Positions 1 through 51,094 of a stretch of DNA of 51,094 nt are shown in pieces. The position numbers and the translations under genes were made by a program. The stretch is from a virus. Taxonomy: Duplodnaviria > Caudoviricetes. The stretch is from positions 1 through 51,094 of IMG/VR virus record IMGVR_UViG_3300009597_000017. One strand, given 5' to 3'. Within the stretch, counting starts at the first letter, position 1, and every line of letters begins with the position of its first letter. The notes under the pieces were generated by a model. It made no database searches. It was given only the letters and a program-made list of their open reading frames with translations, and was not told the origin of the DNA.

Positions 1-1
1 C

Positions 2-1147
2 CGCGCGTCGGCGAGCGGCGCTCCGCTCGTTTTGTTTATTGCAAGCGGCGGCAAATTCTACACATGGAATGGCACAGCGACGCTTACTCGAATCGACGGT
101 GCTACGCCAGTTTTGCCTCCCGACGCCGATTTGGTGATCGCGTACCACACGCGTTTGTTTGTACGAGATTTAAACTACAAGAAGCACATTTTTTGGAGTA
201 AAGTCGGCGATGGCACTTCATACACGACTGGCAGCAAAGTCGACGGCGGCTCGGCATTCGTCGATGTTTTGAATGGCGAAGAAATCGTCGCTCTTGAAGT
301 AATCGGTTCTTCACTGCTGATGGCGTCAGAAGATTGCGTAATGCGCTTCACCGGCCACGCGACCGATGACATTGTTATTAGCCAAGACACAGAAGGCGTT
401 TCGACCGAAGTTGGCGCGGTTGGCAAACTTGCGCTCAAACGCTTTGAAAACTTGGCCGCCATGCTCAGCGACCGTGGGCCATATGTCGTGACCGAAACAG
501 GCGTAGAGCCGATTGGTGAACAAGTCGCGCCAGACTTCGCTGCTTTGGATTTAAGCGTCATCAGCAAGTCGATCATCGGCTGGAATCGCGGGCGTAAAGA
601 ATTGCTCTACGCCGTTCCACGCACTGTCGATGGTGCACTCAACAAAACGATCTACGCTCAAGCCGCTCGGCTCCAAGCATGGTATGGGCCTTGGATTTAC
701 TCGTTTGGAATCACGTATCTCGCTCGTTACGAAGATGCGAACGGCAACGAGTCAGTAATCAGTGGCGGCGCCGATGGCTGGATTCGCGACATGGATGTTG
801 GTGTACTCGACGATGTGCTCTACAACAGCACTGGCGGAACAAACATTGAAATGCTGGTTGAAATGCCAGTCATTCAGTTTGGCGTCCCCGGCACAACAAA
901 GGCGTTGAGCGGCATGGAGCTTCAGGCCAATCTGCCGAGCGGCTCGGCTTTGGAAATCAACACACTATTCGACGATGAAAGCGCATTCGTCGTCGATGTA
1001 GCAGTGCCAACGCTTGGATTGCAGAATCAGCGCATCGACATGAATGGACAAGGCAAGCGACTGCGTATGCAATTCAAAGATGCCAGCGCCCAAATGGTTG
1101 CCGTCCATGGCTTTAGTCTACACGCGTGGGATTATGAGCGACGTTAA
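2..1147 (+). CDS. Tail/head-closure protein (P22 gp10 / tail tubular B-like), 5'-truncated
   Basis: Frame is open from the window edge; beta-propeller-like sequence (HTRLFV, IFWSKVGD, GTTKALSGMEL); lies before the ejection-type genes. Confidence 0.65.
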   Translation, partial: RASASGAPLVLFIASGGKFYTWNGTATLTRIDGATPVLPPDADLVIAYHTRLFVRDLNYKKHIFWSKVGDGTSYTTGSKVDGGSAFVDVLNGEEIVALEVIGSSLLMASEDCVMRFTGHATDDIVISQDTEGVSTEVGAVGKLALKRFENLAAMLSDRGPYVVTETGVEPIGEQVAPDFAALDLSVISKSIIGWNRGRKELLYAVPRTVDGALNKTIYAQAARLQAWYGPWIYSFGITYLARYEDANGNESVISGGADGWIRDMDVGVLDDVLYNSTGGTNIEMLVEMPVIQFGVPGTTKALSGMELQANLPSGSALEINTLFDDESAFVVDVAVPTLGLQNQRIDMNGQGKRLRMQFKDASAQMVAVHGFSLHAWDYERR

Positions 1148-1712
1148 ACGCATTGATTTGCCTCCCGACCCATACCTTCGACTCACGCGAGAATCTCGCG
1201 TGCGTGAGCCAAAGCGCATGGAGACGATTGCCACAACGAGTAGCGTTGAGCCGATGCCTCGACTCTATGCGCGTGTATTTGACGGCGGCGCGAATCAAAG
1301 CATTCCTAATAATGTAATCACACTAATTACGTGGCCTGACGAGTTCTTTGACCGCGGTGGCATTCACTCGCCAACTGTCAATAACTCGCGCATCACGATT
1401 CCATCCACTGGCCGAGTGAGTGGCCTCTGGATGTTTCACACAGTTATTGGATGGGAAGCCTTAGCGGCAGGCTACCGAGAATTGTTCATCACGCGCAATG
1501 GCATTGGCCAGACGTATACGCAAAACAATTATCCTGCGCCAGCCGTGGCACAGACAATCGACACGCAAGAAAACTTCTTGTACTTCGAAGACCCGAATCC
1601 CGGCGATTACTTTGAAGTCTCAGTGCGTCAAACCAGCGGTGCACCGTTAAACGTCATGAAAGGCGCTTTCACAAGCGGCGCGACCTATTTTGAAGCTGGA
1701 CACATGTGGTAA
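1134..1712 (+). CDS. Virion protein with C1q/TNF-like beta-sandwich (tail accessory)
   Basis: ATG at 1134 overlaps the upstream gene end; NQSIPNN...FFDRGGIH...SRITIP...GDYFEV pattern typical of fibre tip domains. Confidence 0.55.
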   Translation: MSDVKRIDLPPDPYLRLTRESRVREPKRMETIATTSSVEPMPRLYARVFDGGANQSIPNNVITLITWPDEFFDRGGIHSPTVNNSRITIPSTGRVSGLWMFHTVIGWEALAAGYRELFITRNGIGQTYTQNNYPAPAVAQTIDTQENFLYFEDPNPGDYFEVSVRQTSGAPLNVMKGAFTSGATYFEAGHMW

Positions 1713-1714
1713 GC

Positions 1715-1743
1715 TTGACAAATCGGCTCTAAGTCGTTAAGTT
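1715..1743 (+). promoter_or_regulatory. Sigma70-type promoter
   Basis: TTGACA-N17-TAAGTT directly before the GTG at 1749, so possibly leaderless. Confidence 0.6.
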
Positions 1744-1748
1744 TAAAC

Positions 1749-2000
1749 GTGCTTCACATTTGGTTCGAACGTTTAATCGCCGACGATGGTAGTGAGCGAG
1801 TATTTGCGCATATTGCGGCAGACCGCGTTTTTGGCTACGCCGCAGAGATCAAAGCGACGATTCCAAAAGGCGTTTTGGTTTCAGTGCCGCCAAAGCTTAA
1901 GCCGATTGACGAGTGGCTTGTACGCAAGTGCGGATTTAAGCGCATCGGAACGGTCGAATTAGACGGTGAAGAAAACGCAGTTCTGGAGAAAGTCGAATAA
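1749..2000 (+). CDS. Small protein, possibly degenerate GNAT-like
   Basis: 83 aa ORF ending in a CGFKRIG motif; position between tail and ejection genes. Confidence 0.45.
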   Translation: MLHIWFERLIADDGSERVFAHIAADRVFGYAAEIKATIPKGVLVSVPPKLKPIDEWLVRKCGFKRIGTVELDGEENAVLEKVE

Positions 2001-2001
2001 C

Positions 2002-2520
2002 ATGGGCAAGGGCTTTAAAAAGGCGATCAAAGGCATCGGCAAGGTTGTCGGCAAAGGTTTGAGCATTGCTGCTCCCTTCGCTGGCCTGATTCCCGGCGTC
2101 GGTGTCCCGCTCGGCATGGCCTTGGGCGCGGGCGGCAAGGCTCTTGGTCGCGCTCTAAGTGGCAAGAACACCTTCGGCAACGGCGGCCTTGGCGAAATCG
2201 CTGGCGGCGCTGCAATGGGCGGAGGAGGCGCAGCTTTGGCCGGCGGTCAGGGCTTTAAGGGACTTGGCAATATTGGCGCGAACATTTCCAAAATCGGCAA
2301 GTCGGGCATTGGAAAAGCGGTGGCAAAGCAATTCACAGCCCCCGGTGGCGGTGTCGATCTTGGTCGAGTCGTCGGCGCTGGAACAGCAGTGAGCAGTGTT
2401 CTAGGCGCTCGCCAATCGCGCAAATCGGCCGAGTCCTACAACAATGCAAACACTGACTTGCGCAATCAACTCATGTCCCGAATTCTCTCAAGCTCGTCGT
2501 CCACAGGAGCACCACGTTAA
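2002..2520 (+). CDS. Glycine-rich DNA ejection/pilot protein
   Basis: MGKGFKKAIK start with Gly/Ala-rich amphipathic repeats. Confidence 0.55.
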   Translation: MGKGFKKAIKGIGKVVGKGLSIAAPFAGLIPGVGVPLGMALGAGGKALGRALSGKNTFGNGGLGEIAGGAAMGGGGAALAGGQGFKGLGNIGANISKIGKSGIGKAVAKQFTAPGGGVDLGRVVGAGTAVSSVLGARQSRKSAESYNNANTDLRNQLMSRILSSSSSTGAPR

Positions 2521-3260
2521 TGGCATACGCTCTCGACAACCGAGGCGGCGGGAACGCGCTGCCGCCATTTCTGCAAGGTCGCACAGGTCAGCCGGGCGCT
2601 TCACAGCCGATGATCGCGCCAAAGGCGTCGATCACTCCCGGCGAAGTGGCGGCGCCGAAGCGTGGCAACTTGTTTAATCAAATGAAGAAACGTCAGCCTG
2701 CACAGAGCATGGGCATGTTTGGCAAGCTGTTTCAGAACAAGAACAATCAAGCGGCGGCAAAGCCAGCGATTACGCCGGGAAGTCATGGGCCGCAGAGTGG
2801 CCAATTGCCGACGCCAGCGGCACAGCCAGCGCAGACGTTGTATGAATTCTTTAAGAAAGATTTAGAGCGTCAGCGAGATTCTTCGCTCGCAGACACTCAG
2901 GCAGATGCGTCGCGCCGCGGCGTCTTCTACGGCACGCCATTGACCACGTCTCAAGGTGACATTCAGACTGAGTATAATCGTGGTTTGGGTTCGTTGCAAT
3001 CCGGCATTCTGCAGAATCAGGAGCAGAACGAAATTCAGCGCCTTGGATTGGCGACAAATCTCTTGGGCAATGGCGGTCAGGCACAAGCGCAAGGCATCGA
3101 CCCATCGGTTTTTAACACGATTGGCTCGTTACTCGCGCCGCGTCAAGGCCCGGCGGCAACTGCCCCGGCGCCACCGCCGATTTCGCCGGCGAAGCCAGCT
3201 TTGCCTCTGCAGAATAACCAAAAGCCGCAAGGTCCGGCCATGCCTTGGCGGAATTATTAA
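2520..3260 (+). CDS. Putative internal virion/ejection protein
   Basis: Q/P-rich 246 aa ORF, coupled by TAATG; DASRRGVFYGT motif. Confidence 0.5.
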   Translation: MAYALDNRGGGNALPPFLQGRTGQPGASQPMIAPKASITPGEVAAPKRGNLFNQMKKRQPAQSMGMFGKLFQNKNNQAAAKPAITPGSHGPQSGQLPTPAAQPAQTLYEFFKKDLERQRDSSLADTQADASRRGVFYGTPLTTSQGDIQTEYNRGLGSLQSGILQNQEQNEIQRLGLATNLLGNGGQAQAQGIDPSVFNTIGSLLAPRQGPAATAPAPPPISPAKPALPLQNNQKPQGPAMPWRNY

Positions 3261-3263
3261 TCC

Positions 3264-4349
3264 ATGACTGCTCCAACGCGTTTGCCTCATGTGTCACAAG
3301 GCAATCTTCTAACCGACATCTCGAATGCAGCCGCTGGCATTGCTGGCGGGCTGCAGAACGAGAACACAAAACGGCGCGAAGAAGCTATGCGCGCGGCTGT
3401 CTTGAAGATGCAGCAAGATCAGCAAGCGTCGACGCAGAATTTCCAGCAGGGCACGGCTCGCCGCGCTCAACTCGACGATTTGCGTACTAAAGGTATTGAT
3501 ATTGACCCAAGTCAGCCGGGTGTTCAACTCGCTGGAGACCTAACGCCGGTCATTGCTGAAGCTCAGCGCATTCAGTCGACGATTAGTCAAGACCCGGCTA
3601 AGCCCGGCGCGCCGACCGAAGTCAATGTCGGCGGAATCCGTGCGACTGTTCGACCGTACTACGACCCCATGAACGTGCGCACTTTGACGGCTGAGTCGGG
3701 ACGAGCGGCGGCTGAAGCACGATTTAATGCGCAGCAAAGCGGCATTTCTGGACGGCAGAATCAGCGTTTGCTCGAACCATCTCCTGAACAGACGCAACGC
3801 GCCGGTCTTACTCGCAGCTTGATTCAGTCGGGTAAGCAACTGAACGACATGGCGCAGAAAGACCCCGGTCTTGGACAACGGGCTGGTTTAATCAACATGT
3901 TGGCACAAGTCGGGCCGGGAGTCAAGGCTGAAGACGCGCTTACTGCAATCATGAGTCGAGTCAAGGGAGACCCGCAGGCGCAGGCCTACATCGCCGAGAT
4001 GCTCAGCTTTGTGTCGAGCTTCGCATTCGCGCGCGGCGGAAAAGCCTTGACGACCAATGAGTTGTCGATTCTCTTGCCTCAAGCGTTCGGCTTCGGCTTT
4101 GAAACCGGCCCGGCAGGCAAGCAGCGTCAACTCATTCGTCAGCGCTTGACTGAAGAAGCCTTTACAACGCTTGGCGATGAAGGCTTGGTTTACGCGCTTG
4201 AACGCGGCATGATCGACCCGGCTGATGTTCCTAATTTCGAAGCATTGCGCGCTCGCATCCAACGCTTCTACGGCCGAGACATCTACATTCCACCGTCGTC
4301 AACACAGCCAAAGCCGCATAGTCGATTCCTCACACTGGGCGCTCAGTAA
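3264..4349 (+). CDS. Putative internal virion/ejection protein
   Basis: 361 aa helical Q/A-rich ORF in the same operon. Confidence 0.5.
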   Translation: MTAPTRLPHVSQGNLLTDISNAAAGIAGGLQNENTKRREEAMRAAVLKMQQDQQASTQNFQQGTARRAQLDDLRTKGIDIDPSQPGVQLAGDLTPVIAEAQRIQSTISQDPAKPGAPTEVNVGGIRATVRPYYDPMNVRTLTAESGRAAAEARFNAQQSGISGRQNQRLLEPSPEQTQRAGLTRSLIQSGKQLNDMAQKDPGLGQRAGLINMLAQVGPGVKAEDALTAIMSRVKGDPQAQAYIAEMLSFVSSFAFARGGKALTTNELSILLPQAFGFGFETGPAGKQRQLIRQRLTEEAFTTLGDEGLVYALERGMIDPADVPNFEALRARIQRFYGRDIYIPPSSTQPKPHSRFLTLGAQ

Positions 4350-5749
4350 TGACTGGCATTCAACCCGACGTTTATACACCGCAAGAGTGGCAAGACATTT
4401 TGGTCAATGCGCGTAAAGCGTATCATCAAAATCCGAACGACCACGAAGCGCTTCAAGCGATGAAAGACGCGACCGCGGCCTTGAATCTCAACGACCATTC
4501 TGGCGATGACGCGCAGACGGGTGATCGCGGCATTTTGGGAGCAGTGGGCGGTATTGCTCGCGGAATTGCTGACATTCCGCAAGGCATGTACAATTTGGCG
4601 CGTCACCCAATTAAGTCGCTTGGCCAAATGTCTGGCGTTTCAAACATTCCAAACGCCGTTCATACAATCTTCAATGACGACGAGGCGAATTGGGCAGAGA
4701 AGCTGGCATCGGCTGTACAAGCCACGCCGCTCAACATGGGCTATGCGCCTCAGCGTGCATTTCAAGACGCGATGTCAAATCCTGCGACATCGTCGTTTGA
4801 TCGCGCGCGCGCAGGAACAAACGCGGCGAGTCAGGCTTTGCTCGCATTTGGTGGACGCAAAGCGCCGCCGAAACTCGGCGCGTCTCAATTCGGCGGCCCG
4901 CCCGTTGAAGTAATGCCAAGCGGCACTCCACAGCCATTGCGTCCACCAATGCCAGAGCCTACTCCACCAATTGGCGCTGAGCAATTTGGCGGGCCATCTG
5001 TTCAAGCAGCCCCGCCGGGACCTCCGCGACCGCCACTGCCAGAAATGCCAATGGCGCCGCCAACCGCAACTTTGGAGCCAATGCCAGTTGGTGACATGAG
5101 TTTCACGCCTCGGCAGAAGTCGACTCCAACCGCCGACCCGACACTGACGCCAGCGAGTAGTGGCGAAGTGCCGAAGTTTACGAATCCAGAAGTGCTTCCA
5201 GACGCTGGAGTGAACGCAATTGGCCAGCCGCGAGGAATCAGCGTTGAAGGCCCGCCGATGAAGCCAGTCACGCCGGCGATGGAAGCGTTCGGAGAAACAC
5301 GCTCAGGCATTCCACGTACTAAGCCTCGGGGAAGCGGAGGAGTGAAGCAAAAAAGCGTGACGTTTGGCGAGGAATCCCCGCTCAACGCCGGCTCGCGCGG
5401 GAAAGTCAAGGGCATCCTCGGCGAAATGAGTCGAGAACCCGGCTCAATGGGCGAATTAATGGACGGCCTTGGCAAGGGCAATGTTCAAGGAATGCTTGGC
5501 TTTTCGATTGGCCCATTCTTGGCGTGGGAGATTATGCGCCGTACTGTACGGCCATTGATCGACCGAATTGCCGAGCATGGAGTGAATCCCCAAGCGGCGA
5601 TGGAGGCGATTAAGAACAATCCGCATCTTGCCGCTCTTGAAAGCGCCTTGGTCAAGGCTTATGCAGCCGGCAACACGCAGCAGGTCAACCAACTGTCGCA
5701 GGAATTGGCGACGCAATTGATGATGCAAATGCCTCAACAGGAGCAGTAA
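4349..5749 (+). CDS. Putative internal virion/ejection protein, proline-rich centre
   Basis: 466 aa ORF coupled by TAATG; internal repeat GA(S/E)QFGGP. Confidence 0.5.
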   Translation: MTGIQPDVYTPQEWQDILVNARKAYHQNPNDHEALQAMKDATAALNLNDHSGDDAQTGDRGILGAVGGIARGIADIPQGMYNLARHPIKSLGQMSGVSNIPNAVHTIFNDDEANWAEKLASAVQATPLNMGYAPQRAFQDAMSNPATSSFDRARAGTNAASQALLAFGGRKAPPKLGASQFGGPPVEVMPSGTPQPLRPPMPEPTPPIGAEQFGGPSVQAAPPGPPRPPLPEMPMAPPTATLEPMPVGDMSFTPRQKSTPTADPTLTPASSGEVPKFTNPEVLPDAGVNAIGQPRGISVEGPPMKPVTPAMEAFGETRSGIPRTKPRGSGGVKQKSVTFGEESPLNAGSRGKVKGILGEMSREPGSMGELMDGLGKGNVQGMLGFSIGPFLAWEIMRRTVRPLIDRIAEHGVNPQAAMEAIKNNPHLAALESALVKAYAAGNTQQVNQLSQELATQLMMQMPQQEQ

Positions 5750-5750
5750 C

Positions 5751-6029
5751 ATGAAGGGTGTAGCTGATCGCGATTCGATGATGCAAGACATGTTGGCAAA
5801 AGCTGGCCCACCGGCTCAAGCAGCGCCGGCTCAAGAGCCAAATGACCCAAAGGCGCTGATTGACTCGGCAATTGAGCAAATCGCAGCTTATGCCGAGAAT
5901 CCAGACCAAGTCACGCCTGAGACTATTCAGCAACTCATTGAGATGCTGCAGCAAGCCAGCGCGGCCTTGGGTGGCGGCGAGGAGGCTGAAGCTGCGCCTC
6001 CTATGATGCAAGCGCCGATGGGGCAGTAA
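5751..6029 (+). CDS. Hypothetical acidic protein
   Basis: 92 aa ORF with GGAG SD; last gene of the plus-strand operon. Confidence 0.6.
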   Translation: MKGVADRDSMMQDMLAKAGPPAQAAPAQEPNDPKALIDSAIEQIAAYAENPDQVTPETIQQLIEMLQQASAALGGGEEAEAAPPMMQAPMGQ

Positions 6030-6342
6030 ACCGGGTTGTTGCTGGTTTAAACGCCGGGCCGGTATAATGCCCGCGTTCGACCTCAAGGCACCAACGGCGC
6101 AAGTCGGCGGCCGTCACGTATTCGATGTCCCAAGCGTCGAGCGCCGGCCGCCACTTCGGGTCAGCATAGGCTTTGCGACTCGCCTCAGCGCCGTATAGGA
6201 CGGTTAATGGGCATTGGCGAGGCTCTACGCCGAATAGAGCGTCGAATGGCGGCGCTTTAAGACCGTCGATTCGAGCACGGAGACGACGTGCGTTTTCAGC
6301 CGTGCCGATTAAGCAAAGCCATGTGCCTACAATGTTGTACAT
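6001..6342 (-). CDS. Hypothetical protein
   Basis: 113 aa ORF with globular composition, downstream of a promoter and structured leader. Confidence 0.45.
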   Translation of the reverse strand: MYNIVGTWLCLIGTAENARRLRARIDGLKAPPFDALFGVEPRQCPLTVLYGAEASRKAYADPKWRPALDAWDIEYVTAADLRRWCLEVERGHYTGPAFKPATTRFTAPSALAS

Positions 6343-6357
6343 TTGTGTTCCATGGGT

Positions 6358-6462
6358 AAAAGAGACGACGCCCGAGCCACGCGAAGGGAGGAGAACAGCG
6401 CGGGGAGGAGGAGACCGCGCATCGCGTGTCGGGCGTCGAGGGGGCTGTGGGAGCAGCGCCCT
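6358..6462 (-). ncRNA. Putative small RNA or leader with anti-SD (CCUCCUCCC) loops
   Basis: Nested stems CGACGCCCGA/TCGGGCGTCG, CACGCGA/TCGCGTG, GCGCGG/CCGCGC followed by CTCTTTT; own promoter. Confidence 0.5.
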
Positions 6463-6467
6463 ATTGT

Positions 6468-6495
6468 AATATACTCAACCGAGTCAAAAAGTCAA
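6468..6495 (-). promoter_or_regulatory. Sigma70-type promoter
   Basis: TTGACT-N16-TATATT. Confidence 0.55.
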
Positions 6496-7049
6496 GGGCC
6501 AAATTTGCCGATTAAGTACGCACCGGCAATCCAAGGCGCTTCTCGCACTAGGCGAGTGACTAGACTCGGACTAGCTTTACGCTGCCATGCGTCGCGCTGA
6601 TTGCGGTACAAAGTCGCGACTGACATCGCCGAATCGCGCTGTTCTGCGCGCGTCAGCGCGGTCGCCTGCCAGAACAGCAATGCCAACGAGTCTGTATGAT
6701 GTTGATAGTCAAGGGACTTAATCGTCGCCGTTTGGGCGTCTAAAACCTCTTGAACCTCGGCGAGTTGCGGTGGCAAGGCGGCTAGAAGCGAGTCTGAATG
6801 TCGACGAGTAACCACGACGATGTTATTCGCATTGCGCATCTCGGCAGCGTGCCGAGCCGAGTCGACCTTGATTTGAAATTCAAGAGCGACAATCTCGCCT
6901 AGTAGACGACCACGGACCAAATCGGTCGAGTCTCCAGAACTGCGCAATTCGACGTCGGATTGCCCGCGTTTAAACTGACACCACCCCCATACATAGGCGA
7001 GGACAACAGCGCCCAAGATCAGCAAGACTGTGCGCAGTGTTTTATTCAT
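6492..7049 (-). CDS. Membrane-anchored coiled-coil protein (spanin/Rz-like)
   Basis: N-terminal TM segment, helical body, hydrophobic C-terminus; follows endolysin and holin candidate. Confidence 0.5.
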   Translation of the reverse strand: MNKTLRTVLLILGAVVLAYVWGWCQFKRGQSDVELRSSGDSTDLVRGRLLGEIVALEFQIKVDSARHAAEMRNANNIVVVTRRHSDSLLAALPPQLAEVQEVLDAQTATIKSLDYQHHTDSLALLFWQATALTRAEQRDSAMSVATLYRNQRDAWQRKASPSLVTRLVREAPWIAGAYLIGKFGP

Positions 7050-7350
7050 GCGGCACGCCCATTGTTTGCTGACGTACAGTCGGCATAGCCTGCGTTGAGT
7101 CGCTTCCCGGCGTTGCCGGCGTCACTGGCTCGTCATCAACTGCTTGCCGAGTCTGCTCGCGGCTAACCGCCAAAGCGGCCGTCAATTCGTCGACTTTGTC
7201 AATCGTCTCAGTCAATCGACTATTGGCGACTTTATGCGTTGCGCGCGAGACAAGCAATGTCACAATAGAAATTACACCGCTCAACGCCACTGTGGCCATT
7301 GTAATAAAAGCAATGATTACGCTTGTTGAGCTACCCTCTTGCTGAATCAT
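7042..7350 (-). CDS. Putative holin
   Basis: Single long N-terminal TM segment, adjacent to the endolysin. Confidence 0.45.
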   Translation of the reverse strand: MIQQEGSSTSVIIAFITMATVALSGVISIVTLLVSRATHKVANSRLTETIDKVDELTAALAVSREQTRQAVDDEPVTPATPGSDSTQAMPTVRQQTMGVPHE

Positions 7351-7360
7351 CTTACACTCC

Positions 7361-7930
7361 TCAGTTCATTTTCAAAGCTGCTTTGCGTACTCGGTTCAGT
7401 CGGGGAATCCAGACTTGAACAGTAAACCACGGGAAGCGACTTGACTCGCCCTTGTTGCGAGAATCTTTGGCGTATTCCAAAACGCGCTGAAAACAAAGCT
7501 CGTCGATTAGCTTCGGCACGTCGCGCAATTTCGAATTCAGCGCCGTTTGGGTCTTCGGCCCCCAAGCAGCGTCGTCGGGGACGCCGACTGCGCGTTGAAG
7601 AATTTGAATAGCCGTCCCGCTGCCTTGATTTACGCTTGAATCAAACAAGACATAGGCGACTCCTGTAGGAACATAATCGCCCTTAATCGGAACCCAATAC
7701 TCGGCGTTGTAAACCCACTCGGCGTGTTGCCGAGTGAAATCACGAACGTAGCGCGGATACGCATTATACTTCGGCTTGTCGCGCATTGTGCTCCACGCCC
7801 GTTGACTAATGCCCCAATTAGTCTCGCCGCCACCATCGCCGGGGATGTTGGCGTATCCAGACGGATTGCCGGGAAGACCAACCCCCTCGTCGATGAAGAC
7901 GAGATTCATGAGGTCAGTAAAGCGCGGCAT
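7361..7930 (-). CDS. Endolysin, glycoside hydrolase family 108
   Basis: EG...GYAN.PGD.GGETNWGIS, YW, FDSSVNQG, LQRAVGV motifs. Confidence 0.9.
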   Translation of the reverse strand: MPRFTDLMNLVFIDEGVGLPGNPSGYANIPGDGGGETNWGISQRAWSTMRDKPKYNAYPRYVRDFTRQHAEWVYNAEYWVPIKGDYVPTGVAYVLFDSSVNQGSGTAIQILQRAVGVPDDAAWGPKTQTALNSKLRDVPKLIDELCFQRVLEYAKDSRNKGESSRFPWFTVQVWIPRLNRVRKAALKMN

Positions 7931-8316
7931 TAAGTGGCGGCGTTCGTGATTTGATTCGCCGACGTTGGACGCGTGACGGTATACAATTCAACCGTGACCG
8001 TCGCCGTTGTGGCGCCCGCCACAATGATGTCAGCCGTCTCGTTGTCTCCACAAACCAATGGGCGTTTAAACTCGTAGATGACTGGGGCCATTGCACCAAT
8101 TGGCAAATTGCCCTGTCGCATAACGACAGCACCGCCATTGCGGCGAATTTGCCATGTGCCGGCAGCCGTCGACGAAACGCCGAACGAAACTGAGAAGCCA
8201 ATGACGACGAGTTGCTGGCCAGCGCCCGGCGCCGCTTGGGTCGCCGTTGCCGCTGCAGTGCCGCTTGCCGTCTTTGTGTTCTCGGCGAAGCCGCCGAGGA
8301 AATCCTGCTTTTCCAT
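7930..8316 (-). CDS. Hypothetical (probable virion) protein
   Basis: 128 aa Ala/Thr-rich beta-type ORF in a tight operon. Confidence 0.55.
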   Translation of the reverse strand: MEKQDFLGGFAENTKTASGTAAATATQAAPGAGQQLVVIGFSVSFGVSSTAAGTWQIRRNGGAVVMRQGNLPIGAMAPVIYEFKRPLVCGDNETADIIVAGATTATVTVELYTVTRPTSANQITNAAT

Positions 8317-8317
8317 T

Positions 8318-8458
8318 TTACTTCACTCCAAGAAGCAACAGCATGAATGCGTATAGATTAGGCGCGTAACGAAAGTACAACACAGGATTAGGCGTGCCCG
8401 GTGGCGACGAGGCCGGAATGTTGAAATGCTGTCCGCTGCCAACCGCTGCGAGCGACAT
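8318..8458 (-). CDS. Small hypothetical protein
   Basis: MSLAAVGSG... 46 aa, fills the operon gap exactly. Confidence 0.4.
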   Translation of the reverse strand: MSLAAVGSGQHFNIPASSPPGTPNPVLYFRYAPNLYAFMLLLLGVK

Positions 8459-8459
8459 T

Positions 8460-8795
8460 TTACTTCGCCTCAACTTTGCGACTAGCTGTATGACTGCCGC
8501 GAGTCCACAATTCGGCATTGGTTCGCGCTGGCCCAACTGCCTCGTTGTAAACCCGCTTGGCCTTTTGCAGATCGTCGCCTTTGTACAACGATTTAAAGAA
8601 CAACCCATGACTCGATGAGCGAGTCAGTCGTACTTCATACGCAGAGTATGAAACAGGCATGACCGAGCCGTCGGGGACGGCTAGCCATTCCTTGCCGAAT
8701 AGGCGCCAACGCCAGAAAACATAAGCGCCGCCAAATCCGCTTAGAACACTAACGGCTAGAACGACTAAGAGCGACAGCAGGGCTTCAAACAACAT
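8460..8795 (-). CDS. Hypothetical membrane protein
   Basis: N-terminal TM helix; ATG overlaps the upstream stop. Confidence 0.55.
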   Translation of the reverse strand: MLFEALLSLLVVLAVSVLSGFGGAYVFWRWRLFGKEWLAVPDGSVMPVSYSAYEVRLTRSSSHGLFFKSLYKGDDLQKAKRVYNEAVGPARTNAELWTRGSHTASRKVEAK

Positions 8796-9055
8796 TACGC
8801 CCAACCGCCCAAGAAGATAATGTCATTGGAACCAACACCAAAAAAGGTCTCAATGTTCGCGAGGACTTTGGCTTTCAGAACCGCAATAGTATCGCCCCAA
8901 ACAACATCAACGCGAGTGCCGTCATTGCTGCAAGGCAGATTCTCAACGGCCAATTGCCCTTCTTCCCAAAGAAGAACGCCGTAACAACACACAACTTGGT
9001 CTGTTCCAACCGGAGCCGAAAGTACAGGCTCTTGAACATAGATTTTCTTAGCCAT
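8795..9055 (-). CDS. Hypothetical protein
   Basis: MAKKIYVQ start coupled to the upstream TAA. Confidence 0.55.
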   Translation of the reverse strand: MAKKIYVQEPVLSAPVGTDQVVCCYGVLLWEEGQLAVENLPCSNDGTRVDVVWGDTIAVLKAKVLANIETFFGVGSNDIIFLGGWA

Positions 9056-9690
9056 TAGGGTTTCTCGAACCAATGTGCAGTGTAGCTAAACCCCCACGTA
9101 GTTGTAGCGGGCATTACGACTTGAGTACGCATGGCAAGACCGTCGCCAGCAGCCAATTTAACCGGCTCGTCGAGTGGCTCGAAAATCCACTCAAAGCCGC
9201 CATTGACTGCTCCACTCGTCAACTCAGGAAACGTTGGCATGATCGAAGCAGCAATGATGTCGCCAAAAACCACGCTGGTAACAGTAAGAGCGGCGTTGTT
9301 GTCGCGCACATCAGTCATGTCGCTCGTCGACGGGTGCGATGCATTCTTCTTCGCGACTGTGCGCGCAGTTCCCGTTGACGGCGTGGCGGTCGTGAAACGT
9401 TGCCAAGCCAAAACGCCGGGGATGCCGCCGTTCGCGCCGGGCGTGATGACTGTAACAGCCAGTCGAATGCGCGTAACGTAGGCAAAGCGCGAAGACGCCG
9501 GCGCGAAGCGTAGAGAGACCAATGTTGTGCTGGCTGCCAAAGTCGCAGCGACTGCGGCGGTCGACCAGCCCGACACGACATATTCGCCGCCGGCGGTATA
9601 ACCTTTAAGTCCTTCGGCAATGAACAGATTTTTGCCGCTGTCGACTTCGGCAAACTGCCCGCCAACTGTAGGTGATTCAAGAACAGCCAT
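9055..9690 (-). CDS. Hypothetical (probable virion) protein
   Basis: 211 aa beta-rich ORF, coupled. Confidence 0.6.
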   Translation of the reverse strand: MAVLESPTVGGQFAEVDSGKNLFIAEGLKGYTAGGEYVVSGWSTAAVAATLAASTTLVSLRFAPASSRFAYVTRIRLAVTVITPGANGGIPGVLAWQRFTTATPSTGTARTVAKKNASHPSTSDMTDVRDNNAALTVTSVVFGDIIAASIMPTFPELTSGAVNGGFEWIFEPLDEPVKLAAGDGLAMRTQVVMPATTTWGFSYTAHWFEKP

Positions 9691-10127
9691 TAAGCGCTCA
9701 CCGCGTAATTAAACTTCACATTCCCTTTGAGATTCGACCAATGACCACAATGCCAATAGACTCGAATCGTTGTTGTGTTCAAGACATAGCCAGCGGCGTA
9801 GCATTGATTCATTTCCGCCTCGTCTTTTAAAGTGCCCTTGCCTGTGTAGACGGCGACTGCCTGATTGACTAAAACTTGTTTGTCAGCGGTTAAGCCGCTT
9901 AAACCAGTAATGTCAAACGTGCCGTCTTTGGATGCAAGAGCGCCTAAATCTTTCTCAACAGTTGTCAATGTTAGGCTGCCAGCCGCGCCACCCGGCACAT
10001 TGACTGTTGCGACTCCAGCGGCGACTGTAACACTGACTCCAGCGCCGGTAAAGTCGAGAATGCGCGAAACTCCTTGTTTAATGCCCTCGTCGCGAAATTC
10101 GCAAAACGTCGGGTTTGAAATCGGCAT
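9690..10127 (-). CDS. Probable virion fibre-associated protein
   Basis: DEG...LDFTGAGVSVT motif common in phage fibre proteins. Confidence 0.55.
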   Translation of the reverse strand: MPISNPTFCEFRDEGIKQGVSRILDFTGAGVSVTVAAGVATVNVPGGAAGSLTLTTVEKDLGALASKDGTFDITGLSGLTADKQVLVNQAVAVYTGKGTLKDEAEMNQCYAAGYVLNTTTIRVYWHCGHWSNLKGNVKFNYAVSA

Positions 10128-10958
10128 TTACGCATACTCCTGAATGGCTAGATTAGACGCCGCCGCTGAGGCAATGGCATTCACCGCGCCTAAATCAAAC
10201 ATGAATGAATCCATTTCAAAGCTGCCGCCGGGATATAATGTAATCCCGCGATCAAGCACGGCGGCTGAGCCAAAGCCGAGCGAAATTCGATTATCGCTCG
10301 TGTTGACTAAAGCTAAGCCTTTGCGACTGGCATTTGCAGCAACGGCCTGAGCCGACGCGACGCCGACGGTGGCAAATGTCGGTGCGGCTGGTGCCAAATC
10401 GACTACGGCCTGCGACACTGGGAGCGCTGATTGATCGCTGGCAAGTACAACCGGCAGCGATGACGCCATTACCTTCTGGCCGATCAACGCTGCTGCACCA
10501 TCGGACAAACGAGCAAAGACCGGCGTGGCGACTGGAGCGTCTACTGTCAACGATGCCGCGTTGTCCGTGACTGGAACCGCTACACCGCTGGCGTCAACAC
10601 TTAGACGCCCGCCGACCAAAGCGGCGGGAAGCTGCGCCTTAATCGGCAAGTCAATGAATGTCGCATCAGCGGCGTCTCGAACGCGAACGTCGACTTTGTC
10701 TTGACCAGTTGCCAAATTGCGAATGTCAAGGTCAAGAGCATCAACAGTAAGAGCACCGCCATTGTCCGAAACCGGCTGAACGACGGCAGACGCGTCGACT
10801 TTGAGCGCGCCCGCCGTTACCCCGACCAAATTACCAGCAGAATCGACAATGACGATCTCCTCGGCGTGGACAGTCGTCCCGCCGTGGAGATGCGTTTGAG
10901 ACCCGAGTTGTTTCGTCGGGGCTGCATCTTCCTTAATGTCGATCTGGCCGTCAGCCAA
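10128..10958 (-). CDS. Probable virion fibre/decoration protein
   Basis: Repeated PVSDNGGALTVD / PVTDNAASLTVD and GQKVMASSLPVVLASDQ motifs; C-terminal NASRKGLALVNTS beta domain. Confidence 0.6.
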   Translation of the reverse strand: MADGQIDIKEDAAPTKQLGSQTHLHGGTTVHAEEIVIVDSAGNLVGVTAGALKVDASAVVQPVSDNGGALTVDALDLDIRNLATGQDKVDVRVRDAADATFIDLPIKAQLPAALVGGRLSVDASGVAVPVTDNAASLTVDAPVATPVFARLSDGAAALIGQKVMASSLPVVLASDQSALPVSQAVVDLAPAAPTFATVGVASAQAVAANASRKGLALVNTSDNRISLGFGSAAVLDRGITLYPGGSFEMDSFMFDLGAVNAIASAAASNLAIQEYA

Positions 10959-10961
10959 AGT

Positions 10962-12140
10962 TTACTCCAATTCGCCGCGCAAATACTGCCGCATCTTCTC
11001 GCGTGTATTTACGTCAGCCGGCATCGTTTCGCCGCCGCCCGGCGTGGAGCCGCCGCCGCTTGGAGGCGCTTTACGCGTTTTTCCCCGAAGACGTTCAGTC
11101 GACGCATTAGTCTTTCCTGCTTCGAGCGCAGTCAAGCGCTTGGTCAAATCGGCGATTGTCTTGTCTCGTGGGTCTCCATCAGCCTGTGGCTGTGCAACGC
11201 TCTTGCCATTCGCCGCGTAGCCGTGCCCTTCAAGAATGGCTGGCATCTCGTATTGCAGAATAGCTTGAATCTTGTCAGGAGTCAGGAAATCGCCCTCTTG
11301 CTCACAGAGGTACAACACGTATTGAGCGATTTCAATTGCATTCGCGCCATATTGGGTTGCCAACTCCTGCGCGCGTGGAACAATGTTCTCGTTGAAGAAT
11401 TGTTGACCAATTTCGTCAAAGCGCGAGTCGTCGGCTGGCGCCGCTTCTCGGCCGTTTGAAGCAGGCGCGCCACCCTGCGCGAGCGCTTGCTGATACGCCA
11501 CGGCCAAACGCTGAATCGGTTCGGGATTGCCATTGACCAATGCGGTCAGTGCAGTGTCCCATACTCGACGCTCGTTATTGAATTGCGCCACTTGTGACTC
11601 GGCCGCAACTGCGCGTTGCATGGCTTGAGCACGTTCAGCGCGCGTGTCGACCAAGACTTTCTCGTTGTAGTGGCCAAGCGACGCGACTCGTGTCAAATCA
11701 CGAAGCGACTTGCGCTGTTCCTTCGAGAGCGCGTTATAGCCAACCTGAACCTTGCCTGTCAAAAGATCAAGAGCCGAAACCTTGGTCGGGTCTTTAATCT
11801 CAGCGCCCTTGGCGTCAAAGAGCTTAAAGCCTTCGAGTTTAAACGGCGCAGTCGTCGGGGCAACGATTGGCGGCGCTTCAGTGCCCGGCGCCGCGTCGTC
11901 GTCTTCCTCAGTCGCAGATTCACGAGCCTTCGCCCATTCGGTCGTCAACTCCTCGTCAGTCATTCCTTCGGAGATTTCGCCCAATTGCTCACGCAACTGT
12001 GCTGGCGTATAATCGTTCTCGCCACCCGCCAAGTCGCCGAGTCGAGCGTCGAATTCAGAATCGGCAAGAGTCTGCGCGACAATGTCGTCGTGGCCACTGC
12101 TTCCAGTGGCGTTCGCCGGCAAAGATTGTTCAAGAGCCAT
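10962..12140 (-). CDS. Putative capsid scaffolding protein
   Basis: Acidic N-terminus, coiled coil, basic/Gly C-terminal tail; directly after the portal. Confidence 0.55.
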   Translation of the reverse strand: MALEQSLPANATGSSGHDDIVAQTLADSEFDARLGDLAGGENDYTPAQLREQLGEISEGMTDEELTTEWAKARESATEEDDDAAPGTEAPPIVAPTTAPFKLEGFKLFDAKGAEIKDPTKVSALDLLTGKVQVGYNALSKEQRKSLRDLTRVASLGHYNEKVLVDTRAERAQAMQRAVAAESQVAQFNNERRVWDTALTALVNGNPEPIQRLAVAYQQALAQGGAPASNGREAAPADDSRFDEIGQQFFNENIVPRAQELATQYGANAIEIAQYVLYLCEQEGDFLTPDKIQAILQYEMPAILEGHGYAANGKSVAQPQADGDPRDKTIADLTKRLTALEAGKTNASTERLRGKTRKAPPSGGGSTPGGGETMPADVNTREKMRQYLRGELE

Positions 12141-12154
12141 TGTTTAAACGTCCT

Positions 12155-14572
12155 TTAGGCTTGAGTGCCTGCAATTTGCTGCTCTCCACCCGTCAACTCG
12201 GCAGGTGGCAACTGACTAGCTGCTGACGGAACGGCTGAAGATTCGGGATTCGGCGAGGTTTGAGGCCCACCGCCAGTCGGCGCTCCACCCACTGTAGGAG
12301 GCGGCGGCGGCTGACTCGCAGCAGCGACCCCGCCAGTCGGCGTTGGTTGCATAGTGGCCAAGCGGTCGGCCGGGATTCCCGTCGTTTCCATCGGGATTGG
12401 AGTCACGCCAGTCGGGTCATTCATTGCACGTTCCAACTGATCGTAAATGCCCCAACGCTCAAGGGCAAGTTGTCGCATGCCCCAAGGGCGGCGCTCGTTT
12501 AGAATGATTTCGAGCAAAGCTGGCTTATGTACTGTCGTATACGCGGCTGGAACGCCCATTTGAGCAGCGGGTCCAACAGCCCCTTGCTGAGGCATTGGCG
12601 GCGCTTGCTGCACATCCTGCCACAAGACAGGAATGCCGCCATAACCCGCCGAGTAGCGCTGAGACATGTCTAGCTTCTCAATTTCTTCCCACTGTTCTTC
12701 AAGCTGCGTGTTCACAAACTGAGCGCGCTCCCACTGATCTGAGTCGCCCATGCGAATGTCACGAATGTTTGAAAACACGCTACCTTTTTGATACGTTTGC
12801 AGCGTAATCCGGCCCTTGTCGAGTTGCTCCTCAAGCAATTGCTGCTGAAGCGCCCGAGGAAGCGGCATCATGGTCTGTGGGTCAACATAGACCATCGGTC
12901 GATCACCAAGCATTTCTCCATCAATGCGCTTGGCCAAATCACCACGCCCGCCAACTGCTGGAATCAAACGCGGCTCGTCGAATAGCCATTGCGCATATTT
13001 GACGATCAGGATTGCAAATTCCGTCGCGCCTTCAGCACCAGCACGAACGGCTGGCCCAAACGTACGCTCAAGCGCTTGCTGCATAGCCAGAACGGCACGG
13101 CCCGAGATGTCTTGCGCCGAGGCAGACCCGCCGCCTGTAACTTGACCACGCGCAATGTCGTTCCAGCCGGTTTTGTCTTCAAGCTTTTTAATCAACCAGT
13201 CGAGCAAGCGCCAAGCGTCTTGGCCGGCGGAAACCGGCGGAAACTGATCTGGCTTCGCTCCTTGGTATTCAACGAAGCTGCCAGTAATGTTCGAAAACGT
13301 TTCTTCAAGCACTGTGCCCTTCAGTGCCAACATTCGCCCGCCGGTGAACCAGCGCGCGTGCTTAAGCAGCGCCGACAACAAGGCATTAATCGCCATCTGA
13401 TCGCCAATCCAATCCGACATGATTGGACGTGGGAAAATGTCGGTGTCTGCCGAACCGTCTGTAAAGCGGGCGAGCGGAATGACACCACCCGGCAACTCGT
13501 CGCCACGGTCAACGATTTTATCGCCGATTAGACGAATCCACAATCCAGATTCAAGACCCGGCTCGTGCTGATCGGGGGCAATCCAAAGAATGTACTCAGC
13601 CACGCCCTCAGTGATGCGTTGACGACGAGTAGGAAATGGCGGCAATCCGCGCTGCCATCCCATACTACGGTCCAGCGGCAAATCCATCGCGTCGTTCTGC
13701 GACGAAATTTGAGTCTCGGCTTCGAGTTGCGAATTTCCTGTTTCAAGGCGAGCTTGCTCGACAGAACGCACACGTCGAACGAGCGCCCATTTGGCACGGT
13801 CAACCGGCCCGTTGACAGAACGCGCTTCAGGGTCGAAGACAACTTCGTGAGCAAGCAGAATCCGGCAGGCAATCTCGCCCTCGTAGAGAATACGAGGTTC
13901 AGCATCGGGCGGAGCGACTACGCCTTCGTCGGCGTAAGGCAATTCAAGCAAGCCTTGCTCATTAATCATATAGCCTTGCGCCTTCAAGCCGGCGAATCGT
14001 TCGTCGGTCTCAGGAATCAAGTCAACGTCTTCGCGCGTCGGCCCGGCGTTTTTGTCTACAAAGACGTGAAGGAACGAAACGCCGTCTGATTGCGCATGAA
14101 ACCAAGCGTCTTGAAACGCGTTCCACGCGCGCAACATGTAGAAGTAATACTCAGTGACCGACTGTTGCGCTTCAGCCGATTCACGGCCGGCAACGCCGCC
14201 GACCAGTGGCTCGTGACGGAAGCCGGGCTTTTGCTCTGAGATTACGCCTAGACGGAAATCAAGAGCCGGCCCAATAACGTTCAGGACTGAGCGCACATCA
14301 TTGGCATCAGCTTGAGGCTCACGCCACGTCCGACCGTCGCGAGTGGAAATCCACTGATGTCCCGCGCGGAAATGCCGATGCCGAGTCCAGTGCAAGCGCT
14401 TATCGCGCATCACGCCATCTTGCTGCTTGCGCTGAGACTCAATCCAAGTGCGCCACTTCTTTCCATCTTGCTCGTCGAGTAAAGGCATGCCTTCGCCGAA
14501 TTTGCGCGCAAGGCGTTTCTTCGGGTCGGCGACATCCATACTCGTTGTATCAGGCGTCAGTTCACTCGTCAT
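12155..14572 (-). CDS. Portal protein
   Basis: 805 aa after TerL; AGHQW, LNVI, DP.A, GQ...SGRAV motifs of P22-like portals; low-complexity C-tail. Confidence 0.85.
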   Translation of the reverse strand: MTSELTPDTTSMDVADPKKRLARKFGEGMPLLDEQDGKKWRTWIESQRKQQDGVMRDKRLHWTRHRHFRAGHQWISTRDGRTWREPQADANDVRSVLNVIGPALDFRLGVISEQKPGFRHEPLVGGVAGRESAEAQQSVTEYYFYMLRAWNAFQDAWFHAQSDGVSFLHVFVDKNAGPTREDVDLIPETDERFAGLKAQGYMINEQGLLELPYADEGVVAPPDAEPRILYEGEIACRILLAHEVVFDPEARSVNGPVDRAKWALVRRVRSVEQARLETGNSQLEAETQISSQNDAMDLPLDRSMGWQRGLPPFPTRRQRITEGVAEYILWIAPDQHEPGLESGLWIRLIGDKIVDRGDELPGGVIPLARFTDGSADTDIFPRPIMSDWIGDQMAINALLSALLKHARWFTGGRMLALKGTVLEETFSNITGSFVEYQGAKPDQFPPVSAGQDAWRLLDWLIKKLEDKTGWNDIARGQVTGGGSASAQDISGRAVLAMQQALERTFGPAVRAGAEGATEFAILIVKYAQWLFDEPRLIPAVGGRGDLAKRIDGEMLGDRPMVYVDPQTMMPLPRALQQQLLEEQLDKGRITLQTYQKGSVFSNIRDIRMGDSDQWERAQFVNTQLEEQWEEIEKLDMSQRYSAGYGGIPVLWQDVQQAPPMPQQGAVGPAAQMGVPAAYTTVHKPALLEIILNERRPWGMRQLALERWGIYDQLERAMNDPTGVTPIPMETTGIPADRLATMQPTPTGGVAAASQPPPPPTVGGAPTGGGPQTSPNPESSAVPSAASQLPPAELTGGEQQIAGTQA

Positions 14573-14970
14573 TACTCAGGCTTTGGTTCTTCAACAACCC
14601 CATCCTCTCGCTTCAAAGCGGCAAGAACTTGCGTCCAACCGCCGAGATCACTACGCAATGCCCGTGCATGTCGGCGCCGGCTGATTCGCGCCCACTCGTC
14701 CGATTCCGCGTCGATGTAGTCGAGTACGTCAAGCGGCATCGGCTCCTCATTGATCGTCGTCGGAGCGGCGTCTGGCGGCACGGCTTGGACGCGAACGGTC
14801 AGCAAAGCTGGAATGGCTTGCGTGACGTCTAAAGTGCCAATGACATCTGCCCGCACATCGCCGATGTCAACGTGAATGACAGGAGGGTGACGCAGCAGGT
14901 AGAAGAAGGCGCCTAAACCAGCGGCCAGCAACAACATAATCAATGTTACAGCAATTGTCAAGGGGGTCAT
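14572..14970 (-). CDS. Hypothetical membrane-anchored protein
   Basis: N-terminal TM; lies between TerL and portal. Confidence 0.55.
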   Translation of the reverse strand: MTPLTIAVTLIMLLLAAGLGAFFYLLRHPPVIHVDIGDVRADVIGTLDVTQAIPALLTVRVQAVPPDAAPTTINEEPMPLDVLDYIDAESDEWARISRRRHARALRSDLGGWTQVLAALKREDGVVEEPKPE

Positions 14971-16431
14971 TTAGTCCCAAGCTCCCAAATCTTGGAAGTA
15001 GTTCTGCTCAGGCCGCTTAGCGTCATCGACGATTTTGTCAAACGTTGTGTCAAACTGACTCGGGTCGCGCTTAGTCGTAGTTGGCATCGTCGATTGCGTC
15101 GCCGGCTGTTCATAAACCGCCATTACTCCATAGCGTAGAGTGTCAGCGGCGTGATCTTCCTGCCGCGGCCGGATGTCATTCGGGTCTTTGCCCGGCCCTG
15201 AATTGCGCTGAAGCTTAGGCAACGTTCGAACGAGGTTTGGAGCACCGTGGCCAAACGCGTCCATTGGCCAGACGCGCAAAGCGGCTTTGCCCTGCAAGTC
15301 GATGATTTTAGACCAGCCGGCAAGACGATCAGTATTTGCCTTCTCGACGGTTACGCCCTTCATCGTGAGCATAGAGGCAATGCTTTGATTGTCTCCACTC
15401 GCGCTTGGCTTGCGATTCATCATTTCAGGCGAGCCAATTGAATACATTACGCCTCGCAGCTTCAACTGTTCTTCGCGCTGTTTAATATAGTGTGCAATGC
15501 CTTCAAGCGTTGTTTCACGCACATACAATTCAGAGACTACGTCGACAACACCAGCGCGGGCGTAGTACAAAAGCCACAAGACGCAGGTATAATCGTCGAT
15601 GCCATAGTCGATTGCTCGAATGACGACGTAGTCAGAGTCGAGCATCGTCGGTTTGTCGAGCACGATCAATGGCTTTTTAAACATGGCGCCAACAAGTTGG
15701 TCCCAACGTCCATGAATGTACGCAGCGACGTCTTCAGGCGGCATTCCGCTGACCATGCCGGCGACATACTCCTCGCGGTTCGGCATAGCAGTATTGTCCC
15801 AAACTGTCGACGGAATGAATTGCCGCGTAATCGTCACATTGGCGTGTCCCTCGCCAATGTCAACGATTTCGTCATAGACCTTATACGCTTCGCGCAACGT
15901 GCCTTGCTGCTCGACGCCGATGAAACGATTTAAGACCCAATCGTGCCCAATGTCGCCGGGGTTCGTGCCTGAGCGAATTTGAAGCGGAAGATCAATCGAC
16001 TTGGTTCGATTACGTGTGAACATGAACGCGTACATTGGCTCTGAGAACGACGTGACTTCGTCGAAGCAGACCAAGTTGTACTCAAACGATTTAAACGAGA
16101 AAATGTCTTTCTCGTGCTCGGCGTAACCCATTTGAACAATGGCGCCGCTTGGGAATCGCCAACGTGACTCAGCTTCTCGCCACTGCGCGCCCGGCACGGC
16201 AAGAGGATACAATTGCAAGCTGCGGTCGATCATTTCTTGCAGATTTGGCCGTGTACGCCGCAGCATCAATGCGCGATGCTTCGGATGCTCAACGTAACGT
16301 AGAGCACAGGCCAGCAAAGCGTCGGTTTTACCGCCTCCTACTGCGCCGCCGTACAAGACTTCACGCGCCTCTGACATTAGGAAAGCCGTTTGAGGTCCGT
16401 CATTAGGCTTCCATAGAATGTCATTGCTCAT
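14971..16431 (-). CDS. terL: Terminase large subunit
   Basis: Walker A YGGAVGGGKT, Walker B VCFDE, TNPG, nuclease IDYG and DHAADTLRY. Confidence 0.95.
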   Translation of the reverse strand: MSNDILWKPNDGPQTAFLMSEAREVLYGGAVGGGKTDALLACALRYVEHPKHRALMLRRTRPNLQEMIDRSLQLYPLAVPGAQWREAESRWRFPSGAIVQMGYAEHEKDIFSFKSFEYNLVCFDEVTSFSEPMYAFMFTRNRTKSIDLPLQIRSGTNPGDIGHDWVLNRFIGVEQQGTLREAYKVYDEIVDIGEGHANVTITRQFIPSTVWDNTAMPNREEYVAGMVSGMPPEDVAAYIHGRWDQLVGAMFKKPLIVLDKPTMLDSDYVVIRAIDYGIDDYTCVLWLLYYARAGVVDVVSELYVRETTLEGIAHYIKQREEQLKLRGVMYSIGSPEMMNRKPSASGDNQSIASMLTMKGVTVEKANTDRLAGWSKIIDLQGKAALRVWPMDAFGHGAPNLVRTLPKLQRNSGPGKDPNDIRPRQEDHAADTLRYGVMAVYEQPATQSTMPTTTKRDPSQFDTTFDKIVDDAKRPEQNYFQDLGAWD

Positions 16432-16849
16432 GCAGTTTATGCGCCTCAATGCACTGCTTGCAGATATGTGCCGATTCGCCGAATCCTAGAGTAGGCAAGA
16501 TAATGATACCTACAGGCCCTCGCTTGTCCTCTTGCGACTTGCTGACTTTTCCATACGCACGATCAAGAATGTGCTTAATAATCGACGTTTGAGCGGCCGT
16601 CGCTTTAGTGACTCCAGAGGCAATGGCCTTAACTGTGTCTTGAAGCGAGTCGGCAAGTTCTTTCCAATCGCCGGTCGCTTCGGCGATTTTAAGCTTTTCT
16701 TGCAAGTCGGCGAATTTTGCCGGCGTAAGTGGCGGCTGTCCTTTGCGCTTAATGTCGTAGCAGCGCCGGCACAAACCATCAGGATATGGCCCTGAAGCCC
16801 GCTTGCCGCACGCCGGGCATAGAATTGCATCAGCCGGGGTTGTTGGCAT
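16421..16849 (-). CDS. Putative terminase small subunit with Zn-finger
   Basis: Immediately upstream of terL; ILDRAYGK motif; CxxC pairs. Confidence 0.55.
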   Translation of the reverse strand: MPTTPADAILCPACGKRASGPYPDGLCRRCYDIKRKGQPPLTPAKFADLQEKLKIAEATGDWKELADSLQDTVKAIASGVTKATAAQTSIIKHILDRAYGKVSKSQEDKRGPVGIIILPTLGFGESAHICKQCIEAHKLHEQ

Positions 16850-17222
16850 TCTGCGCCTTCATGGTTTCAAACAAGTAGCCCATTGCATTGAACATAATTG
16901 CGCAAAGTGCGTCTTCGAGGAATTTTAAGCGCTCTGGAGTAAGTGGCAATTCAGGCTGCGTTCGATGAATCTCCCACAAATCCATCGCATGCCGCAGCAT
17001 TGACTTCATGTATGAAGTCAGCGGCACGCCTTTTTGCCAATTGTCGCTCGACCGCATTGTTTGGCCGGGGGGAATATTGGCCAAGCGCTTCTCATGCATA
17101 TACTCGGCAAAGCGCCGAAGAACGAGCGGTGACATGAAGCCTTCATAATCCAGCTTCGTCACATCGTTGCCACGAGTCGCGCCTGTCGAGAACAACCGAG
17201 TGTCTACAGAAACGTCGACCAT
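16830..17222 (-). CDS. dATP/dGTP diphosphohydrolase-like (DUF5664 family)
   Basis: FSTGATR...KLDY...NWQKG.P...SMLRH pattern. Confidence 0.7.
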   Translation of the reverse strand: MVDVSVDTRLFSTGATRGNDVTKLDYEGFMSPLVLRRFAEYMHEKRLANIPPGQTMRSSDNWQKGVPLTSYMKSMLRHAMDLWEIHRTQPELPLTPERLKFLEDALCAIMFNAMGYLFETMKAQNANNPG

Positions 17223-17429
17223 TCAATCGCCTCCAATGATCTTGAATTGCTGCTCAAGCTCAACCGCCCACGTTGTCAAGTGCATATGCCGCAGTGTATG
17301 CGCCAATGTGACCATGCGCATACGCTCAGCCTCTTGAATCGACTGTCCATTCAAGATCGCGTCAACGTACACTACTGACGTCTGCAGGACGATCTTTCGA
17401 AGCTCGTCGAGGGTTAGCCGTGGCGACAT
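17223..17429 (-). CDS. Hypothetical protein
   Basis: 68 aa ORF with GAGG SD. Confidence 0.5.
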   Translation of the reverse strand: MSPRLTLDELRKIVLQTSVVYVDAILNGQSIQEAERMRMVTLAHTLRHMHLTTWAVELEQQFKIIGGD

Positions 17430-17613
17430 TTTTAACCTCAGTGTTCTTAATCTCGAAGTAATCAGCGACGACTTCGAATCCCGCTCCGACGTATTTATGC
17501 ACCCAACGCGGGCCGACTAGAAGAATGTGAATCCAGCCATTCTCCATATAGTAGTCCTTGGCCTCGTATTCTTCAGAGACAGTGCCGGTTGGCCCGATTT
17601 TGATGTTATACAC
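17362..17613 (-). CDS. Hypothetical protein
   Basis: 83 aa ORF coupled to the upstream gene. Confidence 0.45.
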   Translation of the reverse strand: MYNIKIGPTGTVSEEYEAKDYYMENGWIHILLVGPRWVHKYVGAGFEVVADYFEIKNTEVKNVATANPRRASKDRPADVSSVR

Positions 17614-18649
17614 TGCTCAATCCTCGCAAGTATTGCACTGCTTTCCACGGCGAATCAAACACGTCGAGGTCTCGCTCAAGAGCGCCAAAGACCAATGTGG
17701 GCACGCCCATAATCCCTTGCGTCCACCAGCGTGTCGAGTAGGGGTCAGGGCCGGTCTTGAATGTGCCATTTTGTACAAACAACGTCTTGCCGCCAATGTT
17801 GTAGCCAAGCTCGCGCAGGTTGTCGTAACGATACGCGACGTGATACGCCGGCTTGTGCAAATGCCCTGAGATCGTAACATCGGCAGGAATCACCATGTCG
17901 TACATCTTCCGCTGCGGGTACGTCTCGTTCAACTGAGATTGCCACTTCTCGCCGTGATTGACGTGGAGCAAATAGTCTTGCTGACCAACCTTTAGACGCA
18001 CCAAGCCTCGGCCGGCGAAGTATGGAACCTTGCGATCAAGTAGACGCTTCACAACGTTTAGACCAACGCGATCTTCAAACCATTTGGCGTCATGATCGCC
18101 CCACGTCCAATACAAGAGCTTGCCAGCGGCGGTTAACTCGTCAACCAAAGAGTCCATGGCATGAAGCTGAGCGCCGATTGAGCCAGCCATTTGATCTGAA
18201 GACGCGGCGCCTTTAACGCCGGGAATAAAGCCTTCAATTGAGTCTCCTGCAATGCCGACGTAGAGATTCGGAGTCTCAAGGATGAAATCCAGCGTTTTGC
18301 GAATGGACTTATGGTTAGTAAAACCGCCGCCCATGTGCAAGTCTGACGCTGAAGCAATGGCAATTGGAATCTCAGTCTGAATGTCAATCGTCAGCTTTGA
18401 AACGATGTTGTCAGCGCGTTTGTGCAATTCCAACATTGCGTCAAACGCGTCCAGCCACTCGCGCCAATTCGGCGTTTCTGGCACCTTCCAATCAGGATAC
18501 TCAGGAGGTACGTGATCGACACGCGCAGCGGCACGAGCAAAGCGTTTCCGTGCTGCCTCGCCACTAGAGAGACTAGTCAAACCGGCGATTTCATCCCAAG
18601 ACTTGCCAGATGCGCGCCACAGTTTTACGTCTTCAAGATCGAACGTCAT
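17606..18649 (-). CDS. Calcineurin-like metallophosphoesterase with N-terminal HTH
   Basis: SDLH, GDSIE, GDHD, NHG, GHLH motifs; SWDEIA HTH-like start. Confidence 0.85.
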   Translation of the reverse strand: MTFDLEDVKLWRASGKSWDEIAGLTSLSSGEAARKRFARAAARVDHVPPEYPDWKVPETPNWREWLDAFDAMLELHKRADNIVSKLTIDIQTEIPIAIASASDLHMGGGFTNHKSIRKTLDFILETPNLYVGIAGDSIEGFIPGVKGAASSDQMAGSIGAQLHAMDSLVDELTAAGKLLYWTWGDHDAKWFEDRVGLNVVKRLLDRKVPYFAGRGLVRLKVGQQDYLLHVNHGEKWQSQLNETYPQRKMYDMVIPADVTISGHLHKPAYHVAYRYDNLRELGYNIGGKTLFVQNGTFKTGPDPYSTRWWTQGIMGVPTLVFGALERDLDVFDSPWKAVQYLRGLSSV

Positions 18650-19404
18650 CGTCCAAGACTCCGTGTAAATCCTTTGTCGTCGCCCAAGTCGTGAATCGCC
18701 ATGGGTGGAAGCGGTGGGAATCGGCCAGCGCGCAGCATTTGAATGCCGTCCTTGCCGATGCGGTCTACATACTGCGCTGTGTCAAGAATGGCTGCCGTGT
18801 CAGTCGACCCGCGGAACCAAGAGGCAATACGTGTCATGTCCGTGTCTGCATTGATCTTCGGCGTGTGATGCACAAGAACAATGCTCAGTCCGTCTCGGTT
18901 ACTCCACTTACGGACATCGTTATAAATAGCTGACATCGCGGTTGAATCGTTTTCATCCGCAGCATGAAGACGCCGAAGGGGGTCGGCAACAAGCATATTG
19001 AAGTCTTCGTCAAGCATTTTCTCCCGAAGCCAGTCGCGTTGTGCACGAAGATCAAGGCGCATAGCTGCCGCCTCAATGAAGTGAATGTTGAACAAGTTAG
19101 AAGCGACGCCTTGAAGCTCAGCGTATTTGGTGATTCGCGAGTTAACAGTCGCAACTGTTTCTTCGCCGCAGAGGTACAAAATCTTTGGCGGCTCAGCGAC
19201 GACTGACTTAAGGCCCAAAACCTCGCCCTTACTCATACCGACGAGAAGCCAGCCAATTAAACGACTTTTGCCCGACTTCTCAGCACCGGCGACGGCGTTG
19301 ATTTTAGACTCCTGCCACAAACCGTCGATCAGCCAATTCACGCGTTGCACTTTCATCAATGGGTCATACCGAACGACTGGGTACAACGAGTCAAGGTTGT
19401 GCAC
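18646..19404 (-). CDS. RepA/AAA_25-type replicative helicase
   Basis: WLIDGL, GAEKSGKS, LYLCGEE, ADPL, DEND, LVHHTPK, RGS. Confidence 0.85.
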   Translation of the reverse strand: MHNLDSLYPVVRYDPLMKVQRVNWLIDGLWQESKINAVAGAEKSGKSRLIGWLLVGMSKGEVLGLKSVVAEPPKILYLCGEETVATVNSRITKYAELQGVASNLFNIHFIEAAAMRLDLRAQRDWLREKMLDEDFNMLVADPLRRLHAADENDSTAMSAIYNDVRKWSNRDGLSIVLVHHTPKINADTDMTRIASWFRGSTDTAAILDTAQYVDRIGKDGIQMLRAGRFPPLPPMAIHDLGDDKGFTRSLGR

Positions 19405-19407
19405 ACG

Positions 19408-19836
19408 TTAGCGTCGACTTCCTGCCAAGGCGGCAAGCAAATCGTCGAGGGACGCAACGACTTTCGTCGCAAACTTGTACATGACGTCGAAGCGTTCTGG
19501 CTGAGCGTCGAGCAAGATGTAGCCGGGTTTACGCTGCCCAATCAGGTAGCCAAGCTCCAAGTGGCCAGACTTGCCAGCCGGCATGACCAAGACGCCGAGA
19601 TCGGCAGAATCCAAGTGCTCTTTGTCGAAGTCAAAGACATGTCGCGCCGAATAGCCATTGAGCGCCTCAATGAATGAGTGCCCACGGCCGATTTCATACT
19701 CGCGCCACGTGTCATCAGCGGTCGGTCCAGCGGCCATCCAGTCGTCAAAGACGTCGAAGCCGATTGTGCGCAGGGCCTCGCCGACTTTAATGACATTCGG
19801 ATTGCGCAGAGAGCCGATTAGGTAGACTTTCTTCAT
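19408..19836 (-). CDS. Nucleoside 2-deoxyribosyltransferase-like protein
   Basis: VYLIGS, FDFD..HLDSAD, GKSGHLELGY. Confidence 0.75.
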   Translation of the reverse strand: MKKVYLIGSLRNPNVIKVGEALRTIGFDVFDDWMAAGPTADDTWREYEIGRGHSFIEALNGYSARHVFDFDKEHLDSADLGVLVMPAGKSGHLELGYLIGQRKPGYILLDAQPERFDVMYKFATKVVASLDDLLAALAGSRR

Positions 19837-22514
19837 TACCCGCCTCCACTGGCTTCAAACCAGTTCATGCCTGTCTTCATGTCTGCAGGGAATTTAATAC
19901 CCCAAAGCTCTTGTGTCAAGAGCTTGGTGGCCAAAGCCTTGCCTTCTTCCACGCGGTCAAGCGGCGTTTCGATCAAAAGAGCGTCATGTCCGTGCTGCAC
20001 GGGGGTCAACAAACCACCCCACTCGCCGCTTTCGTAGTACATCGCGTTTAAACCAAGAGCAAGGACAAACGCCGCCGTGTCTTGAGGCAAGCGACTCCAA
20101 ACCTGCTTCTTGCTCTCGTACTTCAATTCCTTGGTCTTTTTGTCTCGCAAGTAACCTGCCCATGTGAATTCTCGGCCGGTCAGCGGATTGCGCAGTCGCG
20201 AAGTCCGATATACCTCGTCGACAATGTTCTCTTGCCAGAGTTTAACGCCACTGAACACGCGGAAGAAAACGTCGATCATGTACTGCACTTGCTTAACTGT
20301 CAAGCGCAAATCGTCGCCCATGCGGAATGATTCGGCGTTTAGTTCTTTGACGAGTTGCTCAGCACGTCCACCATACATGACGGCGTAGGTCAAACGTTTG
20401 GCCTGCTGCCGAGTGATCTCTGCGCCGCTGCCAAGCATTAATTGCACAACGCGCGTATGACTGTCGATCTTGCCATCTTGCTTATTGCCCGGCCAATTGA
20501 TTGGCACGTTAAACGCTTCAATCAAGCGCTTGTCTTTAGACAGAACAGCAACGACGCGAGCCTCAATCTGCGACATGTCGGGCTGCAGAAAGATGAACCC
20601 GTCCCGAGGAACGACGAAGCGACGAGCGGGCTTTGGCAGATTCTGCCCATTCGTCCCTGCCTCTAACAGACCTTCCTTAGAAGCGACGCGGCCGGAGCCA
20701 GTGCCGAATGGGTCAAAAATGCAGTGCAGCAAGCCATCACCGCCCGCGTGCAAACGCGCGACTGTGTCATGATCTGCACGTGTCTCGCTGACCTCGACAA
20801 TCTTGGCAATAATCGGATGCTTGTCCTTAATCGGGTCAAGCTGCGCCGCTTTGGTCGTCTCTTTGCCCTTGAATTTACGTGCACGAACGCCTAGACCTCG
20901 AAAGACCACGTCGGCGATTTGCTCTGGCGAGTCGGAATTGAATTCAAGTTTCTTGACAACTTTGCCGCTGCCCCGACACGTCACGCATTCCGGCCATGAG
21001 AGTTTAAACGTCTTAATGGTCTTAAACCCATGATACTCGGCCGTCTTTTTGAGATCAACGGATTGCGTTTCAGCGACCCAACAAACGGTTCGACCTTCAA
21101 GCGCGCACCGCTCGCAGTGAATGCGCTGTGTCTTGCCTCCTCCACAGCAGTCACACTTGCGCATAACACGAAACAAGTGCGGCTTTTCGAAGCTCGCCAA
21201 TTTCTTCTCGACAATTGGTTCAACGAGCTTCTGCAACTCAGCGTCTTGAGCGAGCAGAGACGCGCCGATTTCATCCTCAACCTCTTGGCGCACGACTTCG
21301 TCGATCTTGAATCCAGTCGCTGTCATCTCCATCAATGGCATCAACAAACGATGATCGTGCTCGGCAATCGGCATCAGGCCGCGGTCTTGAAGACTGCGCA
21401 ACTGCGCCCAATACGCGTCGAAGCACACAACTGAGTCCATGCCGCAGTAGATCAGAATGTCGTGATTGGCCAGCCATTTGTGGTATGGCCAATTCGTGAA
21501 GCGACTGGCAATGTGCGGAGACAATTCCTTTTGCAGCGCTGTATTCAGAATGTGCGCGGCGCCCTGCGTGTCAAAGATTGGACGTGCGACTTTAATCTTA
21601 AGACACTTGCGGAAAAACGCAAAATCGTGCGTCCAATTATGCGCAACCTTCATAACACGCGCCGATGTCAGCAAGGCAGTTAAAGGCGCGCGGAATTCCT
21701 CGCTCCATTCAAAAACGTGAACCTCGTCCTCAGTCGCAATGCCGATGACCCAAGGCTCAAGCTCCGAGTCGACCGAGATCAAATCAGGGTCGCTCTTGAC
21801 CAATCGTTTCAGCGCTTCAACGTCTTGAATATACCACTTACGATACACAGTCGGCGTCACGCCGTCCTTGGCGATCTTCGCCGCTTTGGCAATATCCATC
21901 AAGAACCATGGAGACCAATTCATCTGGCGTAGAATCGCCGCTGGATGAAACGTTGGAATGACGACTGAGTTAAGCGGCAAGGCGCCCGGCGGATTGAGAT
22001 TCAACCGGCTCAAATAGTCTTCCGGCGCGCAAGCGGCCGGCAGAGCAAGGCCCTCGACATAGTCGAGTTTAAACGCAGCGGCGGGCAAGACCGAGCCGCG
22101 CCACTGCCCAATGAATCCCTCTTTCCGAGACTCACCGCGCTGTACTACTGGGGGCTTTCCGCCGAGGAGCCATTCAGTGGGATTGGCTCCAAGTGCGACG
22201 AATACACGAGCGTGTTTGAGAGCTTGAAGCTCGTCTCGTAGACGAGCTTTTCCCCATGCCAAATCTTCAAGATCGTGGTCTGCAAAGTGGTCTCCCGGCG
22301 CCCGCACGGGCACCAAATTCATGAGTCGGATTTCAGAACGATCAATGCCAGCGTGGCGCAGCGCAATGTTTAGCTGCTTGCCGGCCTTGCCGACGAATGG
22401 GATTCCTTGCTCAACTTCGTCTTGAGCAGGAGATTCGCCGATGAAAACGAGTTGAGCAGAAAGCGGGCCGCTCGAATCAACGACCCGCTTTCCGCTTGGG
22501 CTTAGATCAGTCAA
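19836..22514 (-). CDS. polA: DNA polymerase family A with N-terminal uracil-DNA glycosylase domain
   Basis: UDG family 4 motifs IGESP, PFVGKAG, TFHPA; exonuclease VDSE, AHN..HD, YCGMD; polymerase motifs A DMSQIEAR, B RQQAKRLTYAVMYG, C GHDA. Confidence 0.92.
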   Translation of the reverse strand: MTDLSPSGKRVVDSSGPLSAQLVFIGESPAQDEVEQGIPFVGKAGKQLNIALRHAGIDRSEIRLMNLVPVRAPGDHFADHDLEDLAWGKARLRDELQALKHARVFVALGANPTEWLLGGKPPVVQRGESRKEGFIGQWRGSVLPAAAFKLDYVEGLALPAACAPEDYLSRLNLNPPGALPLNSVVIPTFHPAAILRQMNWSPWFLMDIAKAAKIAKDGVTPTVYRKWYIQDVEALKRLVKSDPDLISVDSELEPWVIGIATEDEVHVFEWSEEFRAPLTALLTSARVMKVAHNWTHDFAFFRKCLKIKVARPIFDTQGAAHILNTALQKELSPHIASRFTNWPYHKWLANHDILIYCGMDSVVCFDAYWAQLRSLQDRGLMPIAEHDHRLLMPLMEMTATGFKIDEVVRQEVEDEIGASLLAQDAELQKLVEPIVEKKLASFEKPHLFRVMRKCDCCGGGKTQRIHCERCALEGRTVCWVAETQSVDLKKTAEYHGFKTIKTFKLSWPECVTCRGSGKVVKKLEFNSDSPEQIADVVFRGLGVRARKFKGKETTKAAQLDPIKDKHPIIAKIVEVSETRADHDTVARLHAGGDGLLHCIFDPFGTGSGRVASKEGLLEAGTNGQNLPKPARRFVVPRDGFIFLQPDMSQIEARVVAVLSKDKRLIEAFNVPINWPGNKQDGKIDSHTRVVQLMLGSGAEITRQQAKRLTYAVMYGGRAEQLVKELNAESFRMGDDLRLTVKQVQYMIDVFFRVFSGVKLWQENIVDEVYRTSRLRNPLTGREFTWAGYLRDKKTKELKYESKKQVWSRLPQDTAAFVLALGLNAMYYESGEWGGLLTPVQHGHDALLIETPLDRVEEGKALATKLLTQELWGIKFPADMKTGMNWFEASGGG

Positions 22515-22535
22515 GATGACTGACCTCCAGAGTGA

Positions 22536-23726
22536 TTACTGCTGCTCGCCGCGGCGAGTGGTGAGATTCAAGCCAAGATCACGAGCCGTCTTGGCGCTCA
22601 ACATGTCGATCAAGGCGTTCGCGCCATTCGCTGATTGGCCAGAGTTGCCCATGACCACGCCCGGCACCCATGCACCCTGATACTTCGGCGCGTTCTCAGC
22701 CCATGCCGTCATGACATTGACATAAGCTGCGAGCTTAGCTTCAAGCGCATTGTCTGCCTGCATGAGCAAGCGACGACGAGCGGCTTCGCCCTCGCCCCGT
22801 GCGATGTTAGCCGCACGTTCTTGAAGCGCGGCTCGTGCGTCGAGCGACGCGACTTCAAGCTCCTGCTGAGCGACTACAACGGCCGCCGCTTTCTCCGTCT
22901 CTTTCTCCCAACGCGCAGTGGCGGCGTTGGCGCGGCCGGTCTGTTCAGCGGTCAAAGCCTGCTGCTCGGCCTTACGCGCTTCAGCAACCGCCGTGTTGAC
23001 AGCCATGGCGTTGCGCTGCTGAGCGGCAATCTGATCTTCGACGATCTTGTCGTAGGCAATGTCGCTTACGGCAAAGTTGAAGGCTGTGACGCCAAAGGCT
23101 TCAAGCTGCGACTGCTCCTGCCGCTGCGGCTTGCCATCCGTCATGGCAATCTCAGCGACGGTTACAGTCTTGTCCTCGCCGGTAATCGGGTCTTTCATCT
23201 TGAGATCGCGCCGAGTCGTGCGGTAGACTCCGTGAACGATCTGATCTTCAATCCAGAAGATCAGATTCGACCGCTTCTCAGCGTAAGATTCCGTCGAAGA
23301 CAAAAGCGGCCCAGTCATGAAGATCGACTTGTCTGTAATGACAGCCAGCAAGCCGGCCTTAAGAGCATCAGCCGACGTGTACGACTCATACAAGCTGCGT
23401 AGAATCGCCTCGTTCAATGGCAGACGGAACTGAATCGACCCAACGACCTTGCCATGTCCGCCCTCATTGAAGCGAATCGGGCCTTCAAACGGGTATGTCA
23501 AGACCTTGGGATACGACGTGACGCGTCCGAAGCCTTGCCAAACGATGCCCGGCGAGACATGAATGCTGACCTGTCCACGAACGTGCTGGATAATCAGGAT
23601 TTCGTTCGCATCGACTTTTTCAACGAGCATACCGCTCATAATCAAGCCGACGAACAGGACTAAGCCAATGCCAATGGCGGTAATCCGTTTGACCCACGAG
23701 ACCGGCGCTTCAGTGCTTCCGTACAT
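22536..23726 (-). CDS. SPFH/band 7 domain membrane protein
   Basis: N-terminal TM, SPG, FNEGG, AE-rich coiled coil. Confidence 0.8.
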   Translation of the reverse strand: MYGSTEAPVSWVKRITAIGIGLVLFVGLIMSGMLVEKVDANEILIIQHVRGQVSIHVSPGIVWQGFGRVTSYPKVLTYPFEGPIRFNEGGHGKVVGSIQFRLPLNEAILRSLYESYTSADALKAGLLAVITDKSIFMTGPLLSSTESYAEKRSNLIFWIEDQIVHGVYRTTRRDLKMKDPITGEDKTVTVAEIAMTDGKPQRQEQSQLEAFGVTAFNFAVSDIAYDKIVEDQIAAQQRNAMAVNTAVAEARKAEQQALTAEQTGRANAATARWEKETEKAAAVVVAQQELEVASLDARAALQERAANIARGEGEAARRRLLMQADNALEAKLAAYVNVMTAWAENAPKYQGAWVPGVVMGNSGQSANGANALIDMLSAKTARDLGLNLTTRRGEQQ

Positions 23727-23753
23727 TTGTTCACTCCTCCTAGTGAGTGTAGA

Positions 23754-23963
23754 TTAGCGAGTGCGCAGTTTGCGCATAGCCTTTTGAAGCTCGTTGAGGT
23801 TCTTCGCCTCAACGACTTGGCCGAATTTGTCTTCGACCACACGCCGACGTCGCAGAATCGGCCACGTCGGTTGATTCTTCCACAATGGCCACATGACTTG
23901 CGACACAATGGCCAAGAACAAGAGCGCCATGAGCAAGTATTCAATTAGACGTAGGAAGATCAT
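23754..23963 (-). CDS. Small membrane protein
   Basis: TM helix plus basic tail. Confidence 0.55.
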   Translation of the reverse strand: MIFLRLIEYLLMALLFLAIVSQVMWPLWKNQPTWPILRRRRVVEDKFGQVVEAKNLNELQKAMRKLRTR

Positions 23964-23966
23964 GGT

Positions 23967-24191
23967 CTAGTCCTTCCCGAAGATTGCAACGCCAAGAGCG
24001 ATTAGCCCCATGACAAGCAAGAGCATGACGACAATGGCGAATGGCATCCAGAACGGCGCCAGCACCCACCACCATGACCAGTCGATTACCTGCGCGAGCT
24101 TAAAGGCGACAAAAACTATGCCTAGTAATATGCATAGTAATCCACTAGTCGGAGTAGCGCGGTACACAACGATTTTCTTGTCGCTTTCCAT
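23967..24191 (-). CDS. Small two-TM phage membrane protein
   Basis: KL..VIDWSWWWVLAPFW motif common in phages. Confidence 0.7.
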   Translation of the reverse strand: MESDKKIVVYRATPTSGLLCILLGIVFVAFKLAQVIDWSWWWVLAPFWMPFAIVVMLLLVMGLIALGVAIFGKD

Positions 24192-24214
24192 TAAACCCCC
24201 CTTGGGTAAGTGAG

Positions 24215-24253
24215 AAAAAATTCGGCGAGTAGGAGTCGAACCTACTCGCCGAA
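24215..24253 (-). terminator. Intrinsic terminator
   Basis: Perfect 13-bp stem TTCGGCGAGTAGG/CCTACTCGCCGAA followed by T6 on the minus strand. Confidence 0.75.
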
Positions 24254-24260
24254 GTGCAGA

Positions 24261-24641
24261 TTACAGACTCGGCTGCGACTCAGGCGCCGTGATCTTGGCG
24301 ATCTTGGCGAATCCAGCGTCGTCCTCGCTCACGTCGACCAATACAACGCGTCCCACCAACGACGTGGAGTTGTAAGTCGTACGACCCGTGGCGGCCTTGG
24401 CAATCCGCTTGAGTTGGCCGCGACCCGCCTGAACGGCGCGGGGGTTATCATGCTGGTACCAATAACCCTTCGTGATCGGGAAGCCAAGCCCTTCGATCTG
24501 GAACGTCAACTCGTGCAACGTTCCCGTGTCCTTCTCGACCACGTTGAATTCCGTAATCGTGGCGGCAACGCCCTTCAGCGTCGGTACGCCTGCGTCGCTG
24601 ACATCAAATTCATCAGCGGCGGTCATCAGTTCGTCGTTCAT
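24261..24641 (-). CDS. Putative ssDNA-binding protein (DUF669-like)
   Basis: Acidic OB-fold-like ORF next to the Sak4-like and nuclease genes. Confidence 0.5.
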   Translation of the reverse strand: MNDELMTAADEFDVSDAGVPTLKGVAATITEFNVVEKDTGTLHELTFQIEGLGFPITKGYWYQHDNPRAVQAGRGQLKRIAKAATGRTTYNSTSLVGRVVLVDVSEDDAGFAKIAKITAPESQPSL

Positions 24642-24728
24642 TCTTTGCTCCTAAACAGCGCTTGCAAGTTGGCTGTTTTTACATCCCATCGTTGCTCAGC
24701 CGGCACAACAATGGCGGGGTAGTCTCTA

Positions 24729-24757
24729 AACTTACATCACGATCAACGAATTGTCAA
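24729..24757 (-). promoter_or_regulatory. Sigma70-type promoter
   Basis: TTGACA-N17-TAAGTT. Confidence 0.6.
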
Positions 24758-24761
24758 GCCC

Positions 24762-25076
24762 TTAAGTCGCGGCGGGGCCAGAGTTTAAACACGCCTCAGC
24801 CGTCTCAAGATCACGCGGCGTGTAGTTGCTTCGAGCTTCCGCCTTGACGAAGTTACGGAAATCCTCGACCGAACGAATCTCTGTAAAATCGGTCGGAAAG
24901 CGATGATTCTCAAACGGCGTTGGGCACGAGCAGCCGCTGTCCTGCGCGGCGTAAATTTTGCCATCCCGCGTGTCACAAACAAGGATGACGTCGTCGAAGT
25001 CGTACGACGCGTTTGGGTCATTCAGTGTGAATAAATGCTCCAAGAAATCAGGAGCGTTGTAGAATGGTCGTTCCAT
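24762..25076 (-). CDS. Conserved phage hypothetical protein
   Basis: SYDFD...DSGCSCPTPFE motif; GGAGG SD. Confidence 0.65.
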   Translation of the reverse strand: MERPFYNAPDFLEHLFTLNDPNASYDFDDVILVCDTRDGKIYAAQDSGCSCPTPFENHRFPTDFTEIRSVEDFRNFVKAEARSNYTPRDLETAEACLNSGPAAT

Positions 25077-25907
25077 TTAAGCCTCCAATCGACGTTGAGC
25101 AGCTTGTTCGATTGCCGTCTTGACCGACAGCCAATCGTTCTTAATTCGATCATTAGTCGCCAAATCGCCGAAGCGATTCTTGGTCGGCCGCTTCGGGTCA
25201 GCGCGCCATTGAACATAATGAACGCGCGAGTTGTTGTTGCCCGGCATAACGCCAGCGTACAAGACCGTGCTGAAGAAACTTGGCAGAGCGGCGCGAAATG
25301 CGCCGGGAACCGCCGGCATGTTCATTCGACTCGCACCCTCGGTCACTTTCGCGACGCTAGTATCCTTAACGTCGGTCTCAACCACGTGACTCAATGCGAT
25401 CAAATGAACGCCGAATCCGCGGAATGCACGGGCAAGCCGCAGAAGCTCCTCTTGACGCTGACGCAAGTAGGTGTAAAAAGCTGCGCCATCCGGCGACATC
25501 GCTGCCGGTGGCTCGTTGCGTCCATACTTTGCCATCGCTGTGTTGGTTGCCAAGGTTCCAAACGCCGAGACCGTGTCTAAAACCAAGACGGCATAGCGCG
25601 ACGGCTTCCCGTTCTTGAAGTCTTCGGCGACTTCGGCATAGCGTAGACGTAGCCAACGAATGGCATCTCGCAGCCCAGTCGGTTGGCCAATTAAGTCGGC
25701 CGTAGATTCGCTCGGCAAATACGTCGAGTCTTCAAAATGCCGCATGTTGTACGCCGGCATTTCCAGACCGTAATAAGAGTCAAGCTCGTCCAAGGGGCTG
25801 GCAAGGACAAGGCCGCTACCTTCGGCAACAAGCGCGCCCCGTGCGAACGTCGACTTGCCAGCCCCACTCGGGCCGGTCAACAGGATTGAATGCGTAAGCT
25901 TAGCCAC
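25077..25907 (-). CDS. AAA_24/Sak4-like recombination ATPase
   Basis: GPSGAGKST, LVLDTVS, LIALSH, KNR; GTG start at 25907. Confidence 0.8.
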   Translation of the reverse strand: MAKLTHSILLTGPSGAGKSTFARGALVAEGSGLVLASPLDELDSYYGLEMPAYNMRHFEDSTYLPSESTADLIGQPTGLRDAIRWLRLRYAEVAEDFKNGKPSRYAVLVLDTVSAFGTLATNTAMAKYGRNEPPAAMSPDGAAFYTYLRQRQEELLRLARAFRGFGVHLIALSHVVETDVKDTSVAKVTEGASRMNMPAVPGAFRAALPSFFSTVLYAGVMPGNNNSRVHYVQWRADPKRPTKNRFGDLATNDRIKNDWLSVKTAIEQAAQRRLEA

Positions 25908-26047
25908 CGAAGATTTCCTCGGCAATGCCAACCACTTCACTGATGAACAAGGTTGCGGCGGCAGCCCATAAATCGACCGGCAGCAGCACGTAGCCGGCAA
26001 GACGAATCACCGACTTGATGTATGAAATGCGAGCGTGAATCTGTGCT

Positions 26048-26980
26048 TTAGTAACCACTGTCTTCCTCTGGAATCTCAAAGTATTCCGATGTGAGCAGAG
26101 CAACACGTTCTTCTGGCTCAGACGTACAGAGTCGACGGAACGGACATTCAACGCCATACTCAAAGCAAGACATGTAATTGATCGACGTCTGATTAACCGC
26201 CGCGTCCATGAGATCAGGAATCCGCATGTCGCGTGCAAGCAAATCAAAGTCGCGCTCAGCAATGAATTGCGCCTGACGCACAGCTTCATTAAGCGTGTCA
26301 ACGCTCCAGTCAGGGCAAGGGATGTACTTAACGTTCGACGGAACGTCTTTCAGAATGCCCTCGACGACCACGTCAATGTTCTCCGGCAACATGTCGTATG
26401 CCCGAGCGGCTCCAGCCTTATACAGCTTCATCTGAAGCGACGTTTCCCATTGCCGCTCCCACCGCTTGTCCATTCGCGCCGCAGTCTTAGAGTCGACTAC
26501 GACCAAATGATTCGTCGTTTTATTGAAGACAACGCGGTCTGTCTGAAAGCTGAGCTTAGCCTTCCGTCCATCAGCAAGAACGAGCGGCACTTCAAGACGA
26601 TCTTCGACTGAAACAAGCTGCCAATCGCCAGTCTCAAGACCGAATGGCCCACTCACTTCAGCAGTCATTGTGTAGGCTTGAATCATAGCCTCGGCGATCT
26701 GCAATGTCAAGTCGCCAGCGTTTAAACTCGGATTGGCGTTAAAGCGTTTCGCCCACTCGGCGTTAACAGCGGCATAAGCAAGTCGACGAGCGACGTCACC
26801 ATCAGCGTTTGACTTCCACCAAGCAGCCGCGCCGGCGTGAATGACACTGCCAAATTCAAGACTCGCGCTGAAGTAACGAGCGCGCTGCAAGATGTCGGCG
26901 ATTACATGTCGCCGATAACACCGCAGCCCAAGCTCGACTCGCGTCGGAGTGACTACAACAGGAAGGCTCAACTTCGACAT
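26048..26980 (-). CDS. PD-(D/E)XK exonuclease (Cas4/RecB-like)
   Basis: C.RR, FGSVIH, VE, DR, VVDSKT, QMKLY, terminal C..C..C. Confidence 0.85.
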   Translation of the reverse strand: MSKLSLPVVVTPTRVELGLRCYRRHVIADILQRARYFSASLEFGSVIHAGAAAWWKSNADGDVARRLAYAAVNAEWAKRFNANPSLNAGDLTLQIAEAMIQAYTMTAEVSGPFGLETGDWQLVSVEDRLEVPLVLADGRKAKLSFQTDRVVFNKTTNHLVVVDSKTAARMDKRWERQWETSLQMKLYKAGAARAYDMLPENIDVVVEGILKDVPSNVKYIPCPDWSVDTLNEAVRQAQFIAERDFDLLARDMRIPDLMDAAVNQTSINYMSCFEYGVECPFRRLCTSEPEERVALLTSEYFEIPEEDSGY

Positions 26981-27249
26981 TAGCCGATGACTTTCACCAC
27001 TTCGAATTGTGGCCGTGGAATGACACTGCGTACTTCGACGAGTTGAACATTGCCGGGAAACGGTTGATACCCCTTACTGAACCGATACGCCACCCATGAC
27101 ATGACGTCTTCAAAGGACTGAAACTTCGTCGCTTCGTCGACGGAGCACACCGTCGTGTAGGTGTCCTGAGCGGCGGTTGGCGAGTCTTCGATGTTCCGTC
27201 GAATGTAGCGACCGAGCGGCTTGTCACCTTTCCATTGCAGAACGAACAT
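26980..27249 (-). CDS. Hypothetical protein
   Basis: 89 aa coupled ORF. Confidence 0.55.
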   Translation of the reverse strand: MFVLQWKGDKPLGRYIRRNIEDSPTAAQDTYTTVCSVDEATKFQSFEDVMSWVAYRFSKGYQPFPGNVQLVEVRSVIPRPQFEVVKVIG

Positions 27250-27250
27250 T

Positions 27251-27475
27251 TTACAAACCCTTTCCGTAGCGCGCCCAGTAGTAAACTAGCATCGGCCAGA
27301 GCAAGGCATCGAGCGCAATGTCTTGCCCATCAGCAACGTTTGGATGACTCCACCGATACGCAATCGTTGCGAACAGACCAATGTTAAGATACAACGAGAA
27401 CAGCAAGTGCACGGAACCGCCTCTGATTAAATCTACAGCCACTTCGTTGAATGTCAACACTTTGATGAATGTCAA
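27251..27475 (-). CDS. Small membrane protein
   Basis: Hydrophobic segments, LLWP motif; start uncertain. Confidence 0.45.
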   Translation of the reverse strand: MTFIKVLTFNEVAVDLIRGGSVHLLFSLYLNIGLFATIAYRWSHPNVADGQDIALDALLWPMLVYYWARYGKGL

Positions 27476-27654
27476 CTACGACGTCGCACTTCGAGCTTAA
27501 CCGGCCCGTCGCCGGCGAGACTCGGCGAACTGACAAAATCAGGCGAGCCAAAGACCAAGACCTCGACGAAGTCTGCATTGTCGACGTCGTCAGTAATCAC
27601 GACTTTGCCGCCATCAAATTCGACCTCAATCACTTCAGATCGCTTAGTCTTCAT
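27472..27654 (-). CDS. Hypothetical protein
   Basis: 60 aa coupled ORF. Confidence 0.5.
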   Translation of the reverse strand: MKTKRSEVIEVEFDGGKVVITDDVDNADFVEVLVFGSPDFVSSPSLAGDGPVKLEVRRRS

Positions 27655-28160
27655 TGAACAAACTCCCGCGTAGACGCTGTGACTTGAACAAGCGGCGGCA
27701 CTTCTTGGGTCAACAACGCCAGCCAGCCAACGTAGGCCAAAGCCTCTTTGGCGTAGATTCGTGCGTGCACGCCACTGCCGTTGTAAATACGCAGAGCGTC
27801 AGCCCAAGACAGTGCGCCGTCCCGAGCAGAGCGCAGAATGGCGGCACCGCAACGTAGGTTGGACGCGTAGATTTTCAACGAAGCAACCGCGCACGCTGGA
27901 TGCCGCCACTGGATGCAGGGGTTAATCTGCAAACGACCGATCTCTCGGCAAATGCGCCGACAATTGCCGATTGAGTCGCATTCAAGACGACCGGGGCCGC
28001 GGATTGCAGGATTGACGTTTAAACGTGTCTCTTGCCAAGCGACCGCATACATGACTGCTGCCGGCACGCCGACTGCCTCGCCGACTCGCTTTAATGCCAG
28101 CGAGTCGGGAGGCAGAGCGAATTGAACGAGCAAGAGCGCGATCAACGAACGTCCGGCCAA
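27651..28160 (-). CDS. Lytic transglycosylase (SLT domain), secreted
   Basis: AVAWQET, GRLQIN, NLRCGAAIL, YNG motifs; signal-like N-terminus. Confidence 0.8.
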   Translation of the reverse strand: MAGRSLIALLLVQFALPPDSLALKRVGEAVGVPAAVMYAVAWQETRLNVNPAIRGPGRLECDSIGNCRRICREIGRLQINPCIQWRHPACAVASLKIYASNLRCGAAILRSARDGALSWADALRIYNGSGVHARIYAKEALAYVGWLALLTQEVPPLVQVTASTREFVQ

Positions 28161-28283
28161 TAGGCCGGCGGTTCAGTCAGCTTAGCAACGCGTCGAAGCC
28201 AGCCGGCGATTTTCTCGCGCGAATGCTGGGCAATGTCATTGCGATCAATAATTTCCGAGGACAGCGTCTGGAATTTCGTTGAT

Positions 28284-28712
28284 TTAGCGCCCACGAATCG
28301 AATCCTCCCAAGTTTGAAACGCTGTTTTAAGCGCGGTCATTTCCGCCCGATGCGGAATCGACCCGGCGCTGCCAGTTGCCATAACGTAGACGCCTTTGAC
28401 TCGTGCAACTTGGTCAGTCGCAAAGCCAGAGCCGCGTTGAAGCTTGGCCAAACGCCCAATCGCACCACGCAGCTTTTGCTGATGCTCGACGAATGCGCGA
28501 TTGCGCAGTAAGTCACTAGGCTTATTGCGCAAAACGGCGACGTCAGACTGATTGCCTAAATTGGCAATCGTTTGGAGCAATGTGAATTCGCCCGCACGAA
28601 TGCGCCGCTGCATCGCCGGCCGTGAGTCGATCTTGCGCACCGGCTTCTCATGCTTGAGCCAATAACGATTGCGCGCTGGCCCTGAATTGTCTTTGCCGTT
28701 AGAACTACTCAT
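28284..28712 (-). CDS. Hypothetical basic protein
   Basis: ~142 aa ORF in the operon. Confidence 0.5.
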   Translation of the reverse strand: MSSSNGKDNSGPARNRYWLKHEKPVRKIDSRPAMQRRIRAGEFTLLQTIANLGNQSDVAVLRNKPSDLLRNRAFVEHQQKLRGAIGRLAKLQRGSGFATDQVARVKGVYVMATGSAGSIPHRAEMTALKTAFQTWEDSIRGR

Positions 28713-28906
28713 TTGCACATCTCCCGCGCAAGAGTACCAGCAAGAGCTAGAGCGGTTAACAACAAACCCATGGACATAACGATTGGCTTACGCCAAGCCT
28801 TTGCTTCCCCTTCCATGGCCAGTATCGTTACGAGCGAGCCGCACGCCACGACAACAAAAAGCAAAAGCGTAATCACAAATCCTCCAGCGTGTAACACACC
28901 ACGCAT
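28709..28906 (-). CDS. Small two-TM protein
   Basis: Two hydrophobic helices. Confidence 0.45.
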   Translation of the reverse strand: MRGVLHAGGFVITLLLFVVVACGSLVTILAMEGEAKAWRKPIVMSMGLLLTALALAGTLAREMCK

Positions 28907-29185
28907 TCTTTCAGTTTTGTGAATGGTGCCAAATTGCGCCAGAGCGACGGGTCAATTTCATGCTTACATGGAAGCAAAGGCAATTCGCGCTTAGCCATTA
29001 TTGACTCCCCTAGCAACAACACGCAAAGCGTGCCGTGCCACAAATGCCACAAGGTTGAAACAAGAACGGGTCGCACTGCTTGCAGACTTTACAATGAAAC
29101 GGCCCGCAACGTAATTCCTCCTCGGGATGCTTTGGGCAATTGCCCATCTCTACGCCAGCGTTGCAATGATGCTCATATTGACAAA

Positions 29186-29449
29186 TCACGACAAGCCTCG
29201 CTTGCTCAATTCACGAGCAGCTTTGCGTTCACGTCGTTGAACGCGTCGAATGACTCGCGATTCACTGACAAGGCGTAGGTTCATGGCAGGAAGACCCGCC
29301 GTCTTAGTGAACGTAACAATGGCGTCAGGCAATTCGGTGCCACTACAGCGCGTATATTCAACGCCGTTTAAATCAGCAAAGACTTCCACATCGCCGAGTC
29401 GGCGAAGTGTCCAGCCTTTTGTGTCCCGTGGCGATTGTAATTCTAGCAC
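29186..29449 (-). CDS. Hypothetical protein
   Basis: GGAGG SD and upstream promoter-like motif. Confidence 0.55.
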   Translation of the reverse strand: MLELQSPRDTKGWTLRRLGDVEVFADLNGVEYTRCSGTELPDAIVTFTKTAGLPAMNLRLVSESRVIRRVQRRERKAARELSKRGLS

Positions 29450-29475
29450 AATCCTCCGATCAAGAGCCTATTCTA

Positions 29476-29494
29476 AACTTAACACCCCTGTCAA
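29476..29494 (-). promoter_or_regulatory. TTGAC-N7-TAnnnT motif, copy 1
   Basis: TTGACA GGGGTGT TAAGTT. Confidence 0.5.
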
Positions 29495-29556
29495 GGCCCG
29501 TGCTCAACGTCCCATACGCGCTTGAGCAATCAAATCGTCATTTCGAATGTACATAA

Positions 29557-29625
29557 TGGACGCCTAGGGAATCGTACCCTAGAGCTTGGGAGTAGGACAT
29601 CCCAGTGCTGAGACCACTCGCGCCC
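29557..29625 (-). ncRNA. tRNA-like small RNA with G3:U70 acceptor
   Basis: GGGCGC/GCGTCC-A acceptor, CTAGGG-TACGATT-CCCTAG T-arm, TGGGA/TCCCA stem with 8-nt loop, no proper D stem. Confidence 0.45.
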
Positions 29626-29633
29626 GGCCTGGC

Positions 29634-30263
29634 TTAGTCGTGCAAGTCGGGTTGCGACTCTGGCGTCGATGTCACGCCATTTTCCTCGCCATCGTCGATG
29701 CGAGCTTGCCGATGGATGTTGTCGAACTTTGTGACGAACGCGTCGAATGCCGTCTCGTCGACAACGTCGTCGCGCAGCCCGATGTACGCCTCTGTATTCT
29801 CTTGCATCTCGCTCAAGGAATTCGCGGCCTTAATGGCTTCAGCCGCCTTGAGCGCCCAGTGCAGCAAATGAATCTCGTCATGCGTAATCCAGAGCGCATA
29901 ACGCTTCGTACCGATTTCAGCGCCGGCTTTGTCGACATCGGTCACAACTTCTACCGGCTCGACCTCGACGGCGACTCCGCCGTTTTTATCGCCGAGTAGC
30001 AAGCGCGCAATGGCTTGAACGCGCTGCATGTTACTCAGAAAGACATCGGCGCTGCCTACGACGGCTACGCGCACATCCATCCATTCAGACGACCGCGACA
30101 GCGTGGCAATTGCATTGTCGATCAAATCTCGCGCGCGTGAATCCGACTCGCCGACGAAATTCAGCGCTTCACGTCCAGCGCGGCCAGAGCCTACCGTGGC
30201 AAGGGCCAACGCAATCGTGGCACTCAAAACCCGCGCGTCGTGCTGAGACAGCTTTTCAGGCAT
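29634..30263 (-). CDS. Hypothetical protein
   Basis: 209 aa with GGAGG SD. Confidence 0.65.
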   Translation of the reverse strand: MPEKLSQHDARVLSATIALALATVGSGRAGREALNFVGESDSRARDLIDNAIATLSRSSEWMDVRVAVVGSADVFLSNMQRVQAIARLLLGDKNGGVAVEVEPVEVVTDVDKAGAEIGTKRYALWITHDEIHLLHWALKAAEAIKAANSLSEMQENTEAYIGLRDDVVDETAFDAFVTKFDNIHRQARIDDGEENGVTSTPESQPDLHD

Positions 30264-30555
30264 ACAACAACCTCCAAGGTTGAAGTGAGTAAGACTACGG
30301 TGGGAAACGTCGACACCGTCGAGTGGGTCTAGGCACTCGCCGCGAAGACTCCTAGCAGTCTATGCGCGGTATAGTGTTGCATGAGATTGCTCATGGCGTT
30401 TCCCTAAGCCTAGGCGGGTCATCGAAGACCCGCGTCGCAGCCTATGCAAGCGCTCGGCGACCTAGGTGGACTTGACTTTAACGCATTCTGTACTTTCGGG
30501 CCTATGCAAAGGCGACAGCAACGCGCGGCGGCAAGTGCGCCGGGGTTTTTAGAAA

Positions 30556-30717
30556 CTAGCCAAGGAAAAATGAATGCGTAACCGGGAATCCATCGTCGAT
30601 TACGTCCTTGTCTTCCTCGTCGATTAAGACGCCAGTGGCAAGCTTATAGCCGTCTGACGTGACAATCGGCGGTCCCAAACGCCAGCGTGACCCGTCTCGC
30701 CGCTCAACGATCACCAT
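30556..30717 (-). CDS. Small hypothetical protein (below ORF-track cut-off)
   Basis: MVIVERRDGSRWRLGPP..., 53 aa, GGAGG SD. Confidence 0.45.
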   Translation of the reverse strand: MVIVERRDGSRWRLGPPIVTSDGYKLATGVLIDEEDKDVIDDGFPVTHSFFLG

Positions 30718-30719
30718 GT

Positions 30720-30902
30720 TTAAACCTCCCGTTGACCGTCAGTGTCAAGGTCAGAATGCGCATGCATGTCAAAATCGTCAGGCTCGACATCCGGCGGCTC
30801 GCCGCCGCCATGTGCAAAGCACATAGGCTCGTCAGTGTCGGCCGTTTCTAGCGTAGCGGCAGCGCCGCATTTAACGCACGGAAACATCGCGCGCCGACTC
30901 AT
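30720..30902 (-). CDS. Small Zn-finger protein
   Basis: CVKC...CFAH. Confidence 0.5.
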   Translation of the reverse strand: MSRRAMFPCVKCGAAATLETADTDEPMCFAHGGGEPPDVEPDDFDMHAHSDLDTDGQREV

Positions 30903-31096
30903 GACGCGCTCCAAGCCGGCGACACTTCAGCGACGATGAAACCGCTTGGCCACTCTTGAATGCGACTGCGCCGCCCGCTCAAACGCGCGGCGAATGAATC
31001 TACAGCGGCGGCAAACAACGATTGCAGCTTGAATTCCGCATCTTTCGGACTCCAACGCCCGTCGATGTTCAGGCATTCAACAGTATAGCCCGGCAT
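30899..31096 (-). CDS. Hypothetical protein
   Basis: GGAGG SD, ATG at 31096. Confidence 0.55.
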   Translation of the reverse strand: MPGYTVECLNIDGRWSPKDAEFKLQSLFAAAVDSFAARLSGRRSRIQEWPSGFIVAEVSPAWSAS

Positions 31097-31117
31097 AGTT
31101 GTCACCCTCCTATTTGA

Positions 31118-31136
31118 AGTATAACATGCCTGTCAA
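31118..31136 (-). promoter_or_regulatory. TTGAC-N7-TAnnnT motif, copy 2
   Basis: TTGACA GGCATGT TATACT, just before the SD. Confidence 0.55.
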
Positions 31137-31288
31137 GAGCACAGCGTCGAATGTGCGTCAATGCCACATCGCGCGACGAATCGGCCGCAAGATTGGCAAA
31201 TGTACCAATCCAATCGCCCCATGCGCTCAAATGGCCAGTAGGCAAAACGTCGAGTGACGATTAAGCGCCAGCGTTTAAACATTTGATT

Positions 31289-31834
31289 TTAATTACTCGC
31301 GCGCTGAATCGTCGTCCAAATGATTGCTTGCGTCTCGCTTACACTGCGCCGAATGTCCTTGGCAACTAGGCGCAAAGCTACAGCCAAATCGCGACTTCGC
31401 CGTTCGGTCGGCCATCCCGACTCACCGCCCGCGCGATACATCCACCGATCAATGACCGCCGCTCGCACATCGCCCATGAGCGCATATGCGAACGGAACAA
31501 CCTTCGGCCCGCTCAATGCCTTGAAGTTTCCGTCTCGCAAAATCTGAACGGCTTTGTCCAAGCAACGCGCATAATGCCCATGCGGGTCAGCGTTCGCCAC
31601 AACACTGAAGCAAACGTGTTGAAGCAATGCGACGTTTTGACTCCACTCCATGTTATTGCTCAAGGCAGCGGCGGCGAATGCCGTGCGCTTTAATGAAAAA
31701 CGAAATTCTCGCGCGACGTCATACAATTCGCCTCGCGCCATGGGATACCAAATTCGCCCGGCTTGAACGTCTTCGGCCGTAGCCGACTCCCAAATACTGC
31801 GCAGATTGCGCGCATACTGACTAATCGCGTCCAT
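31289..31834 (-). CDS. Conserved phage protein (DUF7178-like)
   Basis: AGRIWY..A, AALS...W..N, GPKV..F, VIDRW, QAIIW motifs. Confidence 0.65.
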   Translation of the reverse strand: MDAISQYARNLRSIWESATAEDVQAGRIWYPMARGELYDVAREFRFSLKRTAFAAAALSNNMEWSQNVALLQHVCFSVVANADPHGHYARCLDKAVQILRDGNFKALSGPKVVPFAYALMGDVRAAVIDRWMYRAGGESGWPTERRSRDLAVALRLVAKDIRRSVSETQAIIWTTIQRASN

Positions 31835-32288
31835 TGAGCGCCTCCAATTTGTCAAATCCGAATCGCGGAATCTCCTCGACATTTAAACGCGTTGCAGCCA
31901 AATCGCAGAACATCGACGAATAGAGCATAATGCCGCTTAGACGCGCATCAGGCATTGTCGACCTAATTGAATCTACAACATGCGTCAATGTCGTGCCGCT
32001 CGCAACTATGTCGTCGATGAACGCATAGCGCATAGCGTCAGGAACAACGCCATGCCATGGCAGTGAGTCATGCGCGCGCGAATCCGGCCCGTTTTTCTTA
32101 CGCACGGCAATGCCGGGAATTCCTGCCTTGAATGCAACAGCGCCAACGATCAATAGACCCGAATGGCCACAGCCTGCGATTGCCTCAAAGCGCTCTCGCT
32201 TAACAATGCACAAGGCCCACGCGACAACGCGGGCAAATTGTGCAACGTCAAACGATTTGCGCGAGTAGCTAGGCGCATGTTCATGCAT
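31821..32288 (-). CDS. Phosphoribosyltransferase (type I PRT)
   Basis: PRPP-binding loop YAFIDDIVASGTTL; GHSG, AVRK. Confidence 0.8.
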   Translation of the reverse strand: MHEHAPSYSRKSFDVAQFARVVAWALCIVKRERFEAIAGCGHSGLLIVGAVAFKAGIPGIAVRKKNGPDSRAHDSLPWHGVVPDAMRYAFIDDIVASGTTLTHVVDSIRSTMPDARLSGIMLYSSMFCDLAATRLNVEEIPRFGFDKLEALNGRD

Positions 32289-32427
32289 ACCGCGGTCAGT
32301 GTCGACCATTTTTCCTCTAACTTGCGGCCGCAATCAAGACACATGCCAAGCTCTTTACGCCAGACAAGCGCGGCGAATGACACGCGCTTAGGCTTGCGCT
32401 TCAAGAGCACGCCACATTTGCAAACGA

Positions 32428-33027
32428 TCATTTCCGCTTTCCTTTCGTCGAAGCCTCGCGCATAGCTTCAGAATTGCACGGGCACAACGGCGCGCCGGAT
32501 TCGTCAAGCCATTTGCGCGTGACGCGCGCAGTATAGCCGCACTCACAGCAAGAGACTTTGAGCAAGCGCGTAGTTTGAGGCTTTTCATTATCGCGCGGCG
32601 ACAGCGCAGCGTGCGGGTAGTCGCCAAGCTTAGACGCAATCTTGACCAATACGGCGCGCAATTCGTCGCCAGCGCCGGCCGACGTTGGCTTACCTTTAGT
32701 CAAGCCAATTGCCTTGCAAGCCGTAATGAATTTGCCATTATGGCCACTATGCGGGTCAATCGCCGCGTGTACCAATTCATGCGCCAGCGTGTCTAAGACT
32801 TCGACCGCGTCAGCCTCAATTGGCGTAATGAAGATTTGCGAAACGCCATCTTTGGCCGCCGATTGCTTCCAACACTGCCCAACAGCTTTGCGCTTCCCGC
32901 GTGGAAAGCCAACGCTTACCCGCACGACAGTAGGGACAGGAAACCCGACAGTGTCGAAGTGAGCGCGCAACGCGTCGACGCCAGAGGCAAGCCAAGCCTC
33001 GCGCGTGACATGCACGACAGTAGCCAT
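32428..33027 (-). CDS. SprT-like zinc metalloprotease
   Basis: LAHELVH, GH.GKF, C-terminal CxxC pairs; start placed at ATG 33027. Confidence 0.75.
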   Translation of the reverse strand: MATVVHVTREAWLASGVDALRAHFDTVGFPVPTVVRVSVGFPRGKRKAVGQCWKQSAAKDGVSQIFITPIEADAVEVLDTLAHELVHAAIDPHSGHNGKFITACKAIGLTKGKPTSAGAGDELRAVLVKIASKLGDYPHAALSPRDNEKPQTTRLLKVSCCECGYTARVTRKWLDESGAPLCPCNSEAMREASTKGKRK

Positions 33028-33064
33028 AGATTCCCCTAGGTTAGGTATGACATCCTCTATCCTA

Positions 33065-33083
33065 AGTTTAAACCCCATGTCAA
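33065..33083 (-). promoter_or_regulatory. TTGAC-N7-TAnnnT motif, copy 3
   Basis: TTGACA TGGGGTT TAAACT. Confidence 0.5.
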
Positions 33084-33222
33084 GTACCTTGCCGCACTGG
33101 CGCCGCGCGTCCCTAGGAGTCCCTAGGCGTATTGCGGCGAACCTCCAAGGCGGCAAGGCTTAGAGCCTAGGCGGGTCGTTGCAACCCGCCCGCGCGCTTT
33201 AACGCGTTAGGCTTTTGTAAAG

Positions 33223-33432
33223 CTAGGACAAGACGGCCGTCACCATGCCATCGGCGACGCGTACGCGTGCATACCATCTATGAGGCTCGGGGAAGTGCGG
33301 CCCCTCGACGAATTCTTCCCCGTCTTGCTTACAGCCAAACGGGCCGGGCGAAAAAACGCTTATTCGCTGGCCGGCCTTGAGCGCTTCCTTGAGCGCTTTC
33401 TTGCTCTTGAAATTCGGGTCAGTGTAGGCCAT
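33223..33432 (-). CDS. Conserved phage hypothetical protein
   Basis: NFKSKKALKEA...EGPH.PEPHRWYA. Confidence 0.7.
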   Translation of the reverse strand: MAYTDPNFKSKKALKEALKAGQRISVFSPGPFGCKQDGEEFVEGPHFPEPHRWYARVRVADGMVTAVLS

Positions 33433-33446
33433 TGCTTCCCCTTGAT

Positions 33447-33752
33447 TTAGGCTTCAGTGAATTGAGGCGCCAACTTGGCTTGCGCCAATGCGAACGCTTC
33501 GCGGCCAGCCTCACTGCGCAAACGATCTAGCGGGCCATAGTACAGTGTGAATTTCGCGTTGTCGCCATACGTCGCCGCATTCCCCTCGACGTAGACATGG
33601 ACATAATCGCCGGGAGTGTCGCCTAGCGGCTCTTGCCACAGTGTGACCCCGACTTGTCCGCCCCAAGCTTGCGCGATTGTCTGAAGACGGCGAGACCCAA
33701 GCCTAGAAGCTTCGCCCCTTGCACCTTGAACGATTCCGCGAAAATGCGCCAT
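33447..33752 (-). CDS. Hypothetical protein
   Basis: MAHFRG..QGARGEASRLGS; GGGGG SD. Confidence 0.65.
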   Translation of the reverse strand: MAHFRGIVQGARGEASRLGSRRLQTIAQAWGGQVGVTLWQEPLGDTPGDYVHVYVEGNAATYGDNAKFTLYYGPLDRLRSEAGREAFALAQAKLAPQFTEA

Positions 33753-33780
33753 TGAATCCCCCTTGCTTCAGGTTTAAAGG

Positions 33781-34035
33781 TCACACTAGCACGCTATTGC
33801 TTGAAACCTCGACGACTAAGACGGCTTGCTGTCCTAGCGCCGTTTTCAATTCGCGCGCGAAGTTGTAGACGCGCTCGCCGTCTTGCGTGTCAATTTCGAA
33901 CATTTGCGAGCGCTCAAACGTGCCGCGCCAGCAACCTACACCCCGCGTCAACGTAAAGCCGTCGAAATGACGCGCGGCAATGTCCCGCGCGTCATTGCTG
34001 AACGTGTCTTCAGTGTAGACCTTGAACATGTTCAA
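33781..34035 (-). CDS. Hypothetical protein (DUF3574-like small fold)
   Basis: FDGFT...G.WRG..E...LGQQAVL. Confidence 0.6.
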   Translation of the reverse strand: MNMFKVYTEDTFSNDARDIAARHFDGFTLTRGVGCWRGTFERSQMFEIDTQDGERVYNFARELKTALGQQAVLVVEVSSNSVLV

Positions 34036-34208
34036 CCCTCCACACGTGGCGGGTAGTCTCGCGCCGTCTCAATCTTGTCAATCTTGGCGACGATGTCGCA
34101 CGCATGCAAAGCGCTTACGCCAGCGATTGCCGCGTATAACGTGGCGGCAAGGATTCGGCCGATGCGCTCCATGCTTCCCCCTTAGTGCGAGTGAATGAAG
34201 CAGACAAA

Positions 34209-34262
34209 TGGCCGCCTAGGATTTGAACCTAGGAATGCACGCTGGCGCCTAATCGCCCGGCC
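34209..34262 (-). ncRNA. Mini tRNA-like RNA lacking an anticodon arm
   Basis: GGCCG/CGGCC-A closing stem, GGCG/CGCC hairpin, CTAGG-TTCAAAT-CCTAG T-arm. Confidence 0.4.
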
Positions 34263-34270
34263 CATGTTTA

Positions 34271-34289
34271 AACCTAGCTATGCCGTCAA
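34271..34289 (-). promoter_or_regulatory. TTGAC-N7-TAnnnT motif, copy 4
   Basis: TTGACG GCATAGC TAGGTT. Confidence 0.45.
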
Positions 34290-34462
34290 GTGTCAGCGGC
34301 CCGGCTCTAGCGCGCCGTCGAGCGCTCGGCCGTCATTGCTCGACGTTTTAGAGCCGCGCTTGCGCTTATCGCCCCAGTGCTTCACGCGTTGCACGACTTC
34401 AAAACGGTACACTTCGCGCCAATCGTCGTAGCGCTTATCTTTGTCTTGCTGCTCTTGCCGTG

Positions 34463-34777
34463 TCATGCTTCCCCCAAGTCGGCGGCTAGGCCGCCAGCGA
34501 TTACGTTCACTTTGACAATGTCGCCGAGTGCGTCAAGGCTCTTGCCGCTCGCCAATGCTTCCATATCGGCGAGCGCTTTAACTAAGCCATTACGTGAGCG
34601 CGGGTAAATGCGGCCCGTGAATTCTGTTGCAATTGCGCGCATGTTGCTAGGCGTCGCCATGCGCGACGATTGCATGCGGCCGTTTGTCTGAATGTAAAGC
34701 TTGAGCGAGTGCATGAGCACAACGCCACGGAAACCTAGGATTGCGTTCCCGGTTACTGTCCCGTTATTGATTGGCAT
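34463..34777 (-). CDS. Hypothetical early protein
   Basis: 104 aa, first sizeable ORF after the non-coding region. Confidence 0.6.
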   Translation of the reverse strand: MPINNGTVTGNAILGFRGVVLMHSLKLYIQTNGRMQSSRMATPSNMRAIATEFTGRIYPRSRNGLVKALADMEALASGKSLDALGDIVKVNVIAGGLAADLGEA

Positions 34778-34902
34778 TAGTCGGCCGTCTTGGCGACGTG
34801 CGCCGTTGCTTCCGCCAGTGCTTCTACTTCATTGCCTAGCGTGTTGTCATCTCCACTGTACAGCGCGCTCTTGAGTCGGGTAGATGTTCGCTTCCCATTT
34901 TC

Positions 34903-34931
34903 AAGCTACCTAGACGTCGGCGCTTAGTCAA
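34903..34931 (-). promoter_or_regulatory. Sigma70-type early promoter
   Basis: TTGACT-N17-TAGCTT. Confidence 0.5.
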
Positions 34932-34974
34932 GTGCGTTGCAAGAGTCGCTGAACACAATTCGAACAAGCGTTCG

Positions 34975-35290
34975 AATTTGATTATGCAAAGCTAGTGCAA
35001 CAAAGCACTTTATAACGCAAAGTGCTTTGCATGTTTATGCGGCGATTAGGAAAAACGATTGGCCGAATCAGTGCAGTGAGATGAATAATTATACAACTAT
35101 GCGCATATTTATGCATTTGCGAATCGACGAGCGTGCATATTCAAACACGCATATGCGCGCATACGCATATTCATGCATTGATTGAGCATAGAGGCGCTGT
35201 TACAATTGACTATTTATACACTTCACATGCATATTAATACGGTCCTCTGCATAAAAATGCACGGTTCTAATGTGCTCAGGCATTGATCTT
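34975..35290. repeat. AT-rich non-coding region with iterated GCATAT(T)/ATGCA motifs
   Basis: No ORF; several GCATAT copies at ~35100-35235; inverted repeat CAAAGCACTTT/AAAGTGCTTTG. Confidence 0.5.
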
Positions 35291-35351
35291 CAAAATATCG
35301 GGCTTGGTTTAAACAAAGGCGGGAATTGCAGTTGCGAAGCTTACAACAGGA

Positions 35352-35630
35352 TTACACGAGGGATTTGACTCGACGAACGCTGAATTCAAAGTTGCAGATG
35401 GCGCATCGAACGCGCGTCGACACGGGCTGTGGCGTCCAGAATGAGACATGGCCGCAGTTTGGACACATTACTCGGTGGGTGGCAAATCGGAGAGAGTCGT
35501 TCGTGATTTCAAACTTGTGCGAATCGGCACAATCAGAAGGCAAGTCGCACAAAAACGGCCCGAACACAACATGTGTCGGGCCGGGGCAGTTGTCGCAGCG
35601 GCGAATGCAAATCACTGCCGGCCACGCCAC
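35352..35630 (-). CDS. Cys-rich Zn-ribbon protein
   Basis: Multiple CxxC (CPNC, CAIC). Confidence 0.45.
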   Translation of the reverse strand: MAWPAVICIRRCDNCPGPTHVVFGPFLCDLPSDCADSHKFEITNDSLRFATHRVMCPNCGHVSFWTPQPVSTRVRCAICNFEFSVRRVKSLV

Positions 35631-36175
35631 TTTGTTTTACACGCATAATAGTCGCCGACTCGAACTGGCGTGACTTCAATCTCCCAAATTACACAAGCCG
35701 TTTCGTCGCCGGCGATCACGACTTTGACTGGCGTCAAAACGTCGTTTAGACGGAACCATGACGAACTGCGCCAACCCAAAGGATCGACGAATTCAATCAC
35801 TCGACTGGCGACTTTTACGACCTCACGACATTGCTGACTGACATCGCCGCTTGAAACCACGACGGCATAAGTTTTTAAATCGTCAACATTAATGTCAAAG
35901 CTGGCGTCTGCCACAATTAAAACAACGCGCGTGTCGGCATATGGGAGTTTAAACGTGTGTCGCGAGCATTTCGGCACAATTCCAAGGAAGCGAGAGGCCG
36001 AGTCGACGGCGGGCGCTTGAACAATGGCAGGCAAATCAATTAATGTATTATTGACGATTTCAAGTCGGGCAACAACGCCGACTGGACTAAAGCTGCGCTC
36101 TGGAGGATTTTTGCCGTAGACAATAAAGCCGGCAATGAGCAGGACGGCAGGGAGGGATTTTAGAAATTCTAGCAT
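35612..36175 (-). CDS. Hypothetical membrane-anchored protein
   Basis: 187 aa with N-terminal hydrophobic helix. Confidence 0.5.
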   Translation of the reverse strand: MLEFLKSLPAVLLIAGFIVYGKNPPERSFSPVGVVARLEIVNNTLIDLPAIVQAPAVDSASRFLGIVPKCSRHTFKLPYADTRVVLIVADASFDINVDDLKTYAVVVSSGDVSQQCREVVKVASRVIEFVDPLGWRSSSWFRLNDVLTPVKVVIAGDETACVIWEIEVTPVRVGDYYACKTKWRGRQ

Positions 36176-36177
36176 AG

Positions 36178-36253
36178 TTGCAGGTGTAGGAGTCGAACCT
36201 ACGAAGCCACGGATTCAAAGTCCGGGTACAAGTGCCGACATTGTAATCCTGCA
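36178..36253 (-). tRNA. tRNA-Gln(UUG)
   Basis: Cloverleaf; loop CT-TTG-AA; GTTCGACTC. Confidence 0.8.
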
Positions 36254-36304
36254 ATGTACTGACTCGCCGATTCGGCGAATCAGTGATTAATACTGTATTA
36301 AGAG

Positions 36305-36377
36305 CAGATCGCCAAGGAATCGAACCCTGTGGATACTCGTTTTGGAGACGAGCGCTCGCCCGGTGAGCTTGCGACCT
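36305..36377 (-). tRNA. tRNA-Trp(CCA)
   Basis: CTCGT-CT-CCA-AA-ACGAG; T-arm. Confidence 0.85.
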
Positions 36378-36411
36378 AAGACTCGGCGAGTTAAGCGCCG
36401 AGTTTAAAAGC

Positions 36412-37098
36412 TTATGGAATCTCTACAACATTGCCAGCACCAAGCGTAACAGCGGCAGTACGCGCAAGAGCGCGACCACACAGCGAGGCACGAGCGTTGA
36501 ACGTAATGCTTGCATATGCCAGAATGTTGCCCTTGATCTTTGAATCAGTGCCGAGAGTCGCTGAACTGCCGACTAGCCAGAATACATTCTTGGCAGAAGC
36601 GCCGTTTTGCAGCTTGACCGAACCAGCAATAGTCAACGACGAGCCAGCCTTGAAGACATAGACTCCATCGCCATCCAGCGTCAAATCGCCGGTTAGACCA
36701 ATCGACGATGGCGCACAATAGACGCCAGAACTCAAGACTTGACCGCCTAGATCAGATGTAATCGTCGCAGAACACGGCAAATCGCCGAGTACGCGCATAG
36801 CAAGTCGCAAGTCGTCTTGGGCCTTTGCAGCAACAGCGTCGCCCAAATGCTTCTCGCCGCTCAATTCGCACGGACCAAAGCCAGTAAGAGCTTCGCCCGG
36901 CGAGATGCCGATTGAACCATCGACTTGACCGCCGGTTACGCAAGTGACTGTCGAACCGGCAAGGATTGCAAAGCCGCTAGACGCTCCAAGGAATTCCTTG
37001 GCCGGCGGCTGTGGCGGCAAAACGTCGTCAGGACCGAGATTATGCTCGCAGCCAAATGCCAGCAAGCACGCGGCGATTAGTGAGTAGAACTTCAACAT
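36412..37098 (-). CDS. Ice-binding protein (DUF3494) lipoprotein
   Basis: Lipobox-like LAFGC; FAILAGSTVT, GISPG, AQDDL, GVY, NVFWLVGSSATLGT, GNILA..SIT, GRALARTAAVTL. Confidence 0.9.
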   Translation of the reverse strand: MLKFYSLIAACLLAFGCEHNLGPDDVLPPQPPAKEFLGASSGFAILAGSTVTCVTGGQVDGSIGISPGEALTGFGPCELSGEKHLGDAVAAKAQDDLRLAMRVLGDLPCSATITSDLGGQVLSSGVYCAPSSIGLTGDLTLDGDGVYVFKAGSSLTIAGSVKLQNGASAKNVFWLVGSSATLGTDSKIKGNILAYASITFNARASLCGRALARTAAVTLGAGNVVEIP

Positions 37099-38132
37099 TA
37101 CGAACCAACCTTTCGCAACTCAACACGACGATTCAATGGATTGTCACCTTCACGCGCTTCAGGGAATCGCGGCTGCGATTCTCCATAGCCAACGGCGTTC
37201 ATTCGACTGGCAGAAACGCCGCGGGACGCCAAGTAATTCTGAACAGATTCAGCACGAGCTTGGCTCAGCGCCTGATTGTACAACGTCGAGCCAATGCTTG
37301 ACGTGTGGCCAGCGATTTCAAACTTGACGCTCAACCACTGACTCTTGTTCAAGGCATCGGCGACACGATCAAGAATGTCCATAGCGGCAGAAGTCAACTC
37401 AGGAGAGTCGAATTCAAAATTCACGCCTTCAAGAACGAGCGTGTCTTTGATCTCAACCGTGGCAGGAGCGCAATCGCATAGAATGCGCACAGTGTCTGGC
37501 TTAGACGGCGCGTACTGAATGGCTGGCTTTTCGCGACCGTTCGTAAAGAGCGACAAACCGACGATCAACGAGTTGTTCCAAGCCGTCTTGGCGTTTGGCA
37601 ATTCGGCGAAGTGTTCAGCCGCGCGTCGAGCCTCGACCTTGAACATCACATACTTGCTCAAAGCAAGACGGAAACCAGCGCCGTAGAACGCGCCCCAAGT
37701 CGGATGCGTAACGTTGCCATTTCCAGTTACGCGAGTGAATTGAGTGCCGCCAGAAACAAATGGCGAGAACCGCGCATTCACATTGGCGGTCAGCGTCAAA
37801 TCGGCCGAAGGAGTCAAGAACTTAACTTCGCTACCATGCAGTGGCTTATAGCCAAAGGCGCCGAAGTTATTAAACGAGCGTCCACCGATTACGCCAACGC
37901 CGAATTGCACGTGCCGATTGACATTATAGCCGACTCGCGCGCCGGCAGCCGGAACGAACTGATTCTTGTTCCCGTTCGCGGCGAAGCTAGTGCTCAAAAA
38001 GTCAATCAAGTGCTTGTCGAAGTAATACGCGCCGACGCCAGCCGAATATTCAAAACTCCCCTCGCTGCGCTGAGCGGCGAGTGGAACGGCTAGACCGAGG
38101 CAAAGCAGGATTGTACAAAAGAGTTTAAACAT
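37098..38132 (-). CDS. ompA: OmpA-family outer membrane protein (beta-barrel plus peptidoglycan-binding domain)
   Basis: Signal peptide, alternating beta strands, VNFEFDS, IAGHTS, NQALSQARAESV, GYGE, NRRVE. Confidence 0.92.
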   Translation of the reverse strand: MFKLFCTILLCLGLAVPLAAQRSEGSFEYSAGVGAYYFDKHLIDFLSTSFAANGNKNQFVPAAGARVGYNVNRHVQFGVGVIGGRSFNNFGAFGYKPLHGSEVKFLTPSADLTLTANVNARFSPFVSGGTQFTRVTGNGNVTHPTWGAFYGAGFRLALSKYVMFKVEARRAAEHFAELPNAKTAWNNSLIVGLSLFTNGREKPAIQYAPSKPDTVRILCDCAPATVEIKDTLVLEGVNFEFDSPELTSAAMDILDRVADALNKSQWLSVKFEIAGHTSSIGSTLYNQALSQARAESVQNYLASRGVSASRMNAVGYGESQPRFPEAREGDNPLNRRVELRKVGS

Positions 38133-38173
38133 TAGAGCCTTTCAGAGCAAACTGCGCCGTCGATTAAGTTTGA

Positions 38174-38202
38174 AGTATAGCGCATTTTGGGCTAAAAGTC
38201 AA
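38174..38202 (-). promoter_or_regulatory. Sigma70 promoter of the ompA-IBP cassette
   Basis: TTGACT-N17-TATACT. Confidence 0.7.
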
Positions 38203-38217
38203 GAGTGGTTAAGCTTA

Positions 38218-38289
38218 TGCAGTGCCTAGGAATCGAACCTAGTCTTCCTGCGTGTCGAACAGGTGTATTCTCCAACCTACGCGCACTGC
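38218..38289 (-). tRNA. tRNA-Val(GAC), C33
   Basis: CCTGT-TC-GAC-AC-GCAGG; A73. Confidence 0.8.
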
Positions 38290-38302
38290 GGCAAATTTAG
38301 AG

Positions 38303-38374
38303 TGGAGTAGAGGGGAGTCGAACCCCCGACTGCGGTTTGCGGGACCGCCGGTTTCCCGGTTAACCTACAACCCC
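38303..38374 (-). tRNA. tRNA-Ala(CGC), C33
   Basis: G3:U70; GCGGT-CC-CGC-AA-ACCGC. Confidence 0.85.
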
Positions 38375-38386
38375 ATATTCAAAAAG

Positions 38387-38457
38387 TGGAGCGTTAGGGA
38401 TTCGAACCCTAGACTTTTGCATGCCATGCAAATGCGTTCCCACTACGCCAATGCCCC
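38387..38457 (-). tRNA. tRNA-Ala(GGC)
   Basis: G3:U70; TTTGC-AT-GGC-AT-GCAAA. Confidence 0.9.
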
Positions 38458-38460
38458 AAT

Positions 38461-38692
38461 TTGACTCAACGCGTAATAGCCGCGCTTCTGTACCTATTCC
38501 CAACATCTGTCTAAGCCCCAACCCGACGTTCTCTAGGGTCAAGCAATCGTCTGTTTGGGTTGCTGCGTTGCATCGCCTTGGGTCTTGCCGTCTTTCGACA
38601 GCGCGTGTACCATCGCGCAAAGCGACTCCCCATTGCAGGCGCGAACTTCCTCGGAGGGGTGGGCCTCCGCGTTGGGCTGCGCGTTGAATCAA
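38461..38692 (-). ncRNA. rnpB: Minimal RNase P RNA (catalytic domain, reduced specificity domain)
   Basis: CR-I GAGGAAGTTCGCGC, CR-IV TAGACAGATG, CR-V ACAGAAGCGCGGCTAT; P1-P5 pairings form, P4 with bulged U. Confidence 0.8.
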
Positions 38693-38694
38693 AA

Positions 38695-38766
38695 CTGAGG
38701 CGCTTGGACTCGAACCAAGATTTCATGGCTTAACAGGCCAGCGAGTTGCCGTTACCCTACACCCCA
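38695..38766 (-). tRNA. tRNA-Asn(GUU)
   Basis: TGGC-CT-GTT-AA-GCCA; G73. Confidence 0.9.
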
Positions 38767-38859
38767 AGGTTTAATGCCATCATGCTCCACGATGTGACAA
38801 TCGTCGCATATTCTTCGCACGACCGCGCTTCGCCTTCTCAAGATTCGTCAATGGCATAG

Positions 38860-38932
38860 TTGGAACGCAAGGGGTCGAACCTTGACTTTCGTGGTTCAGA
38901 GCCACGCGTGTTGCCGGTTACACCACGTTCCA
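38860..38932 (-). tRNA. tRNA-Gln(CUG)
   Basis: CGTGG-CT-CTG-AA-CCACG. Confidence 0.9.
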
Positions 38933-38942
38933 AGGAAGAAAG

Positions 38943-39016
38943 ACTCGCCAATGGGATTCGAACCCATAGCCTACGCCTTCGCAGGGCGTTGCTCATTCCA
39001 ATTGAGCTTCGGCGAG
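38943..39016 (-). tRNA. tRNA-Arg(GCG)
   Basis: ACGCC-CT-GCG-AA-GGCGT. Confidence 0.9.
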
Positions 39017-39087
39017 TTGAATGACATGCAACATTTATCATGGGGTCACAGTAGCTTTCGCCACGCTTAGCGCTTGCATGTCAAGAG

Positions 39088-39159
39088 TCTCGTCGGAGAG
39101 AGTCGAACTCTCACTGCGTGGTTCGAAGCCACGCCGTCTATCCGTTAGCTTACAACGAG
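39088..39159 (-). tRNA. tRNA-Arg(UCG)
   Basis: CGTGG-CT-TCG-AA-CCACG. Confidence 0.85.
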
Positions 39160-39163
39160 AAAG

Positions 39164-39236
39164 TCGGAGGGGTTGGATTCGAACCAACAACGCCTTGGGC
39201 TTCAACCAAGCGCTCTACCATTGGAGCTACCCACCG
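39164..39236 (-). tRNA. tRNA-Phe(GAA)
   Basis: CTTGG-TT-GAA-GC-CCAAG. Confidence 0.9.
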
Positions 39237-39242
39237 AAGAAG

Positions 39243-39316
39243 CGCGACTTGCCGGATTCGAACCGGCGATGTTCTCCGTGACAGGGAGACGAGGACGGCC
39301 ACTCCTCTAAAATCGC
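39243..39316 (-). tRNA. tRNA-Asp(GUC)
   Basis: TCTCC-CT-GTC-AC-GGAGA; G73. Confidence 0.9.
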
Positions 39317-39320
39317 AGAA

Positions 39321-39425
39321 TTACTTGCGCTTAAAAATCTCGTCGATGAAATTGCGAACGAGCCAAAACGCGCAACAAACGACGATTAATAAAATTGCAA
39401 CAGCAACAACGTGTTCCATAGACAT
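39321..39425 (-). CDS. Possible small membrane peptide inside the tRNA array
   Basis: MSMEHVVAVAILLIVVCCAFWLVRNFIDEIFKRK exactly fills the spacer; no clear SD. Confidence 0.35.
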   Translation of the reverse strand: MSMEHVVAVAILLIVVCCAFWLVRNFIDEIFKRK

Positions 39426-39431
39426 TAAGAG

Positions 39432-39513
39432 CGGAAACGGAGGGAATCGAACCCTCGACGCGTAAGCGCAACCGTTTTCGAGACGGGTTCCTCGACCAGC
39501 CGGACCATTTTCC
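39432..39513 (-). tRNA. tRNA-Ser(CGA)
   Basis: CCGT-CT-CGA-AA-ACGG; long variable arm; G73. Confidence 0.85.
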
Positions 39514-39618
39514 AAGCCAGGGTTTAAGGAGGGTCTGGTACCTCCAAGTCGCGCTACCCGATTTCAGTCAGGCTATCTAGATCACCCAACCGGCCTTTTG
39601 GCGGGGCCTCGCGTCATA

Positions 39619-39701
39619 CGGATTATGGAGGATTCGAACCTCCGGTGCGTTAGCACGGCGGTTTAGCAAACCGCTGCAATAAGCCTCTCTGCCAACAATC
39701 C
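39619..39701 (-). tRNA. tRNA-Ser(GCU)
   Basis: GCGGT-TT-GCT-AA-ACCGC; long variable arm. Confidence 0.9.
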
Positions 39702-39762
39702 ACAGCCCGTTTCACTTTAGCTTTACTCGCATGGAAACGGTTCAGCATAAAGAACGCGATAG

Positions 39763-39845
39763 TGGTGGAAGTACGAGTCGAACGTACAGGGGGATTAACC
39801 GGCGCTTTTACAGAGCGTTGGACCTGCCAATGTACCAATCCCACC
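39763..39845 (-). tRNA. tRNA-Tyr(GUA)
   Basis: CGCT-CT-GTA-AA-AGCG; long variable region. Confidence 0.85.
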
Positions 39846-39848
39846 AAG

Positions 39849-39920
39849 AGCCAAGGTTGGGTCTCGAACCCAAGATACCTAGGTACGAACTAGGTAGTTT
39901 ACCAACTAACTTACCGAGGC
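39849..39920 (-). tRNA. tRNA-Thr(CGU)
   Basis: CCTAG-TT-CGT-AC-CTAGG; two acceptor mismatches. Confidence 0.8.
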
Positions 39921-40020
39921 ATAACAGACACCTAGCAGAGCATCGCTGCTGTCCCATTGTACCGATGGTTGGGTCAGGGCTCCAAGAACTAGTATCCCAT
40001 CCTGACGTTAAGGTGTCTAG

Positions 40021-40095
40021 TCCGCCCTGGTGGCTTTGCTCCACCCGCCTCCGGTGTATCAGACCGACGCTCTTGACTGAATGAGCTAAGGGCGA
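40021..40095 (-). tRNA. tRNA-Ile(GAU), atypical T-loop
   Basis: TCGGT-CT-GAT-AC-ACCGG; T-loop AGCAAAG. Confidence 0.8.
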
Positions 40096-40107
40096 AAAGG
40101 TACTAAG

Positions 40108-40179
40108 TGCATCGCCAGGGTAACGATCCCCGTTCTAGTGGTTAAGAGCCACTTGCTTCACCGTTAAAGCTTGCGGTGC
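40108..40179 (-). tRNA. tRNA-Lys(CUU), atypical T-loop
   Basis: AGTGG-CT-CTT-AA-CCACT; T-loop ATCGTTA. Confidence 0.85.
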
Positions 40180-40182
40180 ATA

Positions 40183-40313
40183 TGCTTTGGCAACGAGCCT
40201 GCCCATCTGACGAATAATAAGAGACCTTCGCTAGGTTACCCCTACTTATTTATCTCTTAGTGGGAGTTGAACCCACAAGGCGTTAGGTAGGTAACACCAA
40301 ACGTGCCAAAGCA
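40183..40313 (-). ncRNA. Unknown 131-nt structured RNA with an internal T-arm
   Basis: Closing stem TGCTTTGGCA/TGCCAAAGCA; GTGGG-TTCAACT-CCCAC next to TAAGAGA/TCTCTTA. Confidence 0.5.
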
Positions 40314-40315
40314 AG

Positions 40316-40390
40316 TGCCCAACGGGGGATTCGAACCCCCATGCCGCTGTTTCTAAGACAGCGAGGTATACCAATTCCCATCAATCGGGC
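40316..40390 (-). tRNA. tRNA-Leu(UAG), short variable loop
   Basis: GCTGT-CT-TAG-AA-ACAGC; 5-nt variable loop; A73. Confidence 0.85.
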
Positions 40391-40399
40391 CTATACTTC

Positions 40400-40427
40400 A
40401 ATATAGTCAATATTACTGTATAGTCAA
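40400..40427 (-). promoter_or_regulatory. Internal promoter of the tRNA array
   Basis: TTGACT-N16-TATATT in an AT-rich spacer with tandem TATAGTCAATA. Confidence 0.55.
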
Positions 40428-40447
40428 TAGTACAATAACAACTATAG

Positions 40448-40519
40448 AGCTAACACCAGGAATCGAACCCAGCCTAGTTGCTTACCAAGCAACCGTGCCA
40501 CCAACAACACTTCACCGAC
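40448..40519 (-). tRNA. tRNA-Thr(GGU), weak acceptor stem
   Basis: GTTGC-TT-GGT-AA-GCAAC; acceptor mostly G:U pairs. Confidence 0.7.
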
Positions 40520-40540
40520 TTGTTGAATCAATGAGTCAAG

Positions 40541-40614
40541 AGCCGAATGTTGGAATCGAACCAACTCCCATCCGCATTACAAGTGCGGTGCGCGGCCATT
40601 TGCGCCAATCCGAC
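40541..40614 (-). tRNA. tRNA-Thr(UGU)
   Basis: CCGCA-CT-TGT-AA-TGCGG. Confidence 0.9.
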
Positions 40615-40694
40615 TAGAGTCACCTTGCGGGCCGCTACCCCCGCTCCGCCCCGGCCAGCCCGGCGTGCAGCGATTACACCATCGGTGATTTAAG

Positions 40695-40776
40695 TGCAGC
40701 GAAGGGGATTCGAACCCCCACGTCTTTCGACAGTGGTTTTTGAGACCACCGCGTCTGCCAGTTCCGCCAAAGCTGC
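40695..40776 (-). tRNA. tRNA-Leu(CAA)
   Basis: GTGGT-CT-CAA-AA-ACCAC; long variable arm. Confidence 0.9.
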
Positions 40777-40781
40777 AAAAA

Positions 40782-40853
40782 TGACGCGGTCGGGAATCGA
40801 ACCCGAGTTGATCGCTTGAGAGGCGACTTTCCGAACCACTAGAAGACGGCGTC
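40782..40853 (-). tRNA. tRNA-Glu(CUC)
   Basis: GTCGC-CT-CTC-AA-GCGAT. Confidence 0.9.
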
Positions 40854-40857
40854 AAAA

Positions 40858-40933
40858 TGGCGGGGGTCGGATTCGAACCGACGTCATGTGGCTTATGAGA
40901 CCACCGCTGAAACCACTCCAACACCACCCCGCT
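40858..40933 (-). tRNA. tRNA-Met(CAU), 1:72 mismatch (initiator-like)
   Basis: GTGGT-CT-CAT-AA-GCCAC; A1/C72. Confidence 0.85.
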
Positions 40934-40962
40934 ATTTGAAAAAAAAAAACAAAAAAAAAAAG

Positions 40963-41034
40963 TCCAGCCGCTAGGATTCGAACCTAGAACTCGTCGCTTA
41001 AAAGGCGTGTGCGATGCCGTTTCGCCACGACTGG
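40963..41034 (-). tRNA. tRNA-Lys(UUU)
   Basis: CGC-CT-TTT-AA-GCG; T-arm. Confidence 0.8.
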
Positions 41035-41112
41035 ATATTCAACAACTCAACGCTGTCTATACACTTGGGAATGACCCAACGTTCGTGGCGCCCACAATAG
41101 ACAGCGTCGGAA

Positions 41113-41185
41113 TTGCTCAGCAGGGAATCGAACCCTGATTGTTTCTGTGTGTAGGACAGACGCCATACCACTAGGCGACTGAGCA
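41113..41185 (-). tRNA. tRNA-Val(UAC), C33
   Basis: TCTGT-CC-TAC-AC-ACAGA. Confidence 0.85.
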
Positions 41186-41189
41186 AAAG

Positions 41190-41260
41190 TGCGGTAAGCG
41201 AGAATCGGACTCGCCCGTCTGCCTTGGCAAGGCAGCATGCCACCACAACATTTCTACCGC
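41190..41260 (-). tRNA. tRNA-Gly(GCC)
   Basis: CTGCC-TT-GCC-AA-GGCAG; T-loop TCCGATT. Confidence 0.85.
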
Positions 41261-41388
41261 GAGCGCCGTTTATTTAATGTCAACACGGCAAAATGACAGA
41301 GCGACGCGCGTCGGCGTACACTCAAAAATCTGCGCCAAATCGGGGGCACCATTGCGAAGATGTCTTTAAGAGCGTCGCAATCGCTCTA

Positions 41389-41459
41389 AGTCGCAAGCGG
41401 GAATCGAACCCGCCTCGCCAGCTTGGAAGGCTGGAACACAGCCACTATGTCACTGCGAC
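41389..41459 (-). tRNA. tRNA-Gly(UCC)
   Basis: CCAGC-CT-TCC-AA-GCTGG; U73. Confidence 0.88.
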
Positions 41460-41474
41460 GAGATCAACGAGCAA

Positions 41475-41547
41475 TACCGCTTGACGGTTCCGACCCGTCT
41501 TTTCCGGCTTGAAAGGCCGGCGTCCTAGCCAGTAGACAGAAAGCGGC
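41475..41547 (-). tRNA. tRNA-Glu(UUC)
   Basis: CCGGC-CT-TTC-AA-GCCGG; T-loop GTCGGAA. Confidence 0.85.
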
Positions 41548-41649
41548 GTGGAGTGCCTAGAGCAATAAAGCTCACATTTACTGAATTGCCCGTATTTGGC
41601 CTAGGCTTCAACGGATTCAAAGCAACGCGTCTTGGCACATTTTTAAAAG

Positions 41650-41722
41650 GGTGTATGATGGGCCTCGAACCCATTCAACCGGCTTCACAGGCCGGCGCTC
41701 TACCAGTTGAGCTACAAACACC
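41650..41722 (-). tRNA. tRNA-His(GUG)
   Basis: CCGGC-CT-GTG-AA-GCCGG; G-1:C73. Confidence 0.9.
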
Positions 41723-41740
41723 ATGATGTAAAAAGGAAAG

Positions 41741-41813
41741 ACTGACATGCTGGAATCGAACCAGCCAATCGACGTTTTGCAGACGTCAGCGTTAACCGCT
41801 TCGCCAATGTCAG
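41741..41813 (-). tRNA. tRNA-Cys(GCA)
   Basis: GACGT-CT-GCA-AA-ACGTC; U73. Confidence 0.9.
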
Positions 41814-42110
41814 AAATTAAAGGGGGATATGCGCCGGCGACCGAAGTAGAAATAAAGATCACCCGCCATTGCCCAACAGTAGGCCCGCATTGCTGCGTTC
41901 ATGGACACTTCGTCAAACGAGCCACACTGTCATGGACTTTAGTAAGTGTCAAGCAAGAGTGTTAACCCTCCATTGACCGACCGATTCACCCGAAGGCAAA
42001 CCGACTACAAACGCGTTGACTAGACGATCTAAACCCCCGCCTCCAGTGAGCGGCTAACCGCCACCGGCACATACGCCCCCAGTTTTGAAGCAGTTTTAAA
42101 AGAGCAGAAG

Positions 42111-42184
42111 TCGAGATTGTTGGAATCGAACCAACCCGATGCCCCGGTTCCGAACCGGGTTGCGCACCTTGCGCACGAACCTCG
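42111..42184 (-). tRNA. tRNA-Pro(CGG), A37
   Basis: CCCGG-TT-CGG-AA-CCGGG; C1:G72, A73. Confidence 0.85.
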
Positions 42185-42262
42185 AATATGTCGCTGCGAC
42201 TGAACGGCCAGTGGCTATAAGCCGTTTAAAGAGTGAGACCGCATCTTGGCCAGCGACAAAAG

Positions 42263-42336
42263 TCGGCACTGCTGGAATCGAACCAGCCGGTTGTCCTGTT
42301 TCCAAAACAGGCGGCACACCTTGCGCCCGAGCACCG
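42263..42336 (-). tRNA. tRNA-Pro(UGG), A37
   Basis: CCTGT-TT-TGG-AA-ACAGG; C1:G72, A73. Confidence 0.85.
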
Positions 42337-42354
42337 ATTGAAGTCTACTTCCTA

Positions 42355-42382
42355 AATATACATCAAGAATCAAATTTGTCAA
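42355..42382 (-). promoter_or_regulatory. Promoter heading the tRNA array
   Basis: TTGACA-N16-TATATT. Confidence 0.65.
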
Positions 42383-42657
42383 GGGGTCAAGATCATTGAG
42401 TCTTTGTCTACCAAAACGCCTCCGCACTGGCAAGCAAGATTGCCACGTTTAAACTGCTTGTTAAATTCAGTCCACGTTTGCAGGCTGAACAGCGCTTGGG
42501 TCAAAGCGCCGCATTTTCGACACTTGAGAACGGCGCTTACGGACCAGTTTTGAACCGCCGTCAAGCCGCTTCCACGCAATGCGACTTGGACAAAGGGGTG
42601 ACACACAAGAGCCGATTCCGCCAACAACTGCTGAATCGTCGTCAATGCTGTAGTCAT
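42379..42657 (-). CDS. Zn-ribbon hypothetical protein
   Basis: CRKC...CQCGG. Confidence 0.5.
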   Translation of the reverse strand: MTTALTTIQQLLAESALVCHPFVQVALRGSGLTAVQNWSVSAVLKCRKCGALTQALFSLQTWTEFNKQFKRGNLACQCGGVLVDKDSMILTP

Positions 42658-42686
42658 GAAAATGTCCTAGCATGCAAGAGAGTTTT

Positions 42687-43067
42687 TCAATCATCGTTGT
42701 ATTTAGAGCGCAGAAGCGCTCCAGTCATTTGCGTCACGGCTTCTTCCTCGACGAATTCCAACAAACGAGCGTCAGCACCGTTGAACATATTGGCCAGCGT
42801 CCATAGACGCGCATGAACCAATTCGTGCAAGACCAAATCTTCAAGCGCGCGCCGAGTCAAAATTTCACGACTCATGCGTTGAATGTTGAAATTCAATGTC
42901 GCCGTCATATATTGCGGCTGTGCAGAACAAGTGGCAAGATCATCGTCGGCATCGAGATTAACGATTAAGTGCCAATGCTGCAAATCTAGGCGACTTGCCC
43001 ACTCGCGAATCAAGCCTTCAATCTCGTCGCGAAACTCAAGCTGGCTGATCTGTTCGGAAATGGTCAT
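42687..43067 (-). CDS. HExxH metallopeptidase-like protein
   Basis: W..RLDLQHW, VLHELVH, EE; start placed at ATG 43067. Confidence 0.65.
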   Translation of the reverse strand: MTISEQISQLEFRDEIEGLIREWASRLDLQHWHLIVNLDADDDLATCSAQPQYMTATLNFNIQRMSREILTRRALEDLVLHELVHARLWTLANMFNGADARLLEFVEEEAVTQMTGALLRSKYNDD

Positions 43068-43323
43068 TCCGATCATGTCGCTTTCCACAAAGACTGCATG
43101 GTTCATACAACGACTCGTTCTCGCGCGGCGGCGACCATTTGCGCAAATACGCAGAAACGGCGAATTTAATCCAAGCCGGCACAGATACTCCTGCCGACTC
43201 GGCCGCGGCTGCGCAGCGGTCATAAAACGCAACAGGAAGTTGAAGCTCAACACGTCGTTTTGCTTTCTTACTTACTTGGGACATTTTCGTGCTCAATTCG
43301 CCGGGTATCTCTGCAACTTCCAT
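43036..43323 (-). CDS. Ribbon-helix-helix (CopG-like) regulator with Zn-binding tail
   Basis: RRVELQLP...AAESAGVSVPAWIKFAV; CSLCGKRH. Confidence 0.55.
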   Translation of the reverse strand: MEVAEIPGELSTKMSQVSKKAKRRVELQLPVAFYDRCAAAAESAGVSVPAWIKFAVSAYLRKWSPPRENESLYEPCSLCGKRHDRNDHFRTDQPA

Positions 43324-43347
43324 GCAAACATTGTGTATGTCTTCTGG

Positions 43348-43376
43348 AATCTAGCCGGGTATACCCGATTTGTCAA
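43348..43376 (-). promoter_or_regulatory. Leftward promoter with a palindrome in its spacer
   Basis: TTGACA-N17-TAGATT; CGGGTATACCCG at 43356-43367. Confidence 0.6.
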
Positions 43377-43409
43377 GCCCCTGCCTCCAACTCTAATCTA
43401 ACCACCCCC

Positions 43410-43438
43410 TTGACAAAAGTCAACTAATCGACTATGTT
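43410..43438 (+). promoter_or_regulatory. Capsid operon promoter
   Basis: TTGACA-N17-TATGTT. Confidence 0.65.
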
Positions 43439-43581
43439 TAAACCGTCAAAACGCTGCACCCCGCCAACTTGCGGCTGCATCCTGCCAAGACGCCAATCAA
43501 CGCGCGACCTTCCCGCCGAGGAACTCGCTCCAAGACCCCGCTTCGGCAGTGTTTTAATGCAGCATCAAGGAACACCCAAAA

Positions 43582-44865
43582 ATGGCAGACCCAACTAGTC
43601 TACAGGATTTGACACCAATCCTGCAGAACGTGTATTTGCCAATCCGTAAGAAAATCTTCCCGATCAACACGGTGTTGCTCGCTCAAGCGCGTAAGCTCGG
43701 TCCCGAGCACGTGACTTACGCTGGCAACGATTTGTTCTTCGACGTGAAGGTTGACCGACGCGGCGGCTTTACTTCCTCGACCATTGGAGCGTTGCCTGAG
43801 TCCAAGGTTGCGAAGGAAAAGCAGGGCCGTCTCTCGGTCGCTCGTACCTACGCCAAGGCACAGGTCGACGGGTTGGCTTTGAAGGCGAATTCAACCACTC
43901 GTGGCTCGTATATTAGCACGGCCAAGAAAATCACCGAAGACATCATGGAGCAGTGGGAGCTTGAGCAGGAGCGAATCCTGCACGGAGACTCTCTCGGCAT
44001 CCGAGCCGTCTCAGCCTCGGGCGTTGCTTCGGCGACGCAAACCGTAATTAGTCCTTATGGAATCACCGGCGCCGGTCCCGGCAACTTGCATCTCGTCGAA
44101 GGAGACACGATCTCGTTCCGCTCGTCGGACGGCGTGACGCTCCGCGGCAAGCGCAAGATTCTCACGATCACACTGGTTGAAGCCACTGGCGTTGCGACGC
44201 TCGTGCTCGACTCGTCGGTCACAACGACGACGGGCGACATCGTGCTCGCGGCCGTTCCAGTCGCGGTCGACGCCAACGACGACTCGTTCGGCGCCGAACC
44301 TCATGGCATCAAGTCGATCATGGACGTTGAAAATGCGTTCGCCACCTTCGAAGGTCTGAACGATCTTCGCTGGTCGGCAGTTAAGAACACATCGACGACC
44401 GTCGACGAGACCATCGTGATGAAGCTGCTCAACACAATCCGCGCGCGTTCTGGCGTTGATTGGCGTAAGTCGCCGCGCAACATGCTGCTCTTGACCACGA
44501 CTGGCATCTGGCAGGCGTATGGAGAATCGCTGCTCGGTCTCCGTCGCTTCTCGGCCCCAACGATGGAACTCAAGGGTGGCTTCACCGGCGTCATGGTTGC
44601 CAATGCTACACTGATTGACGACCCATGGGCGCCGCGTGGTCGGCTCTACGCGATCTACGGCCCCGACACGGTCTTCATTGACCTCATGGACTTCGGCGAA
44701 GTCAGCTTCCAAGACGCGCCGAAATGGCAACGCGCCAACAACTTTGACCGTTGGGAAGCGGTGTTCGCCAGCTATTGGAACTACGGCGTCACAAGCCGTA
44801 TTTCGCAAGGCGTCATCTCGGGTATCACCGACACGGTCAATTACAGTCCTGTTTTTGGTTCTTAA
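43582..44865 (+). CDS. Major capsid protein
   Basis: 427 aa; LPE, ERILHGD, PHGIKSI, TFEGL, LKGGFTG, IDDPWAP patterns of HK97-fold capsids; C-ending codon bias. Confidence 0.8.
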   Translation: MADPTSLQDLTPILQNVYLPIRKKIFPINTVLLAQARKLGPEHVTYAGNDLFFDVKVDRRGGFTSSTIGALPESKVAKEKQGRLSVARTYAKAQVDGLALKANSTTRGSYISTAKKITEDIMEQWELEQERILHGDSLGIRAVSASGVASATQTVISPYGITGAGPGNLHLVEGDTISFRSSDGVTLRGKRKILTITLVEATGVATLVLDSSVTTTTGDIVLAAVPVAVDANDDSFGAEPHGIKSIMDVENAFATFEGLNDLRWSAVKNTSTTVDETIVMKLLNTIRARSGVDWRKSPRNMLLLTTTGIWQAYGESLLGLRRFSAPTMELKGGFTGVMVANATLIDDPWAPRGRLYAIYGPDTVFIDLMDFGEVSFQDAPKWQRANNFDRWEAVFASYWNYGVTSRISQGVISGITDTVNYSPVFGS

Positions 44866-44872
44866 TTGACAG

Positions 44873-45214
44873 TTGACTAAATCTCGTAGCGAACTTCGGC
44901 GGTATTGGCGAACACGAAATCGCGAGTATCGCCGAAGTCATCGCGAAGTTATTCGGAAACTGGAAGCTAAATGGTATGCCAATGCAAAAGCTGCGGCGTA
45001 CGTGCTCCTAGGCGGCCGATGTAAGTGGTGTGGATTCAGCGACGTTCGTGCATTGCAAATCGACCATAAAAAGGCGATTGGAGATGCAAAACGTCGACAG
45101 CAGAATGAGCGCGGTGTCGCATTATACCGCCGCATCCTGAAACGTCCAGAGTTGTATCAATTGCTCTGTGCCAACTGCAACTGGATTAAGCGCGTCGAGA
45201 ACGCGGAACACTAA
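44873..45214 (+). CDS. HNH endonuclease
   Basis: LGGRCKWCG, LQIDH, QLLCANCNWIK. Confidence 0.85.
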   Translation: MTKSRSELRRYWRTRNREYRRSHREVIRKLEAKWYANAKAAAYVLLGGRCKWCGFSDVRALQIDHKKAIGDAKRRQQNERGVALYRRILKRPELYQLLCANCNWIKRVENAEH

Positions 45215-45228
45215 AAGGAACAACAACA

Positions 45229-45708
45229 ATGGCAGACACAATTTTCGGTCGCAATCTTCCTGAAGCGCGGCGCGTTTTGAACGCCGAGTTGGCCGCATTC
45301 CCGGTCAACACCACGTCGATTCAATACGTGCTCGTCCTTCCGGTCGGCGGCGGCAAATTCCGCGTTGAAGCGGTCTATTGGACGGCTTCGGCCGTTCTCA
45401 GCGACGCCGATGGCACTATGCTGATTAACGTCATCAACAGCGATTTGAGCGAAGGCGCCGACGACACACTCGTCGCCTCATTCAGCGTTGAAGGTGGCGT
45501 TGCGCACCGCGTGGCGGCGGCGACTCTGGCTGCCGAAACGTCGGAAAAGGAATTCACGCTCGAAGAAGGCGACAGCCTGCGCGTGACGTTCGTCAACAAC
45601 TCGGCGGCGATTGACACCAACGGCGCGATCAGCGTCTTTGTGGTCGGTTTCCCGCTGCCGTTGCCATATGACCCAACGAGCGGCGTCAAGTACGAGAGCG
45701 GTTACTAA
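45229..45708 (+). CDS. Putative capsid decoration/cement protein
   Basis: 159 aa beta-rich ORF after the capsid gene; AAGGA SD. Confidence 0.55.
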   Translation: MADTIFGRNLPEARRVLNAELAAFPVNTTSIQYVLVLPVGGGKFRVEAVYWTASAVLSDADGTMLINVINSDLSEGADDTLVASFSVEGGVAHRVAAATLAAETSEKEFTLEEGDSLRVTFVNNSAAIDTNGAISVFVVGFPLPLPYDPTSGVKYESGY

Positions 45709-45805
45709 GACTGAGTTGCGCAGTTACGCAACAAATTGCTGGCTGACGTTGTTTTGGCGGATTCCCGTCTAAGCAAAGAGCGCCAGATCGACAAGGAATT
45801 TAAAC

Positions 45806-46030
45806 ATGGCAAAGGCCCATGATCGAGTCGTAGAACTCGTGTTCGTTGCCGACGATTCGGCAGAGACTGTTATTGTCTCGGCCGTAAACTACTACCGTGT
45901 GCGCGGCGACACCGCGTACCCGCTGAAGTTTACCCAATCGTCGCCGAATACGACAGGAACAGAACTCGCCCTAGGCGATTTGCTGCCGCCTCCGACGCAC
46001 ATCGCTTTGACGTTCACCGTCGTGGCGTAA
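45806..46030 (+). CDS. Hypothetical virion protein
   Basis: 74 aa, AAGGA SD. Confidence 0.55.
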   Translation: MAKAHDRVVELVFVADDSAETVIVSAVNYYRVRGDTAYPLKFTQSSPNTTGTELALGDLLPPPTHIALTFTVVA

Positions 46031-46587
46031 TGGTTCTTTACGGAGCCAATGGCTCGGTGGTGCGCTCTCAACGAGCGCGCCCCGAGCCTAATGCGGAGGC
46101 GGAAGAACGCGTTCGCACTATGCTCAAGAGCATGGACGAATTGCTCGACATTAAGTGGTTTCCCTACGCTGTATTCAACCAAAAATACAACGACTACGAA
46201 GGGCGTTATGCGCTGATTTGCAAATGGCCCCAAGGCGACAAACGCTGGTCGTTGTACCAAAGCGGTGAAATCGAAGACCCGTGCGACATGTTCGGTTGGT
46301 TTTGTGACGACATTCACGACGCCGACACAATGCCTGTCTCGCCAGATTCGATTGAGCGCAAAGTCTTAGAACTCCTCGGCAAGTGTGACTCAAACCGCAT
46401 TCCCCACAGCACGCGAATGAAGCAAGCGATGGAGAAAAACGCCGCTCTGCGCAAATCACGCAAGACGGAAATGGCTGACCAAGCCGGCGAGATCGCTCGC
46501 GACTTGCACTACATCAGCGGTCATGTCGAAGACGTGACGCTTAAACGAATCATGAAGGAAATCATTCAAGAGGCTCAGAACAAATGA
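46030..46587 (+). CDS. Hypothetical protein
   Basis: 185 aa coupled ORF. Confidence 0.6.
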   Translation: MVLYGANGSVVRSQRARPEPNAEAEERVRTMLKSMDELLDIKWFPYAVFNQKYNDYEGRYALICKWPQGDKRWSLYQSGEIEDPCDMFGWFCDDIHDADTMPVSPDSIERKVLELLGKCDSNRIPHSTRMKQAMEKNAALRKSRKTEMADQAGEIARDLHYISGHVEDVTLKRIMKEIIQEAQNK

Positions 46588-46928
46588 CTGCTCCAGTCCG
46601 AGAACTCGTACAACTGCCAAACAAGGATTTGTGGCGTGGACGTGCCCAAGACAGCGATTTGCCGCCGGTGCCAGTAATTGCAGCCGCCGACGTTGCCGTT
46701 GTAGCCAATCCCGTCGACAAGGCTATGGCAGCGATTCTCGCATTTTCTGCCGGCGCTCAAGAACTGAGTTGCGTTTGGTGTGGTCTTCAGGGTGACGAGG
46801 CGTTTATGCGCGCGCATTTGAAGAAAGACCATAAATCAGTGGTCGAGCCAGCGGCCGATGCCGCTGTCGCACTTGTTGACGCGCAGATTGCTCGCGACGA
46901 ATTGGCCGCGTTTCAAGCCAAGGAGTAA
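46584..46928 (+). CDS. Hypothetical protein with C2H2-like motif
   Basis: CVWC...HLKKDH. Confidence 0.55.
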   Translation: MTAPVRELVQLPNKDLWRGRAQDSDLPPVPVIAAADVAVVANPVDKAMAAILAFSAGAQELSCVWCGLQGDEAFMRAHLKKDHKSVVEPAADAAVALVDAQIARDELAAFQAKE

Positions 46929-46949
46929 AGCCTCGACGGAGTTGACTAA

Positions 46950-47624
46950 ATGCTGACCAAAGCCCAAGCTCGCATGATGACGCGCGAGTGGCTTGACGAC
47001 CCGAATGCAAAACGCTGGTCGGACGCCCGAATCGACTTGGCCATTCAGTTGGCTCTCGACGATTTGTGGACCGACATGCTTGACATGCAATCGAGTTTGA
47101 CGAGTCAGCTTCATACATTTGTAACTTCAACACTGATCTCGCCGGGCTACATTGATTTGCGCCTAACCACAATGGGCGGTCAGCTTACTCAACGGTTCTA
47201 CCGAGTGCAACGCGTGACTGTCGGCGGGCGTGAATGTCACCCCGTCGACGCTCGCGACGTTTTGATCGAAAACAACGTGGCGATTGTCGGCAGCGACGCT
47301 GGCTACTACGTGCTCGGCGATCAACTCTGGCTATTCCCACTGTCGCGCACCGATCAGGTCGAGTTGCGTTACTCGTTTAAACCAACACCATTCACGGCAA
47401 TGACAGAAGGCATGTATATTCCATTCCCCGAAGGCAGTGATTCAGCGTATGTATTGCTGGCGGCTGCGACGACAATGGCCAAAGGCGGCGCTGAAGACAT
47501 TGGACAACTGATGCAACTCGCCCGAGAGTCTCGCGAACGTTGCATGGCGGCCATTCGCCGACAATACCACGGTGCCACCGTTATGTATGGCACAGATCGT
47601 GGCTCTGACTTTGGAGGCGCGTAA
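46950..47624 (+). CDS. Head-tail adaptor / tail tubular A-like protein
   Basis: LDDP..KRWSD, YYVLGDQLWLFP, LRY, PFPE. Confidence 0.7.
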   Translation: MLTKAQARMMTREWLDDPNAKRWSDARIDLAIQLALDDLWTDMLDMQSSLTSQLHTFVTSTLISPGYIDLRLTTMGGQLTQRFYRVQRVTVGGRECHPVDARDVLIENNVAIVGSDAGYYVLGDQLWLFPLSRTDQVELRYSFKPTPFTAMTEGMYIPFPEGSDSAYVLLAAATTMAKGGAEDIGQLMQLARESRERCMAAIRRQYHGATVMYGTDRGSDFGGA

Positions 47625-49288
47625 TGGCTATTCCTAGCGTAGGCTCTGGCGTTCCAGTCGGCGGTGGCGTGCGTCTTGACGCTGGCATTGGCTCGCCCGA
47701 AGGCGTTGTTGCAGCAAGTGTCGGGTCGATTTGGATTCAAATTGACGGAGCTAACGGCCTAATTGTTTGGCAAAAGTCTTCAGGCTCTGGCAGTACTGGT
47801 TGGACTTTCATTAACGCCGGCACGACGAGTACATTCAATGCTGCTGCGTTCTTGGGCGCGACTAAGGAAGCAAAGATCACGGTAGGATTCGCCGCCGCGG
47901 CGGCAGCCGGCGCCAAATACCTGTTCATCCCACAAAGCATGCTGCCGTATAACGCGGCGAACGTCACGTACAATACTGCCGTTCGCCCAATCCGTGAAGG
48001 CAGCGACCCGTCCGAATTCGACGTTGAAGCCTATGGCGCCGGAGACAACTCAACCGCCGCGACAGCCGCTTCTAACACCCTCGCGATTCAAGCAGCGATT
48101 GACGCGCAGAATGTCAAAAAAGTCGGTTGGGTTCGGCTCATCGGCGCGTACAACTACGCCAACACTCTGAGCTACTACGCGCATACGTGTATTCGCGGAG
48201 GCGGCACTGCGCCAGATGGCGTCGGTGGCAGCGGATTGCTTCAAATGAGCGGCGCGGTTCCAATGATGTTGCCCGCCGTCAACCGTGCAAATGGAATGGT
48301 GTTCGAGGATTTTTACCTCTACGGCGGCGGCAACGCTTCAAACACCGGCGGTCTTGATCTAACCGGCGCGCACGACTTCCACATGACGCGCATTGCGGTG
48401 AGTAGTTGCAAAGTCTACAACATTCGCTGCCTTGGCGGAACGACAGGTGGTGACTCTGGCTTCGGCAACTTTACTGAAGTCGAGAACATCAATGCCGTAG
48501 ATGACTACTGGCTAATCGGAAGCTCGGCAAACGATCAGCCAGATCAGCTTAACTTCTCCAAGTGTCGCACAATCGGCAATACTGCGGCCGGTGCATGGAT
48601 TCACTATAGCTGCACAGGGGCTAAAGCTGGTCCCGGCACAAATTCGTGGCGCGGTTGCAGCTTTGAAGGCGCTCCGTTCCGAGCTATCCTTGTCGACGCG
48701 GCTGGTGCCGGCATTAACTGGTTCTTCGGTTGCCGTTGGGAAACGACGACAACACCGGGATTGACGTTCATCCTCTACGGTTTTGGTGTCCAACCTTTCG
48801 GCATGTTCGTCGGCAACACCTATGCTGTAAATGGTGGAACGTTGACATGGACGGACAACGGGCCGAATTGGCGCACTGCTCGAATCGGTGAAAACGTTCC
48901 GGCGACATTGATTAGCGGACAGATGCTATACCGTTTTGAAGCTATTCAAGACGGACAATACGCACTTGTCTCTGGCGTAACGCCGGCGATTGACACGACG
49001 AAAGGCAACTACTACACACTGGCGATTCTCACGAACATTGCCGTTGTGATCGCTGTCCCACTTAACCCGCCATCGGCAGGGTATAGCCAAGAGATCACAA
49101 TTGCAATTCGCAACTCAAGCGGCGGCGCATTGGCGACAGCGCCAACGTTTAACGGCGGTGCGAATGGATTCAAATTCTCTGCCGTGACAAATCCAGCAAA
49201 CGGAACTCAGGTCTTGTACAAATTCCGTTGGGACTCGGTTCAATCCTTTTGGTACGAAGTCGGTACGCATTTGGCTGCAGGCATCTAA
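47624..49288 (+). CDS. Tailspike/depolymerase (pectin-lyase-like beta-helix)
   Basis: GSPEGVVAA..GS..GW N-terminus; FDVEAYGAGD...NTLAIQAAID. Confidence 0.75.
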   Translation: MAIPSVGSGVPVGGGVRLDAGIGSPEGVVAASVGSIWIQIDGANGLIVWQKSSGSGSTGWTFINAGTTSTFNAAAFLGATKEAKITVGFAAAAAAGAKYLFIPQSMLPYNAANVTYNTAVRPIREGSDPSEFDVEAYGAGDNSTAATAASNTLAIQAAIDAQNVKKVGWVRLIGAYNYANTLSYYAHTCIRGGGTAPDGVGGSGLLQMSGAVPMMLPAVNRANGMVFEDFYLYGGGNASNTGGLDLTGAHDFHMTRIAVSSCKVYNIRCLGGTTGGDSGFGNFTEVENINAVDDYWLIGSSANDQPDQLNFSKCRTIGNTAAGAWIHYSCTGAKAGPGTNSWRGCSFEGAPFRAILVDAAGAGINWFFGCRWETTTTPGLTFILYGFGVQPFGMFVGNTYAVNGGTLTWTDNGPNWRTARIGENVPATLISGQMLYRFEAIQDGQYALVSGVTPAIDTTKGNYYTLAILTNIAVVIAVPLNPPSAGYSQEITIAIRNSSGGALATAPTFNGGANGFKFSAVTNPANGTQVLYKFRWDSVQSFWYEVGTHLAAGI

Positions 49289-49299
49289 GGAGTAGTACA

Positions 49300-49980
49300 A
49301 TGACAGACACCATTAAACTCTCAGGTTCGGGCGCACTCTCGGCCGACGTGCTGCGCACGTTGCTTGACGCAGGAGTAATCATGCCGGGGTATCCGCATAT
49401 CAGCACTGCAGCAATGGCTGCTGCAGGATATACTGACGGCGGCGGTGGAATCATTCCTTACTACCCCGGTTTGGTCGGAAGCGGGCAAAGCACATCGGCG
49501 CGACCAATCGACACGCTTTTTGCCCAACCGTTTATTGTGCAAAGTGCTGGCGTAATCGCGCAAATCGGCGGCACTGTCACAGTCGTGGCTGTTGGGTCGA
49601 CTGTGCGCTATGCCATCTATGCATCAGACCCGAGCAATGCGTATTACCCAACGACATTGCTGTTTGACTCGGGCGAAATCGACTCGGCTGGAGCCACAGG
49701 GTTTAAGAGCGCAAACTGCTCAGTGCCTGTTAAAGCCGGCCAACTGCTTTGGTTGGTATACCGTTGTGCAGTTCTGGCTCCAACGGTTATCACAATGTCA
49801 AACACGATTGGCGCCTCGAATACCGCGCTGCCTATTCTCGGCTACTTCCAAACAGCGACAGGTGCCGCTGCGTTTAACGGAATCACCAAAGCGTCGAGTG
49901 GTGCATTGCTCGCTACATTCCCTGCGGCTGCGCAATTGTCAAGCGGAGCAACCGTGCAAGTTATGGTGCGATACGCCTAA
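49300..49980 (+). CDS. Tail fibre-associated protein
   Basis: VRYAIY...PTTLLFDSG motif; AAGGAG SD. Confidence 0.6.
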   Translation: MTDTIKLSGSGALSADVLRTLLDAGVIMPGYPHISTAAMAAAGYTDGGGGIIPYYPGLVGSGQSTSARPIDTLFAQPFIVQSAGVIAQIGGTVTVVAVGSTVRYAIYASDPSNAYYPTTLLFDSGEIDSAGATGFKSANCSVPVKAGQLLWLVYRCAVLAPTVITMSNTIGASNTALPILGYFQTATGAAAFNGITKASSGALLATFPAAAQLSSGATVQVMVRYA

Positions 49981-51094
49981 ATGCCAATTCCCCAAGTCCC
50001 ATCGCCGCTGACTTCAATCTTGGCTGCTGGAACCTATGATTCAATGTGGTTCCCCGGCAACACGATTGAAGAACAGATTCAAAACGCCATCAACGCTGCT
50101 GCGGCTGATGGTGCGCCGCGCGTTTTGGTTCATTCGCCATATAGCGCCACTCTTATTTCGTTTAATGCCAATGTACAAATGGTGCGTGAAGGCGGCGATT
50201 GGAGCGACTTTGACGTAGAAGCATATGGCGCCACTGGCGACGCTGTGACGGTCGACGCTGTAGCGATTAAAGCGGCAATCACTGCTGCAACGCTGTTTGG
50301 TGGAGGCGATGTTACATTCCCATCGCCAACATACAATCTAGGAAATCGCTCAGGCGGTGAGACAATTTTCGACACTGGCAGTATTAGCAACATTCGATTT
50401 ATTGGTCCGACTACATTACTCGTCAATACGACCGACCAATCGGTCACGCAAATCTTTTATGTTGCTAACCCGCAAAACGTCGAATGGCGTAACATCTACT
50501 TCCGCGACACTGGCACAAGCCTGAGTGTAGATTGGAAGGGGTCAGACTGCATTCGTTGTTACGGCACCGGCGCGGTCGCGACATACAACGGAGTCCGAAT
50601 CATCGGTTGCCGTGCTGACAATGTCGTCAGCTTTGTAATCTTCGGCAACACGCTCGACACCGACGCTCGAATTCGGGACATTCGCGTCGAAGACTGCATT
50701 ATTCGCAATTCGTACTACGGCGTTGTCTGCCAAGAAAATGGTGATGGCCTCCGCGGAAATTGGCGCTGTGAGAATGTCCGGCGCGCATATTTCCCATACG
50801 GCGTGACGGACCACTCGGTTGAAATCTCAATCACGCACGACGGCGTAGCCCTTGGGGCGAATAGCGCTTGTCTTATTAAGCGCTACAAACGAGATACTAA
50901 GAATATCAGTGTCAAACTCCGTTTCTACGGCAGCGTAGTGCAATACGGGACAGGTATTACTCTTGAGCATCAGCCAATTGCAAATGCTCCGAGCACTATT
51001 GAAGACATTGACATCGACTTGCATATCAGCGAGAACATTGTCAACAACAACTCAATGGTCCCGTTCCGATTTCGGTCGTACACAGATGTCGGCG
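49981..51094 (+). CDS. Second tailspike (beta-helix), 3'-truncated and absent from the ORF track
   Basis: MPIPQVPSP...VREGGDWSDFDVEAYGATGD...AIKAAI...GGGDVTFP; appears open to the window end. Confidence 0.75.
   Translation, partial: MPIPQVPSPLTSILAAGTYDSMWFPGNTIEEQIQNAINAAAADGAPRVLVHSPYSATLISFNANVQMVREGGDWSDFDVEAYGATGDAVTVDAVAIKAAITAATLFGGGDVTFPSPTYNLGNRSGGETIFDTGSISNIRFIGPTTLLVNTTDQSVTQIFYVANPQNVEWRNIYFRDTGTSLSVDWKGSDCIRCYGTGAVATYNGVRIIGCRADNVVSFVIFGNTLDTDARIRDIRVEDCIIRNSYYGVVCQENGDGLRGNWRCENVRRAYFPYGVTDHSVEISITHDGVALGANSACLIKRYKRDTKNISVKLRFYGSVVQYGTGITLEHQPIANAPSTIEDIDIDLHISENIVNNNSMVPFRFRSYTDVG

Follow-up and report, generated by a model that had tools for sequence, protein, structure and literature searches.

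An exact, iterated 8-bp palindrome in phages co-occurs with a phage gene for a candidate zinc-ribbon reader fused to a predicted SprT-type protease

The stoperator/operator arrays of Cluster A mycobacteriophages are the sites of the L5 gp71 repressor. Stoperators are 13-bp, asymmetric, oriented with transcription and mostly intergenic, and their reader is the helix-turn-helix repressor of a temperate phage. A second iterated word, HIP1 (GCGATCGC), is an 8-bp palindrome of cyanobacterial chromosomes; in the accessible text of two papers it is 15- to 300-fold over-represented and selected within coding sequence, contains GATC/CGATCG read by orphan methylases, and is of unsettled function (PMC5861425, PMC4390886). 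The word GTTTAAAC described here is likewise an over-represented 8-bp palindrome selected within coding sequence, but it occurs in phages, is accompanied by no methylase and co-varies with a specific candidate reader. The internal GATC/CGATCG that the orphan methylases read, a hallmark of HIP1, is missing from it.

The window analysed here is a whole virus record of 51,094 bp (G000), a complete tailed phage (CheckV 100%) with a GC content of 54.3%, close to the ~55% estimated in a sequence-only reading. It contains exactly 22 copies of GTTTAAAC, all at the coordinates listed in that reading (Table 1). Less than one copy had been expected from a mononucleotide model, and Markov order 0 indeed gives 0.53; orders 1 to 3 give 0.69, 0.37 and 1.41, and dinucleotide-preserving shuffles (n = 100) give 0.60 (sd 0.71, maximum 4). 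The comparison of k-mer counts with Markov models, which had been proposed as a check, thus bears out the enrichment, and the word ranks first among all 8-mers of the phage by Markov-3 z (17.2). Orders 5 and 6 give 10.7 and 19.0, values that are uninformative because these models take the word's own sub-words as given. The hexamer TTTAAA occurs 37 times, with G...C flanks on 22. One-mismatch words, which had been reported alongside the exact copies, show no enrichment (summed 18 versus 25 expected).

Table 1. Copies of the word and features of the candidate reader gene in the window.
Feature	Position	Strand	Context
Site 1, GTTTAAAC	1741..1748		intergenic; 28 nt past stop of 1107-1712(+); adjoins GTG start of 1749-2000(+)
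Site 2	6045..6052		in gene 6001-6342(-), codon 97, GCG TTT AAA CCA
Site 3	6968..6975		47 nt upstream of called start of 6492-6920(-); within longer open frame 6492-7121
Site 4	8064..8071		in gene 7930-8316(-)
Site 5	11837..11844		in gene 10962-12140(-)
Site 6	12142..12149		1 nt before ATG of 10962-12140(-); 5 nt past stop of portal gene 12155-14572(-)
Site 7	20046..20053		in DNA polymerase gene 19836-22514(-)
Site 8	21002..21009		in DNA polymerase gene 19836-22514(-)
Site 9	22067..22074		in DNA polymerase gene 19836-22514(-); stretch missing from G002 and G004 orthologues
Site 10	24783..24790		in gene 24762-25076(-) (DUF7574)
Site 11	26720..26727		in PD-(D/E)XK nuclease gene 26048-26890(-)
Site 12	28017..28024		no confident gene call; within open frame 27651-28172(-), without family match
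Site 13	30718..30725		adjoins ATG of 30556-30717(-); on gene strand GGAG, word, ATG
Site 14	31273..31280		8 nt past stop of 31289-31834(-)
Site 15	33066..33073		38 nt upstream of ATG of candidate reader gene 32428-33027(-)
Site 16	34266..34273		19 nt past stop of 34293-34466(-)
Site 17	35307..35314		stretch without confident gene call
Site 18	35947..35954		in gene 35612-36175(-)
Site 19	38123..38130		overlaps ATG of OmpA-like gene 37098-38132(-); codons ATG TTT AAA C..
Site 20	42447..42454		between tRNA array and 42687-43106(-); in spacer of promoter-like match 42440-42467(+)
Site 21	43436..43443		divergent region, 138 nt upstream of major head gene
Site 22	47375..47382		in adaptor gene 46950-47624(+)
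Candidate reader gene (P0121)	32428..33027	-	199-aa SprT-like zinc protease with C-terminal zinc ribbon (predicted)
HExxH zinc-binding motif, residues 83-87	32767..32781	-	further invariant His at residue 96
C-terminal ribbon, residues 150-189	32461..32580	-	KQxTR..K, GY..R, CPxC; putative reader

Half of the copies (11 of 22) lie inside genes, where copies had been noticed before, and they occupy two reading frames (xxG TTT AAA Cxx or xGT TTA AAC). Synonymous-codon shuffles, which preserve all proteins and per-gene codon usage, leave a mean of 0.80 in-gene copies (maximum 5), and none of 1000 shuffles reached 11. The enrichment therefore persists under a codon-preserving null, under which the sequence-only reading had allowed that it might vanish. 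The copies in this phage are kept by selection at the DNA level.

The word is the top 8-mer in the window and in the related phage G002 (12 copies), and it has 0 copies in two near-complete relatives, G004 and G005, so that the proposed check for the same enrichment in related phages finds it in one of them and not in two. In core proteins, G004 is nearer to the window than G002 is. The protein P0121 has a homologue in G002 (63% identity), and no ribbon-protease gene was found in G004 or G005 by tblastn or profile, with a positive control. GC content is 54.3% in the window and G002 and 47.6-47.7% in G004 and G005, which could reflect a shared host and would suit a word that the host imposes, be it by way of composition, a bias in repair, an uptake signal or mimicry of a host enzyme's site.

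Searches beyond these relatives point elsewhere. Around homologues of the gene in IMG/VR, at least three copies of GTTTAAAC or of the variant GTGTAAAC/GTTTACAC occur in 75 of 80 loci, which are counted as loci and not as independent events, since about 35 of the 80 carry nearly identical ribbons and are probably close relatives. At least three GTTTAAAC are found in 54 loci and at least three GTGTAAAC/GTTTACAC in 28; reversed control words reach three copies in 0 of 80, and the totals in 1.0 Mb are 368+197 versus 9+15 for the reversed words. Whole-record counts, available for 50 of the 80, give at least three copies in 30, with a maximum of 47. Two loci with a canonical ribbon are exceptions (L025, 1 copy; L060, 0 copies), and two others are weak (L042 and L065). 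Among terminase-related controls (40 of 80 records), the profile matched 0 of 40 and the word had 0-1 copies in all 40. The search was also run from the word, using three words at set spacings, and returned 120 stretches. The test set comprised 28 records from outside the gene-first set, each 15 kb or longer and with 6-55 copies. The profile matched 24 of these, among them 10 of the 11 with a completeness of 90% or more; the spacings were derived from gene-first loci, so the sample leans to the same phage groups. No ribbon was found in G103 (88% complete, 18 copies), G100 (49% complete), G123 (9% complete) or G115 (complete, 6 copies in 145 kb), nor by a ribbon-only profile in G103 and G100.

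Co-occurrence of word and ribbon is thus tight and specific, and we found this link in no paper. Seven of 11 named phages have a KQxTR ribbon, and all seven carry the word or its variant in 5-41 copies; the four whose homologue has a tail without KQxTR (Bordetella CN1, Pseudomonas PSA20, Pseudomonas Epa43 and Microbacterium Dismas) have 0-1 copies. Because the named phages infect Actinobacteria, alpha-, beta- and gamma-Proteobacteria and a cyanobacterium, and enrichment of the word extends to phages from five or more bacterial classes at 42-67% GC, a host-imposed word is very unlikely. The exactness of the copies and the residue changes described below also argue for selection in the phage. 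The word is linked to one specific phage gene and not to the host, which goes beyond what had been read from the sequence.

P0121 matches phrog_6361 (E 2.6e-46) and, below the cut-off, the Pfam SprT-like family (E 0.0088). Its AF2 model (pLDDT 91.9) predicts an N-domain with fold matches to SPRTN (6mdx, Z 8.2), abylysin (4jiu, Z 8.1) and Wss1 (5xbn, Z 7.8), so that the modelled fold is nearest SPRTN, Wss1 and minimal zincins, and all of 40 homologues keep the catalytic residues H83, E84, H87 and H96. In the ribbon module, 23 sequences share Q, R, K, C, Y, P, C and P without exception; no Pfam family was found for this module, and its only fold match is a generic zinc ribbon. Among the ribbons compared, no residue was found that distinguishes GTTTAAAC readers from those of GTGTAAAC. 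Sites lie within 120 nt upstream of the ribbon-protease gene in 13 of 79 loci, versus 6.0 expected.

We infer that the ribbon binds the word, and consider this likely. Another factor might instead read it, with the ribbon-protease acting on that factor or its gene merely linked to that of the true reader; a host protein could, for example, bind AT-rich DNA like GTTTAAAC and be removed by a phage protease brought near through unspecific DNA binding. It would suit this reading that actinophage homologues adjoin other annotated DNA-binding proteins. SprT-type proteases also act on DNA-bound proteins, according to the accessible text of PMC7534798 and PMC7826251. Such an arrangement is unlikely, however: stand-alone ribbons of ~55 aa without the protease accompany 33-47 copies in five word-rich records, protease homologues without the KQxTR ribbon go with next to no copies, and the hosts come from several phyla. 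Moreover, no other gene of the window is common to word-rich phages; when 63 of its proteins were compared with word-first loci, only P0121 matched (70 of 115), every other protein matching at most one locus.

Orthologue alignments show that sites arose through both synonymous and residue changes. The codons GAG TTT AAA CGC at 8064 correspond to GAG TTT AAG CGT in G004, with residues unchanged, and ACG TTT AAA CTC at 21002 corresponds to GCG TTC/TTT AAG GAA, where a synonymous change goes together with E to L. Residues also differ at 20046 (GGT TTA AAC, G-L-N, versus G-L-I in G002 and G004; I to N) and at 47375 (TCG TTT AAA CCA, S-F-K-P, versus Y-K-P in G002, G004 and G005; Y to F). At 26720, AGT TTA AAC stands against AGG GTT AAC in G004, and the residues equivalent to the site at 6045 are F-Y and F-D in the G002 and G004 orthologues. 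Only one site position is common to the window and G002; the site at 11837 is the sole in-gene one whose aligned position in G002 (18566) also carries the word, and G004 and G005 differ there. Such fast turnover, together with the slight deficit of one-mismatch words in the window, is what molecular drive might produce, if the ribbon protein or a partner turned near-cognate into cognate words by biased repair without benefit to the phage. We regard this as highly improbable, as G002 shows no depletion (9 versus 8.3 expected), family searches found no nuclease or repair domain in P0121, and conserved enzymes have altered residues at many of the sites as their cost.

Five sites in the window abut or overlap start codons, and the overlaps with start regions previously reported at 12142, 30718 and 38123 hold (Table 1). 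Of 646 non-genic sites in 77 word-first loci, 94 stop 0-9 nt short of a start codon, intergenic copies of the asymmetric variant face the downstream gene 57 to 22, and a palindrome enters the transcript from either strand. The word could accordingly act in RNA, as GUUUAAAC near starts, with the ribbon as a translational regulator or with initiation regions kept unstructured. We hold this to be unlikely. More than half of the sites in word-first loci (751 of 1397), and 11 of 22 in the window, fall well within genes and use two reading frames, a plain AT-rich spacer needs no exact 8-mer and one-mismatch words are unenriched, and the orientation bias may reflect codon constraints in high-GC genomes, where gene calls are crude. 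Reading of the word as duplex DNA is, in our view, the probable case. Promoter overlap, which had been proposed for four sites, was recovered by consensus scans at 43436, where the site overlaps the second hexamer of TTGACA-17-TATGTT (43410-43438(+)), and not at 1741, 33066 or 34266; the only other promoter-like match at a site is that at 42447.

Several functions had been suggested for a HIP1-like signal. The description as an exact, selected and dispersed palindrome stands, and a protein-binding site is the best supported of the options; the others are unsupported. A methylation or restriction-related self-mark, as for HIP1 with its orphan methylases, would fit an exact 8-bp palindrome of the type II enzyme kind and the strong avoidance of many other palindromes, which is real in this phage as had been presumed (15 of 64 hexamer palindromes are absent, e.g. 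CGATCG, 0 versus 27 expected). It is extremely unlikely, given that searches of 55 to 64 ORF products (PHROGs, Pfam) turned up neither methyltransferase nor restriction-nuclease families, that the variant GTGTAAAC is non-palindromic and that the co-varying gene has no methylase fold. A packaging or recombination site finds no backing in the spacing, which is no more even than random (CV 0.81; equally even in 23% of random sets), and a Chi-type or pac-type role is unsupported because a palindrome lacks the orientation that such signals need.

The reading that we prefer, and judge to be probable, is that GTTTAAAC serves as a DNA address, scattered over the genome, for a phage-encoded ribbon reader fused to an SprT/Wss1-type protease. 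The ~45-residue C-terminal zinc ribbon of P0121 (KQxTR..K, GY..R, CPxC), here fused to an HExxH metalloprotease of this type, would read the word, and selection retains many exact copies wherever tolerated, in pre-start spacers, intergenic gaps and codons, some of them gained at the cost of residue changes. By binding there, the ribbon would keep the protease in place on the DNA of the phage itself, at the highest density along the early-gene arm. The purpose may, more tentatively, be to anchor an active protease for cleaving proteins that sit on phage DNA, and not plain transcriptional control.

ArdC-type anti-restriction proteins of conjugative plasmids combine a DNA-binding domain with a metalloprotease domain, and P0121 would resemble them in that a predicted DNA-binding module directs a zincin protease to mobile DNA entering the cell. 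The homologue in Bordetella phage CN1, itself without the word, is annotated as an 'antirestriction protein'. ArdC binds single-stranded DNA and is not known to recognise a particular word, whereas the candidate reader is tied to one, and P0121 gave no match to the ArdC family at E up to 10. P0121 shares with SPRTN and Wss1 (PDB 6mdw, 6mdx, 5xbn) its predicted architecture, in which a small module that binds zinc and DNA comes after an HExxH zincin core. What activates SPRTN is the structure of DNA (single/double-strand junctions) and not a sequence word, and the accessible text of this literature describes no sequence-addressed member (PMC7534798, PMC7826251); the phage protein also differs in its sub-threshold Pfam score. 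Gp46 of the actinobacteriophage Lizalica, an 'SprT-like protease', belongs to the same family as P0121 (about 50-55% identical). No target sequence is given in the main text of the Lizalica preprint, where neither 'taaac' nor 'tttac' occurs, and the link to an iterated word is not drawn there (bioRxiv 10.1101/2025.05.26.655371). Unlike stoperators, GTTTAAAC is an exact 8-bp palindrome with half of its copies within codons, its candidate reader is a zinc ribbon fused to a predicted protease, and searches of the window (PHROGs, Pfam) detected neither integrase nor repressor families. As with stoperators, dozens of copies of one short word are spread genome-wide, gene-dense regions included, for one phage DNA-binding protein, here a candidate.

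The sequence-only reading of this phage genome (G000) had placed at least 22 copies of the palindrome GTTTAAAC in it, and an exact count gave 22, coinciding position by position. Over 100 dinucleotide-preserving shuffles the expected count was 0.60 (maximum 4), and the excess claimed under a simple composition model holds for Markov models of order 0–3, which expect 0.4–1.4 copies. Models of orders 5 and 6 expect 10.7 and 19.0 copies and are uninformative, because GTTTAAA and TTTAAAC almost always occur inside the full word and these models merely restate that. The G...C flanks are present on 22 of the 37 TTTAAA hexamers, and GTTTAAAC has the highest Markov-3 z of all 8-mers in the genome (17.2). 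Since the 24 one-mismatch words are not in excess (18 in total, 25 expected), the signal is confined to the exact octamer, and near matches form no halo around it; the sequence on either side of the sites shows no extended consensus. The excess also survived the null that had been named as capable of removing it. When synonymous codons were shuffled within each gene, preserving the protein sequence and the codon usage of the gene, the 11 in-gene copies compared with a mean of 0.80 and a maximum of 5, and none of 1000 shuffles reached 11. The same shuffle in the relative G002 gave 0.35 expected in-gene copies against seven observed.

The word thus resembles HIP1 in being an 8-bp palindrome many-fold above expectation, within genes as well, that persists under a codon-preserving null. 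The proposed likeness does not extend to a cognate methyltransferase or a GATC core: no methyltransferase families were found among the products of 55 (PHROGs) and 64 (Pfam) ORFs of G000, and integrase, repressor and restriction families were equally absent from these products. That the phage otherwise shuns palindromes was borne out, with 15 of the 64 hexamer palindromes missing and CGATCG found 0 times where 27 are expected, as if particular restriction sites were being avoided. CGATCG is missing from the family relatives G002, G004 and G005 as well, and GATC is just mildly low (140 vs 196 expected). A second, non-palindromic word, GCTCTTGA/TCAAGAGC, is also over-represented (21 copies vs 3.7 expected, z 9); its places include 290, 5831, 12130, 19916 and 46124, and one copy lies 4 nt from the GTTTAAAC site at 12142.

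The window is an entire IMG/VR virus record whose gene content is that of a tailed phage. It is 51,094 bp long, rated 100% complete, with a GC content of 54.3%, and no end repeats were found in it. A plus-strand structural block leaves the right end (43582–51093) and resumes at the left (1–6029), so that the record has probably been circularly permuted and does not show the true ends. Besides a family-A DNA polymerase, the replication genes encode a PD-(D/E)XK nuclease and a Sak4-like ATPase. A nucleoside deoxyribosyltransferase-like gene adjoins the polymerase gene (both within 19408–22514, minus strand); it might point to unusual nucleotide metabolism. Beside the tRNA array, at 36412–38132 on the minus strand, are two host-like genes, one encoding an ice-binding-like protein (Pfam E 7e-46) and the other an OmpA-family outer-membrane protein. 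The best named relatives of the latter are from Gemmatimonadota (~42% identity), which is only a hint of the possible host.

Selected features of phage G000
Feature	Coordinates	Strand	Details
Endolysin	7361-7930	-	
Portal	12155-14572	-	
Terminase large subunit	14971-16431	-	
Family-A DNA polymerase	19836-22514	-	UDG-like (UDG-superfamily) N-terminal domain
P0121, candidate reader of the word	32428-33027	-	199 residues; HELVH 83-87, His 96
tRNA array	36177-42336	-	30 tRNA genes, all 20 amino acids incl. Met; unusually many for 51 kb
Major head protein	43582-44865	+	
SU10-type adaptor	46950-47624	+	

Copies had been described as lying in genes, which applies to 11 of the 22, eight of them read as xxG TTT AAA Cxx and three as xGT TTA AAC. 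These gene calls combine a codon-usage score, a Shine-Dalgarno bonus and greedy non-overlap, and are approximate for small genes. The described placement at start regions is confirmed: five of the non-genic sites, 1741, 12142, 30718, 34266 and 38123, adjoin a start codon or overlap one. Sites 31273 and 34266 lie a few bases past stop codons, and 33066 is 38 nt upstream of the ATG of the P0121 gene. Density peaks at 0.79 per kb in the early arm, which is made up of small genes (27.3–36.2 kb), compared with 0.13–0.50 per kb elsewhere. Several familiar kinds of signal fit these positions poorly. Promoter overlap had been proposed for four sites, of which a consensus scan retained 43436 and not 1741, 33066 or 34266; 42447 also falls in a promoter-like match. 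With matches at just 2 of 19 scanned sites, and with 11 of 22 sites intragenic, a sigma-70-type promoter element was rejected. So was a terminator element; a weak terminator-like hairpin ends beside 1741. The word contains the classical −1 frameshift slippery heptamer U_UUA_AAC, but the frame needed occurs at 3 of the 11 in-gene sites, the other 11 sites are non-genic, and frameshifting leaves the flanking G and the palindrome unaccounted for. An oriented word of the Chi or DNA-uptake type is not consistent with a sequence that is its own reverse complement and is spaced no more evenly than random (in G000, CV 0.81 vs 0.94 for random sets, 23% of which are equally even; in G002, less even than random).

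Codon alignments with orthologues indicate how individual sites arose. Some are synonymous, as where GAG TTT AAA CGC in G000 corresponds to GAG TTT AAG CGT in G004. Others came with a residue change in a conserved protein, from G-L-I to G-L-N and from F-K-E to F-K-L in the polymerase of G000, from Y-K-P to F-K-P in its adaptor, and from I-L-N to C-L-N in the polymerase of G002. A single in-gene position is common to G000 and G002 (11837 in the former, 18566 in the latter). Selection therefore acts on the possession of GTTTAAAC, not on its location. The word looks to have been placed wherever it is cheapest, and not as a promoter, terminator or frameshift signal.

Five related IMG/VR records were retrieved with the polymerase of G000. 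Enrichment in related phages, as the sequence-only reading had envisaged, was found in G002 (50,876 bp, 54.3% GC), where 12 copies stand against 0.2 expected and GTTTAAAC is the top 8-mer, but not in G004 (47,544 bp, 95% complete) or G005 (49,497 bp, 99% complete), both of which lack the word. Two fragments of relatives (6.9 and 12.6 kb) have no copies. G004 is closer to G000 than the word-bearing G002 is, with identities of 67% vs 58% for the terminase and 84% vs 76% for the head protein, and the word therefore does not track descent. Four genes of G000 have a homologue in G002 and none in G004 or G005, and the best conserved of them (63% identity) encodes P0121. A tblastn search with P0121 found nothing in G004 and G005 (best E above 2), and a profile of its family matched G000 (1e-90) and G002 (6e-87), with no match in G004 or G005.

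P0121 belongs to phrog_6361 (E 3e-46), a PHROGs family lacking an assigned function. Its C-terminal zinc ribbon reads, in order, KPQTTR..K, C..C, GY..R.TRKW and CPC. Among 40 homologues a block of residues in the ribbon never varies, and neither do H83, E84, H87 and H96, which give the conserved HExxH and downstream third zinc ligand of the SprT/Spartan/Wss1 proteases. The Pfam SprT-like model (PF10263) scores P0121 at 16.3 bits, under the gathering cut-off of 25.6 (E 0.0088); some homologues have a precomputed PF10263 match. In the AlphaFold2 model (pLDDT 91.9) the best structural alignments of the N-domain are with 6mdx, human SPRTN (Z 8.2; 93 aligned residues at rmsd 3.2), with 4jiu, abylysin (Z 8.1), and with 5xbn, yeast Wss1 (Z 7.8). 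These scores are middling, a Z of 7–8 being the usual best score even for models without a clear match, but all the top matches are zincins. Foldseek placed 6mdw first (E 4e-3). The family profile found no PDB sequence below E 0.1, and searches of NCBIfam and PADLOC gave no match. That the catalytic residues never vary suggests that the protease is active.

As a lone query P0121 retrieved no related loci, and an alignment of its family was required. The alignment returned 242 IMG/VR relatives, and the 80 loci retained from these span up to 21 kb each. GTTTAAAC occurs at least three times in 54 of these and a one-base variant, GTGTAAAC (or GTTTACAC on the other strand), at least three times in 28; one or the other reaches three copies in 75 of the 80, which are not independent since the ribbons are nearly identical in about 35, and reversed control words do so in none. 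Totals over 1.007 Mb are 368 copies of the word and 197 of the variant, as opposed to 9 and 15 for the controls, and the word or the variant ranks first or second among over-represented 8-mers in the majority of loci. Counts over the whole record, available for 50 of the 80, gave at least one copy of GTTTAAAC in 35, at least three in 30 and a maximum of 47 (control word, 0–2). The five exceptions are L025, L042, L060, L065 and L093. The tail of L093 lacks the KQxTR motif; L025 and L060 have a canonical KQTTR ribbon, yet contain one and no copies of either word, respectively. The top words of L025 are others, such as ACGGGATA.

For comparison, an alignment of four terminases returned 276 relatives, of which 80 loci were retained and 40 records (~9–65 kb, family members already counted being excluded) were tested. 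The P0121-family profile matched none of the 40, with G000 and G002 as positive controls, and all 40 contain zero or one copy of GTTTAAAC (one copy in nine), the same as for the reversed word. The reciprocal search began from the word, by querying IMG/VR for three copies at gaps of 210–240 and 240–270 nt. It gave at least 120 stretches, a sample tilted towards similar phages because these gaps are the commonest spacings in the loci found through the gene. Among the matches listed, 28 records from outside the earlier set, all 15 kb or longer, were tested. They contain 6–55 copies each. The P0121-family profile matched 24 of them, and it matched 10 of the 11 whose completeness is rated at 90% or higher. 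It found no match in G100 (49% complete), G103 (88%, 18 copies), G123 (9%) and G115 (complete, 145 kb, six copies). A ribbon-only profile found nothing in G100 and G103, whose sites crowd one contig end, so that the gene may sit past that end. Of 115 partial stretches among the matches listed, 70 had a profile match. P0121 is alone among 63 proteins of G000 in having homologues there (70 loci), all others occurring in at most one locus among the matches listed. These phages therefore have in common with G000 just this gene and the word. A megablast search with 12 kb of the window found no match in the phage collection.

The word follows the ribbon and not the protease. In five records found through the word (G096, G102, G110, G113 and G119; 33–47 copies), the profile match is restricted to its last ~50 positions. 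The matches lie in open frames of 60–101 codons encoding proteins of ~55 residues that consist of the ribbon alone, and G113 is 94% complete. Another group has the protease followed by a longer ribbon that retains KQ[ST]TR and CPxC. Eleven named cultured phages with a P0121 homologue were examined, seven of which have the KQxTR ribbon, and all seven contain the word or its variant. Copies of GTTTAAAC number five in Escherichia phage ECO1230-10, seven in Burkholderia phage Mica, 17 in Dinoroseobacter phage R5C and 16 in Pseudanabaena phage Pan1; variant copies number 17 in Arthrobacter phage Maureen, 14 (with two of the palindrome) in Microbacterium phage Gretchen and 41 in Streptomyces phage JackieB. 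The tails of the remaining four lack KQxTR, and those of Bordetella CN1, Pseudomonas PSA20 and Pseudomonas Epa43 lack cysteines as well; these three and Microbacterium Dismas have 0–1 copies of either word. The exact word is thus under selection and co-occurs specifically with the ribbon across phages, whose hosts include Actinobacteria, three classes of Proteobacteria and a cyanobacterium.

The ribbon itself resembles zinc ribbons in general. Pfam assigned no family to 23 ribbons, giving weak generic zinc-ribbon matches (best E 0.003). The ribbon modelled alone is a generic zinc ribbon (pLDDT 80), and a fold search with it against the PDB gave generic zinc-ribbon modules, none below E 0.18. 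A ribbon-only profile found 2331 cluster representatives in a library of 1.84 billion proteins, mostly of ~190–220 residues with the ribbon C-terminal, and many of 48–100 residues. Among 35 of the top 150 that are unusually long or of intermediate length (131–391 aa), the longer ones mostly have a weak SprT-like match just before the ribbon, a few exceeding the Pfam threshold, and no other recurrent partner domain was found.

From this co-occurrence we infer that the ribbon binds the word. P0121 would thereby be tethered along the phage genome, at its greatest density over the early arm, and could cut proteins bound there. A live alternative to a protease-centred role is that the ribbon acts as a regulator or roadblock, the protease being an addition. 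The stand-alone ribbons favour it by implying that binding alone can be useful. Site 33066, shortly upstream of the P0121 gene, gives modest support for autoregulation, which is no general rule: a site lies at most 120 nt upstream of the reader gene in 13 of 79 loci, a modest excess over the 6.0 expected.

The variant bears on how the word might be read. It is found only at 60–73% GC, and the palindrome at 42–67%. In 21 variant loci there are 161 single variants and a single copy of the double variant GTGTACAC, a near-absence that speaks against a symmetric dimer tolerating relaxed half-sites and favours a single ribbon reading the whole octamer asymmetrically. Residues setting T or G at the third position of the word could not be assigned, since the most divergent columns are spread over the N-domain, none in the ribbon, and look phylogenetic. 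In the high-GC loci (L022–L044, L073 and L094) the variant is biased in strand relative to the reader gene (GTTTACAC 123, GTGTAAAC 38), and intergenic copies peak 10–29 nt before start codons. Codon constraints may account for this, or a role that depends on direction. Orientation within genes was set aside as unreliable, the simple caller putting one-third of coding bases on the minus strand at high GC. Two loci whose ribbon has an inserted CxC (L098 and L099) contain 5–7 copies of GTTTAAAC and a far stronger second family of words, AAATACTA, AATACTAG and AGTATTTG (7–10 copies, z 22–30). A further alternative is that the word is read in RNA. It is consistent with 94 of 646 non-genic sites lying 0–9 nt before start codons, with a palindrome being transcribed from either strand, and with intergenic variant words facing the downstream gene 57 to 22, a ratio obtained with gene calls that are crude at high GC.

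A broader proposal is offered tentatively and in its full form is rather unlikely to be right. It is that an address and its reader travel together between unrelated phages of several phyla, a KQxTR zinc ribbon of ~45 residues reading exactly the 8-bp GTTTAAAC, or GTGTAAAC in high-GC phages, and mostly stationing a SprT-type protease on the phage's own genome to cut host proteins. Candidate targets would be silencers, defence nucleases or stalled polymerases that land on or move along the phage DNA.

Our literature search found no paper linking GTTTAAAC or GTGTAAAC to phages or to the P0121 family. The main text of a preprint on an SprT-like protease (bioRxiv 10.1101/2025.05.26.655371) gives no target word, and that of a Microbacterium phage paper (PMC7302621), which has repeat motifs in a supplementary figure, contains neither 'SprT' nor 'palindrom'. 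This analysis contributes the contrast of presence and absence within one phage family, the reciprocal search from the word with its controls, and the tie between the word and the KQxTR ribbon. For annotators, each predicts the other, the word count the gene and the gene the word, and phage genes labelled 'SprT-like protease' would gain a testable role. Because the carriers include harmless, cultured laboratory phages of E. coli, Arthrobacter, Microbacterium and Streptomyces, the link is open to direct bench testing. Were the ribbon alone to read 8 bp, it would be among the smallest sequence-specific DNA readers known. A sequence-addressed protease, if real, would be a new way for phages to handle proteins on their own DNA, and a portable system of this kind would define a novel class of device for counter-defence or takeover.

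Among known systems, the stoperator arrays of temperate phages are asymmetric, oriented with transcription and bound by an HTH immunity repressor, whereas GTTTAAAC is palindromic and has a zinc ribbon as its candidate reader; neither an HTH repressor nor an integrase family was detected among the ORF products of G000 (PHROGs, Pfam). Exact short words under genome-wide selection are rare and their reader is mostly unknown, for HIP1 above all; here, the word comes with a tiny candidate reader.

What the first reader, a model, noticed from the sequence alone, without database searches (positions are those of the whole stretch)
38461..38692. Phage-encoded minimal RNase P ribozyme embedded in a 32-tRNA array
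Seen on the minus strand: a 232-nt spacer closed by P1 (TTGATTCAACGCG/CGCGTTGAGTCAA), with P2 CCCAAC/GTTGGG, P3 CGGAGG/CCTCCG, CR-I GAGGAAGTTCGCGC pairing with CR-V ACAGAAGCGCGGCTAT as P4 with a bulged U, P5 CTGC/GCAG then CAA, TGCTTGA, a P18-like stem and TAGACAGATG. Established: these are the universal RNase P RNA catalytic elements, and typical bacterial RNAs are much longer. Here the specificity domain is only P7 plus two hairpins (one GAAA tetraloop), with P10-P14 missing as in archaeal type T RNAs. The L15 loop has no GGU to pair with CCA, matching the CCA-less phage tRNAs. Inference: the phage carries its own 5' tRNA-processing ribozyme, tolerant of odd T-loops, and borrows the host RnpA since no rnpA is visible.
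Basis: partly seen in the sequence, partly recalled or inferred. Interest (0 to 1): 0.92.

Follow-up and report, generated by a model that had tools for sequence, protein, structure and literature searches.

The report
Phage-encoded miniature RNase P RNA
A 232-base spacer inside this phage's tRNA gene cluster is a real, stripped-down relative of the RNase P ribozyme that trims tRNA 5' ends, and similar genes occur in many other phages, cultured ones included, where they seem never to have been annotated.

Summary
Window 38461-38692 (minus strand) lies between tRNA-Asn and tRNA-Ala in a 32-tRNA array. It matches Rfam's archaeal RNase P model end to end (55.4 bits, E 5.5e-15, below the gathering score of 84). 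P10-P12 of the specificity domain are replaced by 12 nt.

Homologues occur in related phages and in many unrelated viral contigs. One motif pair gave 67 stretches in viral contigs, at least 120 in metagenome contigs, and 4 in 185,579 prokaryote genomes, 2 of those being chance matches.

The inner helix is fully paired in 59 of 62 distinct copies, with about 12 sequence variants. P2, P3, P5, P15, P16 and a P6 pseudoknot also covary.

The architecture is a bacterial type A catalytic domain with a vestigial specificity domain.

No RNase P protein gene was found in the window or in five other records.

Unannotated homologues sit in cultured Stenotrophomonas phage DLP_6 and Microbacterium phages.

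Ten literature searches found no report of a virus-encoded RNase P RNA. Catalysis is untested.

The parts
38694..38767 (-). tRNA-Asn(gtt), directly upstream in the direction of transcription. Its 3' processing would make the 5' end of the RNase P RNA.
   Evidence: ARAGORN; Rfam tRNA 53.1 bits
38461..38692 (-). Whole miniature RNase P RNA, from the P1 5' strand to the P1 3' strand (232 nt)
   Evidence: RF00373 55.4 bits, full model; homologues and covariation
38680..38692 (-). P1 5' strand, UUGAUUCAACGCG
   Evidence: compensatory changes in the 5-sequence alignment; matched versus swapped flanks
38670..38676 (-). P2 5' strand, CCCAACG (7 bp helix)
   Evidence: 98-100% paired; 6 of 7 pairs covary
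38652..38669 (-). P3 hairpin, CGGAGG-CCCACC-CCUCCG
   Evidence: the three base pairs at its foot are 99% paired; length varies among homologues
38639..38652 (-). CR-I and P4 5' strand, GAGGAAGUUCGCGC, with the bulged U
38635..38638 (-). P5 5' strand, CUGC
   Evidence: 98.9% paired; all 4 pairs covary
38628..38632 (-). J5/7 segment UGGGG, the 5' strand of the P6 pseudoknot
   Evidence: at least 5 bp in 44 of 44; 29 helix variants
38567..38627 (-). Vestigial specificity domain: P7, the P8 hairpin (loop AUGGUACA) and the P9 hairpin (GAAA loop). P10-P12 are absent.
   Evidence: 87 model positions replaced by 12 nt; P9 is deleted in L012 and L005. P7 pairing was read by eye and not tested formally.
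38560..38566 (-). P5 3' strand GCAG and J5/15 CAA
38517..38559 (-). P15-P16-P17 arm. P15 is CCCAA with UUGGG. L15 is ACA opposite GGG(U), with the GGG at 38522-38524. P16 is GACG with CGUC. P17 is CUU with GAG. The loop carries CCCUA (38534-38538), the P6 3' strand.
38506..38516 (-). J15/2 (CR-IV), GCUUAGACAGA
   Evidence: alignment to the consensus GCuuAGucGAAUG; invariant columns
38499..38505 (-). P2 3' strand, UGUUGGG
38476..38498 (-). J2/4 (AAUAGGU) and CR-V with the P4 3' strand (ACAGAAGCGCGGCUAU)
38461..38473 (-). P1 3' strand, CGCGUUGAGUCAA
38386..38457 (-). tRNA-Ala(ggc), which begins 3-4 nt after P1. RNase P cleavage at its +1 would make the 3' end of the RNase P RNA.
   Evidence: ARAGORN; Rfam tRNA 58 bits

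Best explanation
The spacer encodes a phage-borne, reduced RNase P RNA.

What it consists of. It is a bacterial type A catalytic domain: P1-P5, the P4 pseudoknot with a bulged U, J5/15 CAA, P15-P16-P17 with GGGU in L15, the P6 pseudoknot, CR-IV and CR-V. The specificity domain is cut down to P7-P9.

How it probably works. It is transcribed inside the polycistronic tRNA precursor. Ordinary 3' processing of the upstream tRNA-Asn would free its 5' end. RNase P cleavage at +1 of the downstream tRNA-Ala would free its 3' end. The P1 stem would then close the molecule. It would go on to remove 5' leaders from the phage's 32 pre-tRNAs. Its protein partner is most likely the host's RnpA, which in bacteria binds the catalytic domain; that last point is recalled, not tested.

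Shown here: homology, conservation of structure, restriction to viruses, linkage to tRNAs, and absence of a known RNase P protein gene.

Inferred: the route of release from the precursor, catalytic activity, the RnpA partnership, and the benefit to the phage. Candidate benefits are extra or host-independent capacity for a burst of phage tRNAs, or relaxed recognition of the T-loop and D-loop.
For: 1. Covariance-model match. RF00373 hits over its full length at 55.4 bits, E 5.5e-15. In the passages read from PMC3579882, genuine non-type-T archaeal RNase P RNAs score 53.55-228.58 bits with this model, and random genomes score at most 14.34.
2. P4. Of 62 distinct copies, 59 have all 6 inner pairs, in about 12 sequence variants. 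Four of those six pairs were left free by the search pattern. Two of the three failures (L098, L099) look like chance hits; the third, L060, has 5 of 6 pairs. An independent metagenome set gives 96 of 106.
3. Whole structure, on a MAFFT alignment of 44 homologues. Of all cells, 91.2% are paired, against 69.5% in shuffles (0 of 500 shuffles reach it) and 27-46% when partners are slid. The covariation score is 0.555 against 0.137. By helix, the percentage paired is 99 for the foot of P3, 99.7 for P4, 98.9 for P5, 94 for P15 and 97 for P16.
4. P6 pseudoknot. At least 5 contiguous pairs in 44 of 44, in 29 variants, against 44% of swapped partners.
5. CGGGU in L15 is at least 90% conserved and aligns with the class A consensus.
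6. Distribution. The motif pair gives 67 stretches in viral contigs and 4 in one genome each of 185,579 prokaryote species, 2 of which are chance.
7. tRNA linkage. Of 60 distinct copies, 39 have at least 3 tRNAs within 3 kb and 31 abut a same-strand tRNA.
8. It is not coding. Homologues differ by indels of 10 and 47 nt in P9 and P3.
9. Plausibility of activity. [quoted passage not shown] These RNAs keep P6.
Against: - No activity, expression or end-mapping data exist for the window RNA.
- The only RNA-library signal is weak. One 291-nt contig in a metatranscriptome run shares 58 identical bases of the P5-P15 core but differs on both flanks, so it comes from a relative, and DNA carry-over is not excluded.
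- The Rfam score is below the curated gathering score.
- More distant members (L021, L028, L031, L032, L033) match no Rfam RNase P model.
- CR-II, CR-III and P10-P12 are missing. These normally bind the tRNA elbow.
- Three related phages (L002, L003, L013; major capsid protein 76% identical) have tRNA-Asn and tRNA-Ala 12 nt apart and no copy in the fetched loci. The element is therefore dispensable in close kin.
- The MFE z-score of the single sequence is only -2.11.
- Ascertainment. The outer five P4 pairs were fixed by the search pattern. The 44 aligned sequences were chosen for a detectable P1 and P2, so the counts for those two helices are biased.
- No known RNase P protein gene is present. 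A partner must therefore be assumed.
Confidence: 0.68

Rival explanations
1. RnpA sponge or competitor. The RNA keeps the catalytic-domain surface that binds the host RNase P protein. It acts mainly by drawing RnpA away from host M1 RNA, which would shut down or redirect host tRNA maturation. It does little or no catalysis itself.
For: No phage rnpA was found in 6 of 6 records searched, so any protein partner must be the host's. The S-domain that gives substrate affinity is largely gone.
Against: A phage with 32 tRNA genes of its own needs RNase P activity, so blocking it would hurt the phage. Elements that matter for catalysis and substrate binding are conserved and covary: the bulged U in P4, J5/15 CAA, L15 GGGU and P6. 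A protein decoy would not need them.
Confidence: 0.1
2. An RNase P-like fold put to another use. For example, it could act only in cis on the neighbouring tRNA, cleave some other phage or host RNA, or serve as a folding or processing scaffold within the tRNA precursor.
For: 31 of 60 copies abut a tRNA. 15 of 60 have no tRNA within 3 kb; these are mostly contigs of very large phages, so tRNA adjacency is not obligatory. Distant members no longer match any Rfam RNase P model.
Against: The conserved set is the tRNA-cleaving core, including the L15 GGU that pairs with the tRNA 3' end. Nothing seen here points to any other substrate.
Confidence: 0.15
3. A decaying remnant of a captured host rnpB gene with no function.
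For: About 40% of a normal bacterial RNase P RNA is missing. Close relatives lack the element.
Against: Compensatory changes keep every core helix across dozens of diverged copies. The form is almost confined to viruses. Sequence changes concentrate in P3 and the S-domain while the core is kept.
Confidence: 0.02

Closest known systems
Bacterial type A RNase P RNA (Rfam RF00010; E. coli M1 RNA, rnpB)
   Same: It shares P1-P5, P4 with a bulged U, J5/15 CAA, P15-P16-P17 with GGGU on the 3' side of L15, the P6 pseudoknot, the CR-I, CR-IV and CR-V motifs, and a 7-bp P2. Sister forms in phages that keep the canonical CR-I score 63.5-118.5 bits on RF00010.
   Different: It is 232 nt against 377 nt. 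It lacks P10-P14, CR-II and CR-III, and the window copy lacks P18. The P4 sequence is GUUCGCG, not GUCCGGG. It is encoded by viruses, usually inside tRNA arrays. The window copy is below the Rfam gathering score.
[quoted passage not shown]
   Same: It is a natural RNase P RNA of about 200 nt that has a normal catalytic domain and has lost most of the specificity domain.
   Different: Type T has a 3-bp P2 and is missed by RF00373 (not detected, or up to 10.2 bits). It occurs in one archaeal family and works with archaeal proteins. The phage RNA has a 7-bp P2 and scores 55.4 bits on RF00373. No Pop5 or Rpp29 gene is present.
Engineered C-domain-only RNase P RNAs (Eco CP RPR, Pfu C-domain; PMC5839562, abstract read)
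   Same: They are a catalytic domain without the S-domain. They are reported active with and without protein, with efficiency depending on a P6-like pairing. The phage RNAs keep P6.
   Different: They are laboratory deletions, not natural genes. The phage RNAs keep a small, conserved P7-P9 remnant.
Reduced RNase P RNAs that lack P12, in some Candidate Phyla Radiation (CPR) bacteria and Mycoplasma fermentans (PMC8172020, passages read)
   Same: They have lost helices once thought universal, and they are found only below Rfam thresholds.
   Different: They are the cell's own single essential gene, and some have lost the L15 UGG/GGU motif. The phage form keeps it and is carried by a virus.
Theta ribozymes: minimal HDV-like self-cleaving ribozymes next to phage tRNAs (bioRxiv 10.1101/2023.06.13.544163, passages read)
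   Same: They are phage-encoded ribozymes set beside phage tRNA genes, proposed to make tRNA maturation independent of host nucleases.
   Different: They are an unrelated fold, cut themselves in cis, and act at the 3' trailer. The RNA here is a homologue of a trans-acting 5' endonuclease.

Membership tests
RNase P RNA (Rfam clan CL00002) | A P4 helix between CR-I and CR-V, with a bulged U | tested here: met
   Inner helix fully paired in 59 of 62 distinct copies, about 12 variants. 99.7% of cells paired and 3 pairs covary in 44 sequences. 96 of 106 in metagenome copies.
RNase P RNA (Rfam clan CL00002) | Conserved CR-I, CR-IV and CR-V sequence motifs and the J5/15 linker | tested here: met
   Alignment to the RF00373 consensus. 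Invariant or nearly invariant columns in 44 sequences. Comparison with the class A consensus.
RNase P RNA (Rfam clan CL00002) | Nested P1, P2, P3 and P5 framework | tested here: met
   RNAalifold: 27 of 51 pairs carry compensatory changes. Pair counts. P1 matched versus swapped flanks: mean 10.7 against 7.6 bp. The P1 and P2 counts are biased by how the sequences were selected.
RNase P RNA (Rfam clan CL00002) | Specificity domain with P10-P12, CR-II and CR-III | tested here: not met
   87 model positions are replaced by 12 nt.
RNase P RNA (Rfam clan CL00002) | Score at or above a family's curated gathering threshold | tested here: not met
   55.4 bits against 84 for RF00373. No RNase P match in the default scan. 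One sister form, L102, passes RF00010 with 118.5 against 100.
RNase P RNA (Rfam clan CL00002) | Cleaves pre-tRNA at +1 | not testable with these tools
The reads gave no ends.
Bacterial type A (RF00010) | P15-P16-P17 arm with GGU in L15, and a P6 pseudoknot to J5/7 | tested here: met
   P17 could not be counted on the MAFFT alignment (43.8% paired because of misalignment). It is supported by 5-sequence covariation.
Bacterial type A (RF00010) | P13, P14 and P18 | tested here: not met
   Absent from the window copy. P18-like GNRA hairpins are present in some homologues, for example L044 and L045.
Bacterial type A (RF00010) | Partner protein RnpA | tested here: inconclusive
   PF00825 was found in 0 of 1 (window) and 0 of 5 other records; the control genomes ring in 10 of 14. 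Use of the host's RnpA cannot be tested here.
Archaeal type T | P2 of only 3 bp | tested here: not met
   P2 is 7 bp. Criterion taken from PMC3579882.
Archaeal type T | Missed by RF00373 | tested here: not met
   RF00373 gives 55.4 bits for the window and 48.9 bits for L019. Type T scores from not detected up to 10.2 bits in PMC3579882 Table 1.
Archaeal type T | [quoted passage not shown] | tested here: met

The most novel reading that the evidence does not exclude
Bacteriophages carry their own lineage of working RNase P ribozymes. These would be the first virus-encoded RNase P and the smallest natural bacterial-type form (about 190-275 nt). They are released from tRNA precursors by the same reactions they catalyse. 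They are widespread: at least 60 distinct copies in viral contigs, more than 100 in metagenome contigs, very large phages of 494-735 kb, and cultured Stenotrophomonas and Microbacterium phages. This would make the maturation of phage tRNAs partly independent of host rnpB.
Probability: 0.6. Interest if true: 0.92.

Novelty: new variant of a known kind. Interest (0 to 1): 0.86.

Why it matters
RNase P RNA is treated as a hallmark of cells, and the searches made here found no virus said to encode one.

A natural family of about 200 nt that keeps the catalytic domain and P6 but discards P10-P14 is an evolutionary experiment on the minimal bacterial ribozyme. It can be set against decades of deletion work.

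It would add 5' processing to the list of translation functions that phages bring with them, alongside tRNAs, tmRNA and 3'-trailer ribozymes. It also bears on why phages carry large tRNA arrays.

Homologues sit unannotated in cultured phages of harmless or routine laboratory hosts (Microbacterium foliorum, Stenotrophomonas maltophilia), so the idea can be tested directly.

In practice, default Rfam thresholds miss most of these genes. A dedicated covariance model would annotate hundreds of them.

Tried and rejected
Searches and steps that led nowhere:
- blastn of the element and megablast of 18 kb of the window against 50,697 phage records gave no match.
- tblastn of the major capsid protein gave no match. 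The terminase has only about 32% identity to HMO-2011-type podophages, so no host can be named.
- The search for related loci with the 344-aa protein next to the array gave no confirmed relative.
- The 18-base CR-I pattern alone also picked up about 11 loci that match the family HMM only locally over about 22 nt (L024, L027, L029, L034, L036-L042). They are treated as chance.
- L098 and L099 from genome contigs fail P4 pairing and the HMM, and are treated as chance.
- blastn of the L021 copy against the phage records gave no match.
- The Acinetobacter 'phage MD-2021a' records and a Salmonella record hit by the L102 copy look like ordinary bacterial rnpB in records of doubtful viral origin. They were not used.

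Analyses that did not work as hoped:
I used nhmmer profiles and MAFFT alignments instead. The family therefore has no structure-aware alignment. P17, the fourth P16 pair and P7 could not be counted.
- The swapped-partner control for P2 does not discriminate: 97% of matched pairs against 53% of swapped pairs reach 7 bp, because many copies share similar P2 sequences.
- Single-sequence folding is only mildly better than shuffles (z -2.11) and does not reproduce the pseudoknotted fold.

Sequencing runs:
- 13 runs hold at least half of the sampled words, and 7 of those may be the source. All runs holding at least half of the words are DNA or contig data labelled groundwater or freshwater sediment.
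- The single RNA run held 5% of the words. When laid, it gave one contig with 58 identical bases from a relative. This does not show expression of the window RNA.
- Parts of the stretch without cover in those runs are not evidence of anything.

Protein searches: RNase P proteins Pop5, Rpp29 and PIN_5 (the HARP family) gave no match in the window.

Rejected reading: a protein-coding reading of the 110-aa ORF at 38360-38692(-). It runs through a tRNA gene, and the homologues differ by indels that are not multiples of three.

Literature: ten full-text searches and passages from seven papers found no virus-encoded RNase P RNA. The main text of the huge-phage paper PMC7162821 contains neither 'RNase P' nor 'ribozyme'. 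Supplements are closed and subscription journals are not searched, so a prior mention cannot be excluded.

Recalled, not taken from any call: the E. coli residue numbers (U69, A248, G292-U294); that RnpA binds the C-domain near CR-IV and CR-V; and that phage T4 has stable small RNAs of unknown function in its tRNA cluster.
Full report
**What the window is.** The window is a whole IMG/VR virus record of 51,094 bp, rated 100% complete by CheckV. It has a portal protein, a large terminase, a major head protein and a family A DNA polymerase. The terminase is only about 32% identical to HMO-2011-type podophages, and the capsid protein has no match among 50,697 phage records. The host is therefore unknown. 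ARAGORN finds 30 tRNA genes, all on the minus strand between 36177 and 42336. 29 of the 30 have no encoded CCA.

**The observation.** At Rfam's gathering thresholds nothing but tRNAs is reported. With an E-value threshold on 38380-38780, the archaeal RNase P model RF00373 matches 38466-38687(-) from model position 1 to 288 at 55.4 bits, E 5.5e-15. P1, P2, P3, P5, P7, P8, P9 and P15-16 are in place, and 87 model positions (P10-P12) are replaced by 12 nt. In passages read from PMC3579882, this same model gives 53.55-228.58 bits for genuine archaeal RNase P RNAs other than type T, and at most 14.34 bits on random genomes.

**Homologues in related phages.** Twelve loci encode a major capsid protein 73-84% identical to the window's. 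Four of them (L012, L005, L007, L006) hold a homologue at the same place in the array, downstream of tRNA-Asn. L005 and L007 carry the same copy. A motif scan added L017 and L019, which again share one copy. The five distinct copies differ by a 10-nt deletion that removes P9 and by a 47-nt insertion that lengthens P3. This excludes a coding reading of the overlapping 110-aa ORF. RNAalifold predicts 51 pairs, of which 27 carry compensatory changes. Three other relatives (L002, L003, L013) have tRNA-Asn and tRNA-Ala 12 nt apart and no copy in the fetched loci. Within this phage group the element is therefore present in some phages and absent in others.

**A much wider family.**
- A profile of the five copies found full-length matches (E 2.8e-14 to 7.6e-07) in 13 further loci from unrelated viral contigs. 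These range from AT-rich to GC-rich. Some of the contigs are 370-518 kb long.
- The pattern GAGGAAGTTCG-N(127-157)-ACARRA-NNNN-GGCTA matched 67 stretches in viral contigs.
- It matched only 4 stretches in one genome for each of 185,579 prokaryote species. Two of those four fail both P4 pairing and the family profile. The other two lie on MAG contigs of 2-3 kb.
- blastn with one copy reached two very large uncultured phages (735 kb and 595 kb) and the cultured Stenotrophomonas phage vB_SmaS-DLP_6. In DLP_6 the copy fills an unannotated gap just before tRNA-Arg-CCG.
- A second pattern, built on the canonical CR-I and CR-V motifs, found four more RNAs of about 200 nt in viral tRNA arrays. They hit the bacterial class A model RF00010 at 63.5, 63.8, 71.7 and 118.5 bits, the last above the gathering score of 100.
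- One of these four types is 91-99.5% identical to sequence in Microbacterium phages A3Wally, Zooman and Big4 and a fourth record whose name was masked. In Zooman it fills the 215-nt gap between tRNA-Arg(ccg) and tRNA-Arg(cct) and carries no annotation.

**Structure.**
- *P4.* The pattern left free the three bases after GAGGAAGUUCG and the four bases before GGCUA. In 59 of 62 distinct copies all six inner pairs form, in about 12 variants such as CGA/UCG, GGA/UCC, CUG/CAG, CCA/UGG, ACG/CGU and AUA/UAU. In the metagenome set, 96 of 106 distinct copies do so.
- *Selection of the alignment.* There were 60 distinct copies after removing the two chance hits. I aligned 44 with MAFFT. The 16 dropped were 6 with no P2 detected under a strict rule, 9 with a detected P1 shorter than 7 bp, and L057.
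- *Pair counts on that alignment.* 91.2% of 1,491 cells are standard pairs, against 69.5% in column shuffles (0 of 500 reach it) and 27-46% when partners are slid by 1-3 columns. The covariation score is 0.555 against 0.137. By helix, the percentage paired is 98-100 for P2, 99 for the foot of P3, 99.7 for P4, 98.9 for P5, 94 for P15 and 97 for P16.
- *Biases.* P1 and P2 were used to select the sequences, so their figures are biased. The outer five P4 pairs were fixed by the pattern. P17 and the fourth P16 pair were misaligned and could not be counted.
- *P1, without selection.* Matched flanks give a mean longest helix of 10.7 bp, against 7.6 bp for swapped flanks (59 copies).
- *P6.* A pseudoknot between the segment after P5 and the P17 loop has at least 5 contiguous pairs in 44 of 44, with 29 different helix sequences, against 44% of swapped partners.

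**What kind of RNase P RNA it is.** The combination of a 7-bp P2, the P15-P16-P17 arm, P6 and, in some members, GNRA-capped P18-like hairpins is bacterial type A. The CR-I-canonical sister forms hit RF00010. Type T, by the passages read, has a 3-bp P2 and is invisible to RF00373, so the window RNA is not a member. The 3' side of the P15/P16 internal loop reads CGGGU. These columns are at least 90% conserved in 44 sequences. They line up with the CGGGUa of the class A consensus and of E. coli rnpB. PMC8172020 calls this the UGG motif that binds the CCA end. More distant members of the family (L021, L028, L031, L032, L033) match no Rfam RNase P model at all. The window's subgroup is the bridge that reveals what they are.

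**Context and partners.** Of the 60 distinct copies, 39 have at least 3 tRNAs within 3 kb, 45 have at least one, and 31 abut a same-strand tRNA. The other 15 have no tRNA within 3 kb; they lie mostly in contigs of very large phages, and at least three of these copies (L022, L025, L028) end in a P1 stem followed by a run of U. Six-frame searches found no RnpA in the window or in five other records: DLP_6, the 735-kb and 595-kb phages, and two viral contigs of 494 kb and 519 kb. The control rings in 10 of 14 genomes. No Pop5, Rpp29 or PIN_5/HARP was found in the window.

**Mechanism.** The RNA is most simply read as a working catalytic subunit. In the window, P1 begins 1-2 nt after the discriminator base of tRNA-Asn and ends 3-4 nt before tRNA-Ala +1. 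Normal tRNA 3' processing and RNase P cleavage would therefore release it with P1 closed. This is an inference from the anatomy. [quoted passage not shown] The phage RNAs keep and drop the corresponding elements. Use of the host RnpA is inferred from the absence of any phage protein candidate, and from my recollection that RnpA binds the catalytic domain. The benefit to the phage is speculative. It could be more capacity for a burst of 32 tRNAs, independence from host rnpB during takeover, or relaxed recognition of the tRNA elbow.

**Evidence against, and gaps.**
- There is no activity or end-mapping evidence.
- One metatranscriptome contig shares 58 identical bases of the core with different flanks, so it comes from a relative, and DNA carry-over is possible.
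- A cave-metagenome contig is a variant whose differences cluster in P3 and the S-domain. One of them would break a P3 pair.
- Close relatives do without the element.
- The counts use MAFFT alignments and do not correct for phylogeny.

**Novelty.** Ten full-text searches and passages from seven papers turned up no virus-encoded RNase P RNA. These included a 2024 RNase P review, the huge-phage paper and the theta-ribozyme preprint. GenBank annotations of DLP_6 and Zooman show nothing at the sites. I rate it a new variant of a known kind: a virus-borne, miniature bacterial-type RNase P RNA.

**Verdict.**
- Observation: confirmed.
- Interpretation: partly supported. The identity is right. The L15/CCA claim and the type T likeness are wrong. 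Function is untested.
- Confidence that it is a selected RNase P RNA homologue: about 0.93.
- Confidence that it acts in tRNA 5' maturation as described: about 0.68.

Noticed in passing
L025 6676-6770: ARAGORN reports a tRNA with a four-base anticodon (aggg) in a viral tRNA array that also holds a mini RNase P RNA. It may be a quadruplet-decoding or frameshift-suppressor tRNA.
   Followed up: no
L022 8568-8641; L026 5644-5717; L032 5497-5648: Large viral contigs that carry the mini RNase P RNA away from tRNA arrays also hold tRNA genes with a CUA anticodon, which ARAGORN calls 'Pyl'. This suggests TAG-suppressing or recoded phages.
   Followed up: no
L002 4860-5309 (same in L003 and L013): Relatives of the window phage that lack the RNase P RNA have an unexplained gap of about 450 nt between tRNA-Gln(ctg) and tRNA-Arg(ccg). 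The family profile does not hit it.
   Followed up: partly
L101 676-884, L102 10596-10802, L103 1378-1575, L104 2248-2468: A second set of RNase P RNAs of about 200 nt in viral tRNA arrays. They keep the canonical CR-I (GAGGAAAGUCC) and hit RF00010 at 63.5-118.5 bits. The L104 type occurs in cultured Microbacterium phages A3Wally, Zooman and Big4 and is unannotated.
   Followed up: partly
L044 2304-2548 (KU682439.2, about 105774-106018): Stenotrophomonas phage vB_SmaS-DLP_6, a cultured 168-kb phage, has a 245-nt homologue with extra P18-like hairpins in an unannotated gap before tRNA-Arg-CCG.
   Followed up: partly
window 41814-42109: A 296-nt gap inside the tRNA array has no tRNA, no Rfam match at E up to 0.1 and no convincing ORF.
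   Followed up: partly
window tRNA genes, 36177-42336: Most tRNA genes are followed by a C and then a U-rich trailer. 29 of 30 lack an encoded CCA, and many are only 2-12 nt apart. Maturation therefore needs 3' trimming and CCA addition by host enzymes.
   Followed up: partly
L008: A relative by capsid protein (73% identity) shows only 3 tRNAs where the others have 28-33. The tRNA array itself therefore varies within the group.
   Followed up: no

Follow-up and report, generated by a model that had tools for sequence, protein, structure and literature searches.

The question raised by this locus is whether the long spacers between the genes of a phage tRNA array are small RNAs in their own right or only the material that separates one tRNA from the next. 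The initial annotation had taken most of the long spacers for closed, folded small RNAs belonging to no known family and singled out eight of them (s1 to s8 here, all on the minus strand), and it had proposed that the array is a polycistronic operon from which tRNA processing releases them to act as decoys, aptamers or antitoxin mimics. We analysed the whole of the record, a 51-kb IMG/VR phage sequence that we call the window, together with related arrays.

Array layout and terminal helices

The main array (38218-42336, minus strand) holds 30 tRNA genes, of which 28 were found by ARAGORN and two, at 41475-41547 and 40448-40519, were missed by it and added by Rfam. The former (minus strand; RF00005, 42.4 bits) has an anticodon loop that by eye reads Glu-UUC, and blastn finds a homologous stretch in two relatives (L006 and L044). 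ARAGORN counts 30 tRNAs in the window as a whole; Trp and Gln(ttg) tRNAs are present beyond the main array (36177-36377), separated from it by two inserted protein genes. About 13 related arrays have the same tRNA order as the window. CCA is encoded in none of 353 tRNAs, and a T follows directly after 334 of them. A promoter-like site (42355-42382, minus strand) lies some 20 nt ahead of Pro(tgg), the first tRNA, and agrees with 11 of 12 consensus positions, a consensus match only. A site scan predicts a further, internal promoter-like site (40400-40427, minus strand) in an AT-rich gap whose sequence recurs twice in the relative L012, at the corresponding position and ahead of the array. No convincing minus-strand terminator was found within the array by sequence scan. 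Judged from the promoter-like sites, the array seems to be transcribed as one unit or two, poor in terminators.

There are 15 gaps of at least 45 nt in the array. That most long spacers are folded small RNAs proved too strong a statement, since these gaps include one with the internal promoter, one with an RNase P-like RNA and one, between Ser(cga) and Asp, with a hydrophobic 32-codon ORF (39321-39419, minus strand) for which blastn against the related arrays gave no homologue. Closure by a terminal helix is nevertheless a real property of these arrays and lies far above chance. We tested the ends (8-nt end window) of whole gaps measuring 45-150 nt, 51 in all from five arrays, and took 300 random segments of the window's coding sequence as controls. 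Terminal stems reached p<=0.05 in 18 gaps and 14 control segments, and a stem of at least 8 bp was present in 18 gaps and 9 segments. In many modules the helix begins 1-3 nt past the annotated 3′ end of a tRNA and stops 2-6 nt short of the next tRNA.

Folding and conservation of the spacers

Terminal complementarities are present in all eight spacers, yet their description as closed and folded stands only in part. Against 200 dinucleotide shuffles, only s2, s4 and s5 fold better than expected (z of -2.93, -3.36 and -4.39), and the remaining five do not (s1 -0.23, s3 -0.77, s6 -0.50, s7 -1.05 and s8 -1.53). The whole-gap terminal-stem test is significant for s1, s2, s3, s4 and s8 (p 0.003-0.037) and not for s5, s6 and s7. 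The stated distance of a few nucleotides to the neighbouring tRNAs is likewise correct for s1, s2, s3, s4 and s8, but fails on one side of the other three: the end of s5 is 14 nt away from tRNA-Lys, that of s6 is 37 nt away from tRNA-Gly, and s7 starts 10 nt after tRNA-His. That none belongs to a known family was borne out by an Rfam scan of 8 kb (E<=10), in which no match overlapped the eight, and Rfam 15 local rescans of s4 and s3 gave rows at noise level only. Conservation separates them: s3 and s8 covary strongly and s4 has one homologue, whereas for s1, s2, s5, s6 and s7 blastn over 144 gaps from 14 arrays with the tRNA order kept found no homologue. The idea of an operon releasing undescribed small RNAs is supported for the former and not for these five.

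The spacer s8 (42190-42258; 42190-42257 in the initial annotation), which lies next to the promoter-like site, is a conserved bulged hairpin with a terminal stem of 7-8 bp and scores 68.8 bits with our model R1. It consists of the terminal helix P1, a 5-nt internal loop on the 5′ side, a 3-bp helix (GAU/GUC), a 3-nt bulge on the 3′ side and then P2, which is capped by a large apical loop. R1 has 14 minus-strand matches in related arrays, one per array. The two triplets that appear to lie in a loop pair together and covary (GAU/GUC becomes GCU/AGC in L046), and the conserved G-U pairs of s8 indicate that pairing takes place at the RNA level. The spacer s3 (39924-40020, or 39926-40018 in the initial annotation; model R2, 69.7 bits), directly 3′ of tRNA-Ile(gat), is a conserved four-way junction closed by an 8-bp stem; R2 finds matches in 8 arrays, and neither the 8-kb scan (E<=10) nor the local rescan assigns s3 to an Rfam family. 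In alignments fitted to the models, whose few and related sequences inflate the counts through shared descent, compensatory changes are seen in 10 of 13 pairs of s8 (98.3% of cells paired) and in 21 of 25 pairs of s3 (97.9% of cells paired). Both also keep conserved unpaired nucleotides between their covarying helices. On this covariation we consider s3 and s8 to be real, hitherto undescribed structured RNAs. A further spacer, outside the eight and located between Ser(gct) and Ser(cga) (39514-39617, minus strand), is common to L017, L021 and L012 in a blastn cluster, and 8 of its 18 predicted pairs are compensatory; it too is a structured RNA with a conserved fold.

The spacer s4 (40183-40313) is a 131-nt RNA in which a 10-bp closing stem is followed by a variable-arm-like hairpin, a canonical T arm and then a long hairpin. 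Its conservation comes from two sequences, as its single homologue, in L021, is 85% identical, with 2 compensatory pairs and changes that keep the pairing. In its predicted fold s4 may share the module order of the YrlA-type Y RNAs, which are tRNA mimics: closing stem, variable-arm-like hairpin, T arm, closed acceptor-like hairpin and a GG-containing stretch (PMC4201824). Unlike YrlA, s4 has no match to RF02553, the sole YrlA row of the 8-kb scan covering 41697-41767 across tRNA-His and tRNA-Cys, and the 51-kb record has no Ro60/TROVE gene (PF05731), although control genomes were positive. The variable-arm-like, T-arm and closed hairpins occur in both the predicted and the consensus folds, but the D stem is unsupported by the homologue.

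The five spacers without a homologue differ in how well they fold. A 10-bp stem with an inner GAAA hairpin makes s2 (39022-39083) a closed hairpin module (terminal-stem p 0.003), and s5 (41049-41108) is a three-way junction with a 12-bp closure for which none of the 200 shuffles was as good; it is not significant in the terminal-stem test because the helix falls beyond the 8 nt covered at each end. The terminal stem of s1 (38774-38857; 7-9 bp, p 0.017) is left unused in the minimum-energy fold, and the overall fold is not significant. Neither s6 (41298-41387), with an 8-bp terminal stem, nor s7 (41553-41638), whose 5-bp stem is at chance level (p 0.70), is separable from chance. The 296-nt spacer between Pro(cgg) and Cys (41814-42109, minus strand), which was not among the eight, has a strong fold with a long-range closing stem (z -4.19, 0 of 200 shuffles as good) and no homologue by blastn against the related arrays. 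Going by these comparisons, most of the flagged spacers appear to be lineage-specific hairpins that give no sign of a function of their own.

An RNase P-like RNA

In the same array, beyond the flagged spacers, an element that resembles RNase P RNA but lacks the specificity domain is located between tRNA-Asn and tRNA-Ala (38466-38687, minus strand; RF00373, 55.4 bits, local-scan E 4e-15). The alignment to RF00373 covers model positions 1-288 and matches the conserved core blocks. The specificity domain is reduced from 87 model positions to 12 nt, which fits only a truncated, type-T-like RNase P RNA. Homologues are present in 6 arrays, and on a MAFFT alignment that was not fitted to structure 186 of 186 cells are paired and 17 of 31 pairs are compensatory. 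Two-sided changes are seen in 8 of 8 pairs of P1, 6 of 6 of P2 and 1 of 3 at the base of P3, with P4 invariant (7 pairs, interrupted by a single unpaired U, in 6 of 6 homologues). The best Rfam match of the relatives is likewise an RNase P model, and the Rfam gathering threshold (clan CL00002) was missed in all four records tested (55.4 vs 84 bits in the window, 30.2 vs 60 in L012, 18.3 vs 60 in L005 and 33 vs 84 in the L006 record). With the truncated type T (RF02357) and the archaeal (RF00373) RNase P RNAs the element shares the P1-P4 core, the conserved blocks and the lack of a specificity domain; it differs from them in its sub-gathering score and in its place in the tRNA array of a phage of a probably Gram-negative host. 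A literature search found no paper on a phage-encoded RNase P RNA, and a profile search of the 51-kb record found no gene for RnpA, a CCA-adding enzyme or TROVE. The element looks like a pared-down RNase P ribozyme.

Origin and processing of the spacers

Several readings of the spacers were weighed. The one that survives best besides our own, though we hold it to be unlikely, is that the closed spacers confined to one lineage derive from tRNA genes by decay or remodelling, that their terminal helices are old acceptor stems, and that they are no more than tolerated. Their lengths of 60-135 nt are tRNA-like, the gaps of one array often match tRNAs of another, and in L005 and L006 a 75-nt "spacer" at the position of tRNA-Lys(ctt) in other arrays can be folded by eye into a cloverleaf whose anticodon loop has CUU and whose T loop is odd. 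The T arm of s4, too, is 95% identical to tRNA T arms (blastn against more than 300 array tRNAs). But s4 aside, the same search gave only E>=0.4, and no tRNA model (ARAGORN; RF00005 or related, E<=10) overlaps any of the eight spacers, a local rescan giving for s4 only a partial match to variable arm and T arm (11.5 bits, E 9.3). Further, the terminal stems are often of 8-12 bp rather than 7, and s5 and s7 would be insertions and not decayed residents, since all or most relatives have 0-15 nt there (in the Val(tac)-Lys(ttt) gap that holds s5, most of them).

The reading of the initial annotation, that most of the eight are functional small RNAs acting in trans after release by tRNA processing, now seems very unlikely to us. 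The closure excess, the good folds of s2, s4 and s5 and the conservation of s3, s8 and s4 agree with it, but five of the eight have no homologue in 13 related arrays of the same tRNA order, s1, s6 and s7 fold like shuffles, and s8, always promoter-proximal and in one copy per array, is better suited to a cis role. A partner gene such as TROVE is missing from the record, and no test that we ran pointed to a decoy, aptamer or antitoxin-mimic role.

Still less probable is that some spacers are self-cleaving ribozymes, HDV-like of the theta type or of a new class, which form the tRNA 3′ ends. Precedent exists in the HDV-like theta ribozymes that adjoin tRNAs of gut phages and for which 3′-trailer processing with less dependence on host RNases has been proposed (PMC10879173). 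The spacers are similarly structured RNAs beside phage tRNAs, directly 3′ of CCA-less ones, and s8 and s3 have the conserved unpaired nucleotides noted above, yet no HDV-type or other ribozyme family was matched in the Rfam 15 scan (8 kb, E<=10), a set that may lack a theta-specific model. The geometry also does not fit, because helices that begin 1-3 nt after the tRNA leave no space upstream for the P1 strand of the HDV topology, and the supposed loop triplets of s8 are in fact paired. That the inverted repeats work as DNA (in recombination, replication or as mobile-element ends) is barely credible. In its favour, closure is in excess on the antisense strand too, where 15 of 51 gaps reach p<=0.05, and spacer presence differs among arrays. 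Against it, stems of at least 8 bp number 18 on the tRNA-sense strand and 12 on the antisense, each conserved G-U pair would turn into a C-A mismatch in the opposite strand, blastn finds no second copy of any spacer in the window, and among 80 pattern-matched viral loci R1 gives matches in this phage group only.

We favour, with a probability of roughly 55%, a mosaic in which insulating hairpins stand beside a small number of new structured RNAs, these non-tRNA modules being interleaved with the tRNAs of a two-promoter, terminator-poor operon. The selected, conserved RNAs would be s8, s3, s4 with its T arm, the Ser-Ser spacer and the RNase P-like RNA, and the remainder (s1, s2, s5, s6 and s7) would be fast-evolving, lineage-specific hairpin fillers. 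As the tRNAs lack CCA and are trailed by a U, we infer that the spacers are cut out at the tRNA ends by host RNase Z/BN and RNase P: a cut of the RNase Z/BN type after the discriminator and an RNase P cut at the 5′ end of the next tRNA would make each spacer a discrete RNA. The terminal helix would likely prevent mispairing of the spacer with neighbouring tRNAs and leave short unpaired leader and trailer sequences where the cuts fall, and in the conserved modules it may also give a stable product.

Phage T4 encodes two stable non-tRNA RNAs within its tRNA gene cluster, RNA C (species 1) and RNA D (species 2), which are co-transcribed with the tRNAs and freed by tRNA-processing enzymes; the tRNAs of T4 also lack CCA and depend on host RNase BN and on the CCA-adding enzyme. 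The array would resemble this system in expressing non-tRNA RNAs from among phage tRNA genes. Unlike T4, it would combine several RNA families with many lineage-specific hairpins, and it has no sequence likeness to the T4 RNAs. A blastn search of the whole array against 50,697 GenBank phage records gave tRNA-sized matches only, and the organism tally contains no T4 and two Escherichia records, both of phage Rtp. In polycistronic tRNA transcripts of E. coli, hairpins are removed by RNase P, and structured segments between or after tRNAs are separated by RNase P cuts at the tRNA 5′ ends, as would be the case here; in E. coli these segments follow tRNAs that bear CCA, and they are either terminators or short trailers (PMC4176162). 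In the array, by contrast, the tRNAs carry no CCA, the spacers that follow them are modules of several helices measuring 60-296 nt, and a number of these have a conserved fold.

Beyond the mosaic reading, the array may be a largely self-sufficient RNA-processing operon, with its own RNase P ribozyme devoid of a specificity domain and at least one of s3, s8 and the Ser-Ser spacer as a new catalytic or accessory RNA working with it, which we regard as quite unlikely. If it were so, such a module might present the CCA-less, U-trailed pre-tRNAs in cis to the truncated ribozyme, or alternatively it might prevent RNA polymerase from stopping at the roughly 30 hairpin-plus-U sites.

Layout of the tRNA array and its relatives

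The IMG/VR virus record of 51,094 bp is complete-looking, and ARAGORN identifies 28 tRNAs in an array on its minus strand (38218-42336) along with two further ones, tRNA-Trp and tRNA-Gln, at 36177-36377 on the same strand. Two minus-strand tRNAs missed by ARAGORN were found with Rfam at 41475-41547 (42.4 bits) and 40448-40519 (29.3 bits), due to which two seemingly long gaps are shorter than they appear. The array is interrupted between tRNA-Val(gac) and tRNA-Trp by an OmpA-family/beta-barrel (OmpA-like) gene and an ice-binding-like gene (36412-38132, minus strand), and these two genes have a promoter-like site of their own at 38202-38174. Upstream of the array, and divergent from it, is the major head protein gene, with an HNH endonuclease gene (44873-45214, plus strand) directly 3′ of it. 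DNA contigs from four sequencing runs were compared over the array and were identical to the window, so there was no variation to read. Searching the array against GenBank phages gave no match with megablast and only tRNA-sized matches with blastn. Relatives were represented by loci fetched via the major head protein (12 viral and 35 metagenome loci, with handles of the form L005), among which about 13 distinct arrays share the same tRNA order and have spacers that vary in presence; an alignment-based scan of viral contigs yielded no additional locus.

Terminal stems, folding and conservation of the flagged spacers

The initial annotation had proposed that most long spacers of the array are closed, folded and undescribed small RNAs freed by tRNA processing, and had flagged eight of them (s1-s8, numbered by rising coordinate, all on the minus strand). 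All eight of the terminal complementarities that it named are present in the sequence, and none of the eight spacers was overlapped by a known family in the Rfam gathering scan or in a scan at E≤10. The proposed folding held for a part of the set: with the originally drawn boundaries and 200 dinucleotide shuffles per spacer, s5 (41049-41108, z -4.39), s4 (40183-40313, z -3.36) and s2 (39022-39083, z -2.93) fold clearly better than chance, and the other five do not (s8, z -1.53; s7, 41553-41638, z -1.05; s3, z -0.77; s6, 41298-41387, z -0.50; s1, 38774-38857, z -0.23). It may be noted that these boundaries were picked by their stems, a choice that favours the fold, and therefore the complete inter-tRNA gaps were also tested for a helix with its outermost pair at most 8 nt from both gap ends. 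The terminal stem is significant in s1, s2, s3, s4 and s8 (p 0.003-0.037) and not significant in s5, s6 and s7 by this test; the 12-bp stem of s5 is 14 nt away from the next tRNA, s6 ends 37 nt short of its neighbouring tRNA, and the stem of s7, at 5 bp, does not exceed chance.

The regularity of closed spacers is nevertheless real and extends past this genome. The survey covered 51 gaps of 45-150 nt from five arrays, the window's own and four related ones. On the tRNA-sense strand 18 gaps have a terminal stem at p≤0.05, as against 14 of 300 coding segments picked at random from the window, and 18 have a stem of at least 8 bp, as against 9 of the 300 segments; on the antisense strand of the same 51 gaps the numbers are 15 and 12, respectively. 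Typically the stem starts 1-3 nt past the ARAGORN 3′ end and stops 2-6 nt before the next tRNA.

Conservation divides the flagged spacers further. Searching the eight against the first 12 viral loci by blastn gave 0 matches, and the homologues of s8 and s4 surfaced only once the metagenome loci were added, when 144 gaps from 14 arrays were compared all-against-all by blastn and all loci were searched directly. Homologues of s8 are present in L028 (86% identity), L006, L037 and others, and s4 has one in L021 only (85% over 131 nt). For s3 none was found by blastn, and the same position holds a spacer of 92-108 nt in most arrays. The claim of conserved RNAs stands for s8 and s4 by these searches and for s3 by the covariance model described below, and not for s1, s2, s5, s6 and s7, for which these searches returned no homologue; at the s5 and s7 sites the gap is just 0-15 nt in most or all relatives. 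For such lineage-specific spacers the strongest rival explanation is that they are decayed tRNAs. In its favour, 75-nt 'spacers' are found where other arrays have tRNA-Lys(ctt) (L005 7556-7630 and L006 6538-6611, minus strand), and by eye they form a cloverleaf whose anticodon loop carries CUU and whose T loop is odd and non-canonical, though both were missed by ARAGORN and by Rfam at E≤0.01. A blastn comparison of the spacers with every array tRNA matched the T arm of s4 and nothing else. Another rival would make all eight spacers trans-acting small RNAs, as their closure might invite; but most closed spacers are unconserved, and a terminal stem by itself is therefore no evidence for a functional small RNA.

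Conserved structured RNAs within the array

The spacer s8 (42190-42258, minus strand) is a bulged hairpin found once per array and always at the array start, either right after the first tRNA, as in the window, or right before it (L038, L016, L017 and L008). The s8 covariance model, made from 7 sequences and run on 18 sources at E≤1, gave 15 matches, 14 of them on the tRNA strand at E≤0.0034; the single weak plus-strand row is probably noise. Even L008, a relative with a genome of comparable size in which just 3 tRNAs replace the array, keeps a weak s8-like element (7536-7608) upstream of its first tRNA. Scanning IMG/VR with an s8 pattern gave 113 matching stretches, about the number estimated from chance, and the s8 model applied to 80 of these loci gave one match, the known L006 contig, with no member beyond the phage group. 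The spacer s3 (39924-40020, minus strand) is a four-way junction. Its model, based on 5 sequences with the structure assigned by eye, has matches in 8 arrays, each immediately 3′ of tRNA-Ile(gat); in L038 the architecture is present by eye yet unreported by the model, and a local Rfam rescan of s3 gave no family. Since the terminal helices were misplaced in MAFFT alignments A3 and A4, subsets and covariance models were used in their stead. In the resulting alignments, which hold few related sequences fitted to their own models and give counts that are strong but not independent events, 98.3% of 177 cells are paired for s8, with both-sided changes in 10 of 13 pairs, and 97.9% of 193 cells for s3, with 21 of 25 pairs compensatory. 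Neither covariation score was reached by any of 500 shuffles, and slid controls of s8 were 24-60% paired. The conserved triplets GAU and GUC of s8 are mutually paired and covary to GCU/AGC in L046. As s8 is strictly promoter-proximal, it may act in cis on the transcript, be it as a leader structure, in read-through or in processing.

The internal loop of s8 bears a likeness to loop A of the hairpin ribozyme; a hairpin-ribozyme reading was dropped, as the loop triplets pair and covary and there is no Rfam match. That the spacers in general are ribozymes is a weaker rival, for which it may be said that theta ribozymes adjoin gut-phage tRNAs according to PMC10879173. The weakest, that the spacers are DNA-level repeats, is met by the absence of a second copy of any of them within the window by blastn and, for s8, by two conserved G-U pairs, which speak for pairing in the tRNA-sense RNA.

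The modules of s4 are, in order, a closing stem, a V-like hairpin, a T arm, a closed long hairpin and a GG-containing stretch, an order similar to the one given for the YrlA tRNA mimics in PMC4201824. Yet s4 is not matched by the YrlA model, a TROVE gene is absent, and a D stem is unsupported by the s4 homologue. Differences from this one homologue are mainly in loops or pair-preserving; 2 pairs are compensatory, and the T arm, which is 95% identical to the T arms of the array tRNAs, does not vary. In Rfam the variable arm and T arm aligned weakly, and a local rescan gave no family. We class s4 as a module that is tRNA-derived or mimics a tRNA, and not as YrlA.

Also, spacers absent from the flagged list were analysed. 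Between tRNA-Asn and tRNA-Ala, the stretch 38466-38687 (minus strand) is matched along its whole length by the archaeal RNase P model, except that it lacks the specificity domain; the score is 55.4 bits, below the gathering threshold of 84. Homologues are found in six arrays between tRNA-Asn and the following tRNA, and each of three relatives tested also has an RNase P model as its top Rfam match, this being truncated type T for L012 (30.2 bits) and L005 (18.3 bits) and the archaeal type for L006 (33 bits). With a plain MAFFT alignment and a hand-written P1/P2/P3/P4 structure, 186 of 186 cells are paired and 17 of 31 pairs are compensatory, and P4, with 7 pairs and a bulged U, is invariant. 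This stretch alone had no match in GenBank phages, and our literature search found no description of a phage-encoded RNase P RNA. The spacer between two tRNA-Ser genes (39514-39617, minus strand) is common to the window, L017, L021 and L012 and has a conserved fold, in which 8 of 18 pairs are compensatory. A spacer of 296 nt that separates tRNA-Pro(cgg) from tRNA-Cys (41814-42109, minus strand) folds strongly (z -4.19) and has a long-range closing stem, with no homologue and no Rfam match. A 32-codon ORF (39321-39419, minus strand) inside the Ser(cga)-Asp spacer encodes a hydrophobic, membrane-span-like peptide; no clear ribosome-binding site was seen by eye and blastn gave no homologue.

Proposed processing of the transcript and a proposed mosaic array

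In a survey of tRNA ends in 13 arrays (window, L002, L005, L006, L012, L017, L021, L025, L028, L029, L038, L044 and L046), CCA is encoded in none of the 353 tRNA genes. A T follows the annotated 3′ end in 334 of the 353, taking the ARAGORN end, which is one base beyond that of Rfam, and a T precedes the 5′ end in 227. Where CCA is not encoded, RNase Z/BN cuts the tRNA after the discriminator and the CCA-adding enzyme then completes it, as applies to phage T4 tRNAs too, while RNase P makes the 5′ ends. Since the tRNAs here are CCA-less, cuts by RNase Z/BN and RNase P at the tRNA ends would free each spacer with defined ends. RnpA and the CCA-adding enzyme, like TROVE, are absent from the phage record. 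The promoter scan placed minus-strand promoter-like sites before the first tRNA (42382-42355) and before tRNA-Leu(tag) (40427-40400), the gap holding the latter (40391-40447) being conserved in L012 by blastn. The terminator scan gave no convincing minus-strand terminator in the array. A T10-G-T11 run is present after tRNA-Lys(ttt) (40929-40961, minus strand), and such a run may cause transcription to stop or pause within the array.

Taken as a whole, the array fits best with a mosaic of a few conserved structured RNAs and fast-turnover hairpin fillers. The conserved set comprises the RNase P-like RNA, the Ser-Ser spacer, s8, s3 and s4. Each filler would be insulated from the tRNAs by its terminal helix, with short single-stranded stretches left for the cuts. 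Non-tRNA RNAs inside phage tRNA operons that are freed by tRNA processing are an already known kind, T4 RNA C and D being embedded in such an operon and freed in this way. The theta ribozymes beside gut-phage tRNAs (PMC10879173) are a further example. As far as sequence comparison reaches, the RNA families of this array have no counterpart in Rfam or among GenBank phages.

Phage tRNA clusters are commonly annotated as tRNAs and junk. Here the comparative evidence is that a small phage keeps several folded non-tRNA RNAs at fixed sites of its tRNA operon, one of them with an RNase P core. Should these RNAs be produced and be active, the phage would supply a part of the tRNA-maturation machinery, and the conserved spacers would be new handles on how a multi-tRNA transcript is transcribed, cut and protected.
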